Shown here: positions 1 to 64,000 of the stretch, piece by piece
Layout of the letters: each line of letters starts with the position of its first letter
How positions within the stretch are numbered: position 1 is the stretch's first letter
Source: a virus
Length of the DNA: 64,000 nucleotides
Direction: 5' to 3' (one strand)
IMG/VR virus record: IMGVR_UViG_3300034356_001232
Coordinates: 7,255 to 71,254 of that record
Notes under the pieces: generated by a model
What the model was told of the DNA's origin: nothing
Database searches by the model: none
What the model saw: the letters and a program-made list of their open reading frames with translations, nothing else
Made by a program: the position numbers and the translations under genes

Positions 1-246
1 GAAGGAGACTATACCATACTAATAGCAGATAGAGACATCAAGTTAAATTCAATTAATAACTTGGCGGCTGTATTAGTTCACGAGAGTCTACATCTAATGT
101 TTATAATGGAGGATGCAGTCTTTACGGAAAAGGAAGAAGAATATAGATGCTACTTGTACGAATTATCCTTCATCAAAAAACTACCAACCCCAGAGCCATG
201 GTTAACGGCAAATGCTTATGAAAAAATGCAATTATACAAACCATGA
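1..246 (+). CDS. 5'-truncated zincin-like (HExxH) putative metallopeptidase
   Basis: Frame is open from base 1 (EGDYTILIAD...LAAVLVHESLH...EEE). HESLH motif followed by a downstream Glu. ATGA overlap with the next gene. Confidence 0.6.
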   Translation, partial: EGDYTILIADRDIKLNSINNLAAVLVHESLHLMFIMEDAVFTEKEEEYRCYLYELSFIKKLPTPEPWLTANAYEKMQLYKP

Positions 247-2132
247 AAAAATCATACTCGCTTCTAGTAGGGTTATTCCTACTGACAGCTAGCCTCTTCG
301 GACAGAGTGCTAGTTCTTCTCCTGGCACCGGGCATTGGGTCGTAATCGACTCAGGTTATCAAGTAGCAACAACCACTGTTGGACAGACTGTTGCTCCTCT
401 ACACTTCTACAATACTTCTACATCTGAAAAGATTACAGGTATGCAGTACCGTGTATTCTATGACAACACTGCATTTACTGGTGTAGTTCCTTCCTTAAAG
501 ATTTCTACTTCAGACCAATACCTTCAGTACGTAGACAGTAACACACAAGGATTCTTAACTGTAACTTTAGCTTACACTGGATCTAGTGCTAGTTTTAACT
601 ACTCTAACGGAGCTACATTTGATTTAACCTTTACTCACGCTGCCGAAGCTGTATGGAACAACTTAGATTCTATCAAGACTTTGAAAGTAGCCGGTGTTAA
701 ATCATTCTCTAACAGGGCTGCCACTAACTGGGGTAATGATACTACTTTGGTAGTTTACTCTTATGGTGGTCGCTTCAATCAGAAAGTATTACGTTTTGCT
801 GCTAAGTTTAAAAACATTACTGGTTCTGATGCTAAGAACTTGTGGGTGTCTTTGGAAAAGAAATCCCCAACTGGTTCTTGGACTCATGTAGAAGCTAAAT
901 CAACTAACTCTTTAGGACATGTTGTATTCCGTAAATTCTTAGATACTACTTATTGGGATGTACGTATGGTAGTTAAAGGCGATACAATGATTCCAGGTAA
1001 CGTATTTTCTACTGCAGATGCACAGAAGATCAACCAAGCTATCTTAGCGCAATACACCCCATCAGGATTTGATTACTACACAATGGATGTAAACGGAACT
1101 ACTGGAGATATTTCTATCGCTGACGTATACTCTGTGTATGGACGTTTGGCAGGTAGATTCTCTAGCTGGCCTAACTCTAAGAAGGATGTAATGTTCTTCA
1201 CAGTTGCTGAATACAATGCAATTAATGGAGCCGCTACTAACTTGACTTCTACTTACTCTACAGTAAACAACTTTAACTACACTATTGACGGTAAAGATTC
1301 TATCACTTACTACGTGGCTGTTAAGGGAGATGCAAACTCTACTGGATTTAAGATGGCTCGTTTGACTCCAATCAAAATTATCAATCCAGCTAACGCTAAA
1401 AACTACATCATTGACAAAACTGTAAGTTATGATGATCCTACTTTAGAAACAGTAGAAATCAACATGCCTAAAGTAAAAGTAGAAGACGGCAACTTGGTAA
1501 ACGTACCAGTTAAAGTTTTGACTAACGGCAAAGACTTGGGTGCTCTTCAATTAGACCTTAAATACGATACTGCTTACTTAGAGTTTAAGAACGTAGAAGT
1601 AACCGAGAAAATTATGAAGTGGACTGCTTACACCAATCCTTCTAACGGGATTGTTTCTTGGGGAGGTGCAGACCTAACCAATGCTAATTTGCTGAAAGAT
1701 GGTGAGGCTGTGTTTACGCTTCAATTCATTGCTAAGAAACCTCAAGACTCTTGGGCTACTGCAGCAATCTGGACATCAGAAAAGTACGTAGGAGATGCTA
1801 AGGCTAAAGACATGAATATTACTCCTACTATGGGCATTATTGAGGTTCGTAGAAAAGGTGTAGTAAACCTTAACCAAGTAAGTGACTTGATTGCTTTTCC
1901 AAATCCTTCTGAAGGAGCTATTCAAGTTCAATTCAAGATAGCAGAAGAATCAGACGTTAACCTATCTCTTTACAACGAAGTAGGACAGATGGTTCAGAAT
2001 ATCTTAGACAAGCACATGCCTGTAGGAAACTACAAGTACAGTGTAGACTTGGAAAGACTTCCTGATGGAGTTTATATCTTAACCTTAAAGACTGAAAAAC
2101 AAGTCTTAGACTCTAAACTATTAATCATATGA
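243..2132 (+). CDS. Secreted cohesin/dockerin-like protein with T9SS C-terminal sorting domain
   Basis: SPI signal peptide. N-terminal cohesin-like segment (ITGMQYRVFYDNTAF), dockerin-like DVNGTTGDISIADV, second cohesin-like segment (VNVPVKV...LGALQLDLKYDTAYLEF). C-terminus FPNPS...LPDGVYILTL...KLLII is a type A T9SS CTD. Confidence 0.85.
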   Translation: MKKSYSLLVGLFLLTASLFGQSASSSPGTGHWVVIDSGYQVATTTVGQTVAPLHFYNTSTSEKITGMQYRVFYDNTAFTGVVPSLKISTSDQYLQYVDSNTQGFLTVTLAYTGSSASFNYSNGATFDLTFTHAAEAVWNNLDSIKTLKVAGVKSFSNRAATNWGNDTTLVVYSYGGRFNQKVLRFAAKFKNITGSDAKNLWVSLEKKSPTGSWTHVEAKSTNSLGHVVFRKFLDTTYWDVRMVVKGDTMIPGNVFSTADAQKINQAILAQYTPSGFDYYTMDVNGTTGDISIADVYSVYGRLAGRFSSWPNSKKDVMFFTVAEYNAINGAATNLTSTYSTVNNFNYTIDGKDSITYYVAVKGDANSTGFKMARLTPIKIINPANAKNYIIDKTVSYDDPTLETVEINMPKVKVEDGNLVNVPVKVLTNGKDLGALQLDLKYDTAYLEFKNVEVTEKIMKWTAYTNPSNGIVSWGGADLTNANLLKDGEAVFTLQFIAKKPQDSWATAAIWTSEKYVGDAKAKDMNITPTMGIIEVRRKGVVNLNQVSDLIAFPNPSEGAIQVQFKIAEESDVNLSLYNEVGQMVQNILDKHMPVGNYKYSVDLERLPDGVYILTLKTEKQVLDSKLLII

Positions 2133-2479
2133 AACTAAAAAACAAACTTGGCTTTGGCCAAGCAGAACCCGTAGCAGTACCAGATAACAATCGTTTCTAC
2201 TACATGCTACAACAGATGCAAGCTAACCGCTGGAGAATTACTGCCATTGTATTAGGTCTGTTTACTTTAATCATCGTAGGTATTAACTCTGCCGTGTTCT
2301 TTGGAGCATCTATCGGAGAAGACTGGAAAGAACTATTACTTATCCTTTTGGGTGCCTTTGTAGGTAACTTGAACAAAGTAGTTGACTACTGGTTTAACTC
2401 TGAAGACCGTGACAAAATGTTAATTCAGAAGGTCGATGAGGAGGATGGCGTATCTTTGTCTAACACAACTAACCCATAA
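2129..2479 (+). CDS. Two-TM membrane protein
   Basis: Two hydrophobic helices (ITAIVLGLFTLIIVGINSAVFF; ELLLILLGAFVGNL) followed by VVDYWF. ATGA-coupled to the upstream gene. Confidence 0.75.
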   Translation: MKLKNKLGFGQAEPVAVPDNNRFYYMLQQMQANRWRITAIVLGLFTLIIVGINSAVFFGASIGEDWKELLLILLGAFVGNLNKVVDYWFNSEDRDKMLIQKVDEEDGVSLSNTTNP

Positions 2480-2483
2480 TATC

Positions 2484-2801
2484 ATGTCAGAAGAACAAGA
2501 AGAAGGCGGAATGTCTGGAGTTAAAAAGGCAATTATCGGAGCCATCACTACCGCAGTAACTGCTGGTGGTGCTTGGTTTGCTACTACCTTAGGTGGTGGC
2601 GAAGATAAAGCCGAAGCTCCTGCAGCTGTGTCTGCACCCGCACCGGTGATTAACATCACTACGAACAACGAACAGAAGCAACAAGCAAACACTGGTGGCG
2701 GTGGCAACACTGTCATCATTAAAGAGAAAGCTGCACCAGCGGCTGCACCTGCTCCTGCTCCTGCCGCTAAACCTCAAGCAGATGAAGAAGATCCTTGGTA
2801 G
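2484..2801 (+). CDS. Small membrane-anchored Pro/Ala-rich protein
   Basis: Likely start is ATG 2484, after the upstream stop (track starts at 2436). One hydrophobic segment, PA-rich linker, ends EEDPW. Confidence 0.7.
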   Translation: MSEEQEEGGMSGVKKAIIGAITTAVTAGGAWFATTLGGGEDKAEAPAAVSAPAPVINITTNNEQKQQANTGGGGNTVIIKEKAAPAAAPAPAPAAKPQADEEDPW

Positions 2802-3471
2802 TCTATTATTGGTAATTCTTGTCTATGGTTGTGGCTCTATGAAGACCACAACCGAGGACGAGGTTATTGAGAAGGCAGACATCTCTACTGTATCTGGTTA
2901 CTCTGATTCTATCAAAAGAACAGTACAGGTAATCAGCATGGACATGACCAAAGTATTGGCTATGTATCCTGCATTACAGGAGAAGAATGTCGGACTTGGT
3001 TTTGCAGAATCCGTACTAGATTACTTAGATGAAACAAATCGTTTTGTATTTACTGAAGAGAAGGGTGAAATCAAGGAAAGGATGGTAACCCAATTCAAAG
3101 CTTCTAAAAAAGGAGTCTTTGAAGAACCCATCGACGGTAAGGGAAAGATCAAAGCAGCACAGTACTTTGTATACGTGACTGTAGCAGACTTTGCTGTAGA
3201 TGAAGATGAAACTGTAGAAGGAGCTAAAGCTAAAGTAGTAGTAACTACTTTTATCCGTTTGCAGGTTCGTTTTGTAGATGCAAAAACTGGTCAAATCTTT
3301 ATTGGCTCAGGAGAAGGGGAATCCACTAAAACCGGTGAATCTTTCTTGAAGTCTCTAGACGGAATGAAATTCTCGCAAAGCACAGTAGGTAAGGCTACCC
3401 GTAAATCACTTGAGACTGCATGTACCAAAGTGATTGAAAACCTTATCAAGAACGGTGTCTTTAAGAGTTAA
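2782..3471 (+). CDS. CsgG/HfaB-family lipoprotein
   Basis: Likely start ATG 2782 (MKKILGSLLLVILVYG-C, lipobox-like). L.ETNRF, GKIKAAQYFV, IRLQVRFVDAKTGQIF.GSGEG resemble the CsgG/HfaB/TolB-N fold. Confidence 0.75.
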   Translation: MKKILGSLLLVILVYGCGSMKTTTEDEVIEKADISTVSGYSDSIKRTVQVISMDMTKVLAMYPALQEKNVGLGFAESVLDYLDETNRFVFTEEKGEIKERMVTQFKASKKGVFEEPIDGKGKIKAAQYFVYVTVADFAVDEDETVEGAKAKVVVTTFIRLQVRFVDAKTGQIFIGSGEGESTKTGESFLKSLDGMKFSQSTVGKATRKSLETACTKVIENLIKNGVFKS

Positions 3472-4912
3472 AATATTGCTCTTGTTTTGTACGATAGGAC
3501 TGAGTTTAAAAGCTCAGTCCTTTACGTATAGCTACTTAGATCCGTGTACTAAGGAATTAAAGTTCATTAGTGCGGATATGAATACCCCAATAATGATTTC
3601 TTACTATGGACAGGTGAAAGCCTTTTCATACACAGAATTGCAAGATGGTACGTTTGACGCTTGGTTAAATTCTACCTACACAAATTTTCGTACAACCAAA
3701 CCTTGCGAAGGTGTACTAACAACCACGACTACTACGACTTCTACCAACACGGTAATGGGTTTAGTAAATAGTGTAATGACCTTGAACTCTTTGACGAGTT
3801 TAGACTTATCTTCGACATCTCTGGGATCAGGGACTTCTGTCGGAGGTACAACTACTTCCGGGACATCGGGAGTTAATGTAAAAACTAAAAATGAAAAACC
3901 GAACGACAAACCTAGTGGTGATGGAAGTAATAACACTACTAGTGGCTCTGGGAATACTTCTAGTTCAGGTGACCAATCATCTGGACAAGGATCCGTGGGG
4001 TCGTCGGAAGGACAAGTAGGAAACAATGGAAACGGAAACAATGGTGGAAATACTGAAGGCAGCGGGTCTTCTAACTCTGGGAGTAGTTCTGGGAGTGGTT
4101 CTAGTTCTTCTTCTGGTAGTAGTGGCAATGGTTCTGGCGGAGGGAGTGGTAACGGTGGTGGAGTGGATAAGAAGCCTGAAGAAAAAACTCCTGAAAAAGT
4201 AGAGGAGCAAAAAACTGAAACTCAAAAAGCTGGAGGAAATAGTACAGCAAAAGCTGCTGCTAAGGGTAAAGTAGAAACTCAAAAACCGGCTATTCTAGTT
4301 ACCGGTGATATAGTAGGAATCCAAACTGCTAGAAGTGACAAACAAGATGCAAGAGGTACAATGTCATTCACTCGTGTTCGAGGAGACGGTACAGCTTCCA
4401 TTGGTTTGTCTGCCGATTACATGGTTAACGCCAGGATAGGAAATATCGGAGGCATCAAATCTTGGATTGGCACCAATCAAAAAGGCTACAAACACATTAA
4501 CGTATTATCTGCTGGCTTAGGGTTAATGCCTAAGTCATATACCTCATCTTTACTTTTTGTAAGGGTGAACTCAATGAAGAACTTTACAGCCCTTTATGGA
4601 GCTGCCGGTTCTTATGGTAAGTTGTTTGAGGAAGAACTTATCTCCACCATGCTAATAGGTGGTTTCATGTACAAGGGTCAGATCTCTAAGCATATCGATG
4701 CAACTATCATTGCTGCGGCAGTCTATGCCCCGTACACAAAATATTACACAGAGAGTTTGTTTAAAAGCAGACCTATCATAGTTCCCTTCTTAAACATTAA
4801 CTACTCAATCACAAAGACATTTAAGTTTGGTTTGACTGGGGGAGGAACTTACATAGCGAACCAAGACGTAGTCAACTATCAGATCTTAATGGGAGGTAAG
4901 CTTAAGATATGA
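3434..4912 (+). CDS. Secreted protein with Gly/Ser-rich linker and putative C-terminal outer-membrane beta-barrel
   Basis: Signal-like ILLLFCTIGLSLKAQ, long G/S/N low-complexity region, C-terminal alternating amphipathic strands ending YQILMGGKLKI. Start codon uncertain. Confidence 0.65.
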   Translation: MKTLSRTVSLRVKILLLFCTIGLSLKAQSFTYSYLDPCTKELKFISADMNTPIMISYYGQVKAFSYTELQDGTFDAWLNSTYTNFRTTKPCEGVLTTTTTTTSTNTVMGLVNSVMTLNSLTSLDLSSTSLGSGTSVGGTTTSGTSGVNVKTKNEKPNDKPSGDGSNNTTSGSGNTSSSGDQSSGQGSVGSSEGQVGNNGNGNNGGNTEGSGSSNSGSSSGSGSSSSSGSSGNGSGGGSGNGGGVDKKPEEKTPEKVEEQKTETQKAGGNSTAKAAAKGKVETQKPAILVTGDIVGIQTARSDKQDARGTMSFTRVRGDGTASIGLSADYMVNARIGNIGGIKSWIGTNQKGYKHINVLSAGLGLMPKSYTSSLLFVRVNSMKNFTALYGAAGSYGKLFEEELISTMLIGGFMYKGQISKHIDATIIAAAVYAPYTKYYTESLFKSRPIIVPFLNINYSITKTFKFGLTGGGTYIANQDVVNYQILMGGKLKI

Positions 4913-6102
4913 GGTGGATTATTCTTCTATTCTTGTTTGCAAGCCCTCTGGTGGCACAATTTACTTATTCTGGATACTTGTATAACGCAAATGGTTCTGG
5001 TGCCTCTAACGTGGCTGTGAAACTTTTTAAAAGTACAGCAGGGGCAACTACAAAGACAGGGACGCTAACTAAGATAACATCAGGTATTCCTTCTGATAGA
5101 GGGAGAGGAACTTCTGTTCTGCATTCAACAGCCAACACAGATGAAAAGTCAATTGCCATAACTATTCCTTTTACAGTAAGTTATGCAGGTACAAACTACA
5201 CAAGTGGACATGTTAACGCTAACTCTTGGTTTTCTTTTGGAACAACGTCTAGTTCGGGTTATAACGGAAACGCAACAAGTCCCAATCAACCCACTATCCA
5301 TATCGGATCGGTAGATAACAGTTCTACAGATAACAACGTTTCTTATGTTTCAACTGAACGATATACAGACGGGACTTATGGAGATGTGTTTAGAGTTAGG
5401 TATGAGGGAAACTGTAAGTACAATCAAACAGGAATCAATTATGTTTGGGATTTGTATCTTATCAAAGACTCATCAAAACAAATAGTGGTTTGGAGAACAT
5501 TCACAGCTGATGGCTCAAATCAAGAACAAATGGGTATATCTACAGGCAGTGCTTGGATGGCAAGTACGTTAGTTACTGCTGGAACCTTTGCTAGTACTAG
5601 CTGGAAAATAACCTCTACGTCAACTACAACAACTTCGTCTAGTTCTTTAGATGCTACAGCGTATACTAACTCGTCAGGGTATTATTCTTTCTCAAGAACT
5701 ACAGTTGCAGGGAATCAATTTACAATCCAAGTAGATGCCCCTACTAGAATCCAAGCCTACTTAACGACAGATGTCCAAGCCGTAGCAAATATCATCTTAA
5801 ACAAAGACGCTAGGAATGGGTTATCCTTTCACATGTTTGACGTAAATGACGACAAGATAATTTCTGTTGCCGATAAGTATTATGTGGCAGCAAGAAAAGC
5901 TGGGAGATTTTCTAAATGGAGAACGGCACCAGATGTTCGTATCTTTACAACCACAGAGTACAATGCTATTAAAGCTGCCACAACAAACGTAAGAACAACC
6001 TACCCAGGAGTCACTAATCATACAACCTCAACCTTAACTAGTGGCGGGACTTTAAATTTATACATCATAGCTCCCGGCTATGCAGGACAAGTAACTTACT
6101 AA
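4909..6102 (+). CDS. Secreted dockerin-like domain protein (partial paralog of 243..2132)
   Basis: Signal peptide. FDVNDDKIISVADKY..ARKAGRFSKW...EYNAI aligns by eye with MDVNGTTGDISIADVY..RLAGRFSSW...EYNAI of ORF 243. Confidence 0.75.
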   Translation: MRWIILLFLFASPLVAQFTYSGYLYNANGSGASNVAVKLFKSTAGATTKTGTLTKITSGIPSDRGRGTSVLHSTANTDEKSIAITIPFTVSYAGTNYTSGHVNANSWFSFGTTSSSGYNGNATSPNQPTIHIGSVDNSSTDNNVSYVSTERYTDGTYGDVFRVRYEGNCKYNQTGINYVWDLYLIKDSSKQIVVWRTFTADGSNQEQMGISTGSAWMASTLVTAGTFASTSWKITSTSTTTTSSSSLDATAYTNSSGYYSFSRTTVAGNQFTIQVDAPTRIQAYLTTDVQAVANIILNKDARNGLSFHMFDVNDDKIISVADKYYVAARKAGRFSKWRTAPDVRIFTTTEYNAIKAATTNVRTTYPGVTNHTTSTLTSGGTLNLYIIAPGYAGQVTY

Positions 6103-6103
6103 A

Positions 6104-6547
6104 ATGAAAACTATACTATTCACCCTCGTATCCTTAATGGCTCTTAACCTTCAAGGACAATCCTACAAAGTAGACTCAGTAACATCTACAGCTAGTGTAA
6201 CTGATATTGCTGGTAGACCAATTACATTCGGTGCACAAACAACCCTTGAGCAGTTGATTGCAGACAAATTTAGTTTGTCCGACACAGGTCAAATTGTAAA
6301 AGTGCAGATTTACTCTATTGCAATGCCAGAAGAATTGGTCAACATTATTGGCATCCAATTACTGAAGAGAGATTACATTGTTTCTGTTAGACTGTCAGTA
6401 GGAGATAAAGTTTACGAAGCCCAAGCCAAGAAACGAGTGTTTGTCAATGCAATGTTCTTGACAGTCGAGCAAATCCCCCACAACAAAAAGGCCTATTCAA
6501 AAGCGTTGGAGAAGTCTTTAGCTGTAGCTGTTGCTCAGATGAAATAA
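6104..6547 (+). CDS. Secreted hypothetical protein
   Basis: SPI signal peptide (MKTILFTLVSLMALNLQGQ). Last gene of the tightly packed operon. Confidence 0.75.
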   Translation: MKTILFTLVSLMALNLQGQSYKVDSVTSTASVTDIAGRPITFGAQTTLEQLIADKFSLSDTGQIVKVQIYSIAMPEELVNIIGIQLLKRDYIVSVRLSVGDKVYEAQAKKRVFVNAMFLTVEQIPHNKKAYSKALEKSLAVAVAQMK

Positions 6548-6586
6548 TATACTCCTTCCAGAAACGAAAAATCTATTAGATTTTGT

Positions 6587-6815
6587 ACCGTTTGTAACTT
6601 ATAGTGCAGCAGTTTTGACCAAATGGATTTCTCCAAGTCTCTGTTGTGTCCACTTATTGCCTGGGGTCGCCAGGTCAGAGCACTGCACATTTCGTTAATA
6701 ACGTTTTGACACTATCGGAGAAACCTCTTTTCATCTCTAGGATTACTCATACATCCGACTTCTGACCTGCTACCTACCATAAGCCCTCACAGGTGATCGT
6801 ATTGAAACGGTGTCG
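6587..6815 (-). ncRNA. Candidate structured non-coding RNA (~230 nt)
   Basis: ORF-free segment immediately downstream of a consensus minus-strand promoter. Ends are complementary (6587-6593/6805-6811) and there are several internal 6-9 bp inverted repeats. Confidence 0.5.
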
Positions 6816-6818
6816 CTG

Positions 6819-6849
6819 CAAATATAGAAAGAAAATTGAATGGAGCAAA
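6819..6849 (-). promoter_or_regulatory. Bacteroidota sigma70-type promoter (-33 TTTG / -7 TATATTTG)
   Basis: Plus-strand CAAATATA 6819-6826 and CAAA 6846-6849 read as TTTG-N19-TATATTTG on the minus strand. Confidence 0.75.
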
Positions 6850-6852
6850 GAA

Positions 6853-7119
6853 TTAATCTCCGGCAGCTACCTGAGCAGTGCTACTGTCAGTTCTCTGTGA
6901 GGGCATAGTGTCATACAAAAGCGTGTCAACGGTAAGGAAGACAAACTCATACAGTAGCTTGTCCTTGTACTCCATACCTCGAATGTATCTTTTGAATGAC
7001 TTGTAGAGATTTTTACTAAACACTTCCAGTTCTCCTGCTAGTCCTATCTCGTATTCTTTTAACTCATCAACGAGAAGTTCTACCAATTGTTTTTCTGTAG
7101 GGATCTTAGTTTTTTTCAT
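6853..7119 (-). CDS. Hypothetical protein (only convincing minus-strand gene)
   Basis: 88-aa ORF in otherwise non-coding space, preceded by a minus-strand TATATTTG (7134-7141). Confidence 0.65.
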   Translation of the reverse strand: MKKTKIPTEKQLVELLVDELKEYEIGLAGELEVFSKNLYKSFKRYIRGMEYKDKLLYEFVFLTVDTLLYDTMPSQRTDSSTAQVAAGD

Positions 7120-7133
7120 GCAAGTCTCCTGTA

Positions 7134-7141
7134 CAAATATA
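7134..7141 (-). promoter_or_regulatory. -7 element TATATTTG for 6853..7119
   Basis: Plus-strand CAAATATA. No clear -33 box. Confidence 0.5.
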
Positions 7142-7213
7142 CTTTTATTTCAAAATTTGTCTATTAATCTTTTAAGTTAAGATAGAATTAATCTACAAGA
7201 TTATAACTTTAAA

Positions 7214-7244
7214 CTTGACTTTTTTTATTAGAATAGTATATTTG
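7214..7244 (+). promoter_or_regulatory. Bacteroidota promoter CTTG-N19-TATATTTG
   Basis: CTTG 7214-7217, TATATTTG 7237-7244, upstream of the packaging operon. Confidence 0.75.
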
Positions 7245-7260
7245 TCTAAAACCAACCGAA

Positions 7261-7602
7261 ATGAAAGTCGCAAGAAAATACGAAGAAGGAGTCCAACTAC
7301 ACCAGTCATACATTGATATCTTGACTAGATTAGCTGGATACAGGTTGTCAGATTTACATACTAGTATCTTAGGTTACAGTTCTTACTTTGGAACTATTAA
7401 CAAAGAAATCAAGGATGAGCTGGCTTCCAAGAACAACACTTCTTCACAAGTTATTGCTAACGCAATTACCAAGTTAAGAAAGTTAGGATTACTGGAAAAG
7501 AATGTGATTAACAAAAAACTATCCCCGAACCAAAAAGAGACAGCTTCAATTACATTGTTACTAAGTACCGCCAAGAATAAAGAAAATGCCACGATCTCTT
7601 GA
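7261..7602 (+). CDS. Putative winged-HTH DNA-binding protein
   Basis: ELASKNNTSSQVIANAITKLRKLGLL is an HTH-like pattern. Confidence 0.6.
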   Translation: MKVARKYEEGVQLHQSYIDILTRLAGYRLSDLHTSILGYSSYFGTINKEIKDELASKNNTSSQVIANAITKLRKLGLLEKNVINKKLSPNQKETASITLLLSTAKNKENATIS

Positions 7603-8146
7603 AAAAAGTAGAAAGGAAGTAGAGTTTAAATCCTATGGGTTATACTCGGAAGTTGCTAGGCAAGTTGATTGCACAGCATCAGATGTGGATACTATTTACT
7701 CTTGGTACATCAATAAGACCTTAGACCAGATGAACAACGAACCTTCCGTTAAAGTTTTCTTCAAAGGACTAGGTACTATTAAACTTGACTTTGCTAGGGG
7801 CTTGAGATACTTTCAAGGATACATCACTAGTTTAGATCAGCAAGTTACTTTTTACTTAGATAAGAACAGACCGAGTTATTTACGTTTAAGTTTTTTGCTT
7901 GCCCGGCACAAAGCACTTTCCGAAACAATTACTACTACAAAACAAAGACTTGAGAAGTATAAAGAAATCGGAGCAATCAAAGAAGCCGGCTACATGAACA
8001 AACTAACCCGACTCGACCAACTTCAAAACCGACTTAATTTAATATATGAATCCATTCAAAGAATACCTGAATTTGAGCAAAAAAGGACTGCAGAATGCGG
8101 ACAAAGTGCTTCACGGAGTAACGAACAAGATTGCCAACCAATTTAG
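7586..8146 (+). CDS. Protein with HU/IHF-like N-terminal region
   Basis: YSEVARQVDCTASDVDTI...VKVFFKGLGTIKL resembles the HU/IHF helix pair plus GxGxF strand. Confidence 0.5.
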   Translation: MPRSLEKSRKEVEFKSYGLYSEVARQVDCTASDVDTIYSWYINKTLDQMNNEPSVKVFFKGLGTIKLDFARGLRYFQGYITSLDQQVTFYLDKNRPSYLRLSFLLARHKALSETITTTKQRLEKYKEIGAIKEAGYMNKLTRLDQLQNRLNLIYESIQRIPEFEQKRTAECGQSASRSNEQDCQPI

Positions 8147-8426
8147 ACTGTTGAGTAATGAGAAACAAGAAGTTATCGCAGAGAGGATGGAGATATGTCT
8201 CAACTGTCCTTACAACTCCAGAAACGCTAGAGAATCTGTGGAGTATGCAGAACTTACAGGCAAGCAGTACGACACATCCAGGATTGAAGATCACTGTTCG
8301 TTTTGTGGCTGCATCCTCGATTTCAAAACCGCATCTCTTTCTTCGGATTGCGGTATAGCAGATTGGAATGAGGAAAATCCTGAAAAACAATTACCTTTAA
8401 AGTGGACAAAATATAACCCATCATAA
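8046..8426 (+). CDS. Cys-rich putative metal-binding protein
   Basis: RMEICLNCP...CSFCGC...K...SDC...W pattern. Overlaps the upstream gene by about 100 nt. Confidence 0.7.
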   Translation: MNPFKEYLNLSKKGLQNADKVLHGVTNKIANQFRLLSNEKQEVIAERMEICLNCPYNSRNARESVEYAELTGKQYDTSRIEDHCSFCGCILDFKTASLSSDCGIADWNEENPEKQLPLKWTKYNPS

Positions 8427-8427
8427 A

Positions 8428-8565
8428 ATGAAAACACAAGCACAACCCAAACCAAAGACCATCACTAACCAGTGTGGTGGAAACAAAGGCACTAAATGCG
8501 CAGTAGAACTGTACATCATGCCTAACGATGGAAACATCAATGTAGCGAAAGCTATTAAGAAATAA
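8428..8565 (+). CDS. Small hypothetical protein (45 aa, not in ORF track)
   Basis: MKTQAQPKPKTITNQCGGNKGTKCAVELYIMPNDGNINVAKAIKK* fills the gap between flanking genes. Confidence 0.55.
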   Translation: MKTQAQPKPKTITNQCGGNKGTKCAVELYIMPNDGNINVAKAIKK

Positions 8566-8571
8566 TAGACA

Positions 8572-8784
8572 ATGGAAACCAACCAACCTATCAAGTCTAA
8601 CCGTAAGGAGCTACCTGAGCCGCCAAGTACTTTTCAAGATGATTTATTTTCAACTATGAAAATATTTTGGAAAGCCGGGTACTCTTACGGGAAGACTGGT
8701 AATAATGAAGACTTCTATGCAAGGACGCTAGAAGACTTTATGAATTTATCTTACCAAGACTTTTTGAAAAAATATGGCAGTTAA
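8572..8784 (+). CDS. Hypothetical protein
   Basis: 70-aa ORF in operon context. Confidence 0.6.
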   Translation: METNQPIKSNRKELPEPPSTFQDDLFSTMKIFWKAGYSYGKTGNNEDFYARTLEDFMNLSYQDFLKKYGS

Positions 8785-9091
8785 AAAACAAACATACGTA
8801 TCAGCCGAATTAGAGTGGGCAGAGTCCAAGCTAAAGGAGTGGCGTGACTACGTAGATAAGAATCCAATTGCGGAACTAAAAGACCGCATAGAATGGAAGC
8901 CAACTTCTAAGGGAGGAGCAATACCTATGGTCATTGCTTCCATAGAATCACAGATTAAGTCTCTCCGTGATACTATGAAAGAATATCTTTCCCTACTCGA
9001 GACTGTAGATAAACTCCGTGAGAAAGAAGAGCAAAAGACAGTTGCTCGTGGATCACAGGAGGTAAATGGACTAATGAAAAAATTCATGTAA
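8774..9091 (+). CDS. Putative terminase small subunit
   Basis: Helical/coiled-coil 105-aa protein TAATG-coupled directly to TerL. Assignment is by position only. Confidence 0.45.
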   Translation: MAVKKQTYVSAELEWAESKLKEWRDYVDKNPIAELKDRIEWKPTSKGGAIPMVIASIESQIKSLRDTMKEYLSLLETVDKLREKEEQKTVARGSQEVNGLMKKFM

Positions 9092-11100
9092 TGTATAATC
9101 TAGATAGTGCTGAATTCCTAATCAACATGAAGAGCATCCCGGAGGACGAAACCTCTGAGGAGTTTGAGGCGTTTTGGGAAAACGAGTATAAGAAGATTAC
9201 GGAGGGAGTCACTATCAATGGATTCTATTTTTCCCCGTTTATTTACTGGCATCTAAATTACGGCACGTTATACAAAGATGAGTTAGTTGGTGCCCGCAAA
9301 GTCCGTAGACTAGGCAAACCCCAACTGTGGGATAGTTATCTTCAGATAGATGAGTCAATAGGGAGAGCGGAAAGTCATGAGGATGGTATGAAAGGGCTGG
9401 TCATAGTAGGATCCCGTCGTATCTCCAAGACTATTATCACCTCTTCCTATATGGCTCACAAAGCCGTAACACAGTTTGGTAGTGACAATCTTATTTCAGC
9501 TCTAAACCAACCGGATTTAAGCAACACTACCCAAGCTGTAGATTTGGTTCTACAGAACTTACCGAAGTACTTTAGATTCCTGCGTATTGAGGATGACTGG
9601 AAGCGTCAGGTTACTTTAGGTTTCAAGGATAAAACCTCGAATAAGCGTAACGCTTTCTCACGCATACACGTGCGGAACTTCGATGAAGGAAACAATACGG
9701 AGGCAGCGGCAGGTCTTACCCTTTCTTCTTTTATGTTAGAAGAAGCCGGTAAGGGAAACATGCTTAACTGTCTGTCGGCTACTATTCCTTGTTTTGACTC
9801 AGAGTATGGATGGCGCTGTTCTCCGATTGTAATTGGAACATCAGGAGATATGACCAAGGCTTCTGACTTAGAAGAACTTTTCAATAACCCAGAAGCATAC
9901 AACTTCCTTTCTGTAGAGGCAAATGAATCAGGAAAATCCTATGGTTTGTTTATTCCCGGCACCAAGTCGCTAAAAGTACCTAGAGAGAATAAACCTTTAG
10001 GCTTATACCTAGGCAAGGAGGAATCTTCCGAACTAGATAATATTACCATCTGGGTAAGTGACGAGGTTAAAGGTAAAGAGATGATTCTTAAGAATCGTGA
10101 AAACGTTAAGAAAGCATCCGGCCTTGAAGCATACTTGAAGGAGATAATGTACTATCCTCTAACTCACGAGGAGTGCTTTATGGAAATGTCGCAAAACATC
10201 TTCCCGGTAGATCTTCTCCAAGAACAATTACAGAAGTTAACCAACCAAGACATCAAGGGTGACAATGTAGAACTTTACCTAAAGCAAGACGGTAAGGTTG
10301 CCCACAAGTTCACCGACAAAAAACCCGTAGTCAACTTCCCAATAAAACCAGCAGATGACATAGAAGGATGTGTAGTGATTTGGGAATACCCAATCTCTGA
10401 TGCTCCTTACGGTCTTTATACAGCAGGAACGGATCCTTACAAACAGTCACAGGCACATTACTCTACTTCTTTGGGATCGACTTATATCTACAAGCGAGTT
10501 CATAACCTTTCAGGTGAAGGTTGGCAGAATATAGTAGTAGCTTGTTATACAGGTCGTCCTAAGAAAATCGAACAGTGGTATGAGACTACCAAACTCTTGC
10601 TTATGTATTACAATGCCAAGACCCTATGTGAAAACATGGATTATGGTTTTATCCAGCATTGTGTAGAGAAAAACATAAGTCCTAAAGTCCTAGAAAGAAC
10701 GCCTTCTTTCCTAACAGATATCCACCCTAACTCAATGGTTAATCGTGACTATGGAATTCACATGACCAAAGAAATTAAATCTTACTTACTAGGATTAATT
10801 ATTGAATACCTAACTGAAGAGATAGATGTAGAGCGAGATAAAGATGGAAATATCAGTAAAACTAGGTTAGGTGTATCTAGAATTTTAGACCCATTACTGT
10901 TAAAAGAATTGCTCAAATTTACACCAAAATTGAATGTTGACCGTATTATTGCATTTGGATTGACACTAGCAATGTCCCGAACTCTTTATAATAAAATTAC
11001 TATCCATAGTAATACTGAAGATGGTCGGATGAAAGAATACTTTCAATCCAGAAAACCTTTCTCACCATTTAAACAATCCTCAAGCTCACTATTTAGATAA
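9091..11100 (+). CDS. terL: Terminase large subunit
   Basis: Walker A-like GSRRISKT, Walker B FMLEEAG, IGTSG coupling motif, nuclease GTDPY and DRIIA. Precedes the portal. Confidence 0.92.
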   Translation: MYNLDSAEFLINMKSIPEDETSEEFEAFWENEYKKITEGVTINGFYFSPFIYWHLNYGTLYKDELVGARKVRRLGKPQLWDSYLQIDESIGRAESHEDGMKGLVIVGSRRISKTIITSSYMAHKAVTQFGSDNLISALNQPDLSNTTQAVDLVLQNLPKYFRFLRIEDDWKRQVTLGFKDKTSNKRNAFSRIHVRNFDEGNNTEAAAGLTLSSFMLEEAGKGNMLNCLSATIPCFDSEYGWRCSPIVIGTSGDMTKASDLEELFNNPEAYNFLSVEANESGKSYGLFIPGTKSLKVPRENKPLGLYLGKEESSELDNITIWVSDEVKGKEMILKNRENVKKASGLEAYLKEIMYYPLTHEECFMEMSQNIFPVDLLQEQLQKLTNQDIKGDNVELYLKQDGKVAHKFTDKKPVVNFPIKPADDIEGCVVIWEYPISDAPYGLYTAGTDPYKQSQAHYSTSLGSTYIYKRVHNLSGEGWQNIVVACYTGRPKKIEQWYETTKLLLMYYNAKTLCENMDYGFIQHCVEKNISPKVLERTPSFLTDIHPNSMVNRDYGIHMTKEIKSYLLGLIIEYLTEEIDVERDKDGNISKTRLGVSRILDPLLLKELLKFTPKLNVDRIIAFGLTLAMSRTLYNKITIHSNTEDGRMKEYFQSRKPFSPFKQSSSSLFR

Positions 11101-11108
11101 TAATAACC

Positions 11109-13553
11109 ATGATTATAGAAGTTTTAAAGGGGTATAATGACCCTCTCAATCATTCCTATTTCTACCCGAAACAATTTGTAACTAAGGAAGAAAAAGCCAC
11201 AGAGACTTTTATCAAGTCTAATATGGACTATTTTGCAAATATTGCATTTGCTCAGTACAAACAGAATGTTAAGTTCCGTAAGAACTACCGACTGTATAAT
11301 GGTGAGTTTAACTTTCAGGATTATGTAAACCAACCTGAGTATAAGGAAATGATCGATTACTTGTCAGACGTACCTGATCAAGAGCCAGATGTTCCGCAAT
11401 ACCTCAAACACTATTCAATAGTAAATCCTCCTATCAATCAGTTGAAGGGAGAACTCATTAACCGTCCTCATCGTTACAAGGTAAAAGCTGTAGATGATGA
11501 CGCTATCAACGAGACTATTGACTTTAGAACTCAACTTCTAAAGGATCACTTCATGGAACAGCTTCGTGCCAACCTTGAAGGTAAGGACGTTGACCCTGAG
11601 ATGTTAGCTCAGCAAGAACAGGAAATCCAAGATAAAATTTTGGATTACACCTCAACTGCTGAAGAGTGGGGTAACAAAACCCTTAACGCTCTGAAGTATC
11701 ATTTTAACTTTAAAGAGAAGTCTCAGCAATCTTTCTTGGATTTCTTGATTACCGGGCAAGAGTTTCACCACTTCTACCCTACCAATTCTCGCATAGGATT
11801 TAACTACAAAGTAGAGAACCCTTCTAACGTATGGTACTTGGGTAATCGTAATGCAATCTACACAGACGATTGTTGGGCATTGGGAACTATCGAGGTTCTT
11901 TCTATGTCTGAAATCGTTGAGAGATATACTTTGACAGCAGAAGAAGTTGAGCATTTGAATACTCGTGCCGTACAAAACTTACGCAACAACGAGTACTCGC
12001 CATTATCTCCTGCTCTTCCTAATCCTAATGATCCTTTGTGGCAGTTGACATTTGAGAACGTAGGTGACTTTGCCAATGGAGGTATTGACCACAACGTATT
12101 CTCGTTTAACTCTCAGCATGCATTCACCGTAGTTACTGCTTACTGGCAGTCTAAGAAAAGAATCTACAAACGTACTTACTTGGATGAAGAAGGATTCCAG
12201 CAAGAGATGTTCGTAAATGAAGATTATAAGTTTGACAAAAGGATGGGCGACGTAAGCCTAGAAGAACTTTGGATTAATGAATGGTGGAGAGGTATTAAGA
12301 TTGGTGCCGACATCTACATTAACATTGAACCTCTTGAGTACATCCAGACTCCTCCTATTGTTGGGATTGTAAATACTGCCCGTAATACTCAAAGCAAATC
12401 ATTCCTCGATCTAATCAAGCCTTATCAGATTCTCTATAACATCTGTATGAACCAGTTGTGGGAGATTCTAGAAAAGGAAATTGGTGTTGTGTTCTTAGGC
12501 GACTTGAAAGTTGTGCCTAAGAAAGACTCCCAGGATCCAATTGAGATGATGTTGTGGAATGCTAAGAACCGTGGTGCCCTTTTCATTGATACGTCAATAG
12601 AGAACACCGGGGGTGCTGTACAGTTCAACCAAATGTCACGAGTTGACTTGAGTCGTAGTACAGAGATTCAAACCCGTATTCAATTGGCTCAGTTAATCAG
12701 GTCAGAAGCTTACGAGTTGATTGGGGTAAGTCGTCAACGTCTTGGAAGCACTACACCATCAGAAACTGCAACTGCTGCTAACAATTCTCTCCAGCAATCA
12801 TTTGCCCAAACAGAAACTTGGTTTGCTTGGCATGACGTAGTATTGCAACGTACCTACCAGACCATTCTAGATATTGCCCAGTACTTTGAATTGCAAAAAC
12901 CTACCTCTACTCTAAACTATCTTAACTCTGAGTTAGAGAATGTATTCTTACAAGTAAGCAAGAACGAACTTCTTCACGAGCTGTTTGTGTTTGTTTCTTC
13001 TTACGCAGAAGATAAAGTTACTCTTGATCAGTTAAAACAATTGGCTCAACCTGCTATGCAGAATGGTGCCGAGTTGATTGAGATGCTTGATTTGTTTACT
13101 GCCTCCTCTGAACGTAGTCTTCGTAAGACCTTGACTGATGTTCAGAAACGTAAGGAAGCCATGCAACAACAACAACAGCAATTGAAGCAACAGGAGTTGG
13201 ATCAACAGCAACAACAGTTCCAACAGAAGATGCAAGCTGATATGGCTGCTGCTGCAGAACAGGCTCGTCGTGATGACAATAACAAAGAACTTGATCGTCA
13301 GAATCGCCTTGAGGTTGAGAAGCTTAGAGGTATTGCTAACGAAGGTTCTTTCAACCCAGAGGTAGATACCACAGAACTTCTTATCAAGCAAACTTCTTTG
13401 TCTCAGCAAATCTCTAAAGACAACTACGAAAAAGTAGCCAAGAGTAGAGAAGCCAGTCTCAAAGAAAGAGAGCTTGACCTGAAAGAGAAGGACATCGATA
13501 CTAAACTTAAAATAGCCCAAACCAACAAAAACAAATACGACAGGAAGAAATAA
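11109..13553 (+). CDS. Portal protein
   Basis: 814 aa after TerL. HYSIVNPPINQLKGE, W.G.KIG, GVSRQRLG and a Q-rich coiled-coil C-terminus, typical of crAss-like portals. Confidence 0.9.
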   Translation: MIIEVLKGYNDPLNHSYFYPKQFVTKEEKATETFIKSNMDYFANIAFAQYKQNVKFRKNYRLYNGEFNFQDYVNQPEYKEMIDYLSDVPDQEPDVPQYLKHYSIVNPPINQLKGELINRPHRYKVKAVDDDAINETIDFRTQLLKDHFMEQLRANLEGKDVDPEMLAQQEQEIQDKILDYTSTAEEWGNKTLNALKYHFNFKEKSQQSFLDFLITGQEFHHFYPTNSRIGFNYKVENPSNVWYLGNRNAIYTDDCWALGTIEVLSMSEIVERYTLTAEEVEHLNTRAVQNLRNNEYSPLSPALPNPNDPLWQLTFENVGDFANGGIDHNVFSFNSQHAFTVVTAYWQSKKRIYKRTYLDEEGFQQEMFVNEDYKFDKRMGDVSLEELWINEWWRGIKIGADIYINIEPLEYIQTPPIVGIVNTARNTQSKSFLDLIKPYQILYNICMNQLWEILEKEIGVVFLGDLKVVPKKDSQDPIEMMLWNAKNRGALFIDTSIENTGGAVQFNQMSRVDLSRSTEIQTRIQLAQLIRSEAYELIGVSRQRLGSTTPSETATAANNSLQQSFAQTETWFAWHDVVLQRTYQTILDIAQYFELQKPTSTLNYLNSELENVFLQVSKNELLHELFVFVSSYAEDKVTLDQLKQLAQPAMQNGAELIEMLDLFTASSERSLRKTLTDVQKRKEAMQQQQQQLKQQELDQQQQQFQQKMQADMAAAAEQARRDDNNKELDRQNRLEVEKLRGIANEGSFNPEVDTTELLIKQTSLSQQISKDNYEKVAKSREASLKERELDLKEKDIDTKLKIAQTNKNKYDRKK

Positions 13554-13554
13554 T

Positions 13555-13598
13555 AAAAGGCCGTGACAGTTTTAACTATAATAATCACGGCCTTTTTT
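13555..13598 (+). terminator. Intrinsic terminator after portal
   Basis: AAAAGGCCGTGA / TCACGGCCTTTT inverted repeat with a T-run. Confidence 0.75.
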
Positions 13599-13603
13599 AA
13601 CCT

Positions 13604-13634
13604 GTTGCGTTAATTTTTTATTATATTATTTTTG
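13604..13634 (+). promoter_or_regulatory. Promoter GTTG-N19-TATTTTTG
   Basis: Same spacing as the other promoters. Upstream of the scaffold/MCP genes. Confidence 0.6.
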
Positions 13635-13655
13635 AACCTAACCAAACCAACCAAC

Positions 13656-14834
13656 ATGAATACTAATGAAAATCCATTAGAGAATTTAGAGTTCTTTGAA
13701 TCATTCTCCAGTGACGATCCAATTGATGTAAACCCTCAATACGATCCCAACAAGAACATTGCTCCAGATATTCTGGGTCCAGACGGTACTATTAAAGATC
13801 CAATTCTTGACCCTGAATTTGAAGACGAAGAAGAGGAAGACGAAGATGCGGATGATAACAATCCTCCTGCCCCTGCGAAAAAGCCTACTCCTGCGCCTGC
13901 TCCTTTAGACGATAATGACGATGAAGATGAGCCAATCGATGACAATGACGAAGAAGCCGATGACATCAATTATTTTGAAGTCTTTGGAAAGGGATTAGTT
14001 AAAGCCGGATTACTTGATGCGGAAGACGTTGAAAACCAAGAGTGGACTGAACAGAGTTTCTTAGACAAGATGAGTGAAACCATCGAGAAGAGAGCCTGGG
14101 ATACCCTTGAAGAGTTGGCAACTGAAACATACGGAGATGCCGGAGTAAAACTAGTTGAAGATATCTTCATCAACAAAGTTCCTATTCAGCAATACTTGCA
14201 GATGTTCAACAACGAACAGATTGTAGATAATGTTGATTTATCTAATGAAGTGAACCAAGAAAGAGTGGTTCGTCTTTATTTAGCTAAGACAGGAATGGAC
14301 GAAGATGAGATTGAAGACCAACTTACTTTTGCTAAAGATAACGATAGACTTGGTTCTTATGCTAAGAAATACCATGGCAAACTAGTAGAACGTATGCAAC
14401 AAGAGAGAGCAACACTTGCTCAGGACAATGCACAACGAGTACAGGAAATCCAACAGAAAGAACAGCAACGTCAACAACAGTACGCTTCTGTTCTAGAAGA
14501 GTCTATCAAGAAGGGTGAGATTGAAGGTTACCCAATCAATGAAACCACTGCAAGTGACTTATTTGATTTTGTACTTTCAAAACCACACGTTCTTCCAAAT
14601 GGTCAACGTATTACCGACTTTGAATTTAAGTTGGCTACTATGAGACAGGAAGATCCTTCTAAGTTTTTGGCAATAGCAAGACTTGTTCAAAATGATCTAG
14701 ATTTGACTCCAATGAAAAGAAAGGGTGTGACTGAAGAGACAAACTCAATCTTTAATGACTTGAAGGTTAAAACTAAAAAATCTACCAAGGGAACAAAATC
14801 CAACCAGGATTTATTCACAAGGTACTTTAAATAA
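13656..14834 (+). CDS. Acidic scaffold-like protein (crAss gene upstream of MCP)
   Basis: D/E-rich N-terminus and coiled coil, between portal and MCP. ATG 13656 preferred over the TTG at 13632, which lies inside the promoter. Confidence 0.7.
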   Translation: MNTNENPLENLEFFESFSSDDPIDVNPQYDPNKNIAPDILGPDGTIKDPILDPEFEDEEEEDEDADDNNPPAPAKKPTPAPAPLDDNDDEDEPIDDNDEEADDINYFEVFGKGLVKAGLLDAEDVENQEWTEQSFLDKMSETIEKRAWDTLEELATETYGDAGVKLVEDIFINKVPIQQYLQMFNNEQIVDNVDLSNEVNQERVVRLYLAKTGMDEDEIEDQLTFAKDNDRLGSYAKKYHGKLVERMQQERATLAQDNAQRVQEIQQKEQQRQQQYASVLEESIKKGEIEGYPINETTASDLFDFVLSKPHVLPNGQRITDFEFKLATMRQEDPSKFLAIARLVQNDLDLTPMKRKGVTEETNSIFNDLKVKTKKSTKGTKSNQDLFTRYFK

Positions 14835-14860
14835 ACAAAAACAAATAACATAATACTACT

Positions 14861-16405
14861 ATGCCAAATTTAAGTATGCCTAGGGTTAATGGTAAAGTTA
14901 TAGCTAACTCCCATATGACCAGTTCCTACTATTCTAAGAATGGTTTGAACAAACTTACAGAAAAAAACTTCGTGGAAACGATGTTGAAGACTAAGCCTGA
15001 CCAGTATGACAAGATGATGATTCGTTTGTTTACAGACACTCGTTTGTATTCTAACGATTTGATCGACCTTGTTATGAAGTCTGGTAAGCCTTTCATGGTT
15101 AACGACCCTAACGGTGTCTTTACCTACAAGATTAAAAAACGTGCTGAATTGCCAAAAATCATCGCTACTTATGCAGTAGGTTCTACTTCTGCTATTAGTG
15201 CTAGACCTGGTATTGACGGACAAGAGTTTGACGTTGTATTTGACAAGCAAGCTTTCACTGTAAATGACATTATCACTGCTCACCGTTATGAGCAAGAAAC
15301 TCAAATCCAAATCGTAGCTGAGCCTGAGCGTTTCCAAAACGGTTTCCGTTATCGTTGTCGTGCTGCCGGTTCAACTTCTGCTGATTTTGTTAACTTGCGT
15401 TTCCTCGTTGTAGGGGTTGAGTATTTCAAAGTTGGTAACGTGTTGGGTGAATACACTACTAGTTTCTCTGGTCTTGGTTTGTTCGACGGTCACTTGGAAG
15501 TTATGGCTGATGTTCTTAACCAATATGGTGTAGAGCACACTATCACTGACTGGGCTGATGCTACTAAGTTGGGTGCACAAACTGATGCTACTGGTAATCC
15601 TTTGGATATCACTTACTACTCTGTAACTGATCCTAACGCTGAAGGTGAAAAAACCAAAATCGTTGGTTGGGAGCCTACAGTATCTCGTCTTCTTCGTATG
15701 GAAATGTTGCGCATGCGTGCAAACATGTTGATGTGGGGTCGTCAAGGTAACACTAAAGATGAAAAAGGTCGTCCAACTCGTTTGAAGCCAGGTTTGTGGC
15801 AGCAATTGCACTTGGGTAACGTTCTTTACTATGATCGTGGTCAATTCTCTTTGAACCTTTTGCGTTCTGCTATTGGAGATTTGTTCTACAACCGTGTGAA
15901 GATTGCTGACCGTTATGTAAAAGTATACACTAACCGTGCTGGTATGGAATTGGCTTCTTTGTCAATCCGTAAAGACTTCAACAACCAAAACATGACTTTG
16001 AATGCTGATAAGTTCATGGATGGTAAAGATCGTTTGAAGCAAGGTTATGCATTGCAGTTTGACCACTTCATGACTACTGAGACAGGTCCAGTAGAATTCA
16101 TCGAATTGGAACAGTTGAACGAGCATGCTACTTTCTTGGAATTGGGTCCTAACAAAAAGACTCCTCCAATCTTCATCATTATGGACGTAAGCAACGAAGG
16201 TGGTGCTAACATCCGTGAGGTGAAATTGTCTACTCGTCCTAACATGTACTATCAGTACATTGCAGGTTCAGTAGGATTTGGTCAGTCACAAACTGTGATT
16301 GCCAACAAAGATCCATACAGTACCTACATCATGAAGGACTTCTGTGGTATCTTCTTGGAAGATCCTACTCGTACCGTAATCATTAAAGAATACCCACGCT
16401 TGTAA
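14861..16405 (+). CDS. Major capsid protein
   Basis: 514 aa, strongly biased codon usage, PGLWQQL and GIFLEDPTR motifs, crAss MCP position. Confidence 0.88.
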   Translation: MPNLSMPRVNGKVIANSHMTSSYYSKNGLNKLTEKNFVETMLKTKPDQYDKMMIRLFTDTRLYSNDLIDLVMKSGKPFMVNDPNGVFTYKIKKRAELPKIIATYAVGSTSAISARPGIDGQEFDVVFDKQAFTVNDIITAHRYEQETQIQIVAEPERFQNGFRYRCRAAGSTSADFVNLRFLVVGVEYFKVGNVLGEYTTSFSGLGLFDGHLEVMADVLNQYGVEHTITDWADATKLGAQTDATGNPLDITYYSVTDPNAEGEKTKIVGWEPTVSRLLRMEMLRMRANMLMWGRQGNTKDEKGRPTRLKPGLWQQLHLGNVLYYDRGQFSLNLLRSAIGDLFYNRVKIADRYVKVYTNRAGMELASLSIRKDFNNQNMTLNADKFMDGKDRLKQGYALQFDHFMTTETGPVEFIELEQLNEHATFLELGPNKKTPPIFIIMDVSNEGGANIREVKLSTRPNMYYQYIAGSVGFGQSQTVIANKDPYSTYIMKDFCGIFLEDPTRTVIIKEYPRL

Positions 16406-16422
16406 TTTTAGCGGTCTATGAT

Positions 16423-16443
16423 GGGGGAGGTAACACTCCCCCC
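16423..16443 (+). terminator. GC hairpin after MCP (terminator/stabilizer)
   Basis: GGGGGAG-GTAACA-CTCCCCC with a weak U-tail. Confidence 0.55.
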
Positions 16444-16485
16444 TAATAGATATAAAATTAACCAAAACCAAAACCAACCAAAATA

Positions 16486-17427
16486 ATGACAAAAGCAATT
16501 GCAAGAGGGGTGCGTATTATCAGACCCTTTAGAAAAGATCCCGGAACTAATCTACGTACATTAGAAGGATCGTTGTACCAAAATGGTTACAATTTCATTC
16601 CAGGAACAGCTCGTAAGTTTTACCCACGGGTAGATTCACGAGGAGTAATCAGAACAGGATTAGACGAAAACTCGCAAAAGTTAAAAGCTATTCTTGATCT
16701 AAAAGCTAGGGAACAGGAAGTTCAAAGAGTTAGGTTGTTGAAAGACTACTATGAAGCTTTACTTGATGAATCTCTTGAACCAACTAGTACGTTCTATGAC
16801 GAAATAAAAGAAAATGGTATTGGCCTGGAAGATGGCGATAACATTTTTAACTTGGATAACCCAAGAGATGCTGTTAACTTTTACTGGCTCATGGAGACAG
16901 AAATGGTTGCAGAGAATCTTGATGCTATCGAATCTGGAAGTGTAGATACATCATTAGTAAAGTTCTACGTATTTGATGGATCCGTTGAATCTAAAGTTAC
17001 TTTTGATCGTAAGAAAAAGATCAACAGTGCAATTGCTTCTTTGGATAAAATGTCTTCATCTAAGCGTAAGAAGATTCAGAAGCTAATTGGTTTAGGATTA
17101 TCTGGAGATGCCTCCGAAGAAGATGTTTACATTGCTTTGGATGAGTACTTGAGGATTCCTACAGTAGCTTTGGGTATGGACCCAATTGAAAACTTTGCTA
17201 AGATCACCGCATACAGCGATGATTTGCTTGATGTAAAAGCACTCGTTAAGGATTTAGTAGATACTAACGTAGTGAGAGTTAAAGGTTCTATAGTTTACGA
17301 AGGTGATAACGTATGGGCTGCATCTGTTGAGGAGTTTGAACTCTTCTTGACCGACCCTAAGAACACCGTAGAGTATGAATCTTTTAAAGAAAAATTGAAA
17401 AACAAACTTAGAATAAGTACCCTATAA
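16486..17427 (+). CDS. Conserved crAss-like protein downstream of MCP
   Basis: 313-aa ORF in the conserved capsid-module position. Confidence 0.7.
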   Translation: MTKAIARGVRIIRPFRKDPGTNLRTLEGSLYQNGYNFIPGTARKFYPRVDSRGVIRTGLDENSQKLKAILDLKAREQEVQRVRLLKDYYEALLDESLEPTSTFYDEIKENGIGLEDGDNIFNLDNPRDAVNFYWLMETEMVAENLDAIESGSVDTSLVKFYVFDGSVESKVTFDRKKKINSAIASLDKMSSSKRKKIQKLIGLGLSGDASEEDVYIALDEYLRIPTVALGMDPIENFAKITAYSDDLLDVKALVKDLVDTNVVRVKGSIVYEGDNVWAASVEEFELFLTDPKNTVEYESFKEKLKNKLRISTL

Positions 17428-17430
17428 TAA

Positions 17431-18147
17431 ATGATAAACGTCGAGGAACTGATATACGAGTTTAAGTTGATGATCAATAAAGTCAACAGACAGGATAACG
17501 TTGATATCCCTGTTGAAGATATTATTGTATACCTTAACCGTGCCCAGCTATCTTGGATTAAAACCAAGATTAACCCGAATAACGTTTACAAAGTAGGATA
17601 TGAATCTATTGAAAAGCGTATAGATGATTTACAAATATTGAAAAAATCATCTGTACGACTTTCACCCATCAAAACTAACGACCTCTTTTATACAGGATTT
17701 TCCTGTTCCTTAGAAGATGTTGCGGATTATATGTTTTACGTGAATAGTTATTGTGTAGCTAAAAAGCAGGACTGTAGAAAGAACCTAACAATTGATCTCG
17801 TAAGACAAGGCGATCTTCACAACATGTATGTGGACGCAAACTTTAGCCCTTCATTTGAATGGAGAAGCACACTAGCTACCCTAGGCGATAATAAGTTGTA
17901 CGTATACAATAATGAAGAGTTTACAATAGAGAATGTTTATCTCACGTATTTAAGGTATCCCCAAAATATTGATATTGAGGGTTACACTAAATTAGACGGT
18001 ACATTGTCTAATAATGTAAACTGCGAATTGCCGGAATATGCTAAGGGAGACATAGTTGACCTAGCAGTTAAATTTGCAGCACAGTCTAATGACAACCAAA
18101 TCCAAGCGGTATTTGCAGAGGATCGTTTAGTTAAAAACTCAGAATAA
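17431..18147 (+). CDS. Putative head-tail ring/adaptor protein
   Basis: YLNRAQ, RIDDLQ.L, YLRYP, CELP...IVDLAV pattern of crAss ring proteins. Confidence 0.65.
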   Translation: MINVEELIYEFKLMINKVNRQDNVDIPVEDIIVYLNRAQLSWIKTKINPNNVYKVGYESIEKRIDDLQILKKSSVRLSPIKTNDLFYTGFSCSLEDVADYMFYVNSYCVAKKQDCRKNLTIDLVRQGDLHNMYVDANFSPSFEWRSTLATLGDNKLYVYNNEEFTIENVYLTYLRYPQNIDIEGYTKLDGTLSNNVNCELPEYAKGDIVDLAVKFAAQSNDNQIQAVFAEDRLVKNSE

Positions 18148-18160
18148 AATATAAAAAACC

Positions 18161-19531
18161 ATGAATCACAAAATCACACAAGTGTTCGTAGTAGGAGGAT
18201 CCGCTGCGACTGTTGACACTAGCGCAGAAGCATTCCCAGGTACAGGTACTACCGATACCTTGGTTGCCCGTCAGTTAAACTTTTACAAATCAGATTTTTC
18301 TGTTTTGGCTCGTACTGCCAATAGTGCAACTATTGGTAATGAAATCATTGTTGCTGTAGGAACAGGTTCTAGCAAATATGGTAGTTTCAAGTCTTCTGTA
18401 ATCAAGAAAAACAACTTGACTAAAGTAACTAGAAGTACCTATGCTAACACTACCAAGCAACAAATCACTTTCATCGGTTATGATGAAATTACAACTAGCA
18501 AGACTCCCGTATTTGGTTGTGACGAAGAGTACTTCGTAACTTTCAAAATCGACGAGTACTGGTCTAAAGGTATCTACCAACCTTTGATTCAAGAGTCAGT
18601 TCGTGTTAAAACTACTTCTTGCACAGAGTGTGGCGGTGGTTGCGATGCTTTGAACTGTTGGGCTTTCATGCAAGAGTTGACTGACAAGATCAATGCTAAC
18701 CCAATCTTGAGTAAGTACTTGGCTGCTACCCACTCTATTGTAGGTACTGCTCCTTCTTACCGTTATGTATTGAACTTGCCTGATTCAGGTGATTCAACTG
18801 CAGAAGCCGCTACATTGACTGCTTTGCAAGCGTTCTACCCATCTGGAACGTATGGTACCATCACTGAGACCAACACTGAAGATGCTGATGCTTTGGGTCA
18901 AATCTTCTTCATCATTGCCACTCCTTTGGTTGCTATCGATGCAATGCCTGTGTACAATGGTGTTGCTTGGGAAAAACAATTAGTATCTGCAGGTTCAGTT
19001 ACTTCTTGCGGTATCAAAGTAACTGGTAAAGCTGTTGACGCTTTTGGTAATGCTTGTGTTCCTGATGCAGTTCCTTACGTATTCAACTTGGTTAAATTCC
19101 AAGCTAAAGTACACAGAGGTCCTTTCACCACTATGGACTTTGACGTAGAAGACTTTGCTAACCCATGGTCAGTTACTACCGTTCAAAGTATCCAGTACCC
19201 AATCGGTGCTGTAAGTGCTTTGGCTGAGATGGAGCGTAACTTCTTCACTAACAACTTGCCTGCTACTGCAGAAGCTCGTTACTACTGGAATCCTATTTAC
19301 AACGAAGATGCAAACCAATTCTTCTTTGTAGATCAGTCTCGTACTGCAAGTGGATACACAATGTATGAAATCTGCTACACTGATCCTTCTCCAGTAGGAT
19401 TCGAGAAGAAAGACACCAACGAGCATGCGGTAGTTCTTTTGGTTGATGCTGCTGTATCTTCTTTGGATGCAGACATCAAAACCTTTATTAACGCATTCTT
19501 AACTGGTTCTTTCTTGCCTCAGTTGGCGTAA
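18161..19531 (+). CDS. Abundant virion structural protein (auxiliary capsid-like)
   Basis: MCP-like codon bias, followed by a terminator. Capsid module position. Confidence 0.6.
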   Translation: MNHKITQVFVVGGSAATVDTSAEAFPGTGTTDTLVARQLNFYKSDFSVLARTANSATIGNEIIVAVGTGSSKYGSFKSSVIKKNNLTKVTRSTYANTTKQQITFIGYDEITTSKTPVFGCDEEYFVTFKIDEYWSKGIYQPLIQESVRVKTTSCTECGGGCDALNCWAFMQELTDKINANPILSKYLAATHSIVGTAPSYRYVLNLPDSGDSTAEAATLTALQAFYPSGTYGTITETNTEDADALGQIFFIIATPLVAIDAMPVYNGVAWEKQLVSAGSVTSCGIKVTGKAVDAFGNACVPDAVPYVFNLVKFQAKVHRGPFTTMDFDVEDFANPWSVTTVQSIQYPIGAVSALAEMERNFFTNNLPATAEARYYWNPIYNEDANQFFFVDQSRTASGYTMYEICYTDPSPVGFEKKDTNEHAVVLLVDAAVSSLDADIKTFINAFLTGSFLPQLA

Positions 19532-19537
19532 TTTAAT

Positions 19538-19562
19538 AGGGGGATTAACCTCCCCCTTTTTA
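19538..19562 (+). terminator. Intrinsic terminator
   Basis: AGGGGGA-TTAACC-TCCCCCT followed by a T-run. Confidence 0.75.
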
Positions 19563-19584
19563 TAACCTTTTAATTTAAAAAAAA

Positions 19585-20031
19585 ATGAAAGATATCATTC
19601 TAAAAACAGGTACATACACAAACGCTGTAACTAACAAGCAAATCCAATCTGGCGCCATCCCAGGTGCTTCTTTGGAAAAGTTTGTTACTACTCTACTGAA
19701 GAACCCTACATGTTGCGCTAAATACGTAACTTTAACTAAAGGAACAGTAACGCAATCAGGCAGTATTACTAGTGCAGTTACATTGAACCAGCCTGCTGGT
19801 GAGATTACTACTGTAAGTGCTACTATCAGTGCAGGCGCAATGTCTTCTTTTACTCTTAACAATACTTATATCAAAGCTGATTCTGTTATTGTAGCTACAG
19901 TTAACGATACTACTGGTACTGGTCTATTGGCCGTACAAGTTGATGGTATTGTTGCTGGTTCTTGCACAGTATCTCTTGGAGGTGTTGTTGCAAATACCGG
20001 AGTTGTAATCGTTGGATTTGCAATTTTCTAA
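19585..20031 (+). CDS. Small beta-rich structural/decoration protein
   Basis: VTQSGSITSAVTLNQPAGEITT...FTLNNTYI pattern, T/S/G-rich. Confidence 0.65.
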   Translation: MKDIILKTGTYTNAVTNKQIQSGAIPGASLEKFVTTLLKNPTCCAKYVTLTKGTVTQSGSITSAVTLNQPAGEITTVSATISAGAMSSFTLNNTYIKADSVIVATVNDTTGTGLLAVQVDGIVAGSCTVSLGGVVANTGVVIVGFAIF

Positions 20032-20043
20032 TTAATTCTTTAT

Positions 20044-20071
20044 GGGGAGGATAACTCCTCCCCTTATTTTT
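20044..20071 (+). terminator. Intrinsic terminator
   Basis: GGGGAGGA-TAAC-TCCTCCCC-TTATTTTT. Confidence 0.75.
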
Positions 20072-20076
20072 AAATT

Positions 20077-20583
20077 ATGCCAAACGTAAAATTAAACCTC
20101 GAAATATACAAAGCCAAAGACTGTGCTTTTATCTCAGTCTTAGATACATCTTTCTATCCAGTAGCCCCGGATAGTGCTGAACTAACCGTTAGTGTTCCTG
20201 GCTATGATACTGGATTTGTATTCGTTTTTAATTTAGGAGAAATCAATATCTTGAATGGTTACACATTTGGATTTGTATCTTCTGAAGTAGATGCTGGAGA
20301 TTTGCCTGATGGGGTTTATAATTTTGAGTTGGCTACATGCCCTGATCTAGGCATTAATAGCAGGTTTCATTTGAGAACTTGTAAAATAGATTGCCGTCTT
20401 GCAGCACAGTGGGTTAAGTACCTAGATTGCTGTGACGATGATAAGATGTTATACTACTTAGACAGAGTAGATTTTTTACTCAGAGGAGCAGAAGCCCAGG
20501 CGGATTTGTGTCATCCTGAGAAAGCTGCTGAACTTTACATAAAAGCCGATGACCTACTCAGAAGAATTGAACTTGACTGTTAA
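20077..20583 (+). CDS. Putative tail hub/structural protein
   Basis: LPDGVY motif and Cys-rich helical C-terminus. Tail module context. Confidence 0.6.
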   Translation: MPNVKLNLEIYKAKDCAFISVLDTSFYPVAPDSAELTVSVPGYDTGFVFVFNLGEINILNGYTFGFVSSEVDAGDLPDGVYNFELATCPDLGINSRFHLRTCKIDCRLAAQWVKYLDCCDDDKMLYYLDRVDFLLRGAEAQADLCHPEKAAELYIKADDLLRRIELDC

Positions 20584-20737
20584 GAAAAAACTTGCACATG
20601 CTGCTTACAAAGAGTTGCAGCATATCAAGTACTTAACAAAACCATACCATAAAAAATCAAGGAAGTATGCTAGCTTCTTAAAGTACCAACACTGCCTTGA
20701 TTGCTACAATACATTAACTTTTAAAAACAAACACTAA
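20549..20737 (+). CDS. Small basic protein with CxxC
   Basis: 62-aa ORF filling the gap up to the next start at 20739. Confidence 0.5.
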   Translation: MTYSEELNLTVKKKLAHAAYKELQHIKYLTKPYHKKSRKYASFLKYQHCLDCYNTLTFKNKH

Positions 20738-20738
20738 A

Positions 20739-21287
20739 ATGGCTAAATGTTGTCAAACTAATAATTGTGTGGAGATAGAACCTTCTGGTTGTGTCAAATA
20801 CACTGGTACGCCTACAGCTAACGGGCTTATCGATAAGCAGGATTATTGCGATCCTTACCTAAACGATATTATTAAGTTGTTTGATGACAACTTGACTTTA
20901 TTGGATACAAGGGTCGGACTTACTAAAACAACTTTGGATAACGCCAACACAGCATGTGGTACAGTTCCTTTGATGGACTTGACCTCTGTGACTGTTAAGG
21001 ATGAAAAGTATTATTCAGCAGAAGTTGTTCTTAAGTTGGTTGGCGTTATTTGCGAATTGCGTTCTCGTTTGAACTTCCTTGTAAACGGAAACGTTAACAC
21101 TAACCAAGGAAATTTACAGTGGGAAGATCTTCCTTTAAGCCAAGAATTTAAAGACTGGATTAGAGAGAACGGCTACTACACTTGCATTGGTATGGATCCT
21201 TGTGATGGTACTAAGGAAGTAGATACTTTGGGTAAATTGCTTCAGGCAATTATTGCTAAACTTTGTGATTGTTGCACTATTCAATAA
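20739..21287 (+). CDS. Cys-rich structural protein (fibre-associated)
   Basis: N-terminal C..C.E...GCVKYTG motif shared with 21296. Confidence 0.65.
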   Translation: MAKCCQTNNCVEIEPSGCVKYTGTPTANGLIDKQDYCDPYLNDIIKLFDDNLTLLDTRVGLTKTTLDNANTACGTVPLMDLTSVTVKDEKYYSAEVVLKLVGVICELRSRLNFLVNGNVNTNQGNLQWEDLPLSQEFKDWIRENGYYTCIGMDPCDGTKEVDTLGKLLQAIIAKLCDCCTIQ

Positions 21288-21295
21288 ACTAAGAA

Positions 21296-23224
21296 ATGGG
21301 ACATTGCGTTGATTGTTACGGAACCAGTACTATAGCACCGTGTGCTGAGGTTGGTTGTTTATCTACAAACTATGGTAAGTGTATTACTTACTCTGGTTTA
21401 GATTTATATTGCTCTTTAGGAGCTGTTGGGACTCTTACTTCTGCGGGTACTGCGGTTGTACCAGGAACTACTACTGTGTATACTCTAGGAGGAACTAACT
21501 TAAGTGGTACTGGAACAGGTGCTACTTTCGAAGTAACTCGTACAGTAGGGTCAGATGTTTACACAGTAAAAATTGCTAACAGAGGTTCTGGATATGCTGT
21601 AGGAAACCAAGTAAAAATTCTTGGTACTTCTTTAGGTGGAGCTACTACGGCAAATGACTTGGTAATTACTATTGCTACTTTGAATGCAGTAATTCCTACA
21701 GGAGCTACTCTAGATTCAATTATAGGCACTTTTCACAATGCTTTGTGTTCTGCTGTACTTACCGGTGGTATTGACTATTCGTCTTTAAACTATTCTCTCC
21801 TTCGTCAAGGAGGCATAATGACTGGAATTGGTCCAGTAATTACTACAGAGTCTCAGTTTGTAACTTCTGCCGCTGCTGCGTTATCTAGCTTAAATACTAC
21901 TTTAACTGCATACGATACTACAGTTAACATCAGTGCATTTACAAACGTAGGTTCTTTGCCTGGTGTAACTTCTCCGTATAACCTTAACGAAGTATTGGGT
22001 GGAGTTGCTACAAACCTTGTTAACCTAGCTGCACAACAAAACTATGCATCAATTACTGCTAACCCTTGTATAGCTTACGCATTCACAACTAAGCCATCTA
22101 CTAGTGTAATTTCAGATTATTTCAACTGGATCACTACTAACATGTGTGGCATGTTTGGAAGCTTAACTACAAGTATTGGTACTGTAACTACAAATGCAAA
22201 TAACTTAAAGACTTACATCTCTGGTGGTAGTGCAGTTCCTGCAAATGTAAATACATCTACTCTTCCTGGAGGTTCTGGATCAAGTACAGCATCTGTAGCA
22301 ATTAACTTATTAGTTTCTCAGGTTGCTGCTTTGAATGCAACTACAGCTACAATCCCAGCATCTACTTACGCAGTTACATGGGCATCTTGTTTTGGAGGTA
22401 GTTACCCAAGTAACTCTGTGTTCAAAACACAAAGTTGGAACTACACCAACACCGCTGCCTCTATCCAAGTTCAGTTTGATAGAATTGTATCTGTACTTTC
22501 TACCTTAAATATTAAGTTTGATGCAACTCACTTCACTGTTACTACAGGTTCTTGCGGACCAACTATTGCACTAGCTTCAGCTTTTGCTTTCAGTCCTGCA
22601 AGTTTGAATGCTGCTACTCTAAATGATTTAGGAGACGTTAACTCTGCAACTCCAACTACTAACCATTTCTTAGTAAGAGATACTAGTGGTCAGTGGGTAA
22701 ACAAATCAGTAAGTGTGACTATCAACGGTTCTGCTACAGGTGTTACTAAGACAGACGGAGCTGGCGTAGGCGGTGCAGTAAACTTTGATTTAACTATTGA
22801 AAACACTGCTCCAGTAACTTATGCTCTTACTGGTAACAGTACTGCCGAGTACTCTGTATCAAATGCAGTACGATTCCCTCTTGGAAGTCAACCTGTTCCT
22901 TACGGAGTTAAGCATGGTAGTATGGTAACTTTGCACGGAGTATTCCAACTTACTATGTTGGGTGCATTCAGCTGGACTCACCTAGGTACTAAGGTTATTG
23001 CTTCTTTACCAGCAGCAATTCGTCCTACAAACCCAACTTACTTTACAGCAGAATTATACATCAAAGCTGCAGGAACATATTCAATGACCAATACAAGAGC
23101 TACTGGTCAGATTGATTCTGCCGGAAACTTAACTTTAATTCTAATGAACAGTGCAGGTAGTATCTCCCTTACTGCTACAGATTTAATTGAGGTAGTAATT
23201 GGAGGATTTACCTACGTGATATAA
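21296..23224 (+). CDS. Tail fibre protein
   Basis: T/S/A/G-rich, fibre repeat LNDLGDV...P...L...GQWVN, C-terminal IASLPAAIRP beta domain. Confidence 0.75.
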   Translation: MGHCVDCYGTSTIAPCAEVGCLSTNYGKCITYSGLDLYCSLGAVGTLTSAGTAVVPGTTTVYTLGGTNLSGTGTGATFEVTRTVGSDVYTVKIANRGSGYAVGNQVKILGTSLGGATTANDLVITIATLNAVIPTGATLDSIIGTFHNALCSAVLTGGIDYSSLNYSLLRQGGIMTGIGPVITTESQFVTSAAAALSSLNTTLTAYDTTVNISAFTNVGSLPGVTSPYNLNEVLGGVATNLVNLAAQQNYASITANPCIAYAFTTKPSTSVISDYFNWITTNMCGMFGSLTTSIGTVTTNANNLKTYISGGSAVPANVNTSTLPGGSGSSTASVAINLLVSQVAALNATTATIPASTYAVTWASCFGGSYPSNSVFKTQSWNYTNTAASIQVQFDRIVSVLSTLNIKFDATHFTVTTGSCGPTIALASAFAFSPASLNAATLNDLGDVNSATPTTNHFLVRDTSGQWVNKSVSVTINGSATGVTKTDGAGVGGAVNFDLTIENTAPVTYALTGNSTAEYSVSNAVRFPLGSQPVPYGVKHGSMVTLHGVFQLTMLGAFSWTHLGTKVIASLPAAIRPTNPTYFTAELYIKAAGTYSMTNTRATGQIDSAGNLTLILMNSAGSISLTATDLIEVVIGGFTYVI

Positions 23225-23270
23225 GATATTGGCAGGATTTTTTGGTTGGTTACCCCTGTCTATTACTGGA

Positions 23271-23294
23271 AAGAGCCTAGGAAACTAGGCTCTT
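23271..23294 (+). terminator. Hairpin terminator after tail fibre
   Basis: AAGAGCCTAG-GAAA-CTAGGCTCTT, a perfect 10-bp stem with a GNRA loop. Confidence 0.7.
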
Positions 23295-23310
23295 CTGGTT
23301 TAAAGTAAAA

Positions 23311-23341
23311 CTTGATTAAAAATGAAATTTAATTATATTTG
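23311..23341 (+). promoter_or_regulatory. Promoter CTTG-N19-TATATTTG
   Basis: CTTG 23311-23314, TATATTTG 23334-23341. Confidence 0.75.
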
Positions 23342-23355
23342 TAATAAGGAGTGTT

Positions 23356-23997
23356 ATGTTGACAAATAATGATTTAATCGCTAGAGTTAAAAACGCTAAC
23401 AAGTTTGTTAATAGCGATGACTTGATTAGTGATCGTTTTATTTACAATATGCTCAAAAGCAAAGCTTCTGTCTTGATTAAGCGGGAGATAAACTTAAAGA
23501 AGTTATTGTTCTCTGACAACCTCTACCAAGCATACGAGTGTATTTGTTTAATACCAGCACCTGGTGCTGAGTGTGACTTAGGATGCCCTATCCGTAGAAC
23601 TAAGAAAAAACTTCCTCAAATTGAAGAAGGACTTTACTCTTACTTTATCCAAGGTGTATTCAATACCTCTAACTCTGAAGAACTATTCCCAACAACTATA
23701 CGTGACTTTATTAACCACACACGTTTGAGGATTAAGACTAACCGTAAGTATTATACCATTCGTAATGGTTATCTCTATGTTCTAGATCCTGATGTTGAGT
23801 CTGTAAACATGTACGCTTACTTTACTGAGTCTATTGAAGACGCAGATGGTTCTCAGTGTATGAGTATGTATGATAAGCAATTCAAGATTGCTCCTTACCT
23901 AGTGGATTCTTTAATCCAAATGGTTAATCAGGACTTAATTAATTATCATAAAATACCTGTAGAGCAAGAAAGTAATAATAGAGATGAGCAGACTTAA
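23356..23997 (+). CDS. Putative tail ring protein
   Basis: DDLISDRFIY, RTKKKLP, Y.IRNGYLY motifs typical of crAss ring proteins. Confidence 0.65.
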   Translation: MLTNNDLIARVKNANKFVNSDDLISDRFIYNMLKSKASVLIKREINLKKLLFSDNLYQAYECICLIPAPGAECDLGCPIRRTKKKLPQIEEGLYSYFIQGVFNTSNSEELFPTTIRDFINHTRLRIKTNRKYYTIRNGYLYVLDPDVESVNMYAYFTESIEDADGSQCMSMYDKQFKIAPYLVDSLIQMVNQDLINYHKIPVEQESNNRDEQT

Positions 23998-23999
23998 TT

Positions 24000-24449
24000 A
24001 TGGAAGTTAAGGAAGTAAAGAAAAGAAACACAATATCCTCTGATGTAAACAATTCTACTAGGGCAGCCCATAGAAAGTTTATTAAGGAAACCGGACGTTC
24101 TGACATTAGCTATGAAATTTTTAGTGATGTGATTGAAGTAATGCATGAAAAGATGTTTGAGAAAATTCAACAAGGCATTTACTCCATCAAGATTCCTAAG
24201 ATGGGAGTAATAAAATTACTCAGAGTGCATGGATTAGGCGGATTACACACAAAGATTGATTGGGGTAGATACAATGCTCAGAAAATTTGGGCACCACATA
24301 GAAATAACCATTCCGATGGTTTAATCTATAAAGTGCATACTTATTTCTACGAAAAAAAATATCCAACGCTAAGTTTCTTCAAGTTTAAATTATCCCAGAA
24401 ACACAGAAGGCACCTAGCTCAACTTATAAAAAATAACGAACTACAATAA
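24000..24449 (+). CDS. IHF/HU-like protein
   Basis: IKIPKMGVIKL, IDW, F.FKLSQKHRR.LAQ.IK. Sits before the tail tubular gene as in crAss-like phages. Confidence 0.65.
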   Translation: MEVKEVKKRNTISSDVNNSTRAAHRKFIKETGRSDISYEIFSDVIEVMHEKMFEKIQQGIYSIKIPKMGVIKLLRVHGLGGLHTKIDWGRYNAQKIWAPHRNNHSDGLIYKVHTYFYEKKYPTLSFFKFKLSQKHRRHLAQLIKNNELQ

Positions 24450-25285
24450 TGAAGTACGAAAATATAAACTTCATATCATCGGAACCTTTGGTTGCCGAGG
24501 TAAAGCAGGAACTGAAGCATTATTTTGAGGCAGGTGCTATTAGTGAGGTTTTGATTCCTACTTTCATAGACCAGTCTTTGCGTAAGCTTAAGGTTATGGT
24601 TCTCCAACCGGAGGATATCATCTGCCACTTTGTTAACTACAAGTCAGAGCTTCCGTGCGATTTTGCACTTTTGGATAGGGCTGCATTGTACGACTCTCAC
24701 ATAGAGTTTAACTCAGGTATCACTACTATGAAAGGCTACTACTACCAGTCAAGTGATTGCACTTTTAGTGGCGAGTGTTGCAGTGGTAAGACCGAATACT
24801 TTGAGCAGATATTCACAAGTGCTCCCGGCTTTAGGATTAGCATGAAACTTCCAAAACCTGTTCGTATTTATCACGGGTCAAAAGCTTTATGCACTGAAGA
24901 GTGTACAGGTCTGTATGCTCCAGGGCCAGACATTATTCAAATCCACGACAACAGAACTCTTTCTGCTTCTTTTGAAACAGGCTGTATTTATGTAAGATAC
25001 TTTTCTAGACCTAGTGATGATGACGGTATTCCAAAAGTACCTGAAATCCTAGAGGTGGAAGAATACATCAAGTCTTATCTTAAGTTTAAATTCTTTGAAA
25101 TGCTATGGCATTCTCAGTTAGACGAGTCTGCTGCACAGATTGAACGTAAGTTTCAATACTATAAGCAAGATCAATTGGGTAAGTTACAGGCAGCGTTTAG
25201 CTACTTGTTGACCAAGACCAAACAGCAGAGTGCAGATAGCGTTGTTAAGGCACGTAATAAGTTTAGCAAATTTCACATCATTTAA
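24449..25285 (+). CDS. Tail tubular (P22 gp4-like) ring protein
   Basis: ELPCDF, SFETG.I..RY, DDDGIP.VP, YIK.Y motifs. Between the IHF-like and stabilization genes. Confidence 0.75.
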   Translation: MKYENINFISSEPLVAEVKQELKHYFEAGAISEVLIPTFIDQSLRKLKVMVLQPEDIICHFVNYKSELPCDFALLDRAALYDSHIEFNSGITTMKGYYYQSSDCTFSGECCSGKTEYFEQIFTSAPGFRISMKLPKPVRIYHGSKALCTEECTGLYAPGPDIIQIHDNRTLSASFETGCIYVRYFSRPSDDDGIPKVPEILEVEEYIKSYLKFKFFEMLWHSQLDESAAQIERKFQYYKQDQLGKLQAAFSYLLTKTKQQSADSVVKARNKFSKFHII

Positions 25286-28200
25286 TGGAAAACAAAGTAA
25301 ATCAGAATATCATTGGGCTTAATCTAGACTCTATTAACTGGCAGGTTAAGGAGAATCAGATTACGTGGGCGTTGAATGCTAACGTCCAGTCTCATGATGG
25401 CAATTCTATTACTTATACAAATGAACCTGGTAATACCGAGTGTTATACTTTTGACACAGGAAACTTAGCAGGATTTGTAGTTGTTGGATTTTTAAATATT
25501 GTTGAGCAATCTAAGGTTGTTTTGTTCCTAAGTCATCCTGACGGAAGATCTCGTATAGGTTCAATTACTTCTATCAATGATTCTTGCTTAGACATAGAAA
25601 TAACTGAGAAAGATTGTGGCTGTAAAGAAGGTACAATTATTCAAGAAGCAACTGTTGTAGAAAGTTTACCTGAGCCGGTAACTACATTAGTTTGTCCAGA
25701 GGGATTTACATTTAACCCAGACACACTTCAGTGCGAACAACTATCTTACACAGTAATTAATGAGAATGGAATTACCTACAATGCCATAGAAAGTTGTGTA
25801 AACGGTAGTCCTTGTGGAGTAGTATCTACTCATGGTTGTCTATTACCTAAAGTGTATGCAAGCAACTGGACTACATTAACACCTCCTGACTATGCTTCAA
25901 TAGCAACTGAACTTACACAACAGTTTTGGATTCCTAACGATACTTTGCCTCCAGATCCTATCTTCAATAACAGTACATATGTTAAGACCATTGCTGTACA
26001 GGCTGATTTAGATCCTACAAACGTTTCTTGCAGAACTTGTCACACAATACCTACTACTAGCGTAATACCTTCTGGTTGGATTGGATTTGCAGAAACTGTC
26101 TGTATCACACAAACAAAAGAATATTTCTTAGCGGTTAGTGCGGACGATTCTCTTCGAGTTTTTATCGATGGAGTAATTGTCTTGGACATTGACGCTAACG
26201 ACCCTACTAAAAGATTATACAATGCTGCACCACCACTTGGAGGAGACAACGGGTCTACTATGTGGTCAAGGCTTAATATCTTCCCGATTACCATTACTTC
26301 AGGAAGTCACGTATTTAGATTTGAGTACAAGAATACCGCAGGTATAGGAATGTTTGCCTACGAGCTGTATGACATGACTCTTGCTGAGTTGTTGTCAGTT
26401 AGTAGTGAAGTAAACCTAAGATCTAAGATAGTATTAAGTAACGGCAAACAAATCAGTTCAAAACCTAAACGCCCTATAAGTGCTGGAGGAGAAGGAGCTG
26501 CTTTCATAGAACTAACTAATGCTTGTCCTGATGGTTATGAACTTGTAGTAGATGAGAACTGTGCGCCTATCTGTAGAGCTATTCTGGAAACAGAAAGAAT
26601 AGCAGTATCAGGTATTGCTACTTGTTGTAAGTACGAAGACATTATTGTTGACGATTGTTTAGACGAATGTCCTAATAGTTGTGTTGAGTACGTACTCGAT
26701 TATGTTGCTGATGCGGTTTATTCTAATCCAGCAATTACGGACCCACAGGCTAGCATTCCTAAATACTTCAGATACATTGACTGTGACGGTAACCCAGTTA
26801 CAGATAGTATCTTAACTACCTCTAAGAGATTTACAGCGAGAAGAGGTACTTTGGAACTAGACAGTATCTACTTGGCAATTGTACAAGAGAGTTCAGTTCC
26901 AGATTCTACAACTGGAACTTTTGCTAAAACCAACTGCTGTTTAAATTTTGATCCTGCTTTCCCAGTAAATGCAGAGTATCGCATAGATGACTGTGAAACC
27001 AAAGTTTATTATATTAGTCGGAATAATCCACCTCGCTATTTTTCTACACTGTATCCTTATGGAAAAGACTCCTGTGGGAACAATCGTTCTTGCATTAAAG
27101 AAAGCTGCGAAGATTCTAAGTTGTTTCCTGATTTCTGCATTCCAGAAACTCACATAACAGCTGTTACAAGCGGAGGTCAGTTGGCTGCCGGTATGTATTC
27201 TTTTGCCGTAGCATACGCTGACGAGGGAGGAATCGAGCTAACAGACTACTCAGACTTAACTAATGGTATTCCAATCTTTGAAAGAGCAATTAGTGAGCAG
27301 ACAGAATACGTTACTGCTAAGTCTATCAACGTACAGATTAATCACAAGACTCGTATATTTGAGTACTTCAATCTGATTGTAGCTGAGAACATCAATACTA
27401 CAACTACCTACCACTTAGTAGGTACTTTCCGAGTTAATCAATACACAGACCAAGATAGCGTTATCTACACAGGAGATTACAAGTCAACCTTCTCGTCTAT
27501 TGTTCCTTTGATTCGTAGTCCTCATTATGAAACTGCAAATATTATCGAGAAGCAGAATGATATCTTGATGCTTGCAGACCTTGAGGAGTATCCTAAGTTT
27601 AACTTCCAACCGTTTGCCTCTAGGATTAAATTACTTTGGGAAACTGTTGAGATGCCTGCCGATGGACAATTTGATTACAGTAATCCTGAGATATCTTACT
27701 TCTTCCGCACATACCAACGTGATGAGGTTTATCCTTTTGGAATCAAGTTCCGTCTAAAGAATGGTAAGTACACAGATGTATTCCATATCCCCGGACGACT
27801 TGTTACCGGCAATGACCTAGATGTAGAATACTCAGCAACTAACAAAGATGTTTTTGTTGGAGAAACTGATTGTACTATCCCTACTGAATTACCTAGGTGG
27901 AAAGTATACAACACAGCCGGCATCGGGTCTAGCGTACCTTTAGATCCAGCACAAGCTACTGATGTTGAAAAACAATACAGTTGTGCTATCACAGTAAAGC
28001 ATCGTGGAGAATTTGCATATTGGGAATCTACCGAGACCTATCCTTGTTACGATGAGGTATGGGGACAGTCAAAGAATCCTAACGCACCCTACTACGATCC
28101 AGAGGCTTTGGGTGGTAAACCTATTCGTCACCACAAGTTCCCTGACTCTGCCGTTACCCACATCCACGATAATAAGATTGCTAGTGGAGGACAGTTCTCA

Positions 28201-31200
28201 GCAGCAGTAACAAACGACTCTAAAACTTACCTCTATCCTATCGGGGTACGAGTAGATGAAGCTGTCATAGTTTCTTTGCTTAACCAGAAAAATCCAGATG
28301 GTACTTACGCTTACACAGTGTATGATCCAATCCGTCGTATCGATGTTCCTGTTAAGGACGTTGTCTGTGGTTTTGAATTGGTACGTGGCAATCGTGTAGG
28401 CAATAAGTCAGTTATCGCAAAGGGTTTAATGTATGATGTTGGAACCTACGAGGATAACTCAGGAGACGGTCCAATCAAAAAATACTACTACTCAAACTAT
28501 CCTTACAATGATTTAAGGACAGATCCTTATTTGATGAATGACAATCGTTGGTATAATGAACCAATGAAGACTTTGTTGTTCGAAGATCCTACAACTGTAG
28601 GTGCCGTAGGAGGATTCTCTACTGTGCCTATCATAGGAAACAATAGATTTACTTTCTACTCGCCTGACACTTCTTTCCAGTATCCTAAGATTGGTACAGA
28701 GTTGAAAGTAGAAACCGTAGAGTTTGGTCGTGTGCTTGGACACTTTGTTCCTGTAGCCGAACATCCTCGTTATAGATTACTACAAGACTCTGCTTACTTT
28801 GATGCAGGTGCCGTAGCTGGTTTACTTTCTTTTGAGTATGAAGGTAAGTCAGGTGTGGATGCTACAGTTACCGGTGGAGTTAAATCTGAGGGAGGTATTA
28901 AGATTCGCTACGACCAATTACTCATCAATGAGCAATTGATTCTTGACATTCTTGAGAAGGTAATTCCTTTTGTAAATTTTGCTTACCAGTACAATTCTAT
29001 CGCTACTTATAACCAATACGTTGCTGTAGGTTCTACAACCCACAAAGGAAATACCCGTAGATACATTGACCTTGGCTACTATGCTAATGAAAGAATTGTT
29101 CAAGTATTTGACGATGCTCCATTGCATAACCGTCTGAGAGAAACTTCTGTTTACCTTAAGTTACGTGATTACATTCAAAACCTTGAGTCTCAGTTAATAG
29201 ATGACTCTCGTTACATCGGTAGTGATCACGGTGATGCTGTAGAGGTTTTGCATGATAAGAGATTTACTCGTGCCTACTACACTTCTATCAAGCGTCAGTT
29301 TCCTAACCAATACGGAATAGTAGACAATCTTAAGTATGTGTCTATCGGACAAACGAAAGATATTATCCTAAGAACAGACGGTACTGCAGAGCTAAGCTTT
29401 AATTACTACCCTGCATTCGGAGGTGATACTTTCATAACTCCTTTTGCTCTGAAGCGTAAGCATGCTTTCTTTACTCGTAACCTAGTTAACCTTCCTGCCA
29501 AACAAGATGGTATGCCTTTTGACTACTGGTTGTCTCCTAACATGGGATATCCTAAATACTTCTTAGGTACATCTAGTAATATTAATAACCTTACGGGAAT
29601 GGATATTGTGTTTGGAGTAGCGGGAGTAGTTGCAGGTATAGCTGCATCTGCACTAGGTTCATCTGCTGCCGGCATAGTTTTGGTAGCATCTAGTATTGTT
29701 GCTAACCAACTTACCATGTTTGGAATTAACTCTGTATGGTCTAAGTTCAGCAGTAAGACTGCATTGGACGGTGCATCTACTAGTTTTGCAAACCGTTACT
29801 TCAAGGATGGTAGATTCTACACAGCCTCTTATGGTATTCCTATTTTCTACGTAGAGTCTGATATTAATACTCACTTTAGATTTGGTAGAGACACAGACAA
29901 AGAAAACTTCTACCCTAACGTAGGTGGAGGAGTTCCTGACGAATGGTTGCAAGAGACTACGGTTCCTATTAGATTTGATAACTTCTATCACTACAACGGA
30001 ACTTATTCTGCTCAAAACTTGAGTCCTAACTTCCCTTACAGATTAAAGTATCCTAACCTTGAGTGTTTAGTAAATCACCAAAACCGTGTAATCTATTCAG
30101 ACCAAGCAAGTAAGTCTAATCTTCTTTCTGATAAGTGGTTGTCTTATAGACCAGGCAACTATTATGATTTCCCGAAACAAGGTGGTCGCTTAATTGACTT
30201 GAATGCTGGAGAGAGTGAAAAGGTTTATGCTCGCTTCGAGAATACCACTAAGGTTTACAATGCACGTATCGTGCTTAGTTCTACTTCTCCTTACCAGTTA
30301 GAGATTGGTAATGCGGATATGTTTAAACAGAAGCCTGTTGACTTATCTACTACGGATCTTGGTTACATTGGATCTCAACACAAAGCTTACGTGAGAACTG
30401 AGTACGGAACATTCTGGGTAGATGCCAAGCGTGGTCACGTATATCAAATCACCGGAGCAGGATTCAACGAAATTAAGTCTGAGCTTAACTTTAACTGGTT
30501 CAAAGAAAACCTACCATTCCAGATTCTTAAAGATTTCCCTGAAGCAGATACAGACGTACCTTCTTTGGGACTAGGAATTGTAATGGGATGGGACGAAAGA
30601 TTTGAAAGAGTATTTATTACTAAGTTGGATTACCGTGTTCTTCCTGCATACAGGACCGGCACAACAACCATAGAATACATTACAGACAGACTTGATATTA
30701 ACTACAGGTATTATGTCTTGAAGACTCCTACCGCAGTAACCAGAGTAAGACTCGGCAATCCTGTTTACTTTGAGAATAAATCTTGGACAGTAGCTTATGC
30801 TCCTAAACTTAAGAACTTTATCTCTTTCTACTCCTTCTTACCGAACTTCTTTATCTCGCAGTTAGGACACTTTCAAACTATTGTAAATACTCCTGCAGGT
30901 GCATCACTTTGGAATCATAACCTTAACCCATACATCTACCAAACTTACTACGGCAAGTTGTATCCGTACATTATTGAGTACGTGGTTAATAGTCTTCCTA
31001 TGCAATCAACAGTTACCTCTGTTACTATTCTTTCTGACATCCTAGAATACTATTCTAAATACGAGTACTATTCACTTGGAACAAGTAACAATACTAACTT
31101 AGCTAACTTTAACAAGGCTATCATCTACAACCGTGAGCAGTCTTCTGGATTAATTAATTTGATTCCTGAAACTTTTGGTAACACTAAGCAAAAAATAATG

Positions 31201-31518
31201 TATCCAAGAATGACCACTAGCGGTATTGAATCACTACTATCTCGTAGGGAAGGTAGATCTACCTTTAATGGTTTCTGGAACATAGCTGCTCAGGGAAATG
31301 GCCAGTCATTGTGGACTAATCAGTGGACAGACTTATCAGCAAATTATCCTATTGATAAGTTGCCAAACATGAAAGCCATCCGAAACGTAGGATTATCTTA
31401 TCAGAAGAATAAAATAAAATCTGACTTCACTAGGGTAAGATTAATTCAAGATAAGTACAATAGATATAAATTTGTGAATAACATTCAGATTAATCAAACA
31501 AATCAAACTGCCTTATAA
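25285..31518 (+). CDS. Tail stabilization / muzzle protein (P22 gp10-like) with Cys-rich insertion
   Basis: GLNLD...ALNA...TNEPGN N-terminus, YQRDEVYPFGI, IRHHKFP, FGGDTFI, SWTVAY...FISFYSFLP. Confidence 0.85.
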   Translation: MENKVNQNIIGLNLDSINWQVKENQITWALNANVQSHDGNSITYTNEPGNTECYTFDTGNLAGFVVVGFLNIVEQSKVVLFLSHPDGRSRIGSITSINDSCLDIEITEKDCGCKEGTIIQEATVVESLPEPVTTLVCPEGFTFNPDTLQCEQLSYTVINENGITYNAIESCVNGSPCGVVSTHGCLLPKVYASNWTTLTPPDYASIATELTQQFWIPNDTLPPDPIFNNSTYVKTIAVQADLDPTNVSCRTCHTIPTTSVIPSGWIGFAETVCITQTKEYFLAVSADDSLRVFIDGVIVLDIDANDPTKRLYNAAPPLGGDNGSTMWSRLNIFPITITSGSHVFRFEYKNTAGIGMFAYELYDMTLAELLSVSSEVNLRSKIVLSNGKQISSKPKRPISAGGEGAAFIELTNACPDGYELVVDENCAPICRAILETERIAVSGIATCCKYEDIIVDDCLDECPNSCVEYVLDYVADAVYSNPAITDPQASIPKYFRYIDCDGNPVTDSILTTSKRFTARRGTLELDSIYLAIVQESSVPDSTTGTFAKTNCCLNFDPAFPVNAEYRIDDCETKVYYISRNNPPRYFSTLYPYGKDSCGNNRSCIKESCEDSKLFPDFCIPETHITAVTSGGQLAAGMYSFAVAYADEGGIELTDYSDLTNGIPIFERAISEQTEYVTAKSINVQINHKTRIFEYFNLIVAENINTTTTYHLVGTFRVNQYTDQDSVIYTGDYKSTFSSIVPLIRSPHYETANIIEKQNDILMLADLEEYPKFNFQPFASRIKLLWETVEMPADGQFDYSNPEISYFFRTYQRDEVYPFGIKFRLKNGKYTDVFHIPGRLVTGNDLDVEYSATNKDVFVGETDCTIPTELPRWKVYNTAGIGSSVPLDPAQATDVEKQYSCAITVKHRGEFAYWESTETYPCYDEVWGQSKNPNAPYYDPEALGGKPIRHHKFPDSAVTHIHDNKIASGGQFSAAVTNDSKTYLYPIGVRVDEAVIVSLLNQKNPDGTYAYTVYDPIRRIDVPVKDVVCGFELVRGNRVGNKSVIAKGLMYDVGTYEDNSGDGPIKKYYYSNYPYNDLRTDPYLMNDNRWYNEPMKTLLFEDPTTVGAVGGFSTVPIIGNNRFTFYSPDTSFQYPKIGTELKVETVEFGRVLGHFVPVAEHPRYRLLQDSAYFDAGAVAGLLSFEYEGKSGVDATVTGGVKSEGGIKIRYDQLLINEQLILDILEKVIPFVNFAYQYNSIATYNQYVAVGSTTHKGNTRRYIDLGYYANERIVQVFDDAPLHNRLRETSVYLKLRDYIQNLESQLIDDSRYIGSDHGDAVEVLHDKRFTRAYYTSIKRQFPNQYGIVDNLKYVSIGQTKDIILRTDGTAELSFNYYPAFGGDTFITPFALKRKHAFFTRNLVNLPAKQDGMPFDYWLSPNMGYPKYFLGTSSNINNLTGMDIVFGVAGVVAGIAASALGSSAAGIVLVASSIVANQLTMFGINSVWSKFSSKTALDGASTSFANRYFKDGRFYTASYGIPIFYVESDINTHFRFGRDTDKENFYPNVGGGVPDEWLQETTVPIRFDNFYHYNGTYSAQNLSPNFPYRLKYPNLECLVNHQNRVIYSDQASKSNLLSDKWLSYRPGNYYDFPKQGGRLIDLNAGESEKVYARFENTTKVYNARIVLSSTSPYQLEIGNADMFKQKPVDLSTTDLGYIGSQHKAYVRTEYGTFWVDAKRGHVYQITGAGFNEIKSELNFNWFKENLPFQILKDFPEADTDVPSLGLGIVMGWDERFERVFITKLDYRVLPAYRTGTTTIEYITDRLDINYRYYVLKTPTAVTRVRLGNPVYFENKSWTVAYAPKLKNFISFYSFLPNFFISQLGHFQTIVNTPAGASLWNHNLNPYIYQTYYGKLYPYIIEYVVNSLPMQSTVTSVTILSDILEYYSKYEYYSLGTSNNTNLANFNKAIIYNREQSSGLINLIPETFGNTKQKIMYPRMTTSGIESLLSRREGRSTFNGFWNIAAQGNGQSLWTNQWTDLSANYPIDKLPNMKAIRNVGLSYQKNKIKSDFTRVRLIQDKYNRYKFVNNIQINQTNQTAL

Positions 31519-31526
31519 TAAGTACC

Positions 31527-31910
31527 ATGATAAAAGAAAAAGAAATTTTCACAACAGTTAGACCAGAACTAGTAATTGGTCAACTGTTTCAGTCTCGAGA
31601 TATGATGCACATAACTCACTTACAGACTCTTAATTTTGCTGAGCACAAAGCACTCGGTGATTACTACGGAAGTATTTTAGATTTAACTGACTCTCTGACA
31701 GAGACCTATTTTGGTACTATTGGGAAAAGATTAAACTTTAAGATTCCTCAGTCAGAGTACATGAATGCAACACAGCATTTGACTCAACTTAAAGACTATG
31801 TGTTTAAACACAGAAGTGTCTTTGGTGGAGAAAATACTCATCTTCAAAACATCATCGATGAGATTATTGCTCTAATCACTAAAACATTATACCTTTTAAC
31901 CCTTACATAA
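31527..31910 (+). CDS. Ferritin-like four-helix protein (DUF5856-like)
   Basis: H..HLQT..FAEHKAL..YY..I..LTD.L.E...LQNIIDEI...KTLYLLTL. Confidence 0.7.
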   Translation: MIKEKEIFTTVRPELVIGQLFQSRDMMHITHLQTLNFAEHKALGDYYGSILDLTDSLTETYFGTIGKRLNFKIPQSEYMNATQHLTQLKDYVFKHRSVFGGENTHLQNIIDEIIALITKTLYLLTLT

Positions 31911-31911
31911 A

Positions 31912-32823
31912 ATGAATCGTTTGCGAAAGTCTTACTCAACTTGCATGGAGTGCGGTGGTAAGAAAATGAAATCAGGAGGTAAGTGGATTCAGAAAGCAAT
32001 TCAGAATCCTGGTTCCTTCACCAAACAAGCACAATCTGCCGGTATGTCTGTTGCAGGTTTTAAAAACAAAGTTCTTGCTAACAAAGAAGACTATTCTTCT
32101 ACTACAGTAAAGAGAGCTAACCTAGCTAACACACTATCTAAAATGCGTAAGGGTCAAGGTGGTATGGACTTTAAAGATCCTATGGGACCTGACCGCATGA
32201 TGGGAGAGATGACACCTCAAATGCCTAAAGAAAGTCCAGTAGATCAGAATCTTATGATGGATCAGTTGGAACCTGCAGAGCGTATCCAGCCTCTAGATCC
32301 TAAGATGGCTCAAGCTAAGAGCATGGTTAGTGATCTTGAGAAACAAGCAGAGCGTGATAATGTTCGTGAGTACCAAAGAATGTTGAACCGTAAATACAAT
32401 GCCGGTTTGTCAGAAGATGGTGCTTGGGGTAAAAACACTCAAGCCGCTTACGAGAAATACATCTTGGCTAAGAAAGCAACTCCTGCAGCTAAGCCTGGAT
32501 TTACTGATGGTACAGAACAGAATCCTGTTAGAATGGGAGAGGTAAAGATTGTTGCTAAGAAGCCTATGGCTCCTGAAAGAGTTTTACCTGTTCGTCCTAT
32601 CCCTCAGAAACAACCTAGACTAAGCGATTTCATTACTCCTACTTATGTTCCTCCTATGGGTGGTCGTAATTTCCAGGACAATACTCGCTTGGCTACTCCC
32701 GTTAGACCTATTACTCCTACTAAGAAACCAGTAGTTAATCCTAAGCAAACTTACTTGAGTCAAACTCCTGTAGGTAGGGTAAGTCTTTCCTATGCAAATT
32801 CTCCTTTGTATAAAAAGAAATAA
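31912..32823 (+). CDS. Putative virion cargo protein with peptidoglycan-binding domain
   Basis: VREYQRMLN...LSEDGAWGKNTQAAY (PG_binding_1-like), N-terminal KWIQKAI..PG.F module, [MF]xxGG motifs. Confidence 0.7.
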   Translation: MNRLRKSYSTCMECGGKKMKSGGKWIQKAIQNPGSFTKQAQSAGMSVAGFKNKVLANKEDYSSTTVKRANLANTLSKMRKGQGGMDFKDPMGPDRMMGEMTPQMPKESPVDQNLMMDQLEPAERIQPLDPKMAQAKSMVSDLEKQAERDNVREYQRMLNRKYNAGLSEDGAWGKNTQAAYEKYILAKKATPAAKPGFTDGTEQNPVRMGEVKIVAKKPMAPERVLPVRPIPQKQPRLSDFITPTYVPPMGGRNFQDNTRLATPVRPITPTKKPVVNPKQTYLSQTPVGRVSLSYANSPLYKKK

Positions 32824-32831
32824 ACTTTAGA

Positions 32832-34574
32832 ATGCAAATCAAAGAGCTTTATAAAAAATTCTTGAAAGCCAAGGGTTCTAGTATTAACTACAGAAACCTT
32901 GCAGCTGGCAAAAAGATTGATGTCAGCAAGAAGGGTTTGTGGGACAAAAAGAAGAAACAAGTAATTGTTCCTTCCAACCGTATCACAATGAAAGGACCCA
33001 ACGGTGAACAAGATTTTTTTAAAAAGCCCGTAGTTGCCACTGGGTTGCAGTCAGGACAGCAAGTAATGATGCAACCTGGTGGTGAGTACTACTTCCCCAA
33101 TGATAAGGCCGTACACGAAGTACGTATGCAAAGTGGAGGAAGTGTTTTTTCTAGAAAAAAGATTGGCGTTCCTGACGAGGATCCACAGTTAGTTAGACCT
33201 CCTGACTTACCTACATTGCCTAGTGATGCTGGTACTGTTAATAAATGGCTTTACCAAAAAGCAGATAAAAGACAGAAAAAACTTCAATCTCAGTTTGATG
33301 CAGAAAGATCATTAGAGAAAGAAGCTAAGTACACAGGAAGTGGTGATTATGCTGATTTACTCACTGCTGAGTTCTATGGACCCAACAAAACGTTTGATGA
33401 TTTAAATGATGAGGACAGAAGTAAAATCTCTAACATTATTCAGAATCGCCAAAAGAATCTAGATACTATTAGTTTGGTATCCGCAGATTTAACTAATCAA
33501 AATATTAAGGCAGGTTACGATCCTAACTACCACAGGATGTATTTACCTCCTGTTCCTACAGAACGAGGCGTACATTCGCATGAGTTTTCTCACGTAGGAG
33601 ATCAAGCTGGTTTTCAGGATGGTGTTAATCCTGGAGTAGGTACATACTTTACAGAGCAACTCAATAAATCTGTTTACCCAAAAGAAAGTCCTGACTACTT
33701 GAATCAACCTTCTAGTCTTAAAAAGAACAAGACCATTGGGCAAAACGTAGAAGAGGGATACAGCGAGGCTGAATACCTGCAAGATCCTTCTGAGGTAAAG
33801 GCAAGACTCCGGGCTTTAAGAGATTCTTCTATTCAACAAGGGTACAAGTTACTTGAACCTGGTTATGACATTAATAAGTACAAGGAAGGATTTAACCAAG
33901 AGGAAAAGAAGCAGTACGAGCAACTTAAGAAGTCTGGTTTATCTGATGATAAGATAAATCAGATGATGTACTTGTTTGCTAAAAATAATCAAGCACAACC
34001 TGCAGTAGCAAAGAATGGTGCAGTAATGGTAGAACTTAATCCTAACACACTAGGATTCCAAGATGGTGGTTCAGTCCAAACAGACATTACTACTTCTATA
34101 AAACAAAAACCATCTCCAACACAAGATGCGTTTGATGCTATGCTAGCTAAGTATGAAGCTAGTAAAACAACTCCTGAAGAGGATGCTAGTGTTCCAGAAG
34201 ATATGGGATTCCAATCAGGAGGAGAGTTACCGGTAGTTATTGATTCTTTGTTCTCCAACTTTCGAAGTGGCATCGGTAGAAAATATGCTCAAAACGGAAT
34301 GGCTATTCCTGGTGTGAATGGTACTGTAGTAGCTAACACCAATGCTCCTGTTGCTGAGAAGTTTAAGAAAGCTATGGAAGAGGGAGGAGAGTTAGAGGAG
34401 GAAGAAGACGATGACGATAAAGAAATGGTAGACGGAGTAGCAAGTATTCTGCGCAGAGTAAAAGATAAAAACAATCGACAAGATTTGGCTAAGCAATTGG
34501 CTAAGCAGTTTGACCAAGAAGAGGTTAAATATAATCTAGCTGACTTCCTAAAGAAATCCAAAGTAAAGAAATGA
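32832..34574 (+). CDS. Putative cargo protein with internal zincin-like metallopeptidase
   Basis: HEFSH (33579-33593) and YLQDPSEVKARL. Multiple [MF]xxGG motifs. No Cys seen. Confidence 0.7.
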   Translation: MQIKELYKKFLKAKGSSINYRNLAAGKKIDVSKKGLWDKKKKQVIVPSNRITMKGPNGEQDFFKKPVVATGLQSGQQVMMQPGGEYYFPNDKAVHEVRMQSGGSVFSRKKIGVPDEDPQLVRPPDLPTLPSDAGTVNKWLYQKADKRQKKLQSQFDAERSLEKEAKYTGSGDYADLLTAEFYGPNKTFDDLNDEDRSKISNIIQNRQKNLDTISLVSADLTNQNIKAGYDPNYHRMYLPPVPTERGVHSHEFSHVGDQAGFQDGVNPGVGTYFTEQLNKSVYPKESPDYLNQPSSLKKNKTIGQNVEEGYSEAEYLQDPSEVKARLRALRDSSIQQGYKLLEPGYDINKYKEGFNQEEKKQYEQLKKSGLSDDKINQMMYLFAKNNQAQPAVAKNGAVMVELNPNTLGFQDGGSVQTDITTSIKQKPSPTQDAFDAMLAKYEASKTTPEEDASVPEDMGFQSGGELPVVIDSLFSNFRSGIGRKYAQNGMAIPGVNGTVVANTNAPVAEKFKKAMEEGGELEEEEDDDDKEMVDGVASILRRVKDKNNRQDLAKQLAKQFDQEEVKYNLADFLKKSKVKK

Positions 34575-35035
34575 AACAGATGATTAAACGTAAAGACGGT
34601 TCGTATTCTCAAAGAGGTCTTTGGGATAACATCCGTGCCAATAGAGGCAGTGGTAAAAAGCCTACTTCTGAGATGCTTAAACAAGAAAAAAAGATTAAAG
34701 CCAAGTCTATGGCTAGCGGAGGCAGTCTTTATAATAGCTATATGGCAAAAGGCGGAACAATACGCCACACAACCAAAGGTCCTGGCGCCAACTACCGTCC
34801 TACAAAGTCAGGTGCAGGTATGACTGCCAAAGGTGTTGCTGCATATCGTAGAGCCAACCCAGGTTCTAAATTACAGACAGCAGTAACAGGTAATGTTAAA
34901 CCCGGCAGTAAAGCTGCTGGTCGTAGAAAATCTTACTGTGCTCGTTCACTTGGGCAGTTACAGAGAGCTTCTCAAAAAACCAAGAATGATCCTAACTCAA
35001 GAATACGTCAAGCACGTAGACGTTGGAAATGCTAA
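34571..35035 (+). CDS. Highly basic protein (DUF6321-like C-terminus)
   Basis: GAGMTAKGVAAYRRANPGSKL.TAVTG...RRKSYCARS...SR..ARRRWKC. Confidence 0.7.
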   Translation: MKQMIKRKDGSYSQRGLWDNIRANRGSGKKPTSEMLKQEKKIKAKSMASGGSLYNSYMAKGGTIRHTTKGPGANYRPTKSGAGMTAKGVAAYRRANPGSKLQTAVTGNVKPGSKAAGRRKSYCARSLGQLQRASQKTKNDPNSRIRQARRRWKC

Positions 35036-35059
35036 CCACTAAACTAAACTAACTATAAA

Positions 35060-35221
35060 ATGGCAACCGCAGCAAAATCAACCAAATCAAAATCAACTTC
35101 AACCGCACTAAAGTTTAAAACTAGACCTAAAGTAAGAAGGAAGGGAGTTGTAGCAAAGACTAAAGCATCTAAGCTAAAGTCTAGTAAGAATTATCTAAAG
35201 AAAAGCAGAGGTCAGGGGTAA
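35060..35221 (+). CDS. Small very basic protein (53 aa, not in ORF track)
   Basis: MATAAKSTKSKSTSTALKFKTRPKVRRKGVVAKTKASKLKSSKNYLKKSRGQG*, with an A-rich leader and followed by a terminator. Confidence 0.65.
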   Translation: MATAAKSTKSKSTSTALKFKTRPKVRRKGVVAKTKASKLKSSKNYLKKSRGQG

Positions 35222-35242
35222 GCAATTACCCCTTGCTTTTTT
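35214..35242 (+). terminator. Intrinsic terminator
   Basis: AGGGGTAA-GCAA-TTACCCCT then GCTTTTTT. Confidence 0.7.
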
Positions 35243-35262
35243 ATGTTAATCTTGTATATTTG
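35232..35262 (+). promoter_or_regulatory. Promoter CTTG-N19-TATATTTG
   Basis: CTTG 35232-35235, TATATTTG 35255-35262. Confidence 0.75.
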
Positions 35263-35325
35263 TATTATAAGTATAACTTATTGAGTTATTAATATTTAAT
35301 ATTATAACTTTAAAAATTAAAATCA

Positions 35326-38292
35326 ATGCTTAGACATTCTCTATATAAAAAGTTTGCAAAGACTAGTTTTCAACCAGGTGGTGAAAAGAAGTCTGAAGAT
35401 GTTACAGGAAACCCAATGGGTATCCCTACTGTACAGGCCCCTAAAACCCCAACGCCTGCCCCTAATTTTAGCGTAACCACTCCTGACTTCCTAAGTACAT
35501 TTGGTCAAGGGAATAACATCATTACTGGTGCACCCTTAGGAACTCGTGAAACAACCGATGAGAATGGAAATGCTATATCTGCTGCACCTGGGTATGTTGC
35601 GCCTTCTAAAGAAACTAAAAAAGAGGACAACGTCTTTGATAAGTTAAAAGAGCAAGGTAAAAGCAATTGGCAAGACTATGCTACTCTAGGATTAGCTGGT
35701 GCTTCTAGTGTCCTAAATTACCAAGACGACATACGCAGGGAGCAAGAATTACAGACCTCTATCCAAAACAGAGGCGTAGATGCAAAACCAATAAATGACT
35801 ACAACTGGATGTATGGACGTACTACCAGTGGCGGCACAGAATATCAACCTACAATCATGGCTAAAGACGGAGCAAAGATTAATACTCGTTATGGGTTAAA
35901 TGATCGCACAATATCTAACGTAGAGATTGAGGGAGGAGAGTTTTTGATTCTTCCCGATGGAACTACAGAGATTGCTAAAGGACCTTCACACAAAAAAGGA
36001 GGTATCGATACTATCCTTCCAGAAGGAACTAAAGTATTCTCAAACCACCTCAAACCAAAAGACTTGCATAAAATGCCTGCTGAGCAGAAGTTTATGCTTA
36101 TGAATAAGTACATGGAAGATGGTGGGGATATGTCTATGGGATTAGGCCTAGACTACCTTGAAGATATGAAAGAACTTATCAAGGGTAGCAAAGACAAGAA
36201 AGAGTCTGACGAGGGAGTAGGTCCAAAGAAGTCTGGATATAAAGACAATACTAGAACCTTTGCTGAGTTAGCAAAGCGTTACGATTTGAAACAGTATCAA
36301 GAATTGCTTGACAATCCTTTTACTAACCAAGTAGATAGACAGACTGCTGAATTACTTCTTAAGCGTAATCAACAGATACTTGATCAGTTGTTCCGTGACC
36401 AACAGATTTTAAATAATAATTCTACAGGGGAACCCATGCCTGAGCAAACTCAGATGGCTAATGGAGGAATTAACAATCCTGGCTTTGAAGCTCTTCCAGG
36501 TTATGTACAAGCAAAGATTACTGCCAACATGGAAGATGGAGGTAAGAAGTATAAACTTCCTGACAATGCTGTTATCTTAGACGAGAAGGATCAAACAAAA
36601 GCAAACGTAGGTGACTATGTTAGAAGTGCTGATGGTACTATCAAAAAGGTAACTAAGAAAGACATGAAGACCATTGACAAAGGCTTTAATAAAGACTTTG
36701 GAGTTATGCGTGATCGTTTCATGGACCCTAAGTTAGAGGGAGCACGTGATGCTATGTACCAAAAGTACTTGAACGACCCTAAACATAAAGGTACTACAGT
36801 ATCAAAAGAACAGTTCTTCAACAACTATCTAAAGACTCAACAACAATTATATCAAATTGACGAGGCGGTAGCGAAAGATCCTAAGTTAGCAGCTTCTATC
36901 TCAAGTGAAGATTACGATAGAACGGCAGGTGGTATGAAGAATAAAAAATACCAAGAGTTAAGTAAACAACTAGGACTAGAACCACTGAAGGAAGAAGAGA
37001 TTTCTATGTTCCAAGCAGGTTACCATGACTTGGCTGATATTCAACAAGATCCTAAGTATGCAGAACAACTAAAAGACTTTGACTTGACACCTAAGGGTAT
37101 GATGGATGATAGTTACTTAGGTAAACCTATTTCTGGCGAAGATGCTATTATGGGTAACACCACAATAAGACAGCTTCAACGTCTTAGGAATACAGAGCAA
37201 GTTCCTGAGTTAGGTTTTGAGAATGTTCCTGAAGAAACTCCTCCGGGAGGTGAGTTTAATGTACAGACAGTTGAGAAAGGTAAGTATGAAAGGGAGCCAT
37301 TCCCTACTAACCAGTATATCCCCGGTGCTTACGGACTTGCTCAATCTCAAGAAGTATTCACTCCTGCAATTCCTGAAGTAGCTGCACCTTATGTTAGACC
37401 TCAAACGCTTAACATCCAAAGTCAGTTACAAGACGCAGATAACAACGCTATTGCTGCTATGCGTTATGGAGCAGATCCTAACATGGCATACATAGCAGGA
37501 CTTGATTCTAAACAGAAAGCATTCCAAACCAAACAAAACTATGATGCTGAAGGTAGGTGGAAGGCTGACTTGTATAACGCAGATGCCAAGTTCAAAGCAG
37601 ACGTTTACAATGCCGATGCTTTCAACACAGGGTACAATGACATGTACGCTACTGCATTAGGTAATCAAAGTGAAGCTAAACAGGCTTCTGTTGCTAACCT
37701 TGTAAATCTCCGAAATAAGTATAATCAAGACGAAAACCTTAAAGAGTTTTACCTTAATACTTACGGTCCAAGTCTAAATAAAAAACAAGGAGAAAATAAA
37801 GTAACGCCAACACCCGGTGCTGCATCTTTTAGTTGGAGTAGTTCTTCAAGCAGTTCAGGTAAGACTAGTCCTGCAGCATCTAGTACTACAGGAACTCCTT
37901 CTGTAACTACAGGCCCAGCTCCAAGCACAACACCTGCTACCCAACCAAACGCACAAACACCTCCAACTACTGCTACTGCCCCAGGTACTCCTATGGTTAA
38001 TCGCAGAAGTTTAGATCCTAGCTTGCCACTGTCTATGCAATATGGACCTACCTTTAACCAAGATAACGGAGTTAACTTGTTAACCTTGCCTGAGTCTATG
38101 GGTGGTGCAATGAAGACTGAAGGTACTGTTCCTCCTCCGTCCACTCCTTCTACGCCAGTAACAAAACGTAGTTTAAATACTAACCTACCTTTGTCTATGC
38201 AGTATGGTCCTAGTTTTAAGATGGGTGGAGAACTAGATAATTATCTCAATCCATTTAAAAAGAACAAAGCTAGAGGCTTTAGAAAGAAATAA
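35326..38292 (+). CDS. Virion cargo/ejection protein
   Basis: VEIEGGE...GPSHKKGG...VFSNHLK motif seen in crAss-like internal proteins. Cys-free, S/T/P-rich tail, [MF]xxGG motifs. Confidence 0.7.
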   Translation: MLRHSLYKKFAKTSFQPGGEKKSEDVTGNPMGIPTVQAPKTPTPAPNFSVTTPDFLSTFGQGNNIITGAPLGTRETTDENGNAISAAPGYVAPSKETKKEDNVFDKLKEQGKSNWQDYATLGLAGASSVLNYQDDIRREQELQTSIQNRGVDAKPINDYNWMYGRTTSGGTEYQPTIMAKDGAKINTRYGLNDRTISNVEIEGGEFLILPDGTTEIAKGPSHKKGGIDTILPEGTKVFSNHLKPKDLHKMPAEQKFMLMNKYMEDGGDMSMGLGLDYLEDMKELIKGSKDKKESDEGVGPKKSGYKDNTRTFAELAKRYDLKQYQELLDNPFTNQVDRQTAELLLKRNQQILDQLFRDQQILNNNSTGEPMPEQTQMANGGINNPGFEALPGYVQAKITANMEDGGKKYKLPDNAVILDEKDQTKANVGDYVRSADGTIKKVTKKDMKTIDKGFNKDFGVMRDRFMDPKLEGARDAMYQKYLNDPKHKGTTVSKEQFFNNYLKTQQQLYQIDEAVAKDPKLAASISSEDYDRTAGGMKNKKYQELSKQLGLEPLKEEEISMFQAGYHDLADIQQDPKYAEQLKDFDLTPKGMMDDSYLGKPISGEDAIMGNTTIRQLQRLRNTEQVPELGFENVPEETPPGGEFNVQTVEKGKYEREPFPTNQYIPGAYGLAQSQEVFTPAIPEVAAPYVRPQTLNIQSQLQDADNNAIAAMRYGADPNMAYIAGLDSKQKAFQTKQNYDAEGRWKADLYNADAKFKADVYNADAFNTGYNDMYATALGNQSEAKQASVANLVNLRNKYNQDENLKEFYLNTYGPSLNKKQGENKVTPTPGAASFSWSSSSSSSGKTSPAASSTTGTPSVTTGPAPSTTPATQPNAQTPPTTATAPGTPMVNRRSLDPSLPLSMQYGPTFNQDNGVNLLTLPESMGGAMKTEGTVPPPSTPSTPVTKRSLNTNLPLSMQYGPSFKMGGELDNYLNPFKKNKARGFRKK

Positions 38293-38298
38293 CCTACC

Positions 38299-39918
38299 AT
38301 GATTACACATCGTTCCAAAGGTTTTGTATACCCTGATTATGTATCTCCGCTACCTGCGGATGAGTTTCTTAAGGGTGTACAATACAAGCAAAAAATGTTT
38401 GATGAGGGAGTTTCATTAGTAAACTCTCAACTAGATACATATAGAGAAATTCGTAACTCTTTACTAAAGGATCAAGATAAAAAGTACTTTGACCAAGAAG
38501 CAACTAAACTTGTCAATGCCTTGAACAAAACAGCAGGGCTTGATTTCTCAGTTAAAGGAAATGTTACAGCTGCCTTGAATACCGGCAAACAACTTATCAA
38601 TGATCAATACATCAAGTCAGCAGCAGAGTCTAGTGCTACTTACAAGAAGATGATGGAGGAGTATAGTAAGTTAGATGCTTCTAAGAAGAGTAACGTAAAT
38701 GACTTTTTCTTCTTCAACGAAATTAAGAATTGGCAAAACGATGGTAAGGTTGGCAGTAAGTTAAACTACAATCCTTATACAGTCTACACAGATGAGCATG
38801 TTAAACTCTGGGGCGAGCTATCTAAGACTCTTAAACCTGAAGAGGTTGAGTACCCTGAGTTTGACGAAAGAAGTGGTCAGTGGATTATGAAGAAATCATT
38901 CTCTGGTGTATCTGCTGAAAGATTTAGAAATGCTTACTTAAACGGTTTGAGTGCTCAAGGTAAGAATCAGTTAGACATGGAGGCTAGATACCGTGTGATG
39001 AACTCTGATAAAGATGCATTGGTTAAATCCTTCTATCAGAATCATCAGACTATCCTTACAGATATTGGTGCAAAGATAGCTAAGAATGAAGCAGACAAGA
39101 ATGAGTTAACTAAAAGATACGGACCAAACTCTCCTGAAGTTATGAGGGTTAACGAAAGTATCAACCAACTTAACCTAACTAGGCAGTATTACACTGAGCA
39201 AACTAGTAAGTCTCCTGATCAAATTTCTGACAATGACTTAGTAAGTTTTATCAAAGACAGCATAATTAATGATGCTTCTGGCTCTTTTGCATACGAGAAT
39301 AAGAAGACTGAACTAGAAGCTAACCCTTATGCACTAGATCGTGCTAAGATGGCAAACAACATCACAGAGGCACAAGCTAAAGCACGTATCGACATTGCTA
39401 AAGAGCAAGAATTGGATAGACTTGGTTTGAGTGCTAGAAAAGCTTCAGGAGAACAATCTCTTGCTCCCGGTGCCTACATGCCTACTGCCGCTTATGATAA
39501 ACAACCAGGTGTTCAGTCTTTTGTAGATTGGTACGGTCAAGTAGAAAGCTTAGCTCAAGGTAAACAAAACCAAACTGCTATTCAAAGGTTTGCAGGAGAT
39601 AAGACAGTCGAAGAAACTCTAGAAAGAGCAAGTCAAGAAAATTCTTGGAATCCTGTAGACCGTCGTATGATTAATGAAACCTTTTCATCTCCTCAAATAG
39701 CTGAACAGTTTTTTTACAAGTTGATGGGAATTAAAAATATATTGAATGGTACTAGCAAGGCTAAGAACTCTTCTGGAACCGATGTAACTATCAACCCAAG
39801 TACTATTCTTTCTGTTAAAGAAGTAACTGGACAAGTAAGAGATATTCCTTATAGTGCTTTCTTGAAAAAACCAGGTTCCTACCTAGCCGCTATACAAGAG
39901 ATTAAGATTAAAGAATAA
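38299..39918 (+). CDS. Virion cargo/ejection protein
   Basis: YVSPLP...KQKMFDEG, GLDFS, EANPYAL. Cys-free, directly before the giant genes. Confidence 0.7.
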   Translation: MITHRSKGFVYPDYVSPLPADEFLKGVQYKQKMFDEGVSLVNSQLDTYREIRNSLLKDQDKKYFDQEATKLVNALNKTAGLDFSVKGNVTAALNTGKQLINDQYIKSAAESSATYKKMMEEYSKLDASKKSNVNDFFFFNEIKNWQNDGKVGSKLNYNPYTVYTDEHVKLWGELSKTLKPEEVEYPEFDERSGQWIMKKSFSGVSAERFRNAYLNGLSAQGKNQLDMEARYRVMNSDKDALVKSFYQNHQTILTDIGAKIAKNEADKNELTKRYGPNSPEVMRVNESINQLNLTRQYYTEQTSKSPDQISDNDLVSFIKDSIINDASGSFAYENKKTELEANPYALDRAKMANNITEAQAKARIDIAKEQELDRLGLSARKASGEQSLAPGAYMPTAAYDKQPGVQSFVDWYGQVESLAQGKQNQTAIQRFAGDKTVEETLERASQENSWNPVDRRMINETFSSPQIAEQFFYKLMGIKNILNGTSKAKNSSGTDVTINPSTILSVKEVTGQVRDIPYSAFLKKPGSYLAAIQEIKIKE

Positions 39919-39922
39919 GAGA

Positions 39923-42900
39923 ATGGCAAAAAAACTTCAAGGAAATTTTAATTTCTTAGGACTAGATCCTTCGCAGAGTGCTTTAGATTCTAATGTAATT
40001 AAATCTGCAGTAGATAATGTTTTAGGCCAAGACCCTAATATATTTAAGAGTTACCACTCTGAGGAATTTTTAAGACCTCAAGTAGAGTATGCTAGATATA
40101 AAAATGAAATTGATCGTCAACGAAACCTAAGTGTAAACTCACTTAACTTTTTGGCTAAGGAAGCTGGATACGATGACGCACATGCTTCTAATCTCTACAA
40201 TCGAATTACTAGTATCTCTGATTTAGATTTTGATAAAGGTTCAGAAGAACTTAAAAATCTGACAAAAGAGTTAGACGACTTGCAGGAACAAGCTACTACA
40301 AATCAACATAGTGGGGTTGATTACTGGGCTGACTTTGCTGGTACTGTAGAATCATTATCTAGAGGTACTGCTAAGTTATTTCAATCAGATGATACTAATA
40401 AAAAATACGATTTAGAAAAATACTTAGGCAGTAATAAACCTGATTACGCTTCCTTGAAGGAGTATAGTACTCCCGAGGATGTGACTAAATATGTTTCTAA
40501 ACTAGTAAACCAACAACGTCAGTTGCTTGAGTCACGTAAGGTTGTAAGTGATTTAGGTATAGACAAGATGGTTAATCTACTTGAGCAAAGTAGTAAGGTC
40601 TCTAATAAACCTAATGCTCTTGACGATATAATGATGCCATTGTTAGAGACCAAGTTTAAAACACCTGGCTCAGACTTTTTCAGAGATCCAAACAGCGACT
40701 TAGCTTTGACTACTTTTGACAAGTGGGCATCTTATTGGAATCCTGAGATGGTTGGATCTAACATGCAGAAGAACGCTGAGTATGTTAAAGACTTCCAAGA
40801 TAAAATGCGTAGGACTGTTAAGAGTGATCCTACAAAATCTGTCTTTGACGAATCTGCTTTCTTGAAACATGATTTAGCATCAGAAGCTTTAGGTACTTAT
40901 AAGTTAGCAATTCAAAACGAATTGAATAAAACTCTGGAAGCCGCAAGACTCCAAGAAGAAAAAGCACCAACAGGAGTTAGTCCTAAGAACAATCCTCTTT
41001 ACAAGTCAAAGATTGAGAAGCTTAACAATGCTTTGAACATCGCAGTTCAGCATGAAAAAGAAATAGATAGTATCTATGGAGTACAGAAAGGAGATAGAAG
41101 CGGTGCATTGAATGCTTTGTATCATTCAGGTAAGGAAGCTATGGTAGCCGGAACTAATTTCTTGTTTAACCTAGCATTGTTAGGCAATTTACCTAAGACA
41201 GGTACTTATGATGCGAACACTACCTTAGCTTTAAATGCTGGTTATAAACCTGAAGTAATTGACTACGATAAATACGGGAATCCTGTTTTATCAAGTCAAG
41301 TATTCTACGAAACAAAAGCCGGTTCTAAAAAGAACTGGGGAGGTTTTTTTGAATCAGGTCTTCAGATTGTAGGAGATATGATACCTACTATTCTTCTGAC
41401 TAGAGGAGTAGGAGGCGCTGTACGTTCTGCTGCTTCTGCTGAAGCCGCTGCTTTATCGGAAGGAGCTTCTACTGCTGGTCTTGCTACTAAGACTCTTAAT
41501 GTTTATGACAAGATAAATAAAGTTGCAGTTCTTCCTAAGAAAGTTCCTTTAGTTGGAGGCCCTCTAAGAATAGCTGATAGGGTAGCAACTACTGCTTCTG
41601 TTTATACAACTGTGTACCCTCGTGTATACCAAGAAGAACTTAAGTGGGGAGGCAATGCATCTGAAAGAGCTAGACTAATGGCTTTCAATGAAGCTCTTAC
41701 GGAAGGATTAGGATTTCCCGAAGTCGGAGGTTTAAAGGTTACTGGATACCGAAGAGGTCTTGGTGCCGCAGCAAGAACAGCTACAGATGTTCCTTTGACA
41801 AGAACTCAACGTTTTACAAATTTTGCAAACGGAGCCGGATACTTTACCAAGACTGCTTTAAAGGTTAATCTTTTGGAAACTATGGAAGAGGAAATGGCCT
41901 TGTTTGGTGAGTACATGATTTCCAAAGGTTACGAAGAAGAGTACGATAGAGTAGGCAGACAGAAGACAGAACTTAATGACAGTACTATCATTGATACTTT
42001 TGTAGAGTCTTTCAAGGGAGGTTTGCTTTACAGTGGTCTGAATACAGGCATGCGTCACTATCAGATTACTCGTCCTGATGCATTGCGTGATTACGCTCGT
42101 TATGAGGCTGCGCAAAACCCTGAACTATTTAAAGCTAAGCTAGTAGCTGACTTTAGAAAGAATCCAGGAAGTATGACTCAGAAAGATCTACAGAATGGAA
42201 TTATTGAGATTGACAACCTAGCAAGTACATTTAAGTCATTGAGTTCTTTAGATAACCTAAAGGACTTGAATACTTTCTTAGACGACGAAGATGCTCGATT
42301 CAACTTGTTTACTAGGGCCGACCAAAGAAATACTTTGAGCATGATTGACTTTGAATCTCTAACAGACGAACAGAGAGAAGAGTTGACCAGTTACAAATTG
42401 ATGAGTGAAATCTCTGATAAAGGACTTAAAAGAGCAGACGAGTTAAAGCTTAGAGTGGCTGAGTTGGCTGAAAGAGCTAGAGAAGAAACATTAACTCCAG
42501 AAGAACAGGCGGAGTACATGAAGTCTCAGCAAGATTACTTTGCGTTGAAGCAGTTAAGTCGTTATAAGTATTTCAATAGAAGAGATTTATCTACAGAACA
42601 AGTTAAGTTCTTGACTGAGAATGGTATAATGACTGATAACTCATTCAACTTTACTCAGGAAGATTTGAATAAAATGATTTCTGATGTAGATACAGATATT
42701 CTTAAGACTGAGAAAAGAGCTTTTCAGTACGCTAGTATGACTGAGTCTCAGAAAAAACAGAGAATCAACCAAGCGTATGATGATAGGATTAGTTTGATAT
42801 CTCAGATGCAGAGTCCTGCCGAACTTAATAATTCATATAGTGCTATTAAGAGAGACTACGAGTATCTAGACCAAAACGTTGCGAATGTTAGCCAAGAAAT

Positions 42901-45900
42901 GATGGATAACAAGAAACGTTTAATGGAAGCTTACGGTGCTCGTTTTGATGAATTGACTGCTACACAAGAGAATGGTAGGAATGCTTTTGAAAACTCTATA
43001 GCTGAAGTTAGCTTAGAAGAACTCATCAATAGTAATGACTTGACTGGTTTGCATGACTTGGTTAGAGCACTTAGTAAAAACCAAGACCATGTTGATAGTG
43101 GATTCTTTAACATCATGCAGGAGAGCATTGGTATAGCTCACGCCACTATTATAGATAATCTTAGCAAGTTAAGTCCAGAAGCTAAGATGAATGCTTTGCT
43201 TCCTATCTTCGATAAGTTGGTTAAGGAAAACGTTAAGTCTTTCTACGAACCAGATGCACTTCGTGAAACTTTTACCCACGATGAAGGATTAAAACTAGAT
43301 ATCTCTAATGAAGAGTTTGAAGCACTTCGAAATAATTTGATGGAACTCCGTGGCAAAAGAAGAAGTGATTCTTTGGCTGCTACAGGTAGATTGGATAACG
43401 TAGATACTCCAGTAGTAGATCCTGCTAATCCTCCTTCAGACGAATTGTCTGAATTGGCTAATGCAGCTAGTGTTGCAAGTACTGAGGTAGATGAGGCAGG
43501 AGATTCTGAAAAGAAACTTAAAGAGAATGACTACTACAATCGTATCACGGCAAATAAAACTCCTCAACAAATTGTAGAGGTTATTAAGAACCGAATTAAT
43601 TCTCGATTCAACGCTCAAAGTAAAAGAGCAAAATCACTCATTAAGATTATTGATAATTATCTGGCTGATAAAGACCGGGTTAAATTTGATACCGAGTGGA
43701 AAGCAGTTGTAGAGGATATCCAGAATGAGATTGATAACCTACTTACAAGTAATGCTAAAAGCAAAAGAGCAGAAACCTTAACAGAAACTTTGAATGAAGC
43801 GGCTTTGTGGAATCGTTCCATGAAGAAGATGTTACTTCAGAATCCTACTACTACGTTTACTCCTAGTCCTACAGTTGTAGAGGAGGCTCCTGAAGGCCTT
43901 AACCCTAATGCACCTATAGAAGATGCTCCCGTAGTACTTTTAGAGTCTCAGGAGAAAGAACTAGAGCAACTAGACAGCGTACAACAAGCACGTAGGTCTA
44001 GATTGATGCAGTTAACCAGTTCTTTGAAGACAGCCGCTATTGAGTATGACGGTAAGAATGTAAGAAACTCTGACATAGCTGTAGCTCGTAGAGTAGCTCA
44101 ATTAGATTCTCTATCAGAAGACGGTGAGATTCAAACTAAGATTGTTAACCGTAGACAGTACTTAAGAGAAACTCTTGGTAAATTGTACCCTAACAAGTCT
44201 AATCAAGAAATTGAGGAAGACCTTCAAGCAATTAACCAATTCTTCACACAGACAGATATGACTGTAGATGTGTGGGATAGTTTGAATGATTCTCAGAAGG
44301 ATGAGTTCTTACAGCCTATCAATGATTTGCTTGGCAAACACTTCTTCAGTAACAACGAGTTTTCCTACTTCATTAAAAATAAAGGTAAGGGTCTTATAAC
44401 CCAACCTTCTGTTATTGTTACTGTTGCTGATGAGAAAGGCAAGGTAGCTTTGATTGATGGTTATCCTTTAGAGTTACAGTTTACTATTTCTGAAAAGAAC
44501 GCAAACAAAGCATGGCCTAATATTCCTTGGAGAAACTCTCAAAGAGTTGTAAAAGATGCTCAAGACTTTAGTATCAAAGAGGGAGATGTAATGAATGCTC
44601 ATAAGAAAGGTTACGAGGCTCGTGAGGCTTTGGTAAAGTATCTTTCTGAGAATGACGATGCAGATGTTATTGTGCCAGCAGAACTAACAGCAGGTGTACT
44701 TATTGGTCCCGAAGCATTCCAATTCATTGGTGAGACTACCGTAGGACAGTCTGTAAAACTAGAGGACTTTCAGTTGGCTGAGAATGCTGCCACAGCAATC
44801 TTTGGAAAACGATTTAAGTTTGACTTGGGTCGTCTGTACTATAACAACAACGGAAATCCATTGATCATTATGAACACTCAAATCAGTAAAGAAGATGCTG
44901 ATGTGTTGGCTGACTTGGTTTTCTCTAACGATGCTTCTGTAGTAAATCCTGTTGTTCTTAAAGAGTATCTAATGTCTATCATGAACCAGATAGATCCTCA
45001 GAGTCGTATTCTTTTATTTGACGGAGATACTTATGCCTTTACTAACGCTGAAGGTCAGATGGTTTATCAACTTGACCAACTCTTGAAACCAACATTAACT
45101 ACTGGTAAGAAGGGAAGTTACAAGCACAGAACTTTGGGTAAGGAAGAATTTTCTCAACTACTCCAAAAGATGTACTACAAAGTAGACAAAAAGTATCTAC
45201 AAGACGGAGAGCGTGAGGGAGATAGATTGCCTAGATTCAAAAGAGTACAGGATGCAGAAGGTAACATGACTATCACTATGTCAAATGAAAGTTACTTAGA
45301 CTATCTTAAAAGGACTCATCAGTTCCCAGTAGACAAGGAAGACAACTTACTTACTTTGGGTAACAAGAATCTTTACTTAGACTCTGCTGCCGTAGAACAG
45401 AAGGCTACTACAAAGAAGACTAGTGCTCCTGCTCCCGCAAAGAAAACTCCTACTAGTACTAGGAGTGGAAAAGCTGATATAGAAAGAAGAAGACAAGAAG
45501 AGTTAAAACCTTATGATGAGAGAGATACAAAAAGCTTAGAAGCTATTATGCCTAACAATCCTAATCATCCCACTTTTAAAGTAGGTATGAAGTTTAGTCT
45601 GGGTATGAATATTTTGGTAGAAGATACATTATTTGCTGATAATTATGATGGTAGAGAAGATTCCTATGAAGCAATCACGGTTATTATGTCACCCGCTGAA
45701 TTTGGAGAAGATGGTAAAATGACCAAAGCAGCAAAAGTAAAAGTAACTGTATTTAATACAAAGGAAGATGCTGATAAAGCAATACAAGAAAAGTATGAAA
45801 CAGTAAAATCTAAAGTTGGACAAAAACAACAAGCAATTAATGCTAAATATGATGCAGAACTAGCTGCTTTAGAAACTCCTACTAGACCAACTCTTACACC

Positions 45901-46489
45901 TAAAGTAAATGATGAGTTGCAGATTATACCTACAGACCAAGTAGAAAGTGCATTAGGTCTTACTCAGCCTATCAATGCTGATAAGTACAATGCTGCCGTG
46001 GCTGCTATGCGGATTAATCCTGCAAACATTGTAAACATTGAAGTGATTACTAAAGACCCACAGACCGGTCAACTTGCAACCTCTGATTATGAAGTAGGTA
46101 GTGTATTTGCAAATACTTTCTTCTACCGTATTACAGTTAAAGTAGGTAATACAAACGCTGCAGTATTTGCCTTTAAGGGTGGTCTAAGAGATAATCCTAT
46201 GTCAATACAGGTAACAGGAACAGGATCTAATACTAAGTTTAATGTAGTGTCTAACGAAACTACTGCACCTGAAGTAGAAGAGAATGTCCCAAGGGGTAAG
46301 ATGTCCCTAGAAGACTTGAGTGCAGCTGTAGAGGAAACTCCTCAGACTCCTGCCAACTCTGTTGTATATGATTCTATGGATAACTCTCAGCAAGAGGAGG
46401 GTAAGAAGAACCAAGAAGATTGTAAACCTTCTGCAGGTAATCGATTCAAAACTTTCGGTAAGAACAAACCCAACAGGTTTAACTTTTAA
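39923..46489 (+). CDS. Giant ejection protein 1 (2188 aa)
   Basis: Helical, with G/A-rich hydrophobic segments (~aa 400-620). First of the three giant genes. Confidence 0.8.
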   Translation: MAKKLQGNFNFLGLDPSQSALDSNVIKSAVDNVLGQDPNIFKSYHSEEFLRPQVEYARYKNEIDRQRNLSVNSLNFLAKEAGYDDAHASNLYNRITSISDLDFDKGSEELKNLTKELDDLQEQATTNQHSGVDYWADFAGTVESLSRGTAKLFQSDDTNKKYDLEKYLGSNKPDYASLKEYSTPEDVTKYVSKLVNQQRQLLESRKVVSDLGIDKMVNLLEQSSKVSNKPNALDDIMMPLLETKFKTPGSDFFRDPNSDLALTTFDKWASYWNPEMVGSNMQKNAEYVKDFQDKMRRTVKSDPTKSVFDESAFLKHDLASEALGTYKLAIQNELNKTLEAARLQEEKAPTGVSPKNNPLYKSKIEKLNNALNIAVQHEKEIDSIYGVQKGDRSGALNALYHSGKEAMVAGTNFLFNLALLGNLPKTGTYDANTTLALNAGYKPEVIDYDKYGNPVLSSQVFYETKAGSKKNWGGFFESGLQIVGDMIPTILLTRGVGGAVRSAASAEAAALSEGASTAGLATKTLNVYDKINKVAVLPKKVPLVGGPLRIADRVATTASVYTTVYPRVYQEELKWGGNASERARLMAFNEALTEGLGFPEVGGLKVTGYRRGLGAAARTATDVPLTRTQRFTNFANGAGYFTKTALKVNLLETMEEEMALFGEYMISKGYEEEYDRVGRQKTELNDSTIIDTFVESFKGGLLYSGLNTGMRHYQITRPDALRDYARYEAAQNPELFKAKLVADFRKNPGSMTQKDLQNGIIEIDNLASTFKSLSSLDNLKDLNTFLDDEDARFNLFTRADQRNTLSMIDFESLTDEQREELTSYKLMSEISDKGLKRADELKLRVAELAERAREETLTPEEQAEYMKSQQDYFALKQLSRYKYFNRRDLSTEQVKFLTENGIMTDNSFNFTQEDLNKMISDVDTDILKTEKRAFQYASMTESQKKQRINQAYDDRISLISQMQSPAELNNSYSAIKRDYEYLDQNVANVSQEMMDNKKRLMEAYGARFDELTATQENGRNAFENSIAEVSLEELINSNDLTGLHDLVRALSKNQDHVDSGFFNIMQESIGIAHATIIDNLSKLSPEAKMNALLPIFDKLVKENVKSFYEPDALRETFTHDEGLKLDISNEEFEALRNNLMELRGKRRSDSLAATGRLDNVDTPVVDPANPPSDELSELANAASVASTEVDEAGDSEKKLKENDYYNRITANKTPQQIVEVIKNRINSRFNAQSKRAKSLIKIIDNYLADKDRVKFDTEWKAVVEDIQNEIDNLLTSNAKSKRAETLTETLNEAALWNRSMKKMLLQNPTTTFTPSPTVVEEAPEGLNPNAPIEDAPVVLLESQEKELEQLDSVQQARRSRLMQLTSSLKTAAIEYDGKNVRNSDIAVARRVAQLDSLSEDGEIQTKIVNRRQYLRETLGKLYPNKSNQEIEEDLQAINQFFTQTDMTVDVWDSLNDSQKDEFLQPINDLLGKHFFSNNEFSYFIKNKGKGLITQPSVIVTVADEKGKVALIDGYPLELQFTISEKNANKAWPNIPWRNSQRVVKDAQDFSIKEGDVMNAHKKGYEAREALVKYLSENDDADVIVPAELTAGVLIGPEAFQFIGETTVGQSVKLEDFQLAENAATAIFGKRFKFDLGRLYYNNNGNPLIIMNTQISKEDADVLADLVFSNDASVVNPVVLKEYLMSIMNQIDPQSRILLFDGDTYAFTNAEGQMVYQLDQLLKPTLTTGKKGSYKHRTLGKEEFSQLLQKMYYKVDKKYLQDGEREGDRLPRFKRVQDAEGNMTITMSNESYLDYLKRTHQFPVDKEDNLLTLGNKNLYLDSAAVEQKATTKKTSAPAPAKKTPTSTRSGKADIERRRQEELKPYDERDTKSLEAIMPNNPNHPTFKVGMKFSLGMNILVEDTLFADNYDGREDSYEAITVIMSPAEFGEDGKMTKAAKVKVTVFNTKEDADKAIQEKYETVKSKVGQKQQAINAKYDAELAALETPTRPTLTPKVNDELQIIPTDQVESALGLTQPINADKYNAAVAAMRINPANIVNIEVITKDPQTGQLATSDYEVGSVFANTFFYRITVKVGNTNAAVFAFKGGLRDNPMSIQVTGTGSNTKFNVVSNETTAPEVEENVPRGKMSLEDLSAAVEETPQTPANSVVYDSMDNSQQEEGKKNQEDCKPSAGNRFKTFGKNKPNRFNF

Positions 46490-46512
46490 CGAGCAAACTT
46501 TTATTAATAAAG

Positions 46513-46520
46513 TATATTTG
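46513..46520 (+). promoter_or_regulatory. -7 element TATATTTG before vRNAP gene
   Basis: Exact motif 7 nt before the ATG. No -33 match. Confidence 0.5.
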
Positions 46521-46527
46521 TAATACA

Positions 46528-49500
46528 ATGATTTGTCCTAATCTAACTAATTCCACTATACGTAAACAATTCAACAGCCTTGTTGATGTTGTGGGTGAAG
46601 ATTTTGCCTACTACCTATGGGATAAAAATAATGGTCTTCCATTATCACAACAAACAACAGGTAAAGGTGCTACAGAAAGTGTTTCTGCAAACCCTCTATA
46701 TGCTAACCTGGAAGGATTGTACGAAGGAGATAGTCGTAAGGCTACCTTAGCTGTAGCTATTACCTTTGGGAAAAACTTTCAAAAGAAGTATGCTGGATTT
46801 AATAAGATGTCTGTAGTCGACCAAGTAAAGTCAATTACAGATTATATTTTTAATAGTGATAAATCTTTAGAAGAAATCGCTGCTGGATACATTCGTAGGG
46901 CTAACCAAATGAATGTACAAAAGGGTCGTGCTATTAGTGTGAACCAAGAGCAAGTATCCCGTGAAGATCTCCGCAAGGATCCAAACTCTGTAGTAAATAA
47001 GATAGAGGAGGTTACCGGCTTAGATAGACTAGAGGCTTACAATAATTTCAAGAATAGTCCTATCAGTAGGTTTACAAGTTTTGCCAACATGCACAATGTG
47101 GTTAACAGCGGTGCCTATGCTACTTGGACAAAACACGCTTTGACTCTTTACAAAGGTTCTGACTACACTGATATCTACCACGAGTCTTGGCATGAATTCT
47201 CACAGAAGTATTTAACTCCTGCTGAGAGAGCTGCTTTGTATCAAACCATCACAAGTCGTGAAGGTAGTTTCAAGATAGGTAATATGTCTATCCCCTACAA
47301 TGCATTGACTCAACGACAAGCTGAAGAAGTATTGGCAGAGGAGTACAGAGCATTTGCCTTGAAGAAATCAAAAGACGTTACTGAGGTTGCTAAGGTTGAG
47401 AAACCTGTTGCTAAACTGTTTGACCGTATTTACTACTTCTTGCAGTCACTCTTTAATGGTGTGACTAAAAGAGGCAACTTATCTCCAGAGGATTTAGCAC
47501 AGAGTAAAGTTACTGAGGTATTTGAAAACCTTTACTCAGGTAAGATCTACACCTACAGAAGGTCTGAGAAGAACATAGCAGAAACTATTCTTAACCGTAC
47601 CAAGTCATTTACTTTGGTTACTGAGGATGAGAAGGGTAAACATACTATGGACTACGCAGCCAATGATGGATTTGAGATTCTTAACTTCATAGATTATAGT
47701 TTGTACGCTAAGATGAAAGCTGATGGCCGTAAGATTAGTGATTTGCTCGATGAGAGTATCCGTAATCAGTACGTACCTGAATTGTATAATGCTGTACGTG
47801 AAAACTTCCGTCAAGCAATTGCTGAATACGAGGCTCAACTTCAAGTTGCTATTAATAAGAAGGACGCAGGTACTGCAGACATTCTTCAAGATAGAATAGA
47901 TAAGCTAAAGCCAATCGTATACAACGATGAGACTTGGTTGGATACAGTAGATCACCACCAATCATTTGTACAAGGAGACTTGTTCAAAGTGCAATCTGAA
48001 ATTACAACTAAAGACGACACTCAAGAAAGTGTACAGGAAGATACTATTCCAGGAGAAGAAGGTAAGGACGTAGGTCAATATGCAGATAGATCTGCTGTTA
48101 ACCCACTTCAGTACTACGACCCTTATGTAGTAGAGTTGATTCGCAGTCTTCCAAACAAACAAGTGGTTGCTGGTCAAGTTATAGTAGTTACCGGAGATTC
48201 TCTAGGTCTTCCTACCAATGGAGATTTCCTATACAACAAGAACTTACTACAGGATAAACTTTCTGGTGTTACCAACTACGAAGAAGCTATCAAGATTATT
48301 GAAGGTTTGGTAGAGTACAATCCACAGATGCGTGATTTGCTTGACATGCTTCCTAGTCCTAAGCAAACTGAGTTGACTCCTGAAGAATTACTCCTTAAGA
48401 GTCAGTTTATACAGTCTATGTCTATGCCTCAAGTTACTCCTTTCCGTCTGAAAGCAGAGAAGATAGCTCGTATCATAGAAACAACCAAGGGCAATAAAGA
48501 AGTATCTGGTCTTGGATTCAATACTTTCTTTGTGAGTACCTTAACACAAGATGCTCTTTTAGAGTTCTTTGATAACGAGTTCCAGCAAAGTGCTTTGCGT
48601 GAACACCGTTCAGAGAATGCAGAAGAAGGTAGAAAGTTTGTAAAGAGTGCGCCTAATGGATTAGAGTTTGCTACATTCTCAATAGAGTCTGCACTTACTT
48701 CTTACAAGTTGAGTCCTCAGTCTAGCACTAAGCAACTGTTTGACTTTATGCGTGATGCTTTTGGCATTGACCTGTATCCTCAAAACATGGCTTCCTTCTT
48801 CGATAAGCAAGGAAACATTAGACAGACCTTATCTCCTTACTCAGCTACAACTGAAGACGCTATGCGTAAATCTGCTTTGGCTGCTTACAATAAGATGGTC
48901 TTGTACAACATGATCAACAAACTTCCCGTTAAAGAATATAGGAACTTGTTGAACAAAGTTAACAAGGCTGTTGAAACCCCTGCACGTACTTTCTTATCTG
49001 ATGTACGTAAAGACATTTCTAGTTTGTTGCAAGAAGGCATCAAAGAACTAAAGGGTAATACCGCTATCACAGAAAAAGATACCGAGGCTACCATTGCTTA
49101 CAAAAACGTACTTCAACACTTTAACGAGAACATAGGTAACCAGACTCTCGCTAACGAAAGACAATTACTATTTAAAGCTGCTGAGAACTTTTACTACGTA
49201 ACTAAATCTGCTTCATTCATCAACGATGAAGGAAACATGGAGTGGTCTATCCGTGAGTGGCAACACCTAGTATCTGAAGTTAGTAACGTTAACAATGTTC
49301 AGAACGTAAAAGATCTTTCTGGTCACCTTAATTTAAACAGCAATGACTTTGTAGGAAACTTTGATAAGTCAGGTTCATTTGTAACCAACTCTGCTCTACT
49401 GAATAAACTATTCAATCAATCAGGAACCCGTAGAAAGAATCTTAGTAAAGAGTTTAGAAAGATGGAGGTAGTTAACTTTACTGGATACACTCCTGGTGTA

Positions 49501-52500
49501 GATGGTAAAAAGACTATTAACCTTAACCCTGAAGATAAACTTATTCAAGATTTAGGTGCTTACCTTAAGGAAGGCGTGTTTGAGAATATGCGTCCCGGCT
49601 CTAAGGCATCTTCCTACGCTACTCGTATGAGTGGTTCCCGTGCCGAGAGATTGTACTACGATATTAATTCTTTCGGATTAGATTCTGAAAGTGGTGCTGT
49701 AATGCTTCCTGGAGAAGTAGTAGAGCAGTTCTACAAGTATCTTAAGTTTGAGTTGTCTCGTGCCTACACAGATACCAATGGGAAAGAAAAACTTACCGCT
49801 AAAGAAAAGCGTGGTGGTCAGTTTATCATATTCAACGGAATAATTCCTAAAGACATAGAGAAGCAAATGCTTGACACTATCAAGAGTAGTGAGTTGTCTA
49901 AAGAGGAAACTGTTGATCAGGTAATGAAACTTATGCCTTTGGCTTCGTTTAAAAGTTATCTAGAGCCTTTCTTTAATGCTGAGGTTCAGACGTTTAAACT
50001 AGAGTTGGCTGAGGCAATTAACTTAGGTCAGATCGAGAAGAATCCCAGAGATTCTAGCACTATGAGTTTGGAGGACAGGTTTAAAACTTTATTCCCTGAT
50101 ACTCCTAACCTTGATATAGTACTTGCTGACTACATCACAAACTACAGTACGCATCAGATTGAATACATGCACCTGTTTGTAGGGGATCCTTCTAACTTTA
50201 ACATCAATACTGATGACTTAAAGCAAGATAACTGGCGTGAGGTATTCAAGCGTATCGGTGCATCTATATCTCCGGGCCGTCAGCCTAAGATAGATACCCA
50301 AGACTTAAATACTTTTAACGGCAATAAGAAGCTTAGTAGAGGTCTTGAGTCATTGGTAAGTCCAAACACAGTAAGAAACTACGGCACTACATTTAACTAC
50401 GTTCAGTTCAAAGACATTAATACTTTTGAAACTCCTGAACAAAGAGTTGTTTTTGCTCGTCAGATAATTACAAACTATGCCTCTCATCTATCTACTGAAG
50501 ATAAAGGTAAGTTGTCTATGGACGAATACATTGCTAAAGCCGAAGACTTACTTGGAGATAATATTGCTGCAGTACTTAACCAAAAGAAAGAGTCTGATGC
50601 CCAGGCATATATGAACCTTGACTTTATGCGTTTCTACCTACACTCTATTGGTGAGTGGGGACCAAAACTAGAAAAAGCATACAAGCATGAGGTTAAAGTT
50701 ATGGAGAAGATACTTGCGTATCGTCAAACCAATGATCCTACAACCTACCAAGAAATCAAAGACTTGATTGCTCAAACTGATATGGGTATCTTGACTTCTT
50801 TGAAATTAGGTTACTGGGGTTCTCCCACTAACAACACCAACTATGTAACACTTGGTAAGTACTCTGTGTTCCCTATGAGTCCGTCAGTTGTATTTGAAAC
50901 AGACTTAGAGGAAAGAGCATTGGATATGTTTAAGAGTGGCGTTGACTTTGCTACGTTTGATTCGGGTAGCAAGATGTCTTTACCTGTAGATTCTATTGAC
51001 TTCTACAGAAAAGAAACTGTAGTTGATGCTTACGGTGTAGAGAAAGAAGTACGTGCTATCAACCCTATTACAAAAGAAAGCATAGTTGAGTTCCCGATAG
51101 AAGGTCTTAGAAGACAGCAGTACATCGCTCCTAAGTATAAGAACGAGGCTACTCTATCTACTCAGTTGGTTAAGATTCTATTCTCTAACTTCTATGAGGA
51201 TGGTCAACTAGCCGGTGAGTATGCAGGTAATTCTGTTATTGGTCAAAAGATAGAGAGAGCAAGACAAGCATTCATCAATAACTTGAATGTGGTTGTTGAA
51301 GCAGAGAAAGCCAAAATCTATACTAGGATTGGTGCAGAGATGAAGGACGGTAAACTTGTCAGCTTTGATACAGAGATGTTTGCTGATTGGATTACTTCTG
51401 AATTTGATAAGAAAGATATTCCACAGGCAGTTTATGACTATCTGTTGGTAGAGAATAACCGTTTTGTATTCTCATTGGACGTGGCGCCACAACGTGCTTT
51501 GTTTGAAAGTGTACTCTCTAGTGCATTGAGCAAACGTGTAGTTCGTCCTAAGATGTTTGGTGAGGCATACATTCAGTTGGCTTCTAGTGGTTTCAACAAG
51601 ACCAATACTAGATATACTAAGCCAACAGATGCTGATGTAGCAAAATACGGTGTAGGTGGTTTGCGTGACTATGGTCGCATAGTTAACGGTAAACATCAAC
51701 CGGCAGATATTAAGCTTGCCTTTAATCCTAAGAAGCATGCTCCTTTACTTAACTTGTCTTACAACGGAGAAGTAATAGGAACTCTAGATAGATTGAATGA
51801 AGCCTTGATGGACGATAATTGGGTAGAGCAAAACTCTGCAAAGATTACTATCGTAGGTGTTCGTATTCCTGTACAGGCTTTGAACTCTATGGAGTTTTTG
51901 CGTGTACGTGAGTTCTTACCTGAGAAGGCCGGTCCGATTATCATTGTGCCTCCCTCGATTGTAACCAAGTCAGGATCGGATTTTGATATAGATAAGTTGT
52001 TCATGTACGAGCCAGAGATGGACGACGAGGGCAATCTTATCCTAACTAACAAAGAGTTCCAAGCTAATCCTGCTGCTGTTTATGAGTTTATTAAATTCAG
52101 ACAAGAGAGCAAAGTAGAATTATCTAGAGCTATCAACGTACTCAAGAACAAGAAGAAAGAATTTATCGACAGGTTCTCTGCTGATAAAACCATTCAAGAT
52201 GTAATGAGTTCGTTTATTGCGAATAACAACATGGTGTTTAAGGTTTCCAAGTCTAAGAAGACAGACAAGGAAGAGTCAGCCATCATGGACAATGCACTTA
52301 CCCAAGCAATCGTATTGGAGCAAGCATTGGCAGCGCAAACGCAAGACCCTGAAATCATTGAGTTAACTAAGACTATTAGTAATCTTAAGAAAATCTACCA
52401 GAAGTATGAGAAGTACTCACCTGGAAGAATTAAATCAGGTTCCTCTAACGAAGTAATTGCTGCTATCTCTGATGTTCTTTCTGAGCCATCTGTGATGAGT

Positions 52501-55188
52501 ACTTTCTTGAAGCCTACTGACTCTCCTATTTTGAAAGGATTGGCTAAGTATTACGATGATAAGTATCGTATGGGTACCGGTAAGATTAAATCATCTAGGA
52601 TGTTTACTCCTAGTGTATCTCTACAGATCTTTAGAGAGAATGCTACCGGTAAAAAATCTTTGGGTATTGATGCTAAGACAAACGCTTTGCATAAACTCTA
52701 CCAGCAAGTAGGTTTGCGTTACACTGAAGAGTTCTTCTTGAACAACTTCTTGATGCGTACCAACAAAGATGCCAATGGTATTGTACTTGGTGGTTTATAT
52801 GAGGCTAATAACCCATACAGGGAAGGCGAGAATAAATACTTAATCTCAGATATTATTAACGAGTTCATCAATGGACACGTTGACATCGAGAAAGAAGACT
52901 GGATTAACTACTTCAACGCAGACAAAGCAAGAACTGCTACTATTCTTCAGATGGTACTCAACGGTATGCCTATCGAGGATGCTATCTTGCTTGTTAACCA
53001 ACCTATTGTTCACCACTACTTAAAGAACAGAAACCTCAATCAAACTGCTAGACAGTTAGGTTTTTCTGGTAAGCGTATGGGCGACTACCTTAAAGAAGGT
53101 TTGACTGCTGTTGGCTTAAAGAGTTATCTTCAGTACGATAATGGTAAACTCTCTATTCGTAAAACCATTAGAGAGATGATGTCTGATGACTTGTTCAATA
53201 AGCATATCAAAAATTTCAATGAAGAAAATTATACACCAACTACCGATACCTCTAGAAATAGTTATGATCTATTGCTCAGTACTATTGACGAAGGTGACAA
53301 CCGTGTTAAGGCTATTGCTCAGTTAGCATTCTTAACTCAGTATGCTTTGATTGAAGAGCAGAACGAAAACTTGCTTAACTTGACTTCAGTTATTGACTTT
53401 AACACAGCTTCTTACCGTAACTTGAATGACTTCCATAAAGTAGCACCTGCATTGCGTGAGGCACAAAACTTCTTTAACAAAGAAGCATTAGATAAGATTG
53501 TTTCAAGTAGCGTAGTGTCTCCGTTTAACGTAACGGAAGATGCTATTACTATCGGTACGCAAGTGTTTGATGTAATAGGAAGCAAAGAGTATCAAGAGTT
53601 CTTGAATCTTTACATTGATCAGTATGGTAAGTTCTGGGATCCGGACACTACTGTAACTGAAGTAAACAACTTGAATAGTGCTGTTATGCATGCATTCATT
53701 CAGAAGTTTACTGAACTGAGTGGCGTAGATTACTACCAAGAGTACGGACCTAAGTCTAAATACTTGACTAAGGGTGCTCAAGGTAACTTGGCAAGTCAAT
53801 ACAATAAACTGTTCAAGCAGTTTGCAAAGTACGATACTAACCTTGCTTCTTTTGCACGTAGGAATCTATTCTTAAAGAATTTTAGAAAGCAAGACGTAGA
53901 AGGAACTAACAAGTTCTATATAGCGATGCAGACTAACGAGCGTGATCCTGTTACTGTCGATGCTATTCAGAAATCATTTGAAGATGGCTTAAACTATAAC
54001 TACTCTCAATCTATTGAGGTTAACGGCCAAACAATTGACTTGAACGAATCTGTAAGACAGTTCTTCCAGGACGTAGCAAATGCTACAATACTCGGACAAG
54101 GTTTTGCCATTAAGTTCCGTAGTATCCAACCTTATCTTCCTGTAAACTCCTTGGAGTCTTTGTGGGGAGCTGTAGAAGAACTTAGAGATATTAAAGGCAA
54201 GTTGTTTGCGGACGAGTCTGAATTTACCGACGAACAAAAGGCAGAGTCTAAACAAGGTCGTATTAACTTCTTGTCTTTCTTGAATCAGGTAATGAAGATA
54301 CATGCTAAGCAAGCCTTCTCACCTGCCAGTAAATCACTTAACCGATTAAAGTATTTCCCTGATTACTTGAGAGAGTCTGTAGCTAAAGGTATAGTTATAA
54401 CTCCTAAAGCCAAAGGGATTGCTGCAATGCTTGTACCTAACACTACTGAGGCTAAGCTTAAGTCTAAGTTTCCTGTCAAGTTCGAAGGTAAAGAGTACTC
54501 AGATGTTATGGCTGCGTTTAACGCCAACAAACTTCCTTTCATTATTGAGGGACGTAGGGAGAACGCTTCTATCTTGAGTGAGTTAATGACTAGCATTTTG
54601 ACCGAGCGTTTCCGTCAGTATCCACGTATGTTTGGTCTTATCTCTGACTTAGGCGGTGTTGCCCTGCTTGAGATGAGTATCTACAAAGGCATGGGTTACG
54701 AGTGGCGTACAAGCACAACTAGTCCCGGTAACTACATCAAGTCCCTAATCAATGCTTACAACAACGTAGAGGCTGAGTTGACTCCTATTTGGGAACAAAT
54801 GCAGGCAGACAAAGCACAGGCTATGACAGAGGAAGATATGCCAGACACATCACTTGATGATCAAGCTTACCTAGACTACCTCAATAAACAAGGAGGAGAA
54901 GAGTTCTCAGGTCCATTCATTGCTATTGAAGATGATGGTTCTATGGACTTGGAAGATACCGGTCTTAAGTTAAAGACACCTGCTGTTGTAGAAGAACCTA
55001 TGTACGATACGGGTATGATAGATAAAAGTAATAACGAGATTAAGTTAAAGTATAGTGAGGTCACTCCAGCTAGGTTAAGAGAACTTATGCCACAAGCATC
55101 TGAGGAAAAATTAAACTTTATTGTTGCTAACATCCAACAACAGATGAGAGACCAGAACCCAGGATTTGACTTTACAAGTACTTGTTAA
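46528..55188 (+). CDS. Virion-packaged DNA-dependent RNA polymerase (two-barrel, crAss type) with N-terminal zincin domain
   Basis: RIPVQALNS...GSDFDIDKLF (DFDID 51979-51993), SDAQAY, SGSK. HESWH zincin at 47179-47193. Confidence 0.92.
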   Translation: MICPNLTNSTIRKQFNSLVDVVGEDFAYYLWDKNNGLPLSQQTTGKGATESVSANPLYANLEGLYEGDSRKATLAVAITFGKNFQKKYAGFNKMSVVDQVKSITDYIFNSDKSLEEIAAGYIRRANQMNVQKGRAISVNQEQVSREDLRKDPNSVVNKIEEVTGLDRLEAYNNFKNSPISRFTSFANMHNVVNSGAYATWTKHALTLYKGSDYTDIYHESWHEFSQKYLTPAERAALYQTITSREGSFKIGNMSIPYNALTQRQAEEVLAEEYRAFALKKSKDVTEVAKVEKPVAKLFDRIYYFLQSLFNGVTKRGNLSPEDLAQSKVTEVFENLYSGKIYTYRRSEKNIAETILNRTKSFTLVTEDEKGKHTMDYAANDGFEILNFIDYSLYAKMKADGRKISDLLDESIRNQYVPELYNAVRENFRQAIAEYEAQLQVAINKKDAGTADILQDRIDKLKPIVYNDETWLDTVDHHQSFVQGDLFKVQSEITTKDDTQESVQEDTIPGEEGKDVGQYADRSAVNPLQYYDPYVVELIRSLPNKQVVAGQVIVVTGDSLGLPTNGDFLYNKNLLQDKLSGVTNYEEAIKIIEGLVEYNPQMRDLLDMLPSPKQTELTPEELLLKSQFIQSMSMPQVTPFRLKAEKIARIIETTKGNKEVSGLGFNTFFVSTLTQDALLEFFDNEFQQSALREHRSENAEEGRKFVKSAPNGLEFATFSIESALTSYKLSPQSSTKQLFDFMRDAFGIDLYPQNMASFFDKQGNIRQTLSPYSATTEDAMRKSALAAYNKMVLYNMINKLPVKEYRNLLNKVNKAVETPARTFLSDVRKDISSLLQEGIKELKGNTAITEKDTEATIAYKNVLQHFNENIGNQTLANERQLLFKAAENFYYVTKSASFINDEGNMEWSIREWQHLVSEVSNVNNVQNVKDLSGHLNLNSNDFVGNFDKSGSFVTNSALLNKLFNQSGTRRKNLSKEFRKMEVVNFTGYTPGVDGKKTINLNPEDKLIQDLGAYLKEGVFENMRPGSKASSYATRMSGSRAERLYYDINSFGLDSESGAVMLPGEVVEQFYKYLKFELSRAYTDTNGKEKLTAKEKRGGQFIIFNGIIPKDIEKQMLDTIKSSELSKEETVDQVMKLMPLASFKSYLEPFFNAEVQTFKLELAEAINLGQIEKNPRDSSTMSLEDRFKTLFPDTPNLDIVLADYITNYSTHQIEYMHLFVGDPSNFNINTDDLKQDNWREVFKRIGASISPGRQPKIDTQDLNTFNGNKKLSRGLESLVSPNTVRNYGTTFNYVQFKDINTFETPEQRVVFARQIITNYASHLSTEDKGKLSMDEYIAKAEDLLGDNIAAVLNQKKESDAQAYMNLDFMRFYLHSIGEWGPKLEKAYKHEVKVMEKILAYRQTNDPTTYQEIKDLIAQTDMGILTSLKLGYWGSPTNNTNYVTLGKYSVFPMSPSVVFETDLEERALDMFKSGVDFATFDSGSKMSLPVDSIDFYRKETVVDAYGVEKEVRAINPITKESIVEFPIEGLRRQQYIAPKYKNEATLSTQLVKILFSNFYEDGQLAGEYAGNSVIGQKIERARQAFINNLNVVVEAEKAKIYTRIGAEMKDGKLVSFDTEMFADWITSEFDKKDIPQAVYDYLLVENNRFVFSLDVAPQRALFESVLSSALSKRVVRPKMFGEAYIQLASSGFNKTNTRYTKPTDADVAKYGVGGLRDYGRIVNGKHQPADIKLAFNPKKHAPLLNLSYNGEVIGTLDRLNEALMDDNWVEQNSAKITIVGVRIPVQALNSMEFLRVREFLPEKAGPIIIVPPSIVTKSGSDFDIDKLFMYEPEMDDEGNLILTNKEFQANPAAVYEFIKFRQESKVELSRAINVLKNKKKEFIDRFSADKTIQDVMSSFIANNNMVFKVSKSKKTDKEESAIMDNALTQAIVLEQALAAQTQDPEIIELTKTISNLKKIYQKYEKYSPGRIKSGSSNEVIAAISDVLSEPSVMSTFLKPTDSPILKGLAKYYDDKYRMGTGKIKSSRMFTPSVSLQIFRENATGKKSLGIDAKTNALHKLYQQVGLRYTEEFFLNNFLMRTNKDANGIVLGGLYEANNPYREGENKYLISDIINEFINGHVDIEKEDWINYFNADKARTATILQMVLNGMPIEDAILLVNQPIVHHYLKNRNLNQTARQLGFSGKRMGDYLKEGLTAVGLKSYLQYDNGKLSIRKTIREMMSDDLFNKHIKNFNEENYTPTTDTSRNSYDLLLSTIDEGDNRVKAIAQLAFLTQYALIEEQNENLLNLTSVIDFNTASYRNLNDFHKVAPALREAQNFFNKEALDKIVSSSVVSPFNVTEDAITIGTQVFDVIGSKEYQEFLNLYIDQYGKFWDPDTTVTEVNNLNSAVMHAFIQKFTELSGVDYYQEYGPKSKYLTKGAQGNLASQYNKLFKQFAKYDTNLASFARRNLFLKNFRKQDVEGTNKFYIAMQTNERDPVTVDAIQKSFEDGLNYNYSQSIEVNGQTIDLNESVRQFFQDVANATILGQGFAIKFRSIQPYLPVNSLESLWGAVEELRDIKGKLFADESEFTDEQKAESKQGRINFLSFLNQVMKIHAKQAFSPASKSLNRLKYFPDYLRESVAKGIVITPKAKGIAAMLVPNTTEAKLKSKFPVKFEGKEYSDVMAAFNANKLPFIIEGRRENASILSELMTSILTERFRQYPRMFGLISDLGGVALLEMSIYKGMGYEWRTSTTSPGNYIKSLINAYNNVEAELTPIWEQMQADKAQAMTEEDMPDTSLDDQAYLDYLNKQGGEEFSGPFIAIEDDGSMDLEDTGLKLKTPAVVEEPMYDTGMIDKSNNEIKLKYSEVTPARLRELMPQASEEKLNFIVANIQQQMRDQNPGFDFTSTC

Positions 55189-55193
55189 TAGAT

Positions 55194-55201
55194 TATATTT
55201 G
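55194..55201 (+). promoter_or_regulatory. -7 element TATATTTG before giant gene 3
   Basis: Exact motif in a 21-nt intergenic gap. Confidence 0.5.
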
Positions 55202-55209
55202 TAAATAAC

Positions 55210-58200
55210 ATGGCTAGACATTGCACATTAGATTTTCATAATCCTGTAACAGGGAAAGAGCATCACTCTCTTTTGGGTTATGTCTTGAACCAATACGGTG
55301 TACCTAAGGAACAGGTACAATCTATTCTTGATAAGGGCTTTTCTTACATAGTAAGTAACGGAGTTAAGTCTTGGGGTAAAAATAGAACTGAGAGTCCTTT
55401 CATTGAACCAAGCATAGAAGAATTACTAGCTTTAACCAAAGCAAATACTTCTCCTGGATTAATTAGTTACGTATCCAAAGTACAGAATTTTTACGACAGT
55501 AAGAACTTATCAATAGATACTAAGCTAAACATTAATCAGTTACACAGAATTATTCAAGGTGCCAATGATTTGAACATTGCTCTTGAGTACGAGGTAACTA
55601 ATCCTGATGCTCCAATAGAAGAACAGACTTACCGTGTGTATCCTATGGAAGAGTCTGAAGAGAATATGTTAGTAACAAACAATGCTTTGTTCAAACAGAT
55701 TGATTCTTACTACGCTGCCTTAGGAAAGACTCGCCTAGTGGATAAGATGTCTAAGTATTTAGATTTAGGCAATCCTAGCATCTACAACACTATGCGTAAG
55801 ATTCTTAACGATGATACAACTACGCAGTATGAAAGAGATTTGTTAAACACTTTGCTTGGTGTACTTGACTTAAACCCGTCTATCAAATTAAACTTAAGTT
55901 ACGACTTAGCTATATCTAAAGAAGCCGGAGAAGTTACTTTTCCTGCAGGTGTGTATGATCTGAAAACAAACACCATTAGTATTTATTTATACCCTGCTCA
56001 CAATCTAAATGACGAGGACTTTAAGCGTTTGTTGATTCACGAAACAATACACGCAGTTATTGCTTCTACCTTAGAAAACCCTCAGACCACTGCGGAGAAA
56101 GTATTTGTTTCTGAGATTGGTAGAATATGGGCGTACTACAAACAAAAGTACAGTGACGTAGAACCTATAGGTGATTTTTATGGTCTAAGAGATCAGCATG
56201 AGTTTGTTTCTGAGTTTCTGACTAATCCTACCTTTAGGGCTAGTTTAGAGGAAGCAGCTCCAGAAGTACACGGTAGTACGTTTCAATCTATAATTAACTT
56301 TTTCAAGAAGTTACTTGGAACCTACTTTGCTAAGTACAACAAACAAGTATCTGAGGATTACGTACAAGACTTGATTGAGAATATGTTTGAGACTATTCTT
56401 AACAATCAACAGTTAAACACCTCTTTGGTTTACACAGGTAACCAGGCTTTCAACTCTGAAGGTAACAGCAAGAACTACAAACAGTTTTTGGAAAGTATGC
56501 CGGGAGTATCAGGTCGTGAGGTAGAAATCTTTTACGAAAGACTACGTGAGTTCTTAGAGAGTGACTCAGTCAATTGGAATACCGTACTACAGAATGCTCG
56601 TCAAAACGGAATCAATGCGTTTAGCCTTGAAGAAGCCCGTGAGACTTTAAATAATATTGACCTTACTGACATCCCAGTAACTGATTTGCAGAAGTCATTT
56701 GAGAGTTTGGTTGCTCACCTATACGAAACTACTATGTTTCTTAGAGGCGTACAAGCTAACCTATCAGATGCACAAAGAAACAAGACGCTTAGTCCTAGAG
56801 ATTTATACTCTCGTTCTTACCACGCTGCTAAGATGGGAGAGTTCTTTAAGGACTACATAACTCAGTTTAGAGATACTATGTATCCTAACGGGCAAATACC
56901 GCCCGCTAACACTGTGATTGCAAAGTACATGAATAACATCAATGCAATCTCAGATAGTATTATTGGTACGCTTAACACTCAAGCAGCAAAAGCTGTAGCA
57001 GGTAGACTTGCTGAGGAAATGTTCCCACAAACAAAAGCTATTCGTAAAGGACTCGAAGAAAACATTCAACGTCTCCAGGATGAGCTGGTTATGTCTACTA
57101 CTGATAGAACCAAACGTTTACTTAATGCTAAGATTAAAGAAGAGAAAGAGCGTCTTTCTATCTTGGCTACTCCTGAGAACCTTGAGAAAGCATTACTTGG
57201 TACGTTAGATGTAGAAGCTAAATCAAGTACAGGTAAACTTGCATCTCACGTAGGAGCTATGTTTGAGTCTGCTGCTATCTCAGGTAACCTTGTAAGCGGA
57301 ACTCTAGACTCATTGATTAATAATCTTTGGTCAAAGTCTACTCAAGAAGCTATGCAGTTCCAAGGCCAGATGAAAGTCTTGGCTGACGAACTTTCTGCAC
57401 ACTTAAGTTCTAAAGGAATCAATGCTAATACCGGACTTGACTTCAATAAAGTATTTAGCCGGTTCCTGAAAAGAGTAACTGTTCTTGAGATAAAGAACGG
57501 AAATCTCGTAGAACGTGAAACCCTTGTACTCCAAAGTAGGATGGATGAAGTTTCTTACACCAATGATTGGAATCGTAAGAAGGTTAACATCCTTAAACTA
57601 GAAAATATTAAGAACCGTACTCCTCAACAAGAACTTGAACTTGAAAATCTCATCACTGACTTGACTGACTTTGAAGAGAAACACTTGGAGAGTTATTATA
57701 CAGACGAGTACCACCGTATTCAGTCTTTGTTATCACCTGTTGCTAAAGCAAGAAGAGATGACATCATAGACAAGATGCGTAAGATTCAGTTGAGTCCTAA
57801 TCAAGGAGAGAACTCAGAAGAAGACTTGGATAAGTTGGATGACTTAAAAGCCCAGCTAGATGCTCTTGAGCAAGAAACTGATGAATACGGTGTGATTAAG
57901 TCTGAAGAAGATTTACAAATTGCTCGTAGTATCCGTGAGTGGAAGCAAGAACGTTCTGCTGCTAACTTGATTAAGTATGAGGTAACTCCTAAGAACAAAT
58001 TAATCTTCCAAGAACGATACAACATTGTCAAGGAAAACGTCAAACAAACTTTTTCTGATTTAGAGAATGCCAAACTCGAAGGAGACGCACAACAAGTAAT
58101 TGTATCTCAAGCTAAATACGATAAGGCTGTTAAAGACCTAGAGTCATTTAAGAAAGCCAACGTAGTTAAGAGAATCTCTCCAGAGTTCTATGAGGAACGT

Positions 58201-61092
58201 GCTGAGATTATAGATGCAATTGCCGCTATCCAATCTAAATACAAGCAAGATGTTAATGGACGTACTGTATCCGATGTGTACAAAGAACTATTCTCTTTGC
58301 TTAAACCTTATAAGAATGTAAATGGTGAGTACGAAGGTTCTAAAGTAATCACTGAGTTACAGGAATACATAGATGAAACCGGAGCAACAGTTAAAGTTAA
58401 CATCCCAACTAGGGTAAGGCAACTTCAGTCAGAGATTGAAGACATTCGTCAAGAACTCTCTGAAGGAGAGCAAGTCGCAAGGGAAGATAAAGATGCTTTG
58501 GTTCAACTGTATTCTATGCTTGGCGCCATGCAAGAGCGTACTACCACAGAGGACTATGATAAAACTTTGAAAGCTCAATTCAGTGTAGCTCGTCAGGAAG
58601 TACTGGCTAAGAACTCACAAGCATTTGTAGGTTTAACTGAATCTGAAGCCAATAAGAAGATAATGATTGCCCTCCGTAAGGGAGATTGGTATAAGATGAA
58701 TCACAGAAAGGTATACGATTATACCTCTCGTAGCTTTATCAATGAACCATTGTTCCATTGGATGGTAACCTTGCCGAAGAATCCAGCATACATTTCTGAA
58801 ACAGAACCTTCTTTCCGTTGGTACACAACTACAGTTAATGATGAGAAAGATCCTGTTACAGGCAGACCTAAGTACATTAACCCGGCTGTAAAAGAATCTC
58901 GTAACTCTAAACGAGTTTTGTTAAAGGCTAACAGTACTTACTCTAATTCTGGTTATGACTCTCTTGACGATACAGAGAAGAGTATCTTGGATAGAATAAC
59001 TGCTTTGTATGAAGTTCAGCAAAAGGGTTTGCCAAGAAATCTCCGTAAGGGATTAGAACTACCATCTGTTCGTAAGTCAGGTCTAGAATCTTTTGGTGAC
59101 AAGTCATTCAAAGGCATCTGGGATGAAACAAAGAGTGTTTGGCAGAATACCGTAGACTCTATGTTCGGACGTAATGACGATGATTTGTCTAACGGGGGGG
59201 ATACCTTGCTTGGTAGAAAAGGAAGCTCTAAAGTAAATCAGTATAAAGATAGATTACACTTAAAGTACGTAACGCCTATCGATGCTGATCAAATGACTGT
59301 AAACTTCTTTGACTCTATTACTCAGTTTGGTTCCGACTCTATCCGATTCAAAAACCTATACAGCAACTTGCCATACATCCTAGGTGCAAGAGATTTGATT
59401 AATAAGAACTTGCCAGGTACTGTTACTGCTAAAGTAGTAAACAATCTACTAGAACGTAAGATTAATGGTCAGGGTAAGGTAGCAATGACTGACGTAGCTG
59501 CTCTTAGAGTTATTGGATACGTTGCAGACAAGACCTTGGGACTAGGTGCAAGCATGGCTTTGTCTTTAAACTTACCTTCATCTATTAAGAACTTTCAAGC
59601 CGGTACGCTTAACATCTATAACCAACTTGGAAGATTCGGATTAGACAAGAAAGAAATCCACGCAGCAATGGCTCGTAATGCCGGCCAGTATTGGAACTTG
59701 CTTACCTCTCAAATAGAAGAAGGTAAGAACACTCCTTACATTGCTAAGATGAAATACTTTAGTGTTATGCCTTCAGATACTTTGTCTGAGGCAGGCAAAC
59801 AGTTATTCATAACAAACTTAGATAAATCTGCAAAGTACAATCCAATCAAGCACTTGACTTTCTTTAGAGAGTTTGGTGAATTTGAAATGCGTAGTGCTGT
59901 GGCAGAGGCTATGTCTAAGCAACACCTAGTGAAGCTTAACAATGGAAGCTTTGTTCCTATCCTGGATGCATATACCGTAGAAGGTAACATGCTTGTACCA
60001 AGAGATGATATTGCCGACATGAATGAGTTGGCTTCTCAGGAACAGTACTATCGTAATAGATTAAACACAGTTAACTCATTAATTCATGGTAACTATGGTG
60101 CTATGGATAAAGGTGAATACTCTCGATACAATATGGGTCGAGTAGTTATGTACATGAAAGGTTGGCTTGCAGGTCAGTGGTTGTCAAGGTTTGGTTCTCG
60201 TAGAATGGCATACAGTGCCGGTATGGAGTTCCAAGGTATGTACATTACTGTCTACCATGCAGCTAAGATGTTGTTTAACACCAGAGGTAATTTTGCAACT
60301 ACTGGTAAGCTTTTATCCGAAAGAGAAAAAGATGAGTTAGTAGCAGCAGGTTTAGATACTATGTCAATTGCAGTTGCAATGTTGTTGTCTACTATTGTAG
60401 CAAGTGCTTTGTACTCAGACGACGATGATGACCAAGATAACTTAGTTGATTACTTCATGCTTTATAATCTTCTTTACTTAGAGGATGAGTTGAGTTCTTT
60501 GCATCCTCTTGCAGGTTCCGCATCTATCTACTACTCTCGTGTTGTAAACAACGTAGACGGTAAAGACTTCTTCACTTACTACTTCAATAAGAACATACTA
60601 ATGCCTTTTAGAAGTGTGACTGACATAATGAAAACTCTTTACGAGTACAGTCCTTTGGGTGATGTAGATATGTTTGCTGACTATGTGCCTCGTAGTAGAG
60701 CAGGAAGAGTACTTAATCCTAAACGTTACCAAAGAGATCCTTTCCTAGACGGACAACCTGAAGTAGTCGCTAGACTAAACAGACTATGGGCAATTAACAA
60801 CTCAGTAAACTATCTTTACGGAGGACAAGAATTCATGTATCGTAGATACGAATACTCTAACCCTAAGTGGTTTATTCCTTCCTACAAAGGTGACTTACGT
60901 TCTGCACGCAAAGGTGTTGATGGCGCCAAGAAAGAAATCAAAGCCATTGAGCAAGAGATAAGATACGTAGATGACTTGGATACCAAAGCTGTTCTGGAGG
61001 AGAAGATTGATAAGTTGCAAAAAGTAATTCAAGATGGTAAGGAACAAGAGGAAGATTTGAAAGACGAGTACGGCACTATTGATCGTAAATAA
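55210..61092 (+). CDS. Giant ejection protein 3 (1960 aa) with zincin domain
   Basis: GVYD...IHETIH (56038-56052)...YGL...HEFVSE zincin. C-terminal IHGNY and FQGMY region typical of the crAss last giant protein. Confidence 0.82.
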   Translation: MARHCTLDFHNPVTGKEHHSLLGYVLNQYGVPKEQVQSILDKGFSYIVSNGVKSWGKNRTESPFIEPSIEELLALTKANTSPGLISYVSKVQNFYDSKNLSIDTKLNINQLHRIIQGANDLNIALEYEVTNPDAPIEEQTYRVYPMEESEENMLVTNNALFKQIDSYYAALGKTRLVDKMSKYLDLGNPSIYNTMRKILNDDTTTQYERDLLNTLLGVLDLNPSIKLNLSYDLAISKEAGEVTFPAGVYDLKTNTISIYLYPAHNLNDEDFKRLLIHETIHAVIASTLENPQTTAEKVFVSEIGRIWAYYKQKYSDVEPIGDFYGLRDQHEFVSEFLTNPTFRASLEEAAPEVHGSTFQSIINFFKKLLGTYFAKYNKQVSEDYVQDLIENMFETILNNQQLNTSLVYTGNQAFNSEGNSKNYKQFLESMPGVSGREVEIFYERLREFLESDSVNWNTVLQNARQNGINAFSLEEARETLNNIDLTDIPVTDLQKSFESLVAHLYETTMFLRGVQANLSDAQRNKTLSPRDLYSRSYHAAKMGEFFKDYITQFRDTMYPNGQIPPANTVIAKYMNNINAISDSIIGTLNTQAAKAVAGRLAEEMFPQTKAIRKGLEENIQRLQDELVMSTTDRTKRLLNAKIKEEKERLSILATPENLEKALLGTLDVEAKSSTGKLASHVGAMFESAAISGNLVSGTLDSLINNLWSKSTQEAMQFQGQMKVLADELSAHLSSKGINANTGLDFNKVFSRFLKRVTVLEIKNGNLVERETLVLQSRMDEVSYTNDWNRKKVNILKLENIKNRTPQQELELENLITDLTDFEEKHLESYYTDEYHRIQSLLSPVAKARRDDIIDKMRKIQLSPNQGENSEEDLDKLDDLKAQLDALEQETDEYGVIKSEEDLQIARSIREWKQERSAANLIKYEVTPKNKLIFQERYNIVKENVKQTFSDLENAKLEGDAQQVIVSQAKYDKAVKDLESFKKANVVKRISPEFYEERAEIIDAIAAIQSKYKQDVNGRTVSDVYKELFSLLKPYKNVNGEYEGSKVITELQEYIDETGATVKVNIPTRVRQLQSEIEDIRQELSEGEQVAREDKDALVQLYSMLGAMQERTTTEDYDKTLKAQFSVARQEVLAKNSQAFVGLTESEANKKIMIALRKGDWYKMNHRKVYDYTSRSFINEPLFHWMVTLPKNPAYISETEPSFRWYTTTVNDEKDPVTGRPKYINPAVKESRNSKRVLLKANSTYSNSGYDSLDDTEKSILDRITALYEVQQKGLPRNLRKGLELPSVRKSGLESFGDKSFKGIWDETKSVWQNTVDSMFGRNDDDLSNGGDTLLGRKGSSKVNQYKDRLHLKYVTPIDADQMTVNFFDSITQFGSDSIRFKNLYSNLPYILGARDLINKNLPGTVTAKVVNNLLERKINGQGKVAMTDVAALRVIGYVADKTLGLGASMALSLNLPSSIKNFQAGTLNIYNQLGRFGLDKKEIHAAMARNAGQYWNLLTSQIEEGKNTPYIAKMKYFSVMPSDTLSEAGKQLFITNLDKSAKYNPIKHLTFFREFGEFEMRSAVAEAMSKQHLVKLNNGSFVPILDAYTVEGNMLVPRDDIADMNELASQEQYYRNRLNTVNSLIHGNYGAMDKGEYSRYNMGRVVMYMKGWLAGQWLSRFGSRRMAYSAGMEFQGMYITVYHAAKMLFNTRGNFATTGKLLSEREKDELVAAGLDTMSIAVAMLLSTIVASALYSDDDDDQDNLVDYFMLYNLLYLEDELSSLHPLAGSASIYYSRVVNNVDGKDFFTYYFNKNILMPFRSVTDIMKTLYEYSPLGDVDMFADYVPRSRAGRVLNPKRYQRDPFLDGQPEVVARLNRLWAINNSVNYLYGGQEFMYRRYEYSNPKWFIPSYKGDLRSARKGVDGAKKEIKAIEQEIRYVDDLDTKAVLEEKIDKLQKVIQDGKEQEEDLKDEYGTIDRK

Positions 61093-61093
61093 T

Positions 61094-61124
61094 CTTGATT
61101 TATTTCTAAATAAACATAACTTTG
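61094..61124 (+). promoter_or_regulatory. Promoter CTTG-N19-TAACTTTG
   Basis: CTTG 61094-61097, TAACTTTG 61117-61124. Confidence 0.7.
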
Positions 61125-61162
61125 TAATATCGGACGCAAGTCGGTTTTAATAACGAAACAAA

Positions 61163-61471
61163 ATGGATGCATCACAACAATCAAACGAACAAGCACGTCG
61201 TCTTAGGATGATTGCTTCTAACTCAGGTTTAGCTGTAGGTTCTGGAGGCTTTAAACGCCACGGAATAGAAACTGTAACTACTGTAAGATACAGTGCTTTA
61301 GTAGTACAAGAAGACACAGTATTTACTGAATTTAAGGTTAACGGTATTTCTTTACTATCTGCTAATGGAATGTCAGGAGTAACCTTCAAGCAAGGTGCTT
61401 TTCTTTCTGCAGAAGCTGGATTTATTACAGACTTTACTACCACTAGCGGTAGTGTAATTGCCTATAAGTAA
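61163..61471 (+). CDS. Small beta-rich structural protein
   Basis: ALVVQEDTVF...SGSVIAY C-terminus, coupled to the next gene. Confidence 0.65.
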   Translation: MDASQQSNEQARRLRMIASNSGLAVGSGGFKRHGIETVTTVRYSALVVQEDTVFTEFKVNGISLLSANGMSGVTFKQGAFLSAEAGFITDFTTTSGSVIAYK

Positions 61472-62664
61472 TGATTGGCATTGGTATTGACATAAGGGGA
61501 GGAGGATTCACTCGACTTCCTTTTCGTTTTACTATAAATACGAACAATACCTCAGCAGGTAGTAGTACAAGTACGCAGTTTAAGTTACCCTTAGTTTCTT
61601 CAGGAACACTAAACGCTGTAGTAGATTGGGGAGATGGAACTTCTAGTACTATTACTACCTGGAACCAAGCAGAAGTAACACATACCTACGCTACTGCAGG
61701 TGTATACGATATTAAAATTACTGGAGTACTTAGAGGATGGCAGTTTAATAAGGGTGGTGATAGATTAAAAATACTTGATATTATTAACTGGAGTGGATTA
61801 AATATTAGTACGGATTTTGGATTTTATGGATGTACTAATTTAACCGCAAGTGCAACGGATGCCCCTTTGATTACGGCCACAAGTTTAAGAGAATATTTTA
61901 GAGAATGTCCTAATTTTAACGGTCAGATTGGCAATTGGAATGTATCACAAGTTCAAAATATGCGAGGTATGTTTCAAGGAGTTTTGGGAGGTACAAGAAA
62001 CATTTTTAATAGCTATATTGGAGATTGGAATACTTCAAGTGTTACAGATATGTCATACATGTTTGATTGGTGTAGTTTTAACCAAAACATATCTACTAAA
62101 GTAGTAACGGTTAATGGTAATACCTATACTGCTTGGGATATGTCAAATGTAATAGATATTTCTATAATGTTTCGAGCAAACCAAATTTTTAATCAACCTA
62201 TTGAAAATTGGGATACTTCAAACATTCAAGGTATGTTTGGGGTTTTTAATAGTGCAAATGCATTTAATAGACCTATTGAAATTTGGGATACATCAAGCGT
62301 CACGAGTATGGGTCAAATGTTTCAAGCCAATCCTATATTTAACAGACCGATTGGTGTTTGGAACACATCAAGTGTTACAGATATGAGAGAAATGTTTAAT
62401 GGTAATACGGGTTTCAATCAAGATATTGGAGCGTGGAACGTATCAAATGTTACTAATTTTTTAAATTTTATGGCCACTAGATCACCTGCCAACTATTCAG
62501 CCGCAAATCTTAATAGTATTTACAATGGGTGGAGTTCACGACCTGTACAACCTAACTTGAATATTACTTTTGGAAGCATAAAGTACACTGAGGCAGGTCA
62601 AGCAGGTAAAAACATTTTGGATTTTGCACCTAACAACTGGACAATAACAGACGGAGGTATATAA
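61471..62664 (+). CDS. PKD-like + BspA/DUF285 leucine-rich-repeat protein (putative adhesin/receptor binding)
   Basis: VDWGDG...HTYATAG.Y.I.ITG followed by ~25-aa repeats FNqpIg.WdtS.Vt.M..MF, ending WTITDGG. Confidence 0.85.
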   Translation: MIGIGIDIRGGGFTRLPFRFTINTNNTSAGSSTSTQFKLPLVSSGTLNAVVDWGDGTSSTITTWNQAEVTHTYATAGVYDIKITGVLRGWQFNKGGDRLKILDIINWSGLNISTDFGFYGCTNLTASATDAPLITATSLREYFRECPNFNGQIGNWNVSQVQNMRGMFQGVLGGTRNIFNSYIGDWNTSSVTDMSYMFDWCSFNQNISTKVVTVNGNTYTAWDMSNVIDISIMFRANQIFNQPIENWDTSNIQGMFGVFNSANAFNRPIEIWDTSSVTSMGQMFQANPIFNRPIGVWNTSSVTDMREMFNGNTGFNQDIGAWNVSNVTNFLNFMATRSPANYSAANLNSIYNGWSSRPVQPNLNITFGSIKYTEAGQAGKNILDFAPNNWTITDGGI

Positions 62665-62870
62665 TGAGTGAGATAAAATTCCCAACACAGAGAACATACT
62701 TTATCACTTATACTGATACGAGTATTTTTAGTTATGGTTATGTTGATCCAGATCAACAAATGACAAGTGGTCAACCTGAATTATATCAAACCACAGATGA
62801 ACAAGCTTGGATAACAGAACTGAAAACTGTATTTAATACTACATACCCGCCTATTACCACTACTGAATAA
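62664..62870 (+). CDS. Small hypothetical protein
   Basis: 68 aa, TAATG-coupled on both sides. Confidence 0.65.
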   Translation: MSEIKFPTQRTYFITYTDTSIFSYGYVDPDQQMTSGQPELYQTTDEQAWITELKTVFNTTYPPITTTE

Positions 62871-63289
62871 TGAAGACCTCTTTCCTCTTATATACAAGTA
62901 CAACTATCTTAGCTTTTCTGGGAACTTACTTCTTTGATTTAGGAGCAGATAACGCTGAACAGTACTTAGCTGTAGTTGCTGTTGTGTTTATAGATGGATT
63001 CTTTGGGGTATGGGCAGGAACTAAGATGGAAGGTTTTAAGACGCATAAGGCTCTTAGCGTGCTTAAAACTTTGATGGTGTGGGTATTTATGCTTACAGGT
63101 ATCTTAATGATTGAGAAGGGCTTTGAGGGCACTTTCTGGCTAAGTGAGACTATTTGTGCTCCCTTTATTCTCTTTCAGCTTACCAGTGCACTAAAGAACG
63201 CAGCCAGAGCAGGACTCATTAAGAACGAACTGCTGCAGTTAATCTTAGATAAAATAGACCAACACAAAGTAAATGAAAAACAAAATTGA
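62870..63289 (+). CDS. Holin
   Basis: Several TM helices, DGFFGVWAG...S.LKN...GLI...I..KID pattern of holin family 4-like proteins. Confidence 0.75.
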   Translation: MKTSFLLYTSTTILAFLGTYFFDLGADNAEQYLAVVAVVFIDGFFGVWAGTKMEGFKTHKALSVLKTLMVWVFMLTGILMIEKGFEGTFWLSETICAPFILFQLTSALKNAARAGLIKNELLQLILDKIDQHKVNEKQN

Positions 63290-63593
63290 AGCTATCATAA
63301 TAGGGCTACTGCTAATAACAGTAGCCTTCTTGTTATGGGAAAGGCAGTCCCTAAATAGCGGAAACGAAGAAAAGTTTATGGCTTACATGGACTCAATGGA
63401 AAAACGTAACGAGACTTTTCTCAGCAGAGTGGATTCGTTATCTACACTTAAACATGAACAATTTAGTTACTATGAAAAAATCAACCTCAAGTATGACACT
63501 ATTCAGATTGCTCTTGATACTATGCCTGACATTGACGGCACCAAGTATCTACTCACAATCTCTAGACAGCTTACCGCTAAAGGAGTTGAATAA
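63273..63593 (+). CDS. Putative i-spanin-like protein
   Basis: N-terminal TM plus coiled coil, after the holin. Confidence 0.55.
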   Translation: MKNKIEAIIIGLLLITVAFLLWERQSLNSGNEEKFMAYMDSMEKRNETFLSRVDSLSTLKHEQFSYYEKINLKYDTIQIALDTMPDIDGTKYLLTISRQLTAKGVE

Positions 63594-63843
63594 CGAATTC
63601 CTTAAGGGAATCAAAGCAAGAGAACGTGTAGTTGTTCTTAAGACTGTTATTCATCTGGACAGTCAGCAAATCAGTCTCTACAAAGACTCTATTGTACCTA
63701 GTTATCAACAGATGATTGAGGTGTCTAAAAAAGAAGTCTATGACCTTAATAGAACCATTGACCGTAAGGATGCAGAGATGAAGCTTTACAAGTATGGTTT
63801 TGTAGGTATGTCTATCCTAGCAATCTTTGGATTTATCTTATGA
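63472..63843 (+). CDS. Putative spanin-like partner (overlapping gene)
   Basis: Signal-like N-terminus, coiled coil, C-terminal TM. Overlaps the upstream gene by >100 nt. Start could be 63454, 63472 or 63493. Confidence 0.5.
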   Translation: MKKSTSSMTLFRLLLILCLTLTAPSIYSQSLDSLPLKELNNEFLKGIKARERVVVLKTVIHLDSQQISLYKDSIVPSYQQMIEVSKKEVYDLNRTIDRKDAEMKLYKYGFVGMSILAIFGFIL

Positions 63844-64000
63844 AAAACTTATTATTAACTCTAGTTGTTCTTTTGTCTGGTCAGTTATTTGCCCAGAGAG
63901 ATAGCGTTCTAATCAAGACCCCAATATACTCTTGTGTATACTCAGAGGTTCTCCAACAACCTAAACGTGTATGGTACACAGTACAATGCCCTACAGGTTC
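63840..64000 (+). CDS. 3'-truncated secreted protein, probably DNA/RNA non-specific endonuclease
   Basis: MKNLLLTLVVLLSGQLFAQ signal peptide, then Y...YS...QP..V.Y, which resembles the NucA/EndoG N-terminus. Runs off the window. Confidence 0.5.
   Translation, partial: MKNLLLTLVVLLSGQLFAQRDSVLIKTPIYSCVYSEVLQQPKRVWYTVQCPTG

Follow-up and report, generated by a model that had tools for sequence, protein, structure and literature searches.

A crAss-like phage from lake water carries eight closely packed genes, A to H, whose products all appear to be exported or membrane-bound, and the core of this module recurs in other phages, usually beside lysis genes. We tentatively propose that the products form an envelope-spanning complex acting late, with lysis or egress; among the readings considered this is the most likely one, since the module travels with holin-like and endolysin genes and D and E have a spanin-like topology and gene overlap. 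The DNA analyzed (the window) is a stretch of 64,000 nucleotides from record IMGVR_UViG_3300034356_001232. A literature search found no published description of the A-H module.

Gene organization and export signals

Neighboring genes of the module overlap by 4, 4, 20, 38 and 4 nt or are separated by gaps of 1-4 nt, according to the ORF coordinates (Table 1). A first-pass annotation had described eight tightly packed genes with the product of every complete one exported or membrane-bound, and our results agreed with this: A, C, E, F, and G stood out in a 19-residue hydropathy scan, E also carries a lipobox, and by eye the N-termini of B, D, and H show hydrophobic stretches that are shorter. Reading of the sequences placed a Gln right past the likely cleavage site in A, B, F, G, and H. 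The PHROG search gave no lysis-category match for A-H.

C has a hydrophobic span at aa 34-63 in the scan and a second, shorter span by eye. It is homologous to cluster c10 of distant phages (hhalign 99.9%), and its PHROG matches were weak and only to families of unknown function. The ORF of D covers 2436-2801, and a conserved start (MSEE) at 2484 is the likelier one. D comprises an N-terminal G/A/T-rich membrane segment, which the 19-residue scan did not flag, an Ala/Pro-rich extended region, and a conserved acidic-Pro-Trp C-terminus; by hhalign its homologues are clusters c7 (96.4%) and c8 (99.8%), and it is a candidate inner-membrane tether. The D/E overlap is 20 nt.

Table 1. Features of the A-H module, in window coordinates.
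Feature	Position (nt)	Strand	Basis or remark
Module genes A-H	1-6547	+	eight ORFs fill it, per ORF list
Gene A (3' part)	1..246	+	full 151-aa protein = L002:7045-7500; start 210 nt upstream of window
Gene B, 629 aa	243..2132	+	Pfam/TIGRFAM profiles, BLASTP
B aa 43-155, first cohesin-like stretch	369..707	+	PF00963 E 6.7e-4, 20.3 bits; below cut-off 24.1
B aa 221-343, domain common to B and G	903..1271	+	BLASTP B vs G E 4e-15; alignment A3
B aa 405-534, cohesin	1455..1844	+	PF00963 6.3e-12, 46.3 bits; above cut-off
B aa 552-628, T9SS type-A sorting domain, extreme C-terminus	1896..2126	+	Por_Secre_tail PF18962 3.4e-11, TIGR04183 1.9e-9; above cut-off
Gene C, 116 aa, predicted inner-membrane protein, strongly conserved	2129..2479	+	hydropathy scan, conservation
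Gene D, about 105 aa	2484..2801	+	conserved start and end in 55 orthologues
Gene E, 229 aa, predicted lipoprotein	2782..3471	+	lipobox, family profiles
Gene F, 492 aa	3434..4912	+	alignment A2, AlphaFold2 model, fold searches
F aa 28-95, N-terminal domain	3515..3718	+	conserved; invariant Cys38 and Cys91
F aa 287-492, 12-stranded beta-barrel	4292..4909	+	AlphaFold2, Foldseek, VIA-align
Gene G, 397 aa, signal peptide	4909..6102	+	BLASTP, alignment A3
G aa 253-370, domain common to B	5665-6018	+	canonical 12-residue DVNDDKIISVAD loop
Gene H, 147 aa, predicted secreted	6104..6547	+	hhalign to cluster c3

Conservation among phages and linkage to lysis genes

The first-pass annotation made the case depend on the genes occurring together in other phages, which they do. 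A relative of E was encoded in at least 559 of 600 candidate viral stretches, and we compared 160 loci, 80 from the phage's own clade (clade 1) and 80 distant ones. In the own clade, all 27 loci spanning endolysin to terminase showed the order of the window, and B, D, E, and F came in that order in 71 of 80. Gene clustering of the distant loci gave the order c3 (H-like), c0 (B-like), small lipoprotein, D-like, (C-like), E, F; the core order is kept at an E identity of 39-49%. A crAss capsid was found in one of five complete or near-complete genomes bearing the module (65-178 kb). The cultured carrier is Flavobacterium phage immuto.

An endolysin adjoins the module in 135 of the 160 loci, on either side and from four interchangeable families (lys212-type, PG_binding_1+GH19, Amidase_2, and Peptidase_M15_3); because relatives inherit synteny, these loci are not independent observations, and the independent support amounts to a handful of distinct arrangements. 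In the own clade, a lys212-type endolysin lies upstream in 50 of 80 loci and a GH19-type endolysin downstream of H in another 20, mostly with holin-like genes. Among the distant loci, 65 of 80 have an endolysin-family gene within 2.5 kb of the module and 47 of 80 a holin-like gene. The endolysin partner is thus swapped while the neighborhood is kept. In some distant phages, clusters c30 and c44 are spanin-like candidates beside the endolysin, with an N-terminal anchor and a coiled coil by eye.

From these features we infer the following arrangement. The conserved module would move between phages of Flavobacterium-type Bacteroidota, and host Sec would export its products into all envelope layers. 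C and D would reside in the inner membrane, D as a long Ala/Pro-rich periplasmic tether with its acidic-Pro-Trp tail, and H in the periplasm. In the outer membrane, E would be a lipoprotein with the CsgG/LpoB superfamily fold and F a 12-stranded barrel; the two-Cys N-terminal domain of F, joined to the barrel by a long disordered linker, probably faces the periplasm, given the usual topology of even-stranded barrels. B, which shares one domain with G, would be a modular cohesin or lectin-type protein, directed here to the cell surface by its T9SS sorting domain. After the endolysin cuts the wall, this late inner-to-outer-membrane complex may help to break open the outer membrane or to detach it, or may control release in another way.

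Several observations speak against a role in lysis or egress. The o-spanins are short and proline-rich and spanins have a coiled coil, whereas E is a 212-aa globular lipoprotein and D has no evident coiled coil. It is not obvious what a cohesin/lectin-type protein bearing a T9SS sorting domain would do in lysis, and some distant phages have c30 and c44 as further spanin-like candidates beside the endolysin. In phage immuto the module adjoins ribonucleotide reductase (RNR) and nuclease genes, the annotated endolysin being some 8 kb distant, and RNR genes form the other flank in many distant loci. Accessory genes also gather by lysis cassettes in other phages, as lambda bor does. Given the adjacency to holin and endolysin genes, a part in lysis or egress is no less likely than the display of proteins on the cell surface.

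Genes B and G and possible display at the cell surface

Such display is the main alternative and only somewhat less probable than the late complex. The phage would use host Sec, lipoprotein sorting, BAM, and in this clade also T9SS to present the lectin/cohesin-type B on the infected cell, with G docked and E and F anchoring or helping, for receptor masking, phage exclusion, keeping progeny off debris, or adhesion. B consists of a signal peptide, a first cohesin-like stretch, a beta-sandwich, an EF-hand-like domain that G also has, a second cohesin, and, as the last element of the chain, a T9SS type-A sorting domain. The cohesin and sorting-domain calls of the first-pass annotation were both upheld by profiles above cut-off, and, judged from its sequence, B qualifies as a genuine T9SS type-A cargo. 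Of 96 candidate viral stretches, 93 encoded a relative of B at 69-99% identity.

The domain common to B and G (37% identity over 123 aa) bears out the paralogous domain proposed for the two proteins, whereas its proposed dockerin nature failed on profiles: the Dockerin profile matched neither B, the common domain, nor any of 85 distant B-like proteins, and B has a single EF-hand-like loop (DVNxxGxIxxAD). G varies from 265 to 401 aa among relatives; the Atlas gave weak leads (best 0.79), with NIDO on 12-14% of cluster members.

Other evidence is consistent with display. Among the 85 distant B-like proteins, carbohydrate-binding or adhesin-type domains occur (GEVED in 5, Lectin_C in 4, PA14 in 2, GLEYA in 1), and the immuto block includes a C-type lectin gene. 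B, G, A, and H are far more variable than E and C, a pattern that parts facing the host would be expected to show. Where B has no sorting domain, a small lipoprotein follows, the C-terminal part of which aligns weakly to the sorting domain of B (hhalign 37-39%, E about 3e-4). T9SS cargo encoded by a phage has been published before (PMC7468147). Resistance of Flavobacterium to phages is reported to map to gliding and T9SS genes. However, only 9 of the 85 distant B-like proteins retain the T9SS domain and most terminate in a cohesin domain; T9SS hijacking, which the first-pass annotation had suggested, therefore cannot be the purpose of the conserved part of the module. No PADLOC defence family matched among the nine proteins scanned, and display leaves the predicted inner-membrane location of C and D and the steady holin/endolysin linkage unexplained.

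Genes E, H, and F and a possible export channel

E is the module's most conserved gene (73-100% identity in the 76 of 80 clade-1 loci with E), and its lipobox Cys17 is invariant in 30 of 30 aligned orthologues. E alone scored 14.4 bits against the CsgG profile, under the cut-off of 20.8; of 47 aligned relatives, 21 matched PF03783 and 8 matched LpoB. The E-family profile (A4) aligns with residues 1-194 of E. coli CsgG (structure match E 5e-5). The earlier CsgG/HfaB assignment of E thus holds at the level of the CsgG/LpoB superfamily, whereas its identity as a pore is unsupported. H matched cluster c3 (hhalign 97.2%, E 4.7e-11), which lies upstream of the B-like gene in distant phages, and c3 matched A4 (95.5%, E 1.6e-8); H compared directly with A4 gave nothing (hhalign probability 1.4%). 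By way of c3, profile comparison makes H a second CsgG/LpoB-like protein.

F comprises a signal peptide, a two-Cys N-terminal domain of about 65 aa, a low-complexity linker of about 190 aa, and a barrel. The N-terminal domain is the portion recognizable in distant phages, where 63 of 80 loci have tblastn matches to aa ~10-91 directly 3' of the E-like gene. The suspected barrel-like C-terminus proved well founded. An AlphaFold2 model from 73 sequences had 12 strands (mean pLDDT 81.4, pTM 0.72). Foldseek matched KdgM (7.5e-6), NanC, NalP, and FapF, and VIA-align superposed it on KdgM with Z 20.4 and rmsd 2.3 A over 165 residues; other 12-stranded barrels gave Z 18-20 and rmsd 2.3-3.3 A, all at 4-10% sequence identity. 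There was no Pfam match for the barrel.

E and F might be read as a phage outer-membrane channel that exports or anchors B-like proteins without a T9SS domain, or the N-terminal domain of F, like curli, Fap, or type V secretion. Membership of E in the CsgG superfamily, the similarity of the barrel to FapF (Z 19.2) and to the translocators NalP, EstA, AIDA-I, and BrkA (Z 18-20), the autotransporter-like order of F, and the position of E and F as most constant neighbors, in the distant loci and the own clade, are in line with this; we nevertheless regard it as improbable. The CsgG alignment reaches only position 185 of the 232 in the profile, E falls 48 aa short of E. coli CsgG in length, and its residues that align with the first CsgG membrane hairpin are acidic (DEDETVE). 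Some distant relatives of E carry a fused caspase-like or kinase domain, so the E domain is a general periplasmic module and not a curli marker. A profile search found no curli or Fap subunit genes in the cluster. The model of F has no helix inside the barrel, with residues 1-35 ahead of it disordered, no Autotransporter Pfam matched, and the plain porins KdgM and NanC score level with the translocators.

Variable genes and integrity of the locus

Slightly less probable still is that the genes are loosely related accessory genes (morons), such as scavenging or adhesion factors (lectins, secreted nuclease), gathered beside lysis genes where insertion is tolerated and forming no joint machine. 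G and A are clade-specific, some loci have insertions of ~2 kb between C and D, and some have a secreted Endonuclease_NS (2.9e-39) between E and F. A has a signal peptide and an invariant HES.HL motif, with H97, E98, S99, H101, E116, and E117 invariant across 28 aligned orthologues of 49 collected; it matched no family (best Pfam E 0.18, nothing in PDB) and had no homologue in the 80 distant loci, being confined to the window's own clade. It is a candidate small secreted zincin-type peptidase. Against a loose collection, the core order is kept among the distant loci, with or without a crAss capsid, E is strongly conserved while A falls to 48% (own-clade ranges: A 48-99%, H 35-99%), and the gene overlaps resemble those of one translationally coupled unit.

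The module lies between holin-like/endolysin-like genes and the terminase. Immediately upstream are tail fibres, an 87-aa two-segment membrane protein, and an endolysin-like gene (phrog_33083, 2.6e-11), and downstream are Crass_capsid (2.8e-30), terminase, and portal. Contigs from four of four independent lake-water runs bridged the junction at 6547-7261 with 0 differences, which answers the earlier concern about a chimera. A host chromosome flank, prophage-host junction, or assembly chimera is therefore of negligible probability, although GC (0.39-0.41 vs 0.36-0.41 elsewhere) does not discriminate by itself and a 16.5-kb bacterial MAG contig labelled Sphingomonadaceae has an E relative at 86% identity: that is 1 contig (one genome per species, 185,579 species) vs at least 559 viral contigs, and phage genes flank the module on both sides, in the same order in all 27 two-flank loci. 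The module is neither a virion part nor host DNA.

Comparison with known systems

The proposed late complex is close in layout to two-component spanins (lambda Rz/Rz1; PMC6139136). As in spanins, overlapping genes near holin/endolysin genes would encode one protein anchored in the inner membrane (D) and one lipoprotein of the outer membrane (E), and tethers from both membranes (D and the F linker) could meet in the periplasm. Differences are that E is CsgG/LpoB-like instead of being a short peptide rich in proline, that D is Ala/Pro-rich and has no evident coiled coil, and that four or more other conserved proteins belong to the module, among them the barrel and the cohesin protein; A-H also show no sequence similarity to spanin families (PHROG lysis category).

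E resembles curli CsgG in its lipobox and profile alignment; it differs in being under the Pfam cut-off and shorter, its alignment ends ahead of the second membrane hairpin, and the cluster lacks csgA/B/E/F-like genes. In F, as in type Va autotransporters and FapF, an N-terminal domain and linker precede a 12-stranded barrel. Unlike KdgM/NanC, NalP, EstA, BrkA, and FapF, it has no Pfam match and its model has no plug or linker helix, and its two-Cys domain, without assigned fold, sets it apart from known 12-stranded barrels. Of 20 phage-encoded barrels matched in BFVD at E<=1e-3, none is described with the architecture of F.

The account of 'Cryophage' cargo in Bellas et al. (2020; PMC7468147) describes Bacteroidota phage proteins that bear a T9SS type-A sorting domain and presumably use the secretion system of the host. 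These are an endoglucanase, a GH39, and a PA14 protein; they are encoded in flexible islands and vary among phage variants. B is likewise a phage-encoded type-A cargo; unlike those described there, it is a cohesin protein inside a fixed multi-gene envelope module, and most of its relatives have no sorting domain. B shares with cellulosomal cohesin-dockerin systems a cohesin above the Pfam cut-off and, with G, a helical segment with one DxNxDxxIxxxD loop; unlike a dockerin, the segment had no Dockerin_1 match at any level tried and no duplicated pair of loops. T5 Llp, lambda Lom and Bor, and Cor are phage outer-membrane exclusion or conversion proteins. Like these lipoproteins and barrels of the infected cell, some encoded beside lysis genes, the module would equip the host envelope with phage products; unlike these single genes, it is a six-to-eight-gene unit with predicted members in every envelope layer.

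Genomic setting and integrity of the locus

The source record comprises 71,254 bases, of which the window takes up bases 7255-71254, and its CheckV completeness is approximately 60%. Genes A to H, the eight envelope genes of the module, are listed below with their neighbors. DNA of the record upstream of the window (in locus stretch L002) revealed tail-fiber-like, holin-like, and endolysin-like genes, and gene A starts the module straight after this lysis cassette, which was outside the view of the first-pass annotation. Together with the terminase, portal, and crAss-type capsid genes downstream, these genes confirmed the earlier claim that the module is phage-encoded.

Location of the module genes and of other features of the record
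Feature	Location	Strand	Remarks
Two tail-fiber-like genes	L002, within 7.2 kb before the window		871 aa (L002:1296-3911; Mtd_N, PF18454, 8.5e-8, at the N-terminus) and 621 aa
Holin-like gene	L002, after the tail-fiber genes		87 aa, two hydrophobic segments; named by size, topology, and place only
Endolysin-like gene	L002, after the holin-like gene, directly before A		212 aa; phrog_3000, 6.1e-37; phrog_33083 "endolysin", 2.6e-11
A	1-246	+	cut by window edge
B	243-2132	+	
C	2129-2479	+	
D	2484-2801	+	start set by conserved MSEE
E	2782-3471	+	
F	3434-4912	+	
G	4909-6102	+	
H	6104-6547	+	
Small ORF	6853-7119	-	88 aa
Large terminase	downstream of module		phrog_6681, 4.5e-96
Portal	downstream of module		phrog_6547, 9.3e-92
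crAss-type major capsid protein	downstream of module		PF23898, 2.8e-30
Giant ORF	25285-31518	+	2077 aa
Giant ORF	39923-46489	+	2188 aa
Giant ORF	46528-55188	+	2886 aa
Giant ORF	55210-61092	+	1960 aa

Near-identical DNA (at least half of the sampled words) was present in 16 sequencing runs, labeled as lake water or metagenome. Contigs from four of four runs covered 30 of 30 bins and crossed the 6547-7261 junction with zero differences, which leaves next to no likelihood that the locus is a chimera. Search patterns made from B matched 96 IMG/VR stretches, 93 of which encode a B relative (69-99% identity), and 80 close loci were kept. In these, tblastn detected A in 71, B in 80, C in 68, D in 77, E in 76, F in 71, and H in 60, and the flanking holin-like, endolysin, and terminase genes in 48, 50, and 27, respectively; true G orthologs (at least 45% identity) were found in 58. 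The misses fall mostly on short contigs. The gene order of the window was kept in all 27 close loci that span endolysin and terminase, and the order B, D, E, F in 71 of the 80. Of 185,579 species, each represented by one genome, a single 16.5-kb MAG contig carried an E relative. A blastn search with the 6.5-kb module gave zero matches among GenBank phages.

Positions 6548-7260 form the changeover from the module to small pre-terminase genes, with about 300 nt free of ORFs followed by the 88-aa reverse-strand ORF, which is common only to the two closest loci, L011 and L061. A promoter and terminator scan gave results below the shuffle expectation, no tRNA was found in the window, and Rfam gave no match near threshold within 6400-7400. 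The four giant ORFs are what one would expect in a crAss-like phage, where a large block encodes virion-cargo/RNA-polymerase proteins.

Distribution of the module among phages

A wider search, with a small alignment of E and its nearest relatives outside the window's clade as query, returned at least 600 candidate viral stretches, at least 559 of which encode an E relative. Relatives are thus carried by 93 close and at least 559 distant viral contigs, confirming co-occurrence in other phages. We kept 80 distant loci, whose E genes are 38-49% identical to that of the window. Gene clustering and profile comparison revealed a common core in the distant loci: c3 (H-like, 75 members), c0 (B-like, 91 members), a small lipoprotein (c4/c11), c7/c8 (D-like), sometimes c10 (C-like), then E (81 members) and an F-like gene (77 members). 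Homologs of A and G were absent from the 80 distant loci at the threshold used.

A crAss capsid was encoded by one of five complete or near-complete module-bearing genomes (65-178 kb). Among GenBank phages, an E relative was present in 4 of 50,697 records, all of them Flavobacterium phage vB_FspM_immuto. This phage, the only cultured carrier, infects Flavobacterium sp. LMO8; the annotation of its block, in the gp012-gp018 region, reads nuclease, C-type lectin, hypothetical, cohesin, then three further hypotheticals. The module is conserved in phages that have a crAss capsid and in phages that lack one. It is therefore mobile and goes with a group of hosts, probably Flavobacteriia, and not with a phage family.

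PHROGs contained no named family for A to H or for nine of ten neighboring cluster representatives; cluster c17 matched a holin family weakly. PADLOC gave no defense family match. An Endonuclease_NS gene with a signal peptide (2.9e-39) lies between the E-like and F-like genes in L132, L139, L143, L153, and L154; the domain also occurs at L164:5202-5780, and in immuto the nuclease sits just upstream of the module.

Gene layout and export signals

Adjacent genes of the module overlap by 4-38 nt or are separated by gaps of 1-4 nt. A hydropathy scan flagged A, C, E, F, and G for hydrophobic spans, either N-terminal or internal; the spans of B, D, and H, judged by eye, are shorter. In A, B, F, G, and H, the residue that follows the likely cleavage site is Gln, a pattern that PMC5837995 gives for signal peptidase I substrates of Bacteroidetes and that PMC10367356 already notes in Porphyromonas phages.

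Cohesin and sorting domains in B and the segment common to B and G

Two domain assignments of the first-pass annotation were borne out in B. A T9SS type A sorting domain lies at its extreme C-terminus (aa 552-628 of 629; TIGR04183, 37.4 bits, cut-off 23; PF18962, 43.7 bits, cut-off 27), and a cohesin domain lies at aa 405-534 (PF00963, 46.3 bits against a gathering score of 24.1). An N-terminal cohesin-like copy scored 20.3 bits, under the PF00963 cut-off, and a small beta-sandwich gave a sub-threshold profile match. The N-terminus, MKKSYSLLVGLFLLTASLFG/QSAS, reads by eye as a putative signal peptide and was unflagged by the 19-residue hydropathy window.

A 123-aa segment with a DVNxDxxIxxAD loop, which had been called dockerin-like, recurs in B and G (37% identity, E 4e-15). 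Type I dockerins consist of two duplicated Ca-binding loop-helix segments, whereas the segments of B and G have one loop each. Alignment A3 of these segments revealed a single canonical loop, DVNDDKIISVAD, in G and one 13-residue loop in B, and in the upstream part only the last Asp and the helix are retained. With the segments of B and G searched by themselves, Dockerin (PF00404) gave nothing at E ≤ 10, and it matched none of 85 distant B-like proteins. A PDB search with a profile of 30 B and G segments yielded no structure match, dockerin chains included. The dockerin assignment was therefore withdrawn, as the resemblance is at the level of the motif only. The N-terminal part of G reached 0.79 at best in the Atlas, where 12-14% of the members carry NIDO, a weak lead.

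The 85 distant B-like proteins contained Cohesin (43, E ≤ 0.01), Por_Secre_tail (9), GEVED (5), Lectin_C (4), PA14 (2), and GLEYA (1) domains. Since only these 9 have a sorting domain and most end in a cohesin domain, the T9SS route is one variant and not part of the core. The proposed hijacking of host T9SS agrees with a genuine signal in the B of this phage, but the signal, the most eye-catching feature of the module, is optional. In distant loci without a sorting domain on B, the next gene encodes a small lipoprotein whose C-terminal part aligns weakly to the B sorting domain (hhalign, 37-39%). These small lipoproteins (e.g., L116:6075-6440 and L134:6753-7112) have acidic residues right behind the lipobox Cys, which we take to resemble the signal for surface export on Bacteroidota lipoproteins. 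In L135, L138, L142, L155, and L163, the gene right behind the F-like gene encodes a second protein of the B family, shorter (367 aa) and with the loop DINKNGRVYIDD. It holds the place of G, so some of the distant loci share the layout with B first and G after F.

E and H are related to the CsgG/LpoB superfamily

E alone scored 14.4 bits against CsgG (PF03783; cut-off 20.8, E 0.024). A profile search of 1.84 billion representatives at E ≤ 1e-3 collected 173 representative clusters as the E family. Among 47 aligned members, 21 matched CsgG (best 3.7e-23) and 8 matched LpoB, and the family profile matched E. coli CsgG structures in the PDB (E 5.1e-5); a PDB search with the E orthologs alone gave no match. 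All 30 of the aligned sequences share Cys17 of the E lipobox, LVYGC. These profile comparisons support membership of E in the CsgG/LpoB superfamily. Fusions to caspase-like or kinase domains occur in distant E relatives, and a general periplasmic module would be expected to show them.

The CsgG pore is oligomeric, and each protein contributes two membrane hairpins. The alignment of E to CsgG stops at profile position 185 of 232, before the second hairpin. Curli CsgG is longer (277 aa) and lies beside csg genes, whereas E is 48 aa shorter (229 aa) and csgA/B/E/F gave no Pfam or NCBIfam match among A to H. The AlphaFold model of E, built on a shallow alignment (30 orthologs, at least 82% identity), reached a pLDDT of 38. 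A CsgG-type pore is not supported for E by its sequence; of the earlier "CsgG/HfaB-like" label, the superfamily held at profile level, with the single-sequence match under the cut-off.

H is homologous to c3 (hhalign, 97.2%), which in turn matches the E family (hhalign, 95.5%); H directly against the E family gave no match. Through c3, the module has two CsgG/LpoB-like domains, the one in E being lipidated. A CsgG-like/barrel fusion protein, P0256, was considered as a "Rosetta stone" and dropped, as it is unrelated to the F barrel. One contig of run X5 (depth 5.8) omits 87 nt at the start of E (window 2790-2876).

F ends in a predicted outer-membrane barrel

Three parts make up F: an N-terminal domain of 65 aa with two Cys, a C-terminal domain, and between them a long linker rich in Ser, Gly, Asn, and Thr. 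AlphaFold modeling of the C-terminal domain on 73 sequences from both phage groups gave a 12-stranded barrel (pLDDT 81.4), with the 35 residues ahead of it disordered. The barrel matched KdgM with Z 20.4 (rmsd 2.3 Å over 165 residues), NalP, FapF, EstA, and NanC with Z 18.9-19.6 (NalP 19.6), and 97 PDB chains at Foldseek E ≤ 1e-3. The confident model and strong fold matches substantiated the outer-membrane barrel noted earlier in F. A PDB profile search with F returned low-complexity noise only, and Atlas gave one weak lead for the barrel (Porin_O_P, rank 23). A type Va autotransporter would show a linker helix within its barrel and a match to the Autotransporter Pfam family; Pfam gave no match of any kind for F or its C-terminal 228 aa.

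The distant F-like proteins have the same three-part build and barrel-type C-termini. With hhalign, the barrels of the two groups aligned over the last 46 columns only (probability 26%), and their homology rests on shared architecture and position. At L001 5518 (window 4018), inside the linker, the contigs of four of four lake runs come to an identical loose end, which points to allelic length variation in this low-complexity stretch.

A, C, and D

In A, HES.H and two glutamates (EE) are invariant. Its best family matches were SprT-like and Tox-MPTase2 (E 0.18), no peptidase family was matched, and the PDB search was empty. Zincin metallopeptidases carry HExxH and, farther along the chain, another ligand; A is a candidate member. 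C is a small, very conserved membrane protein. D would be anchored by its membrane segment, which is conserved, G/A/T-rich, and unflagged by the hydropathy scan; it also has a stretch rich in Ala and Pro and ends in a conserved acidic-Pro-Trp tail. By tblastn coordinates, insertions of approximately 1.9-2.5 kb separate C and D in L009, L022, L024, L037, L038, L040, L070, and L077.

Linkage to lysis genes

In the close loci, a lys212-type endolysin gene lies just upstream of A in 50 of 80; the gap is 3-91 nt in 36 of these and 675 nt in the other 14. A GH19-type endolysin gene lies just downstream of H in a further 20, mostly with holin-like genes, and 2 more, on truncated contigs, have the holin-like genes alone. 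Of the 80 distant loci, 65 have an endolysin-family gene no more than 2.5 kb from the module, often at 3-600 nt, and 47 have a holin-like gene. In total, 135 of 160 loci have an endolysin gene beside the module, a count that takes in relatives of common ancestry. Four endolysin families were found in this position: lys212-type, PG_binding_1+GH19, Amidase_2, and Peptidase_M15_3. The lysis neighborhood is retained while its side and enzyme vary. Speaking against this linkage, many loci have ribonucleotide reductase at the opposite flank, and in immuto the annotated endolysin is 8 kb from the module.

Proposed role of the module

D and E are encoded by genes overlapping by 20 nt, E has a lipobox, and the endolysin gene is adjacent, all of which is the position and topology of a spanin pair. 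For this reason we favor, tentatively, a late-acting envelope-spanning complex that helps to breach or release the outer membrane. The predicted places are the inner membrane for C and D, the periplasm for H, and the outer membrane for E and F. In even-stranded barrels, general topology puts the N-terminal side in the periplasm, so the N-terminal domain of F would face it, and the long tethers of D and F could bridge both membranes.

Surface display for exclusion, masking, or adhesion is a somewhat less likely alternative to the late-acting complex; the lectin-type domains of B-like proteins speak for it, and so does the fact that B, G, and H are variable. That the module serves as a dedicated export or anchoring channel appears improbable, and a loose set of accessory genes slightly more so. 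A more specific form of the late-acting complex, which we regard as rather speculative, is a new multi-protein outer-membrane device used by Bacteroidota phages at the end of infection, comprising the D and C tether, E, H, and the tethered barrel F. These proteins would do the job of the two small spanins of lambda, and through the cohesin/lectin protein the machine would be linked with glycans on the surface or with a T9SS-built surface coat.

If true, the lysis device would have no described counterpart and would occur in several families of aquatic phages, across hundreds of uncultured members. How Bacteroidota phages pass the host outer membrane and affect the host surface is little understood, and either outcome would fill this gap, with a new lysis or egress device or with a conserved rebuilding of the infected cell surface. 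The module is common in uncultured phages and almost missing from cultured ones; since the cultured carrier immuto exists, its role is open to direct testing.

A search of the literature on phage T9SS/cohesin/dockerin, crAss-like phages, immuto, and Bacteroidetes spanins found no description of the module and no paper naming both crAss-like phages and CsgG, with possible mentions in the supplementary gene tables of the immuto and Cryophage papers. The conserved module itself thus appears to be new, while T9SS cargo and outer-membrane barrels in phages are already known: PMC7468147 describes phage-encoded T9SS cargo, and phage-encoded barrels are present in BFVD.

A spanin pair combines a coiled-coil i-spanin with a short proline-rich o-spanin. 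Unlike these in composition, E is a 212-aa globular domain and D is Ala/Pro-rich, and neither matched a lysis-category PHROG. Like two-component spanins, D and E are an anchored protein and a lipobox protein, encoded by overlapping genes beside lysis genes.

Follow-up and report, generated by a model that had tools for sequence, protein, structure and literature searches.

Few large intricate RNAs have an invariant core, and those that are known (the ribosome, RNase P, self-splicing introns and riboswitches) perform fundamental chemistry or sensing. The put RNAs of HK022 and similar RNAs are processive-antitermination leaders, and the GOLLD and ROOL RNAs are about 500-800 nt in size. Bacteroidota have unusual promoters and translation initiation. 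GOLLD and ROOL are large ornate RNAs of unknown function; phages or prophages often carry them, and they often lie close to tRNA genes (in part after PMC12286853). In addition, 10,006 unnamed structured-RNA candidates have been listed for viruses from IMG/VR (Fremin et al. 2023, PMC10690425).

Here we analysed a stretch of 64,000 nucleotides of viral DNA (the window), in which a gap of 305 nt (6548-6852) lies between the convergent genes p147 (6104..6547, plus strand) and p88 (6853..7119, minus strand), upstream of the terminase module and between two gene blocks. The gene p147 has a signal-peptide-like N-terminus. The 88-aa orphan ORF p88, directly upstream of the RNA on the same strand, belongs to no Pfam or PHROG family and has nine close homologues only. 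One protein encoded in the window carries a T9SS sorting domain. Judged from the alignments of homologues, the gap holds a real minus-strand non-coding RNA gene, which starts at about 6814, reaches 6596 at the least and probably extends to about 6540. This corresponds to an RNA of roughly 230-275 nt in the window copy, and family members measure about 230-400 nt. An earlier first-pass annotation, made from the sequence of the window, had described an ORF-free element of about 230 nt transcribed convergently with the envelope operon. The convergence is borne out, with p147 (plus strand) facing the RNA (minus strand), and the element itself is real, but the RNA is probably longer, to about 6540. 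The term ORF-free was not strictly true, as a 51-aa ATG ORF is present on the minus strand at 6535-6690, but this ORF is not kept in homologues. It was rejected as a small protein gene, being absent or broken in homologues and having a tblastn identity (51%) below the DNA identity (76-80%). Reading through TAA, TAG or TGA, each as a single reassignment, leaves every frame across 6500-6900 closed, and the loop indels among homologues are not multiples of three, which indicates a non-coding sequence.

All the sequence matches listed in the first-pass annotation are present in the window at the positions given there, i.e. the promoter, the end pairing ACCGTTT/AAACGGT, the 9-bp helix CAGGTCAGA/TCTGACCTG, TTTCTCC/GGAGAAA, GTGCAG/CTGCAC and the CCTGG/CCAGG hairpin. 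The number of helices did not stand out against shuffled sequences: six perfect helices of at least 6 bp were found in the 263-nt stretch compared to a shuffle mean of 6.3, and 61% of 300 dinucleotide shuffles had at least as many. A 9-bp helix appeared in 8.7% of the shuffles. For the minus strand the MFE z-score was -1.89, with an equally good fold in 4 of 200 shuffles; for the plus strand it was -0.26. The helices and the fold of the single sequence are not beyond chance.

Homologues gave a different picture of the fold. At least 120 viral stretches with the 5' domain were found by a pattern scan, and 81 distinct sequences were aligned. On 33 distinct type-A homologues the 47 pairs of the model were 98.5% paired, compared to 30-43% in slid controls, and 28 of them carry compensatory changes on both sides. 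The type-A covariation score was 0.453 as against at most 0.075, and none of 500 shuffles reached 0.453. Family-wide, the 5' domain was 96.7% paired across the 81 distinct sequences (27-50% when slid), with all 13 pairs of helices P1, P1a and P2 covarying and up to six pair types. Among 1540 cells, 143 were G-U and only 7 were A-C. This excess fixes the minus strand, in line with the z-scores of the two strands, and shows that the structure belongs to a single strand, as in RNA. The covariation, the strand bias and a conserved -7 box together uphold the earlier proposal of a promoter-driven, structured phage non-coding RNA on the minus strand.

The 5' domain (6708..6814; all RNA features are given on the minus strand) forms a four-way junction in the type-A and family-wide alignments. 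Compensatory changes were found family-wide in 5/5 pairs of P1 (6814-6810 with 6712-6708), 3/3 pairs of P1a (6809-6807 with 6800-6798) and 5/5 pairs of P2 (6794-6790 with 6769-6765). The invariant core consists of the helix GUCGGA/UCCGAU, named P3 (6759-6754 with 6719-6714), flanked by the invariant joining strand CAGAA (6764-6760) and the bulge GAGGUUUC (6727-6720). P3 was invariant in 81 of 81 sequences save for C-G to U-G and A-U to G-U changes, an invariance that is partly ascertainment bias since the bases of P3 belonged to the search patterns with which the family was collected. The domain also contains a covarying pair (6749 with 6728) and the P3b hairpin (6743-6741 with 6735-6733), and among homologues P3' can be a hairpin of 11 nt or as long as about 45 nt. 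An A-rich linker (6697..6707), for which the alignment of homologues gave no conserved pairing, connects the two domains.

The 3' domain (6596..6696) is closed by long-range helices around a pseudoknot in the type-A alignment. Its outermost helix P4 (6696-6694 with 6598-6596; compensatory changes in 3/3 pairs) is followed by an internal loop, GAAAU (6693-6689) opposite UAUAA (6603-6599), and by P5 (6688-6682 with 6610-6604; 4/7 pairs). Compensatory changes were present in 5/5 pairs of both P6 (6680-6676 with 6643-6639) and the P6a hairpin (6674-6670 with 6664-6660). From the near-invariant strand CAAUAAGUGGACACAA (6659-6644) positions 6654-6652 pair with 6638-6636, and this pseudoknot crosses P6. 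It is 100% paired, with invariant positions and one-sided changes only as its support. The P8 hairpin with its GAAA loop (6635-6632 with 6627-6624) was read by eye; its variants UGGA-GAAA-UCCA, UGAG-GCAA-CUCA and CAAAGA-GUAA-UCUUUG were also seen by eye, in columns too poorly aligned to count. Some homologues have additional inserts of 60-80 nt near P8.

The RNA probably continues into a 3' tail (6540..6595, end point uncertain), in which a small hairpin runs into GGAAGGAG (6559-6552) and then UAUAUUAUUUC (6551-6541). The tail overlaps the 3' end of p147 and is antisense to its stop codon (6545-6547). RNAalifold found no consensus pairing in the tail; a pairing of about 6578-6573 with 6549-6545 looked plausible by eye in several clades. 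Nearly all subfamilies end in a 3' motif of the form ..AGGGG(A)/AAGGA, 5-9 nt, CUAU.U.., spaced like a ribosome-binding site and the AUA, AUG, GUA or GUG after it. The tiny ORFs that follow this motif are conserved neither in length nor in sequence.

Set against this fold, the anatomy proposed in the first-pass annotation was mostly wrong, with two of five helices confirmed. GTGCAG/CTGCAC corresponds to P5 and CCTGG/CCAGG to P6a, and both are conserved and covarying. The P6a hairpin (6660-6674) had been thought to compete with the other pairings; being a stable element of the fold, it in fact competes with nothing conserved. The 9-bp helix CAGGTCAGA/TCTGACCTG was 68% paired, with central positions unpaired in 20-23 of 33 sequences, and TTTCTCC/GGAGAAA was 39% paired over four pairs. 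These two long helices, which had been read as crossing each other, are chance matches of this single sequence, as judged from the homologues. The pairing of the two ends was 44.6% paired, which is the same as in slid controls (21-47%). A pseudoknot does exist, as had been suggested, but it differs from the crossing pairs that were named.

The predicted promoter TTTG-N19-TATATTTG (6849-6819, minus strand) is best supported in its -7 part. The box TATATTTG (6819..6826), which we take to be a Bacteroidota-type TAnnTTTG box, is conserved among homologues: all 37 unique type-A homologues have a TAnn[T/A]T[T/C]G box at a fixed distance from P1, with 4-7 nt between the two, and variable sequence upstream of it. 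In many other subfamilies the same box is found 3-4 nt before P1. The -33-like TTTG element (6846..6849) is a pattern match; TTTG or TTGC occurs at -33-like spacing in 8 of 37 unique type-A sequences, limited to the clade of the window and that of L093, L096 and L350, which is weak evidence. The full promoter pattern occurred five times in the window as compared to 2.26 expected, and 6 of 100 shuffles reached five. Since a host-type promoter directly precedes the first helix, the expected start of transcription is 6814 or a position just before it. RNA-library contigs from three river metatranscriptome runs (three studies; depth 2-3) cover 6598-6748 (identical), 6551-6594, 6788-7081 and 6787-7035, but as evidence they are weak, since DNA may be present in libraries of this kind. 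One contig bridges p88 into the RNA (6788-6938), which fits co-transcription or DNA carry-over equally well. No contig was found on 6300-6550 or 7082-7400, and such absence is not evidence.

The family joins one 5' domain to at least six different 3' domains. Its hosts are uncultivated phages, mostly with Bacteroidota-type promoter boxes, and two cellular records, where the copies adjoin tyrosine integrases and face convergent genes. A 16-mer scan of species-representative cellular genomes gave 118 stretches with one clear member (L192); two nhmmer rows (L245 and L183) were short, weak matches and were taken as chance. Of 151 genomes from the phylum of G001 only one carried the element, as did only one of 151 sampled Bacteroidota, on which grounds a housekeeping RNA was ruled out. 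Among related phages, nine loci run from p147 straight to p113 with the RNA absent, and it was found elsewhere in the genome in none of five RNA-less records, three of which are 92-100% complete (CheckV). The comparison of these genomes shows that the RNA is an accessory gene and not a core phage function.

The neighbours of the RNA also vary. A gene of 88-97 aa lies upstream of it in 8 of the 8 homologous loci that were found first, but a p88-type gene is absent at four others (L097, L319, L088 and L104), where the RNA stands alone and divergent from the p113 homologue with no ORF upstream. The link of p88 to the RNA is frequent but not constant, and the solitary copies speak for a promoter of the RNA's own. 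No protein family was common to the neighbours of different RNA types (BLASTP, E < 1e-4). The next gene after the RNA is convergent in the window and most type-A loci, whereas the first downstream gene is a co-oriented ORF in 57 of 93 unique family members by a crude count. One member (L390), just upstream of tRNA genes, has a hairpin and U7 terminator about 250 nt after P1. The convergent next gene, the dissimilar neighbours and this terminator support an RNA that is independent of neighbouring genes. Another member (L389) has a 126-aa Endonuclease_7/HNH ORF (Endonuclease_7, E 1e-24) in the terminal loop of P3', with the P3' closing helix and the flanking AGUA/GAGG kept around it; this ORF was found in that one homologue only, and it is absent in the window and the other aligned members.

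Scanning the whole window with Rfam 15 (4227 models) at the gathering threshold gave no match, and at E up to 10 only two chance-level matches (E 7-9) appeared in 6400-7000. At the element no match was found in eight relatives (E up to 1) or in 14 further ones (gathering threshold). No blastn match to the window region or to the L400-type or L401-type RNAs was found in GenBank phages. In the full texts that were searched, no such RNA is named. The main text of PMC10690425, in the parts consulted, makes no mention of this RNA family, but given that at least 120 IMG/VR stretches carry it, the family may well be among the candidates of that study. This is a large RNA family absent from Rfam 15.

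An independent minus-strand gene for a stable, elaborately folded non-coding RNA is the best explanation overall, and we lean towards it. It is rather likely that the RNA works in trans as a folded RNA, and not as an antisense or leader sequence. In the mechanism we propose, the phage RNA would be transcribed from a host-type promoter, fold into two domains and act in trans. A conserved host factor, either a protein or a ribonucleoprotein, would dock at the invariant P3 and its joining strands, and the phage would sequester or redirect this factor during infection. We put this forward tentatively as the single most likely mechanism. The invariance of P3, subject to the ascertainment bias described above, counts for the binding of a factor, since a helix is free to covary.

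Catalysis is the main alternative to host-factor docking, and we consider it unlikely. A ribozyme would use the conserved junctions and the pseudoknot as active site and the variable outer helices as scaffold, and could process itself, or process, ligate or modify another RNA. Its core of invariant unpaired and junction positions, around which the peripheral helices vary freely in length, and its pseudoknot adjoining an A-rich strand fit such a molecule, as do the sporadic distribution among close relatives and the endonuclease ORF of L389, an arrangement typical of self-splicing introns. Peripheral size variation, a pseudoknot and a looped endonuclease ORF characterise ribozymes no less than they do protein-binding RNAs. 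Against this, no ribozyme family of Rfam matched with E relaxed to 10, neither a cleavage site nor a splice site could be named, and the endonuclease insertion occurs in one homologue only. There are also no exons, the promoter box abuts P1 in 37/37 cases, and no gene or tRNA is interrupted.

A cis-acting, promoter-proximal leader, working by processive antitermination or by control of ribosome entry at the 3' motif, appears unlikely. The co-oriented downstream ORFs (57/93) and the 3' motif, which resembles a Shine-Dalgarno sequence with a near-cognate start, would suit it. So would the promoter box directly upstream of P1 across subfamilies and, in many members other than type A, the start of a co-oriented ORF within some 20-110 nt of this motif. 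The downstream genes are mutually unrelated and fit a generic expression device better than a metabolite switch. In the window, read-through from such a leader would send antisense transcripts into the p147/p397 operon, which is convergent, and the overlap of the tail with the stop codon of p147 would fit this. However, nothing co-oriented follows in the window and most type-A loci, and one-directional phage gene blocks give a co-oriented downstream ORF by default. The terminator of L390 lies inside the element, the cellular-record copies face convergent genes, and the unconserved tiny ORFs also speak against a leader.

On a further reading, which seems improbable, Bacteroidota phages and integrative islands would carry in this family a novel kind of large RNA that is catalytic or mobile. 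Its members would be intron-like or RNA-processing ribozymes, spreading as promoter-bearing cassettes with an invariant active-site junction and with outer loops able to host genes for homing endonucleases.

An element acting as DNA through its inverted repeats, such as a replication origin, a packaging site or an attachment site, is very improbable: a site upstream of the terminase module with a gene block to each side and the tyrosine integrases beside the two cellular copies would fit it, but the G-U excess places the structure on one strand as RNA, no GC-skew turn is seen at 6.6 kb (which counts against a replication origin or primer), no direct repeats flank the element, and close relatives without it make it unfit as an origin or pac site. 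That nothing functional is present, the repeats being due to chance or the 51-aa ORF being a small protein gene, is scarcely credible despite the shuffle-like helix counts, the modest z-score and the existence of the ORF, as the strong covariation on 33 and 81 distinct sequences refutes it unless the alignments are artefacts, and the ORF is not maintained in homologues.

Taken as it stands, the family is a modular, optional phage gene with a never-changing helix and no Rfam 15 entry. Knowledge of the partner or the chemistry of this RNA might uncover a novel mode of host handling by phages or a new ribozyme class, and an RNA of about 250 nt is a compact target for structure determination.

In comparison to known RNAs, ARAGORN found no tRNA or tmRNA in the window, as the first-pass annotation had held, and none at the element in eight relatives. 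RNase P models gave no Rfam match at E up to 10. Resemblances to group I introns, RNase P and other RNAs that were noted by eye failed covariation checks. A riboswitch or other cis leader would lie in the 5' UTR of its gene, but in the window the next downstream gene is convergent. The put RNAs of HK022 similarly are phage RNA structures immediately after a promoter, and many members of the family precede unrelated genes, but the element is several times larger and far more complex, and no operon follows here. Like the prohead (packaging) RNA of phi29 it is phage-encoded, structured and near packaging genes; unlike that RNA it has no Rfam match and is missing from nine syntenic related loci. 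Its absence from 5/5 related records, three of them near-complete, rules it out as an essential part of the packaging motor.

The likeness to group I introns includes the size range, GNRA-capped peripheral hairpins, peripheral length variation, a crossing (pseudoknot) topology, with one helix around a sub-domain and another crossing it, and, in one homologue only (L389), a homing-type endonuclease ORF in a terminal loop. In contrast to an intron, the element interrupts no gene, lying between the p88 stop and the p147 end, and has its own promoter box in 37/37 homologues. RF00028 gave no match in the window region, the eight relatives or the 14 further relatives, and by eye neither a guanosine-binding P7-like pocket nor a terminal G, splice sites or an internal guide could be made out. 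The order of helices around the pseudoknot also differs from that of group I, since the P8 hairpin follows both 3' strands.

From GOLLD and ROOL the element differs in its much smaller size (about 230-400 nt), in matching none of their Rfam models, and in a host range marked by Bacteroidota-type promoters and by the T9SS sorting domain of a window protein. As in GOLLD and ROOL, it is a phage-borne, intricate and pseudoknotted RNA that combines a conserved core with variable parts, and one of its members (L390) is located near tRNA genes.

The viral record is 71 kb long and 60% complete according to CheckV, and the window encodes a large terminase, a portal and a major head protein. By its appearance the phage may be crAss-like. 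A 629-aa phage protein (243-2132, +) combines a Cohesin domain with a T9SS C-terminal sorting domain (Por_Secre_tail); phage genes seldom encode such a protein, and the sorting domain suggests that the host is a member of the Bacteroidota. Consecutive ORFs of 2077, 2188, 2886 and 1960 aa occupy 25285-61092 (+). Almost all genes of the window lie on the plus strand, with the exception of p88 (6853-7119, minus), an orphan gene of 88 aa. The RNA described here lies in a 305-nt gap (6548-6852), which is bounded by the p88 stop codon on one side and, on the other, by the end of p147 (6104-6547), a gene convergent with p88. On the other side of p88, 7120-7260 is a divergent control region shared with p113, and sigma-70-like matches were seen there at 7163-7136 (-) and 7215-7242 (+), their number being not above that in shuffles.

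The first-pass annotation had proposed a promoter-driven structured RNA in this gap, and all the motifs and complementary pairs it listed were found in the sequence. The helices did not stand out from shuffled sequence, a comparison that it had itself suggested: 6587-6849 contains 6 perfect helices of at least 6 bp, the mean of 300 dinucleotide shuffles was 6.3, and 61% of the shuffles held at least as many. A 9-bp helix arose in 8.7% of shuffles, and the promoter pattern matched the window 5 times with 2.3 expected, which is not beyond chance. The minimum free energy z-score was -1.89 for the minus strand (4 of 200 shuffles folded equally well) and -0.26 for the plus strand. The region had also been described as lacking any sizeable ORF; a 51-aa ORF (6535-6690, minus) had been missed, but it is not kept in 8 homologous loci. 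Because the single sequence fails the shuffle comparison, the case for the RNA depends on its homologues.

Relatives of the upstream 397-aa protein led to 79 viral loci, 8 of which have the gap sequence with 76-99% identity, and all 8 carry an 88-97-aa gene on the minus strand ahead of the RNA. Scans with short invariant motifs and an nhmmer filter brought the set to 37 IMG/VR contigs, not counting the record of the window itself, and added metagenome contigs. From both sources 35 full-length sequences (33 distinct) of the window's own subfamily, type A, were assembled. In their alignment (A3) 47 pairs were 98.5% paired, compared to 30-43% with the partners slid by 1-3 columns; the covariation score was 0.453 against at most 0.075, and none of 500 shuffles attained 0.453. 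Covariation in relatives, which had been named as a check, was thus found, with two-sided changes in 28 of the 47 pairs. G-U cells outnumbered A-C cells by 143 to 7, and therefore the fold is confined to the minus-strand transcript.

Every helix coordinate was verified against the window sequence, and all are on the minus strand. A four-way junction makes up the 5' domain. It contains P1 (GACAC 6814-6810 with GUGUC 6712-6708), the P1a hairpin (6809-6807 with 6800-6798), P2 (6794-6790 with 6769-6765), an invariant CAGAA (6764-6760) and the invariant P3 (GUCGGA 6759-6754 with UCCGAU 6719-6714). The variable outer arm of P3 holds the P3b hairpin (6743-6741 with 6735-6733); an isolated, strongly covarying pair (6749 with 6728) and the bulge GAGGUUUC (6727-6720) also belong to this domain. 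After an A-rich linker the 3' domain is formed by P4 (6696-6694 with 6598-6596), P5 (6688-6682 with 6610-6604), P6 (6680-6676 with 6643-6639), the P6a hairpin (6674-6670 with 6664-6660), the near-invariant strand CAAUAAGUGGACACAA, a 3-bp pseudoknot (6654-6652 with 6638-6636) and the GNRA-capped P8 hairpin (6635-6624). A conserved internal loop, with GAAAU 6693-6689 facing UAUAA 6603-6599, separates P4 from P5. The pseudoknot is the least secure helix, since it varies on one side only, though it can always pair.

Two of the helices first proposed, GTGCAG/CTGCAC and CCTGG/CCAGG, recur in the homologues as P5 and P6a. The 9-bp helix CAGGTCAGA/TCTGACCTG was only 68% paired, with its central pairs broken in 20-23 of 33 sequences, and its arms belong instead to P2 and to P6/P6a. 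TTTCTCC/GGAGAAA was not kept (39% paired over four pairs), GGAGAAA being actually the P8 hairpin. The supposed pairing of the two ends (44.6% paired) did no better than slid controls, and its ACCGTTT strand is part of P1a, a covarying local hairpin.

The proposed promoter reading into the RNA was borne out by the relatives. All 37 unique type-A sequences have, ending 4-7 nt ahead of P1, a box of the form TAnn[T/A]T[T/C]G, which is of the Bacteroidota promoter type; the sequence farther upstream varies freely, and 8 of the 37 have TTTG or TTGC spaced as a -33 element. The RNA is its own transcription unit, since in four relatives (L097, L319, L088 and L104) it stands alone without a p88-like gene, divergent from the p113 homologue. 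At the 3' side nearly all subfamilies share a motif, ..AGGGG(A) or AAGGA followed after 5-9 nt by CUAU.U.. or CU(A/G)U(A/G)U, which in the window reads GGAAGGAG (6559-6552, minus) and then UAUAUUAUUUC (6551-6541, minus). Based on this motif the RNA probably ends around 6540, in antisense overlap with the p147 stop codon. No pairing partner was established for the motif; its geometry is that of a ribosome-binding site and a near-cognate start, but no conservation was seen in the short frames that follow. Short contigs over the region, at a depth of 2-3, came from three river metatranscriptome runs belonging to three studies: 6598-6748 (identical to the window), 6551-6594, 6788-6938 and 6931-7081, and 6787-7035. 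One contig spans p88 into the RNA. These contigs show presence in RNA libraries; they are no proof of transcription and do not define the ends.

Metagenome contigs also carried the same 5' domain joined to very different 3' parts (types B-F). A degenerate scan with P1 left free found at least 120 viral stretches, and a covariance model of the 5' domain matched 81 of the 85 sources given. In the resulting 81-sequence alignment, which was itself fitted to the model, 96.7% of cells were paired compared to 27-50% when slid. P1, P1a and P2 show compensatory changes at every pair, with up to six pair types; P1 occurs for example as GACAC/GUGUC, UGCAAC/GUUGCA, GGCAA/UUGCC and AGGAG/CUCCU. P3 varies only by wobble pairs, an invariance partly built in because its bases belonged to the search patterns. 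A 250-nt subfamily of 16 sequences has P1-P3 as in type A and covarying P4 and P5. This L400 subfamily also keeps the UAUAA/GAAAU internal loop, with its strands swapped relative to type A (alignment A6, columns 137-141 / 204-208), and the module looks as if inverted. None of 22 scanned relatives matched any Rfam family at the RNA element.

The RNA is accessory and optional for the phage. In 9 related loci p88 and the RNA are both absent, with about 120-180 nt separating p147 from p113, and the RNA was missing from 5 such phage records searched whole, 3 of them 92-100% complete. It occurred in 1 of 151 sampled Bacteroidota genomes and in 1 of 151 sampled genomes from the phylum of the Neomarinimicrobiota MAG G001, which rules out a cellular housekeeping RNA. 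G001 has two diverged copies (G001:C119:11-141 and G001:C265:7015-7156); P1 is GUUAG/CUAGC in one copy. The second copy has a P1 of wholly different yet complementary sequence, and 1.2 kb upstream there is an HNH_2 endonuclease ORF. A tyrosine integrase gene (L396:10281-11567, -) directly adjoins the RNA (about L396:9550-9960, -) in the Bacteroidota genome, and another (L357:684-1883, +) adjoins a family member in a metagenome contig. Chromosomal genes (thioredoxin, rhodanese) lie just past the integrase in the Bacteroidota genome. No protein family was common to the neighbours across RNA types. Two unrelated viral contigs carry Pistol ribozymes (L401:1753-1817, +, and L408:6884-6947, +; 62.5 and 52.2 bits, gathering score 34.5), encoded on the strand opposite to the family RNA and 0.7-0.95 kb away from it. 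In the viral contig L389 the outer arm of P3 carries a 126-aa Endonuclease_7/HNH ORF (L389:1588-1968, -) in its terminal loop, with the core intact on both sides and the closing helix and flanking AGUA/GAGG kept; this arm thus tolerates a 400-nt insert. The large-terminase homologue of L389 has 1429 aa (L389:4366-8655, +), whereas that of the window has 669 aa; the additional residues resemble intein-type insertions on visual inspection, and homing elements seem to be abundant in this lineage of phages.

The RNA is thus promoter-preceded, one-stranded, covarying and modular, with an invariant core, and is found in phages and integrative regions. It probably acts in trans as a stable RNA: in the window and most type-A loci its orientation opposes the prevailing transcription and it is followed by no gene, the contexts in which it recurs are unrelated, and one relative has an internal terminator. 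P3, free to covary yet fixed, and the flanking invariant single strands would form a specific protein or RNP contact, for which we tentatively name a conserved host component as the most likely target. The chief rival is a ribozyme, which we consider unlikely; in its favour are the pseudoknot, the arrangement of a core with a periphery, and the loop that holds an endonuclease ORF. Next comes a cis-acting promoter-proximal leader, which we rate as improbable; a crude count put a co-oriented ORF downstream of the RNA in 57 of the 93 members, and the 3' motif resembles a ribosome-binding site, but phage genomes with one direction of transcription would show co-orientation by default. Chance and a role at the DNA level are all but ruled out.

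Group I introns also have crossing helices, GNRA hairpins and, here in one case, a loop-borne endonuclease ORF; their defining features are lacking, however, as no gene is interrupted, the RNA carries a promoter of its own and the model was not matched. The literature searched names no RNA of like kind; PMC10690425 lists 10,006 unnamed candidates, and the family may be one of them. We place it as a new class among the phage-borne structured RNAs of unknown function, a kind already known. Neither the GOLLD nor the ROOL model matched and the family RNA is much smaller, but it is these orphan ornate phage RNAs that it behaves most like.

Follow-up and report, generated by a model that had tools for sequence, protein, structure and literature searches.

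Three giant proteins encoded one after another in a crAss-like phage raise the question of why polypeptides that are nearly free of cysteine should keep this residue precisely at the ends where one gene product faces the next. The locus was studied in a window of 64,000 nt, that is, the whole stretch of DNA analyzed, taken from the IMG/VR record IMGVR_UViG_3300034356_001232, in which ORFs of at least 150 aa were translated (Table 1). The translation bears out the starting point of a preliminary description of this DNA, namely that the three giants, here called P1, the RNAP-like protein, and P3, contain only four Cys in 7,034 aa and that all of them are terminal. The same description proposed that these residues form two C-terminus to N-terminus pairs in gene order, which could join the three proteins by disulfides into a single chain for ordered ejection and release by cytoplasmic reduction.

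Table 1. Features of the window that bear on the junctions between the giant proteins (position 1 is the first nucleotide of the window).
Feature	Position	Strand	Remarks
580-aa ORF	32832..34574	+	Cys-free; ORF translation; no Pfam/PHROG family
154-aa ORF among these genes	34571-35035		2 Cys, one of them the last residue
Two proteins, 988 and 539 aa, immediately preceding P1	35326..39918	+	Cys-free; positional match to PhiCrAss001 C1/C2
P1, first giant chain protein, 2188 aa	39923..46489	+	Lone Cys C2167; N-terminus without Cys
P1 C2167, TGT codon	46421..46423	+	21 residues from the C-terminus; C-side of junction 1
TATATTTGTAA motif	46513..46523	+	Precedes the RNAP start codon by 4 nt
RNAP-like protein, middle giant, 2886 aa	46528..55188	+	Only Cys are C3 and C2886
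N-terminal MICPNLx module	Start of the RNAP-like protein	+	ORF translation
RNAP C3 (MICPN...), TGT codon	46534..46536	+	N-side of junction 1
HESWH (HExxH), RNAP-like residues 218-222	47179..47193	+	Alignment
DFDID, RNAP-like residues 1818-1822	51979..51993	+	Invariant in the RNAP alignment
RNAP C2886 (...TSTC, then TAA), TGT codon	55183..55185	+	Last residue; C-side of junction 2
P3, last giant protein, 1960 aa	55210..61092	+	Lone Cys C5; C-terminus without Cys
P3 C5 (MARHC), TGC codon	55222..55224	+	N-side of junction 2

The virus is a divergent crAss-like phage. In the window, PHROG matches comprise terminase, portal, major head protein, and a virion structural protein, and the gene order around the giants is that of the crassvirus structural block, with two cargo proteins upstream. 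These two (988 and 539 aa) are by position, that is, by gene order only, the counterparts of the cargo proteins C1 and C2, and their counterparts in relatives are always Cys-free. The putative identity of the 2886-aa protein as an RNAP rests on its DFDID motif, DFDxD being the catalytic motif of crAss virion RNAPs according to bioRxiv 10.1101/2020.03.07.982082, and on weak homology in direct blastp to phi14:2 gp66 (E 7e-12) and PhiCrAss001 gp50 (E 2.5e-16), p-crAssphage gp44 being a further homologue. P3 matches the zincin gp65 of phi14:2 (E 5e-16), is also homologous to PhiCrAss001 gp49, and carries HExxH at residues 277-281, the motif lying at residue 245 in gp65. Within the RNAP-like protein, H218, E219, H222, and E223 are invariant in the alignment, and we take its HESWH to be a zincin-like motif. 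The gp66/gp50 homology, the adjacent zincin giant, and the structural-block context are those of the virion RNAP module of Crassvirales, which suggests that the window carries such a module. Searches of PDB chains with the RNAP-like protein, both as a single sequence and as an alignment profile, gave no match, and Pfam and PHROG scans of the six cargo and giant proteins gave no family above threshold; a sub-threshold Pfam match to ferritin among these six was taken as spurious. Presence in the virion by mass spectrometry is reported for the PhiCrAss001 proteins (PMC10172136) and for those of phi14:2 (record notes). An identical copy of TATATTTGTAA (55194-55204) precedes the P3 start by 5 nt.

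In the three giants and the 580-, 988-, and 539-aa proteins taken together, 4 of 9,141 residues are Cys (0.044%), compared with 117 Cys in 9,780 aa (1.2%) in the other listed ORFs of the window (binomial P 1e-41). The ORFs located at 20077-31518 contain 1.6-6.6% Cys. The preliminary description was also right that the three smaller proteins lack Cys, although the status of the 580-aa ORF as cargo, which it assumed, is not established. A Cys content far below the proteome level is shared by the window proteins with the Cys-suppressed ejection proteins of other phages, and N4 gp50, gp51, and gp52, invoked as ejected proteins that avoid this residue, contain 0 Cys each. The naive probability that all four Cys of the window would lie inside the terminal windows, defined as the first 8 or last 30 residues, is 6.9e-8, these windows having been chosen post hoc.

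Conservation was examined in a junction set made up of the window and 55 related viral contigs (IMG/VR loci), taking consecutive giant and linker proteins and counting a junction as paired when the upstream protein has a Cys among its final 30 residues and the downstream protein has one among its first 8. In agreement with the proposal, terminal Cys residues are conserved and co-occur in pairs, namely at 88 of 92 junctions and in 41 of 45 clusters at 60% identity. Even assuming 1% Cys, the P value of this pairing is 2e-67, although such values overstate the evidence because the clusters are phylogenetically non-independent. The four unpaired junctions have no Cys within 8 residues of either end and none looks like a clean protein junction; they consist of an in-frame stop within continuous homology (L006), a ~960-nt insertion (L009), an overlapping frame break (L034, 2678|275), and a gene interrupted by a LAGLIDADG ORF (L013). 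Half-pairs are essentially absent, the lone half case being a chance Cys located 28 residues from the gene end in L013, whose upstream proteins showed no homology when compared with P1. By raw counts, the 148 chain proteins hold 181 Cys in their terminal windows and 106 in 350,145 interior residues (0.030%). Moreover, because junction Cys is encoded by both TGT and TGC and its site varies (residues 3-8 downstream, 0-26 residues from the end upstream), selection acts at the amino-acid level. Chance, or an artifact of ORF and start-codon calling, could be suspected, as the N-terminal position depends on the start codon and the terminal windows were defined post hoc. Nevertheless, apart from the P value given above, the same N-termini are present in independent public gene calls and in the GenBank annotation of ten phage records, residues M1 I2 C3 P4 N5 are invariant as protein in two alignments, and the surveys described below contradict such an origin, whose probability we regard as negligible.

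The patterns by which the first loci were collected cover a portion of the N-terminal module (VGEDFAY), and the first locus set is therefore biased towards module-bearing genomes; this selection bias does not affect the protein surveys of P3 and P1 or the survey of phage records. In P3, 32 representatives (E<=1e-10, at least 1200 aa) with a mean column identity of 20% all contain Cys in the first 8 residues and none contains it in the last 30, and this N-terminal Cys is one of only 13 invariant columns and the sole Cys of the protein in 20 of the 32. A locus search with the single P3 representative P0030 as query found nothing. Of the 21 P1 homologues, 19 contain a single Cys, which lies 20-27 residues before the C-end, and in the alignment of the C-terminal 150 aa of the RNAP the terminal Cys is the sole invariant column. 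At the outer boundaries of the chain, after dereplication, terminal Cys was recorded twice among 26 first proteins and twice among 25 last ones, all four cases being true chain junctions overlooked by the size rule; the first protein of the chain is without N-terminal Cys and the last without C-terminal Cys. The pattern is a conserved rule across the Crassvirales examined, a sample that leaves Crevaviridae and other groups outside, and is not due to chance.

The pairing also follows the architecture of the genes. As the proposal would have it, fused giant genes are without the junction pair: 19 of 21 P1+RNAP fusions (for example, of 4,000-4,900 aa) have no Cys in the fusion region, the remaining two contain one Cys, located between the two blocks of homology, and the MxCPNLS module is found on the protein that follows the fusion. 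Gene-product order is respected as well, two-protein systems having a single C-terminal Cys together with a single N-terminal one, and chains of 4-6 proteins being paired at every junction (L048, L047, L053, L034, L054, L067, and L069). Small extra proteins inserted in the chain, some of them with ADP-ribosyltransferase domains, bear Cys at both ends; homing-endonuclease ORFs (GIY-YIG, LAGLIDADG) located between chain genes have no terminal Cys. Simple fission was considered for L047 versus L048 and for L017 versus L019 and rejected, only the terminal modules being common to each pair; because the middle parts have been replaced, these cases are cassette exchanges and not clean splits.

Cys at the ends of adjacent products, together with homing endonuclease genes at the junctions, brings to mind protein splicing or ligation, by split inteins or a comparable system, of which the termini would be remnants or parts and which would give a peptide-bonded polyprotein. 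Such a system appears very improbable, since no Hint/intein Pfam family was found in P1, the RNAP, or P3 (E<=0.01) or in ten small chain proteins, the flanks are unconserved, and a Cys that may lie anywhere within 0-26 residues of the upstream end and at residues 3-8 downstream is unlike the intein layout, in which Cys1 and the +1 residue lie elsewhere than the junction Cys. The PhiCrAss001 proteins are reported as separate species of 262.5, 154.5, and 276.9 kDa (PMC10172136).

Two cultured phages follow the junction rule exactly. In phi14:2, gp67 ends in Cys, gp66 contains C3 and a second Cys one residue from its end, and gp65 contains C3. In PhiCrAss001, the corresponding residues are C2339 of gp47, 2 residues from its end, C5 and C2404 of gp50, the latter 8 residues from the end, and C5 of gp49, and the pairing is kept despite gp47 being encoded on the opposite strand. 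The rule is also kept in most gut Crassvirales examined. Some observations in gut phages count against a disulfide chain: cr273_1 has the N-terminal Cys3 while its nearest upstream Cys lies 49 residues from the end, internal Cys is more abundant (8 in p-crAssphage gp44, 14 in cr273_1 gp35), and a smaller cargo protein of p-crAssphage and of Rudgehvirus bears a solitary Cys close to its C-terminus for which no partner is evident. Gut crassviruses inhabit anoxic surroundings, a setting that counts against disulfide formation.

We consider it fairly probable that the junction Cys residues form head-to-tail intermolecular disulfides, which would make of the ejected proteins a reversible "polyprotein". 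P1, the zincin and RNAP protein, and the zincin P3 would have been purged of Cys, like the ejected proteins of N4-like phages, except for one Cys at every end directed towards a neighbor in the chain. Within the virion, the Cys close to each C-terminus would bond to the Cys at residue 3-8 of the following protein, concatenating P1, RNAP, and P3 into a linear, unbranched chain to which relatives would add small effector proteins. The chain would be the post-translational, redox-reversible counterpart of the genetically fused polyproteins of other Crassvirales. Because the links sit at the extreme termini, such a chain would be able to thread the portal and the tail channel; the protein set would be packaged or ejected jointly and in fixed order, and thiol reductants of the host cytoplasm would separate its members. 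The junction set shows the feature expected of disulfide-tethered translocated chains, one Cys per partner at the contact, with both present or both absent. AF2 models place residues 1-8 of the RNAP in coil ahead of the first helix and residues 1-7 of P3 in coil ahead of a beta-hairpin, and the junction Cys are predicted to be located in flexible tails. Co-folding of the N-terminal 200 aa of P3 with the C-terminal 150 aa of the RNAP gave a score of 0.01, below the mark of 0.32, but the fold of the partner was itself uncertain, and this result speaks neither for nor against binding. What does count against a disulfide is that virions assemble in the reducing cytoplasm, so that its formation would have to be delayed until the proteins are inside the capsid. 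The conserved both-or-none pairing, its tracking of fusions and insertions, and its agreement with gene order stand as observations, while the disulfide itself, the timing of its formation, the ordering of ejection, and the reductive release are what we infer.

A metal could also occupy the junctions. Intramolecular Zn ligation by the terminal Cys is unlikely, because many of the proteins hold a single Cys in 1,300-2,400 residues. An intermolecular clasp, in which the junction Cys join neighbors through a bridging Zn, Fe, or Cu thiolate, possibly with two chains giving four Cys, would fit the same pairing and the same tracking of architecture, could arise in the reducing cytoplasm at assembly as a disulfide cannot easily do, and might involve the His that adjoins Cys in some N-termini (MARHC, MPRHC). 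However, each terminus offers one Cys and no other conserved ligand nearby, the Cys being the sole invariant column at the RNAP C-terminus, the position preceding C5 of P3 is occupied by different residues (H, A, G, F, N, T), the spacing of Cys from the ends is variable, and the purge of other Cys better fits avoidance of mis-oxidation than metal binding; hence, we hold this arrangement to be quite unlikely.

Other roles for a terminal thiol have to be weighed too: transient covalent capture by a packaging, chaperone, or thioredoxin-like factor, redox sensing that activates the proteins on entry, homodimerization, or, where Cys3 is followed by an HExxH domain, a cysteine switch of the type known from MMPs. 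The annotations of p-crAssphage, cr108_1, and cr111_1 include thioredoxin genes, the HExxH motif follows RNAP C3 by ~215 residues and P3 C5 by ~270, and the smaller cargo protein of two gut phages has its lone C-terminal Cys; no thioredoxin (PF00085) was found in the window's own record, a 71-kb fragment estimated to be 60% complete, so that this absence carries no weight. Nevertheless, a role of this kind is rather unlikely, as it leaves unexplained the Cys-free outer ends of the chain, the joint presence or absence of both sides of a junction, the Cys at both ends of every added protein, and the loss of both Cys on fusion, and, as regards the cysteine switch, the MxCPNLS module is also found on proteins whose HExxH domain lies elsewhere. 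A reading of the N-terminus as a heme-regulatory "CP" motif was rejected, many N-terminal tags having no Pro after the Cys.

Returning to the disulfide chain, it may be, and we suggest it tentatively, that Crassvirales more generally build a redox-reversible string of beads, in which cargo bearing an N-terminal Cys tag (MxCPNLS..., MxCxxTYxGxxY..., or MxxxC[IV]Ixx.NPxxG) and a C-terminal Cys would be disulfide-linked into a thread ejected ahead of or with the DNA, and reduction in the host cytoplasm would dismantle the thread and activate its parts, as a post-translational alternative to polyvalent fusion proteins. If so, effectors such as ADP-ribosyltransferases could be added, swapped, or split off with co-delivery kept, and splitting may sometimes happen at homing-endonuclease insertions. 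Crassvirales are reported as the most abundant human gut viruses, and the order of ejection has been described as "likely to be controlled" by how the proteins pack and interact with one another (PMC10172136). For ~700 kDa of RNA-polymerase-associated proteins that are pushed through a narrow tail in order, the junction pair would offer a concrete and simple mechanism. Moreover, a chain of this kind would explain how the giant genes can be freely fused, split, or interrupted without loss of function, would extend the Cys-avoidance rule of ejected proteins in that the few Cys left are connectors, and suggests a natural tag with which foreign cargo might be loaded into phage ejecta. Mass-spectrometry data on reduced and non-reduced PhiCrAss001 virions have been published (PMC10172136).

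Junction Cys in crassvirus cargo is not described in the literature searched, supplements and subscription-only papers aside. In AB-type toxins, a disulfide tethers two chains of which the unfolded passage through a narrow channel is followed by cytosolic reduction that frees the active chain. The toxin chains come from one nicked precursor and their Cys are internal, whereas the crAss chain would involve separate genes, Cys at the extreme termini, up to five serial links, and a phage capsid. Among phages, the Schitoviridae (N4 gp50 vRNAP, gp51, and gp52; DEV gp71-73) are alike in that a giant vRNAP and its co-ejected proteins are nearly Cys-free; their ejection proteins contain 0.00075% Cys versus 0.865% for the proteome, which is explained by passage through the periplasm (PMC11445570). 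However, the suppression in Schitoviridae is total and the functions lie in one giant protein, whereas in the crAss chain exactly one Cys is kept at each junction between proteins and 2-6 proteins share the functions. The fused "polyproteins" of other crAss phages, in which the three RNAP-module proteins are joined in some cases (10.1101/2020.03.07.982082), and the polyvalent proteins (a concept set out in PMC5512222) likewise gather zincin, RNAP, and ART modules in one polypeptide; the words cysteine and disulfide occur in neither of these two sources. Fused polyproteins are held together by peptide bonds, and it is the zincin protease that is thought to cut them, whereas the chain proposed here would consist of separate gene products linked after translation by their terminal Cys. 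Finally, intermolecular disulfides do occur within the same virus order, in the tail and portal-vertex proteins of the PhiCrAss001 virion, such as the gp57 dimer and the tail hub and ring proteins (PMC10172136, where the word cysteine does not occur). Those bonds rivet a static tail and portal vertex built of Cys-rich proteins, whereas the junction Cys are found in mobile cargo that is otherwise Cys-free.

The window holds a crassvirus structural block, with PHROG matches to the large terminase, portal, major head protein and a large virion structural protein, followed on the + strand by ORFs of 580, 988 and 539 aa and by three giant ORFs, namely P1, the middle protein RNAP, and P3 (see the table). 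RNAP is weakly alignable with phi14:2 gp66 (E 7e-12), PhiCrAss001 gp50 and p-crAssphage gp44, and P3 aligns with further proteins of phi14:2 and PhiCrAss001. Therefore, P1–RNAP–P3 are the counterparts of gp67–gp66–gp65 of phi14:2 and gp47–gp50–gp49 of PhiCrAss001, two cultured crAss-like phages whose virions contain these proteins according to GenBank notes and the available text of PMC10172136 and bioRxiv 10.1101/2020.03.07.982082. Pfam and PHROG scans of the six proteins (giants and smaller ORFs) gave no family matches, which makes the phage a divergent representative of Crassvirales.

The cysteines of the giant proteins lie, exact to the base, where the preliminary description placed them: C2167 in P1 (TGT, 46421-46423), C3 and C2886 in RNAP, the latter being its final residue, and C5 in P3. 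The 580-, 988- and 539-aa proteins, described there as Cys-free, contain zero Cys, and the tail-region ORFs, described as Cys-rich, reach 1.6–6.6% Cys. Overall, the six proteins contain 4 Cys in 9,141 aa versus 117 in 9,780 aa of the other ORFs (P 1e-41). Tail-region proteins begin with Cys clusters (MAKCCQTN..., MGHCVDCY...) and reach 6.6% Cys, in extreme contrast to the cargo proteins of this genome. Amid Cys-free ORFs, a 154-aa ORF ends in Cys (...RRRWKC), with another at 123; the following ORF lacks an N-terminal Cys, leaving the terminal one with no evident partner. In addition, TATATTTGTAA occurs in three exact copies, which closely precede the start codons of RNAP, P3 and the ORF at 23356; allowing up to one mismatch, the window contains 8 matches versus 3.2 expected, a number reached in 1 of 100 shuffles. 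We take this motif to resemble the Bacteroidota -7 promoter element TAnnTTTG and, if it is a promoter element, each giant gene may have a separate promoter.

The Cys pattern at the window junctions is confirmed and generalises to a rule in all Crassvirales lineages sampled here. The related set comprised 55 loci from two scans of viral contigs (RNAP identity to that of the window 21–100%), in which chain proteins were defined as all ORFs of 100 aa or more on the + strand from the first giant ORF to the last, after exclusion of seven inserted ORFs (six homing endonucleases of the GIY-YIG or LAGLIDADG type and one ferritin-like ORF). Among the 92 remaining junctions between consecutive chain proteins, 88 carry a pair, i.e., a Cys in the upstream last 30 residues and another in the downstream first 8, as do four more junctions situated at contig edges or outside the size rule. 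The paired conservation expected earlier is thus upheld, also after clustering at 60% identity (41 of 45 clusters; P 2e-67 even assuming proteome-like 1% Cys, a value that makes the evidence look stronger than it is, given the phylogenetic non-independence of clusters). By cluster, the N-terminal Cys occupies position 3 (22), 4 (7), 5 (9), 7 (1) or 8 (2), and the C-terminal Cys is separated from the end by 0–8 residues (35 clusters) or 17–26 (6), with both TGT and TGC codons in use. The outer chain ends are empty, the first protein having no N-terminal and the last no C-terminal Cys, and interior Cys amount to 106 of 350,145 residues (0.030%). Moreover, the terminal Cys is the sole invariant column in the last 150 aa of RNAP (14 sequences, 29% mean column identity), and C5 of P3 is among 13 invariant columns (32 representatives, 20% mean identity). 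In the four unpaired junctions, Cys is absent from the 8 residues nearest each end, and no clean protein junction can be recognised in any of them: they correspond to an in-frame stop within continuous homology (L006), an insertion of ~960 nt after P3 residue 51 (L009), what looks like an overlapping frame break (L034) and, apparently, a gene split by a LAGLIDADG ORF (L013). In L009, P3 homology resumes in another frame and the insert, which may be an intron or mobile insertion, prolongs the N-terminal exon into an ORF of 204 aa that matches no Pfam family.

Since the patterns used in the first locus collection included VGEDFAY, part of the N-terminal module, other sources were checked. A search of P3 residues 1-1200 against 1.84 billion representative proteins gave 92 matches. 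Without exception, the 35 with E<=1e-10 carry a Cys within residues 1–8; 32 of the 35 have at least 1200 aa, none with a Cys among the final 30 residues, and in 20 of the 32 the N-terminal Cys is the sole one. Among all matches of at least 1200 aa in this set, irrespective of E-value, 55 of 64 have the N-terminal Cys, and the other nine, which align solely through the zincin region, are devoid of Cys. Exactly one Cys, 20–27 residues from the end, is found in 19 of 21 P1 homologues, and the rule is also kept in loci retrieved with two other P3 subfamilies.

In ten annotated phage records, 12 of 14 junctions are paired. The junction Cys of phi14:2 are the sole Cys, or one of two, per protein, and PhiCrAss001 keeps the pattern despite gp47 lying on the opposite strand. 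The two misfits are cr273_1, with an N-terminal Cys3 and the nearest upstream Cys 49 residues from the end, and the cr108_1 22606/22607 junction, which lacks Cys on both sides and, with a 290-nt gap and non-ATG start, looks like a break. Internal Cys are more frequent in gut phages than in environmental lineages. Two Intestiviridae have a lone Cys near the C-end of a smaller cargo protein, 1 residue from it in the 857-aa gp47 of L057 (BK010471) and 10 in the 757-aa 'gene49' of L060 (OQ198719), and no N-terminal Cys in the protein that follows; homodimerisation or another partner may be involved. The giant genes of the Suoliviridae cr53_1, cr109_1 and cr273_1 (L059, L063, L065) contain numerous TAG codons in frame (e.g., 70 in cr109_1 gp53) and stops of no other type, consistent with TAG recoding, and retain the junction Cys. 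The annotated records of p-crAssphage, cr108_1 and cr111_1 (L057, L058, L064) include thioredoxin genes (gp39 and truncated gp37 in p-crAssphage), and none was found in the window's own 71-kb record (~60% complete); a thiol-disulfide oxidoreductase encoded by the phage could be relevant to the formation or cleavage of the putative junction disulfides.

The presence of the pair tracks the arrangement of the genes. Fusion of P1 with RNAP, seen in 21 genomes, yields ORFs of 3,700–4,900 aa and, as anticipated, 19 fusions have no Cys between the homology blocks, the remaining two, close relatives, having one. The ~45-aa N-terminal module MxCPNLSDP..., which heads RNAP in the window, is absent from the fusion point and heads the P3 homologue of fused genomes, behind a protein ending in Cys. 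Conversely, some genomes have chains of four to six proteins, every junction being paired (L048 and L047; L053, L034, L054, L067 and L069 behave likewise). An ART-PolyVal ADP-ribosyltransferase domain is present in three small proteins that have a Cys at either end, and others of this kind give weak, sub-threshold GNAT matches; these proteins resemble effector modules that are injected as links of the chain. Clean fission was rejected for L047 versus L048 and L017 versus L019, which share terminal modules alone, i.e., cassette exchanges. Free-standing homing endonuclease genes (five GIY-YIG with NUMOD3, one LAGLIDADG) lie exactly in gaps between chain genes; unlike chain proteins, their products have internal Cys and none at the termini. 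Such genes may bring about the splitting of giant genes and the exchange of cassettes among them. Fused lineages (L028-L053 group) have one or two conserved internal Cys in P1+RNAP and a conserved pair, 13 residues apart, ~235–260 residues from the C-end of the last chain protein, candidates for a metal site or internal disulfide.

Features of the window, related loci and named phages (L, related viral loci; P00, representative proteins matched by P3)
Feature	Position	Strand	Remarks
P1	39923-46489	+	2188 aa
RNAP, middle giant protein	46528-55188	+	2886 aa; invariant DFDID at residues 1818-1822
P3, last giant protein	55210-61092	+	1960 aa; aligns with phi14:2 zincin protein gp65 (E 5e-16) and PhiCrAss001 gp49; HExxH at 277
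TATATTTGTAA copies	46513-46523, 55194-55204, 23334-23344	+	
Tail-region proteins	20739-23224		
154-aa ORF	34571-35035		
Broken P3 gene	L009:18602-19716		
ART-PolyVal proteins	L017:18541-19524, L047:20695-21450, L053:18323-19111		42.9, 51.1, 38.1 bits (Pfam cut-off 31.2)
Weak GNAT matches	L047:19269-20024, L053:16897-17667		Cys at both ends
Homing endonuclease ORFs	L047:20018-20695, L053:17661-18323, L053:19108-19749, L034:8384-9064, L024:10639-11178, L013:6740-7465		
Probable homing endonuclease ORF	L067:9073-9717		judged from N-terminal sequence alone
Ferritin-like ORF (Dps/rubrerythrin-type)	L054:18155-18628		158 aa, between two chain genes; internal, no terminal Cys
Last chain protein, fused lineage	L030:17562-23339		and relatives
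Four-protein chain	L048		2422 / 3725 / 730 / 1991 aa
Six-protein chain	L047		2601 / 3741 / 252 / 252 / 289 / 1987 aa
Zincin-only, Cys-free giants	P0055, P0065, P0068, P0071, P0072, P0075, P0076, P0083, P0090		1,247-3,634 aa
phi14:2			gp67 (...NTIC) / gp66 (MAC...; ...QECK) / gp65 (MSC...)
PhiCrAss001			gp47 (...LRCNS) / gp50 (MSKRC...; Cys 8 from end, plus C1334) / gp49 (MAKKC...)
p-crAssphage			gp45 (...SFSCM) / gp44 (MSC...)
Rudgehvirus			...YTCS / MAC...
cr53_1			...KKECK / MQC...
cr108_1			...NLCK / MANVC...
cr109_1			...FICNL / MYKC...
cr111_1			two junctions, pair at both
cr118_1			...KHCKGE / MICPNLSNPK...

Both-or-none pairing, empty outer ends, and a pair gained per added protein and lost per fusion are predicted by a heterotypic link from C-terminus to N-terminus. 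An independent role for each Cys, homodimerisation and RNAP cyclisation do not predict pairing, empty ends or gain and loss with architecture, and two-protein systems exclude RNAP cyclisation; split inteins are not supported by Pfam scans of giant and small chain proteins. A disulfide would be the simplest heterotypic link, since each terminus has a single Cys with no conserved co-ligand, all other Cys are purged, fitting mis-oxidation avoidance, intermolecular disulfides are present in PhiCrAss001 tails (available text of PMC10172136), and AF2 models (mean pLDDT 80 for P3 and 71 for the RNAP N-terminus) place both N-terminal Cys in coil before the first secondary-structure element. Set against a disulfide, other thiol roles for the junction Cys seem unlikely, and a metal clasp between them less likely still. 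The head-to-tail disulfide chain of the preliminary description thus passed both comparative tests set beforehand, paired conservation and fused genes without the pair; the bond, its timing, ordered ejection and release by cytoplasmic reduction are steps that we infer. Terminal links would produce an unbranched thread, which would suit tail constrictions under 50 Å that require partial unfolding (PMC10172136, available text).

Full-text searches of openly accessible papers, and term look-ups in the papers named here, turned up no account of Cys at the junctions of crassvirus cargo proteins: "cystein" has 0 occurrences in the PhiCrAss001 atlas (PMC10172136), and both "cystein" and "disulfide" have 0 in the phi14:2 RNAP preprint (bioRxiv 10.1101/2020.03.07.982082) and the polyvalent-protein paper (PMC5512222). 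In its available text, the paper on DEV, a Schitoviridae phage, treats total Cys suppression only (PMC11445570). The nine Cys-free zincin-region giants, which probably are polyvalent proteins ejected by phages of other groups, show such total suppression, like N4. Cys suppression itself was already known in N4-like phages, whereas the Cys retained at the junctions of crassvirus cargo are the element that is new here.
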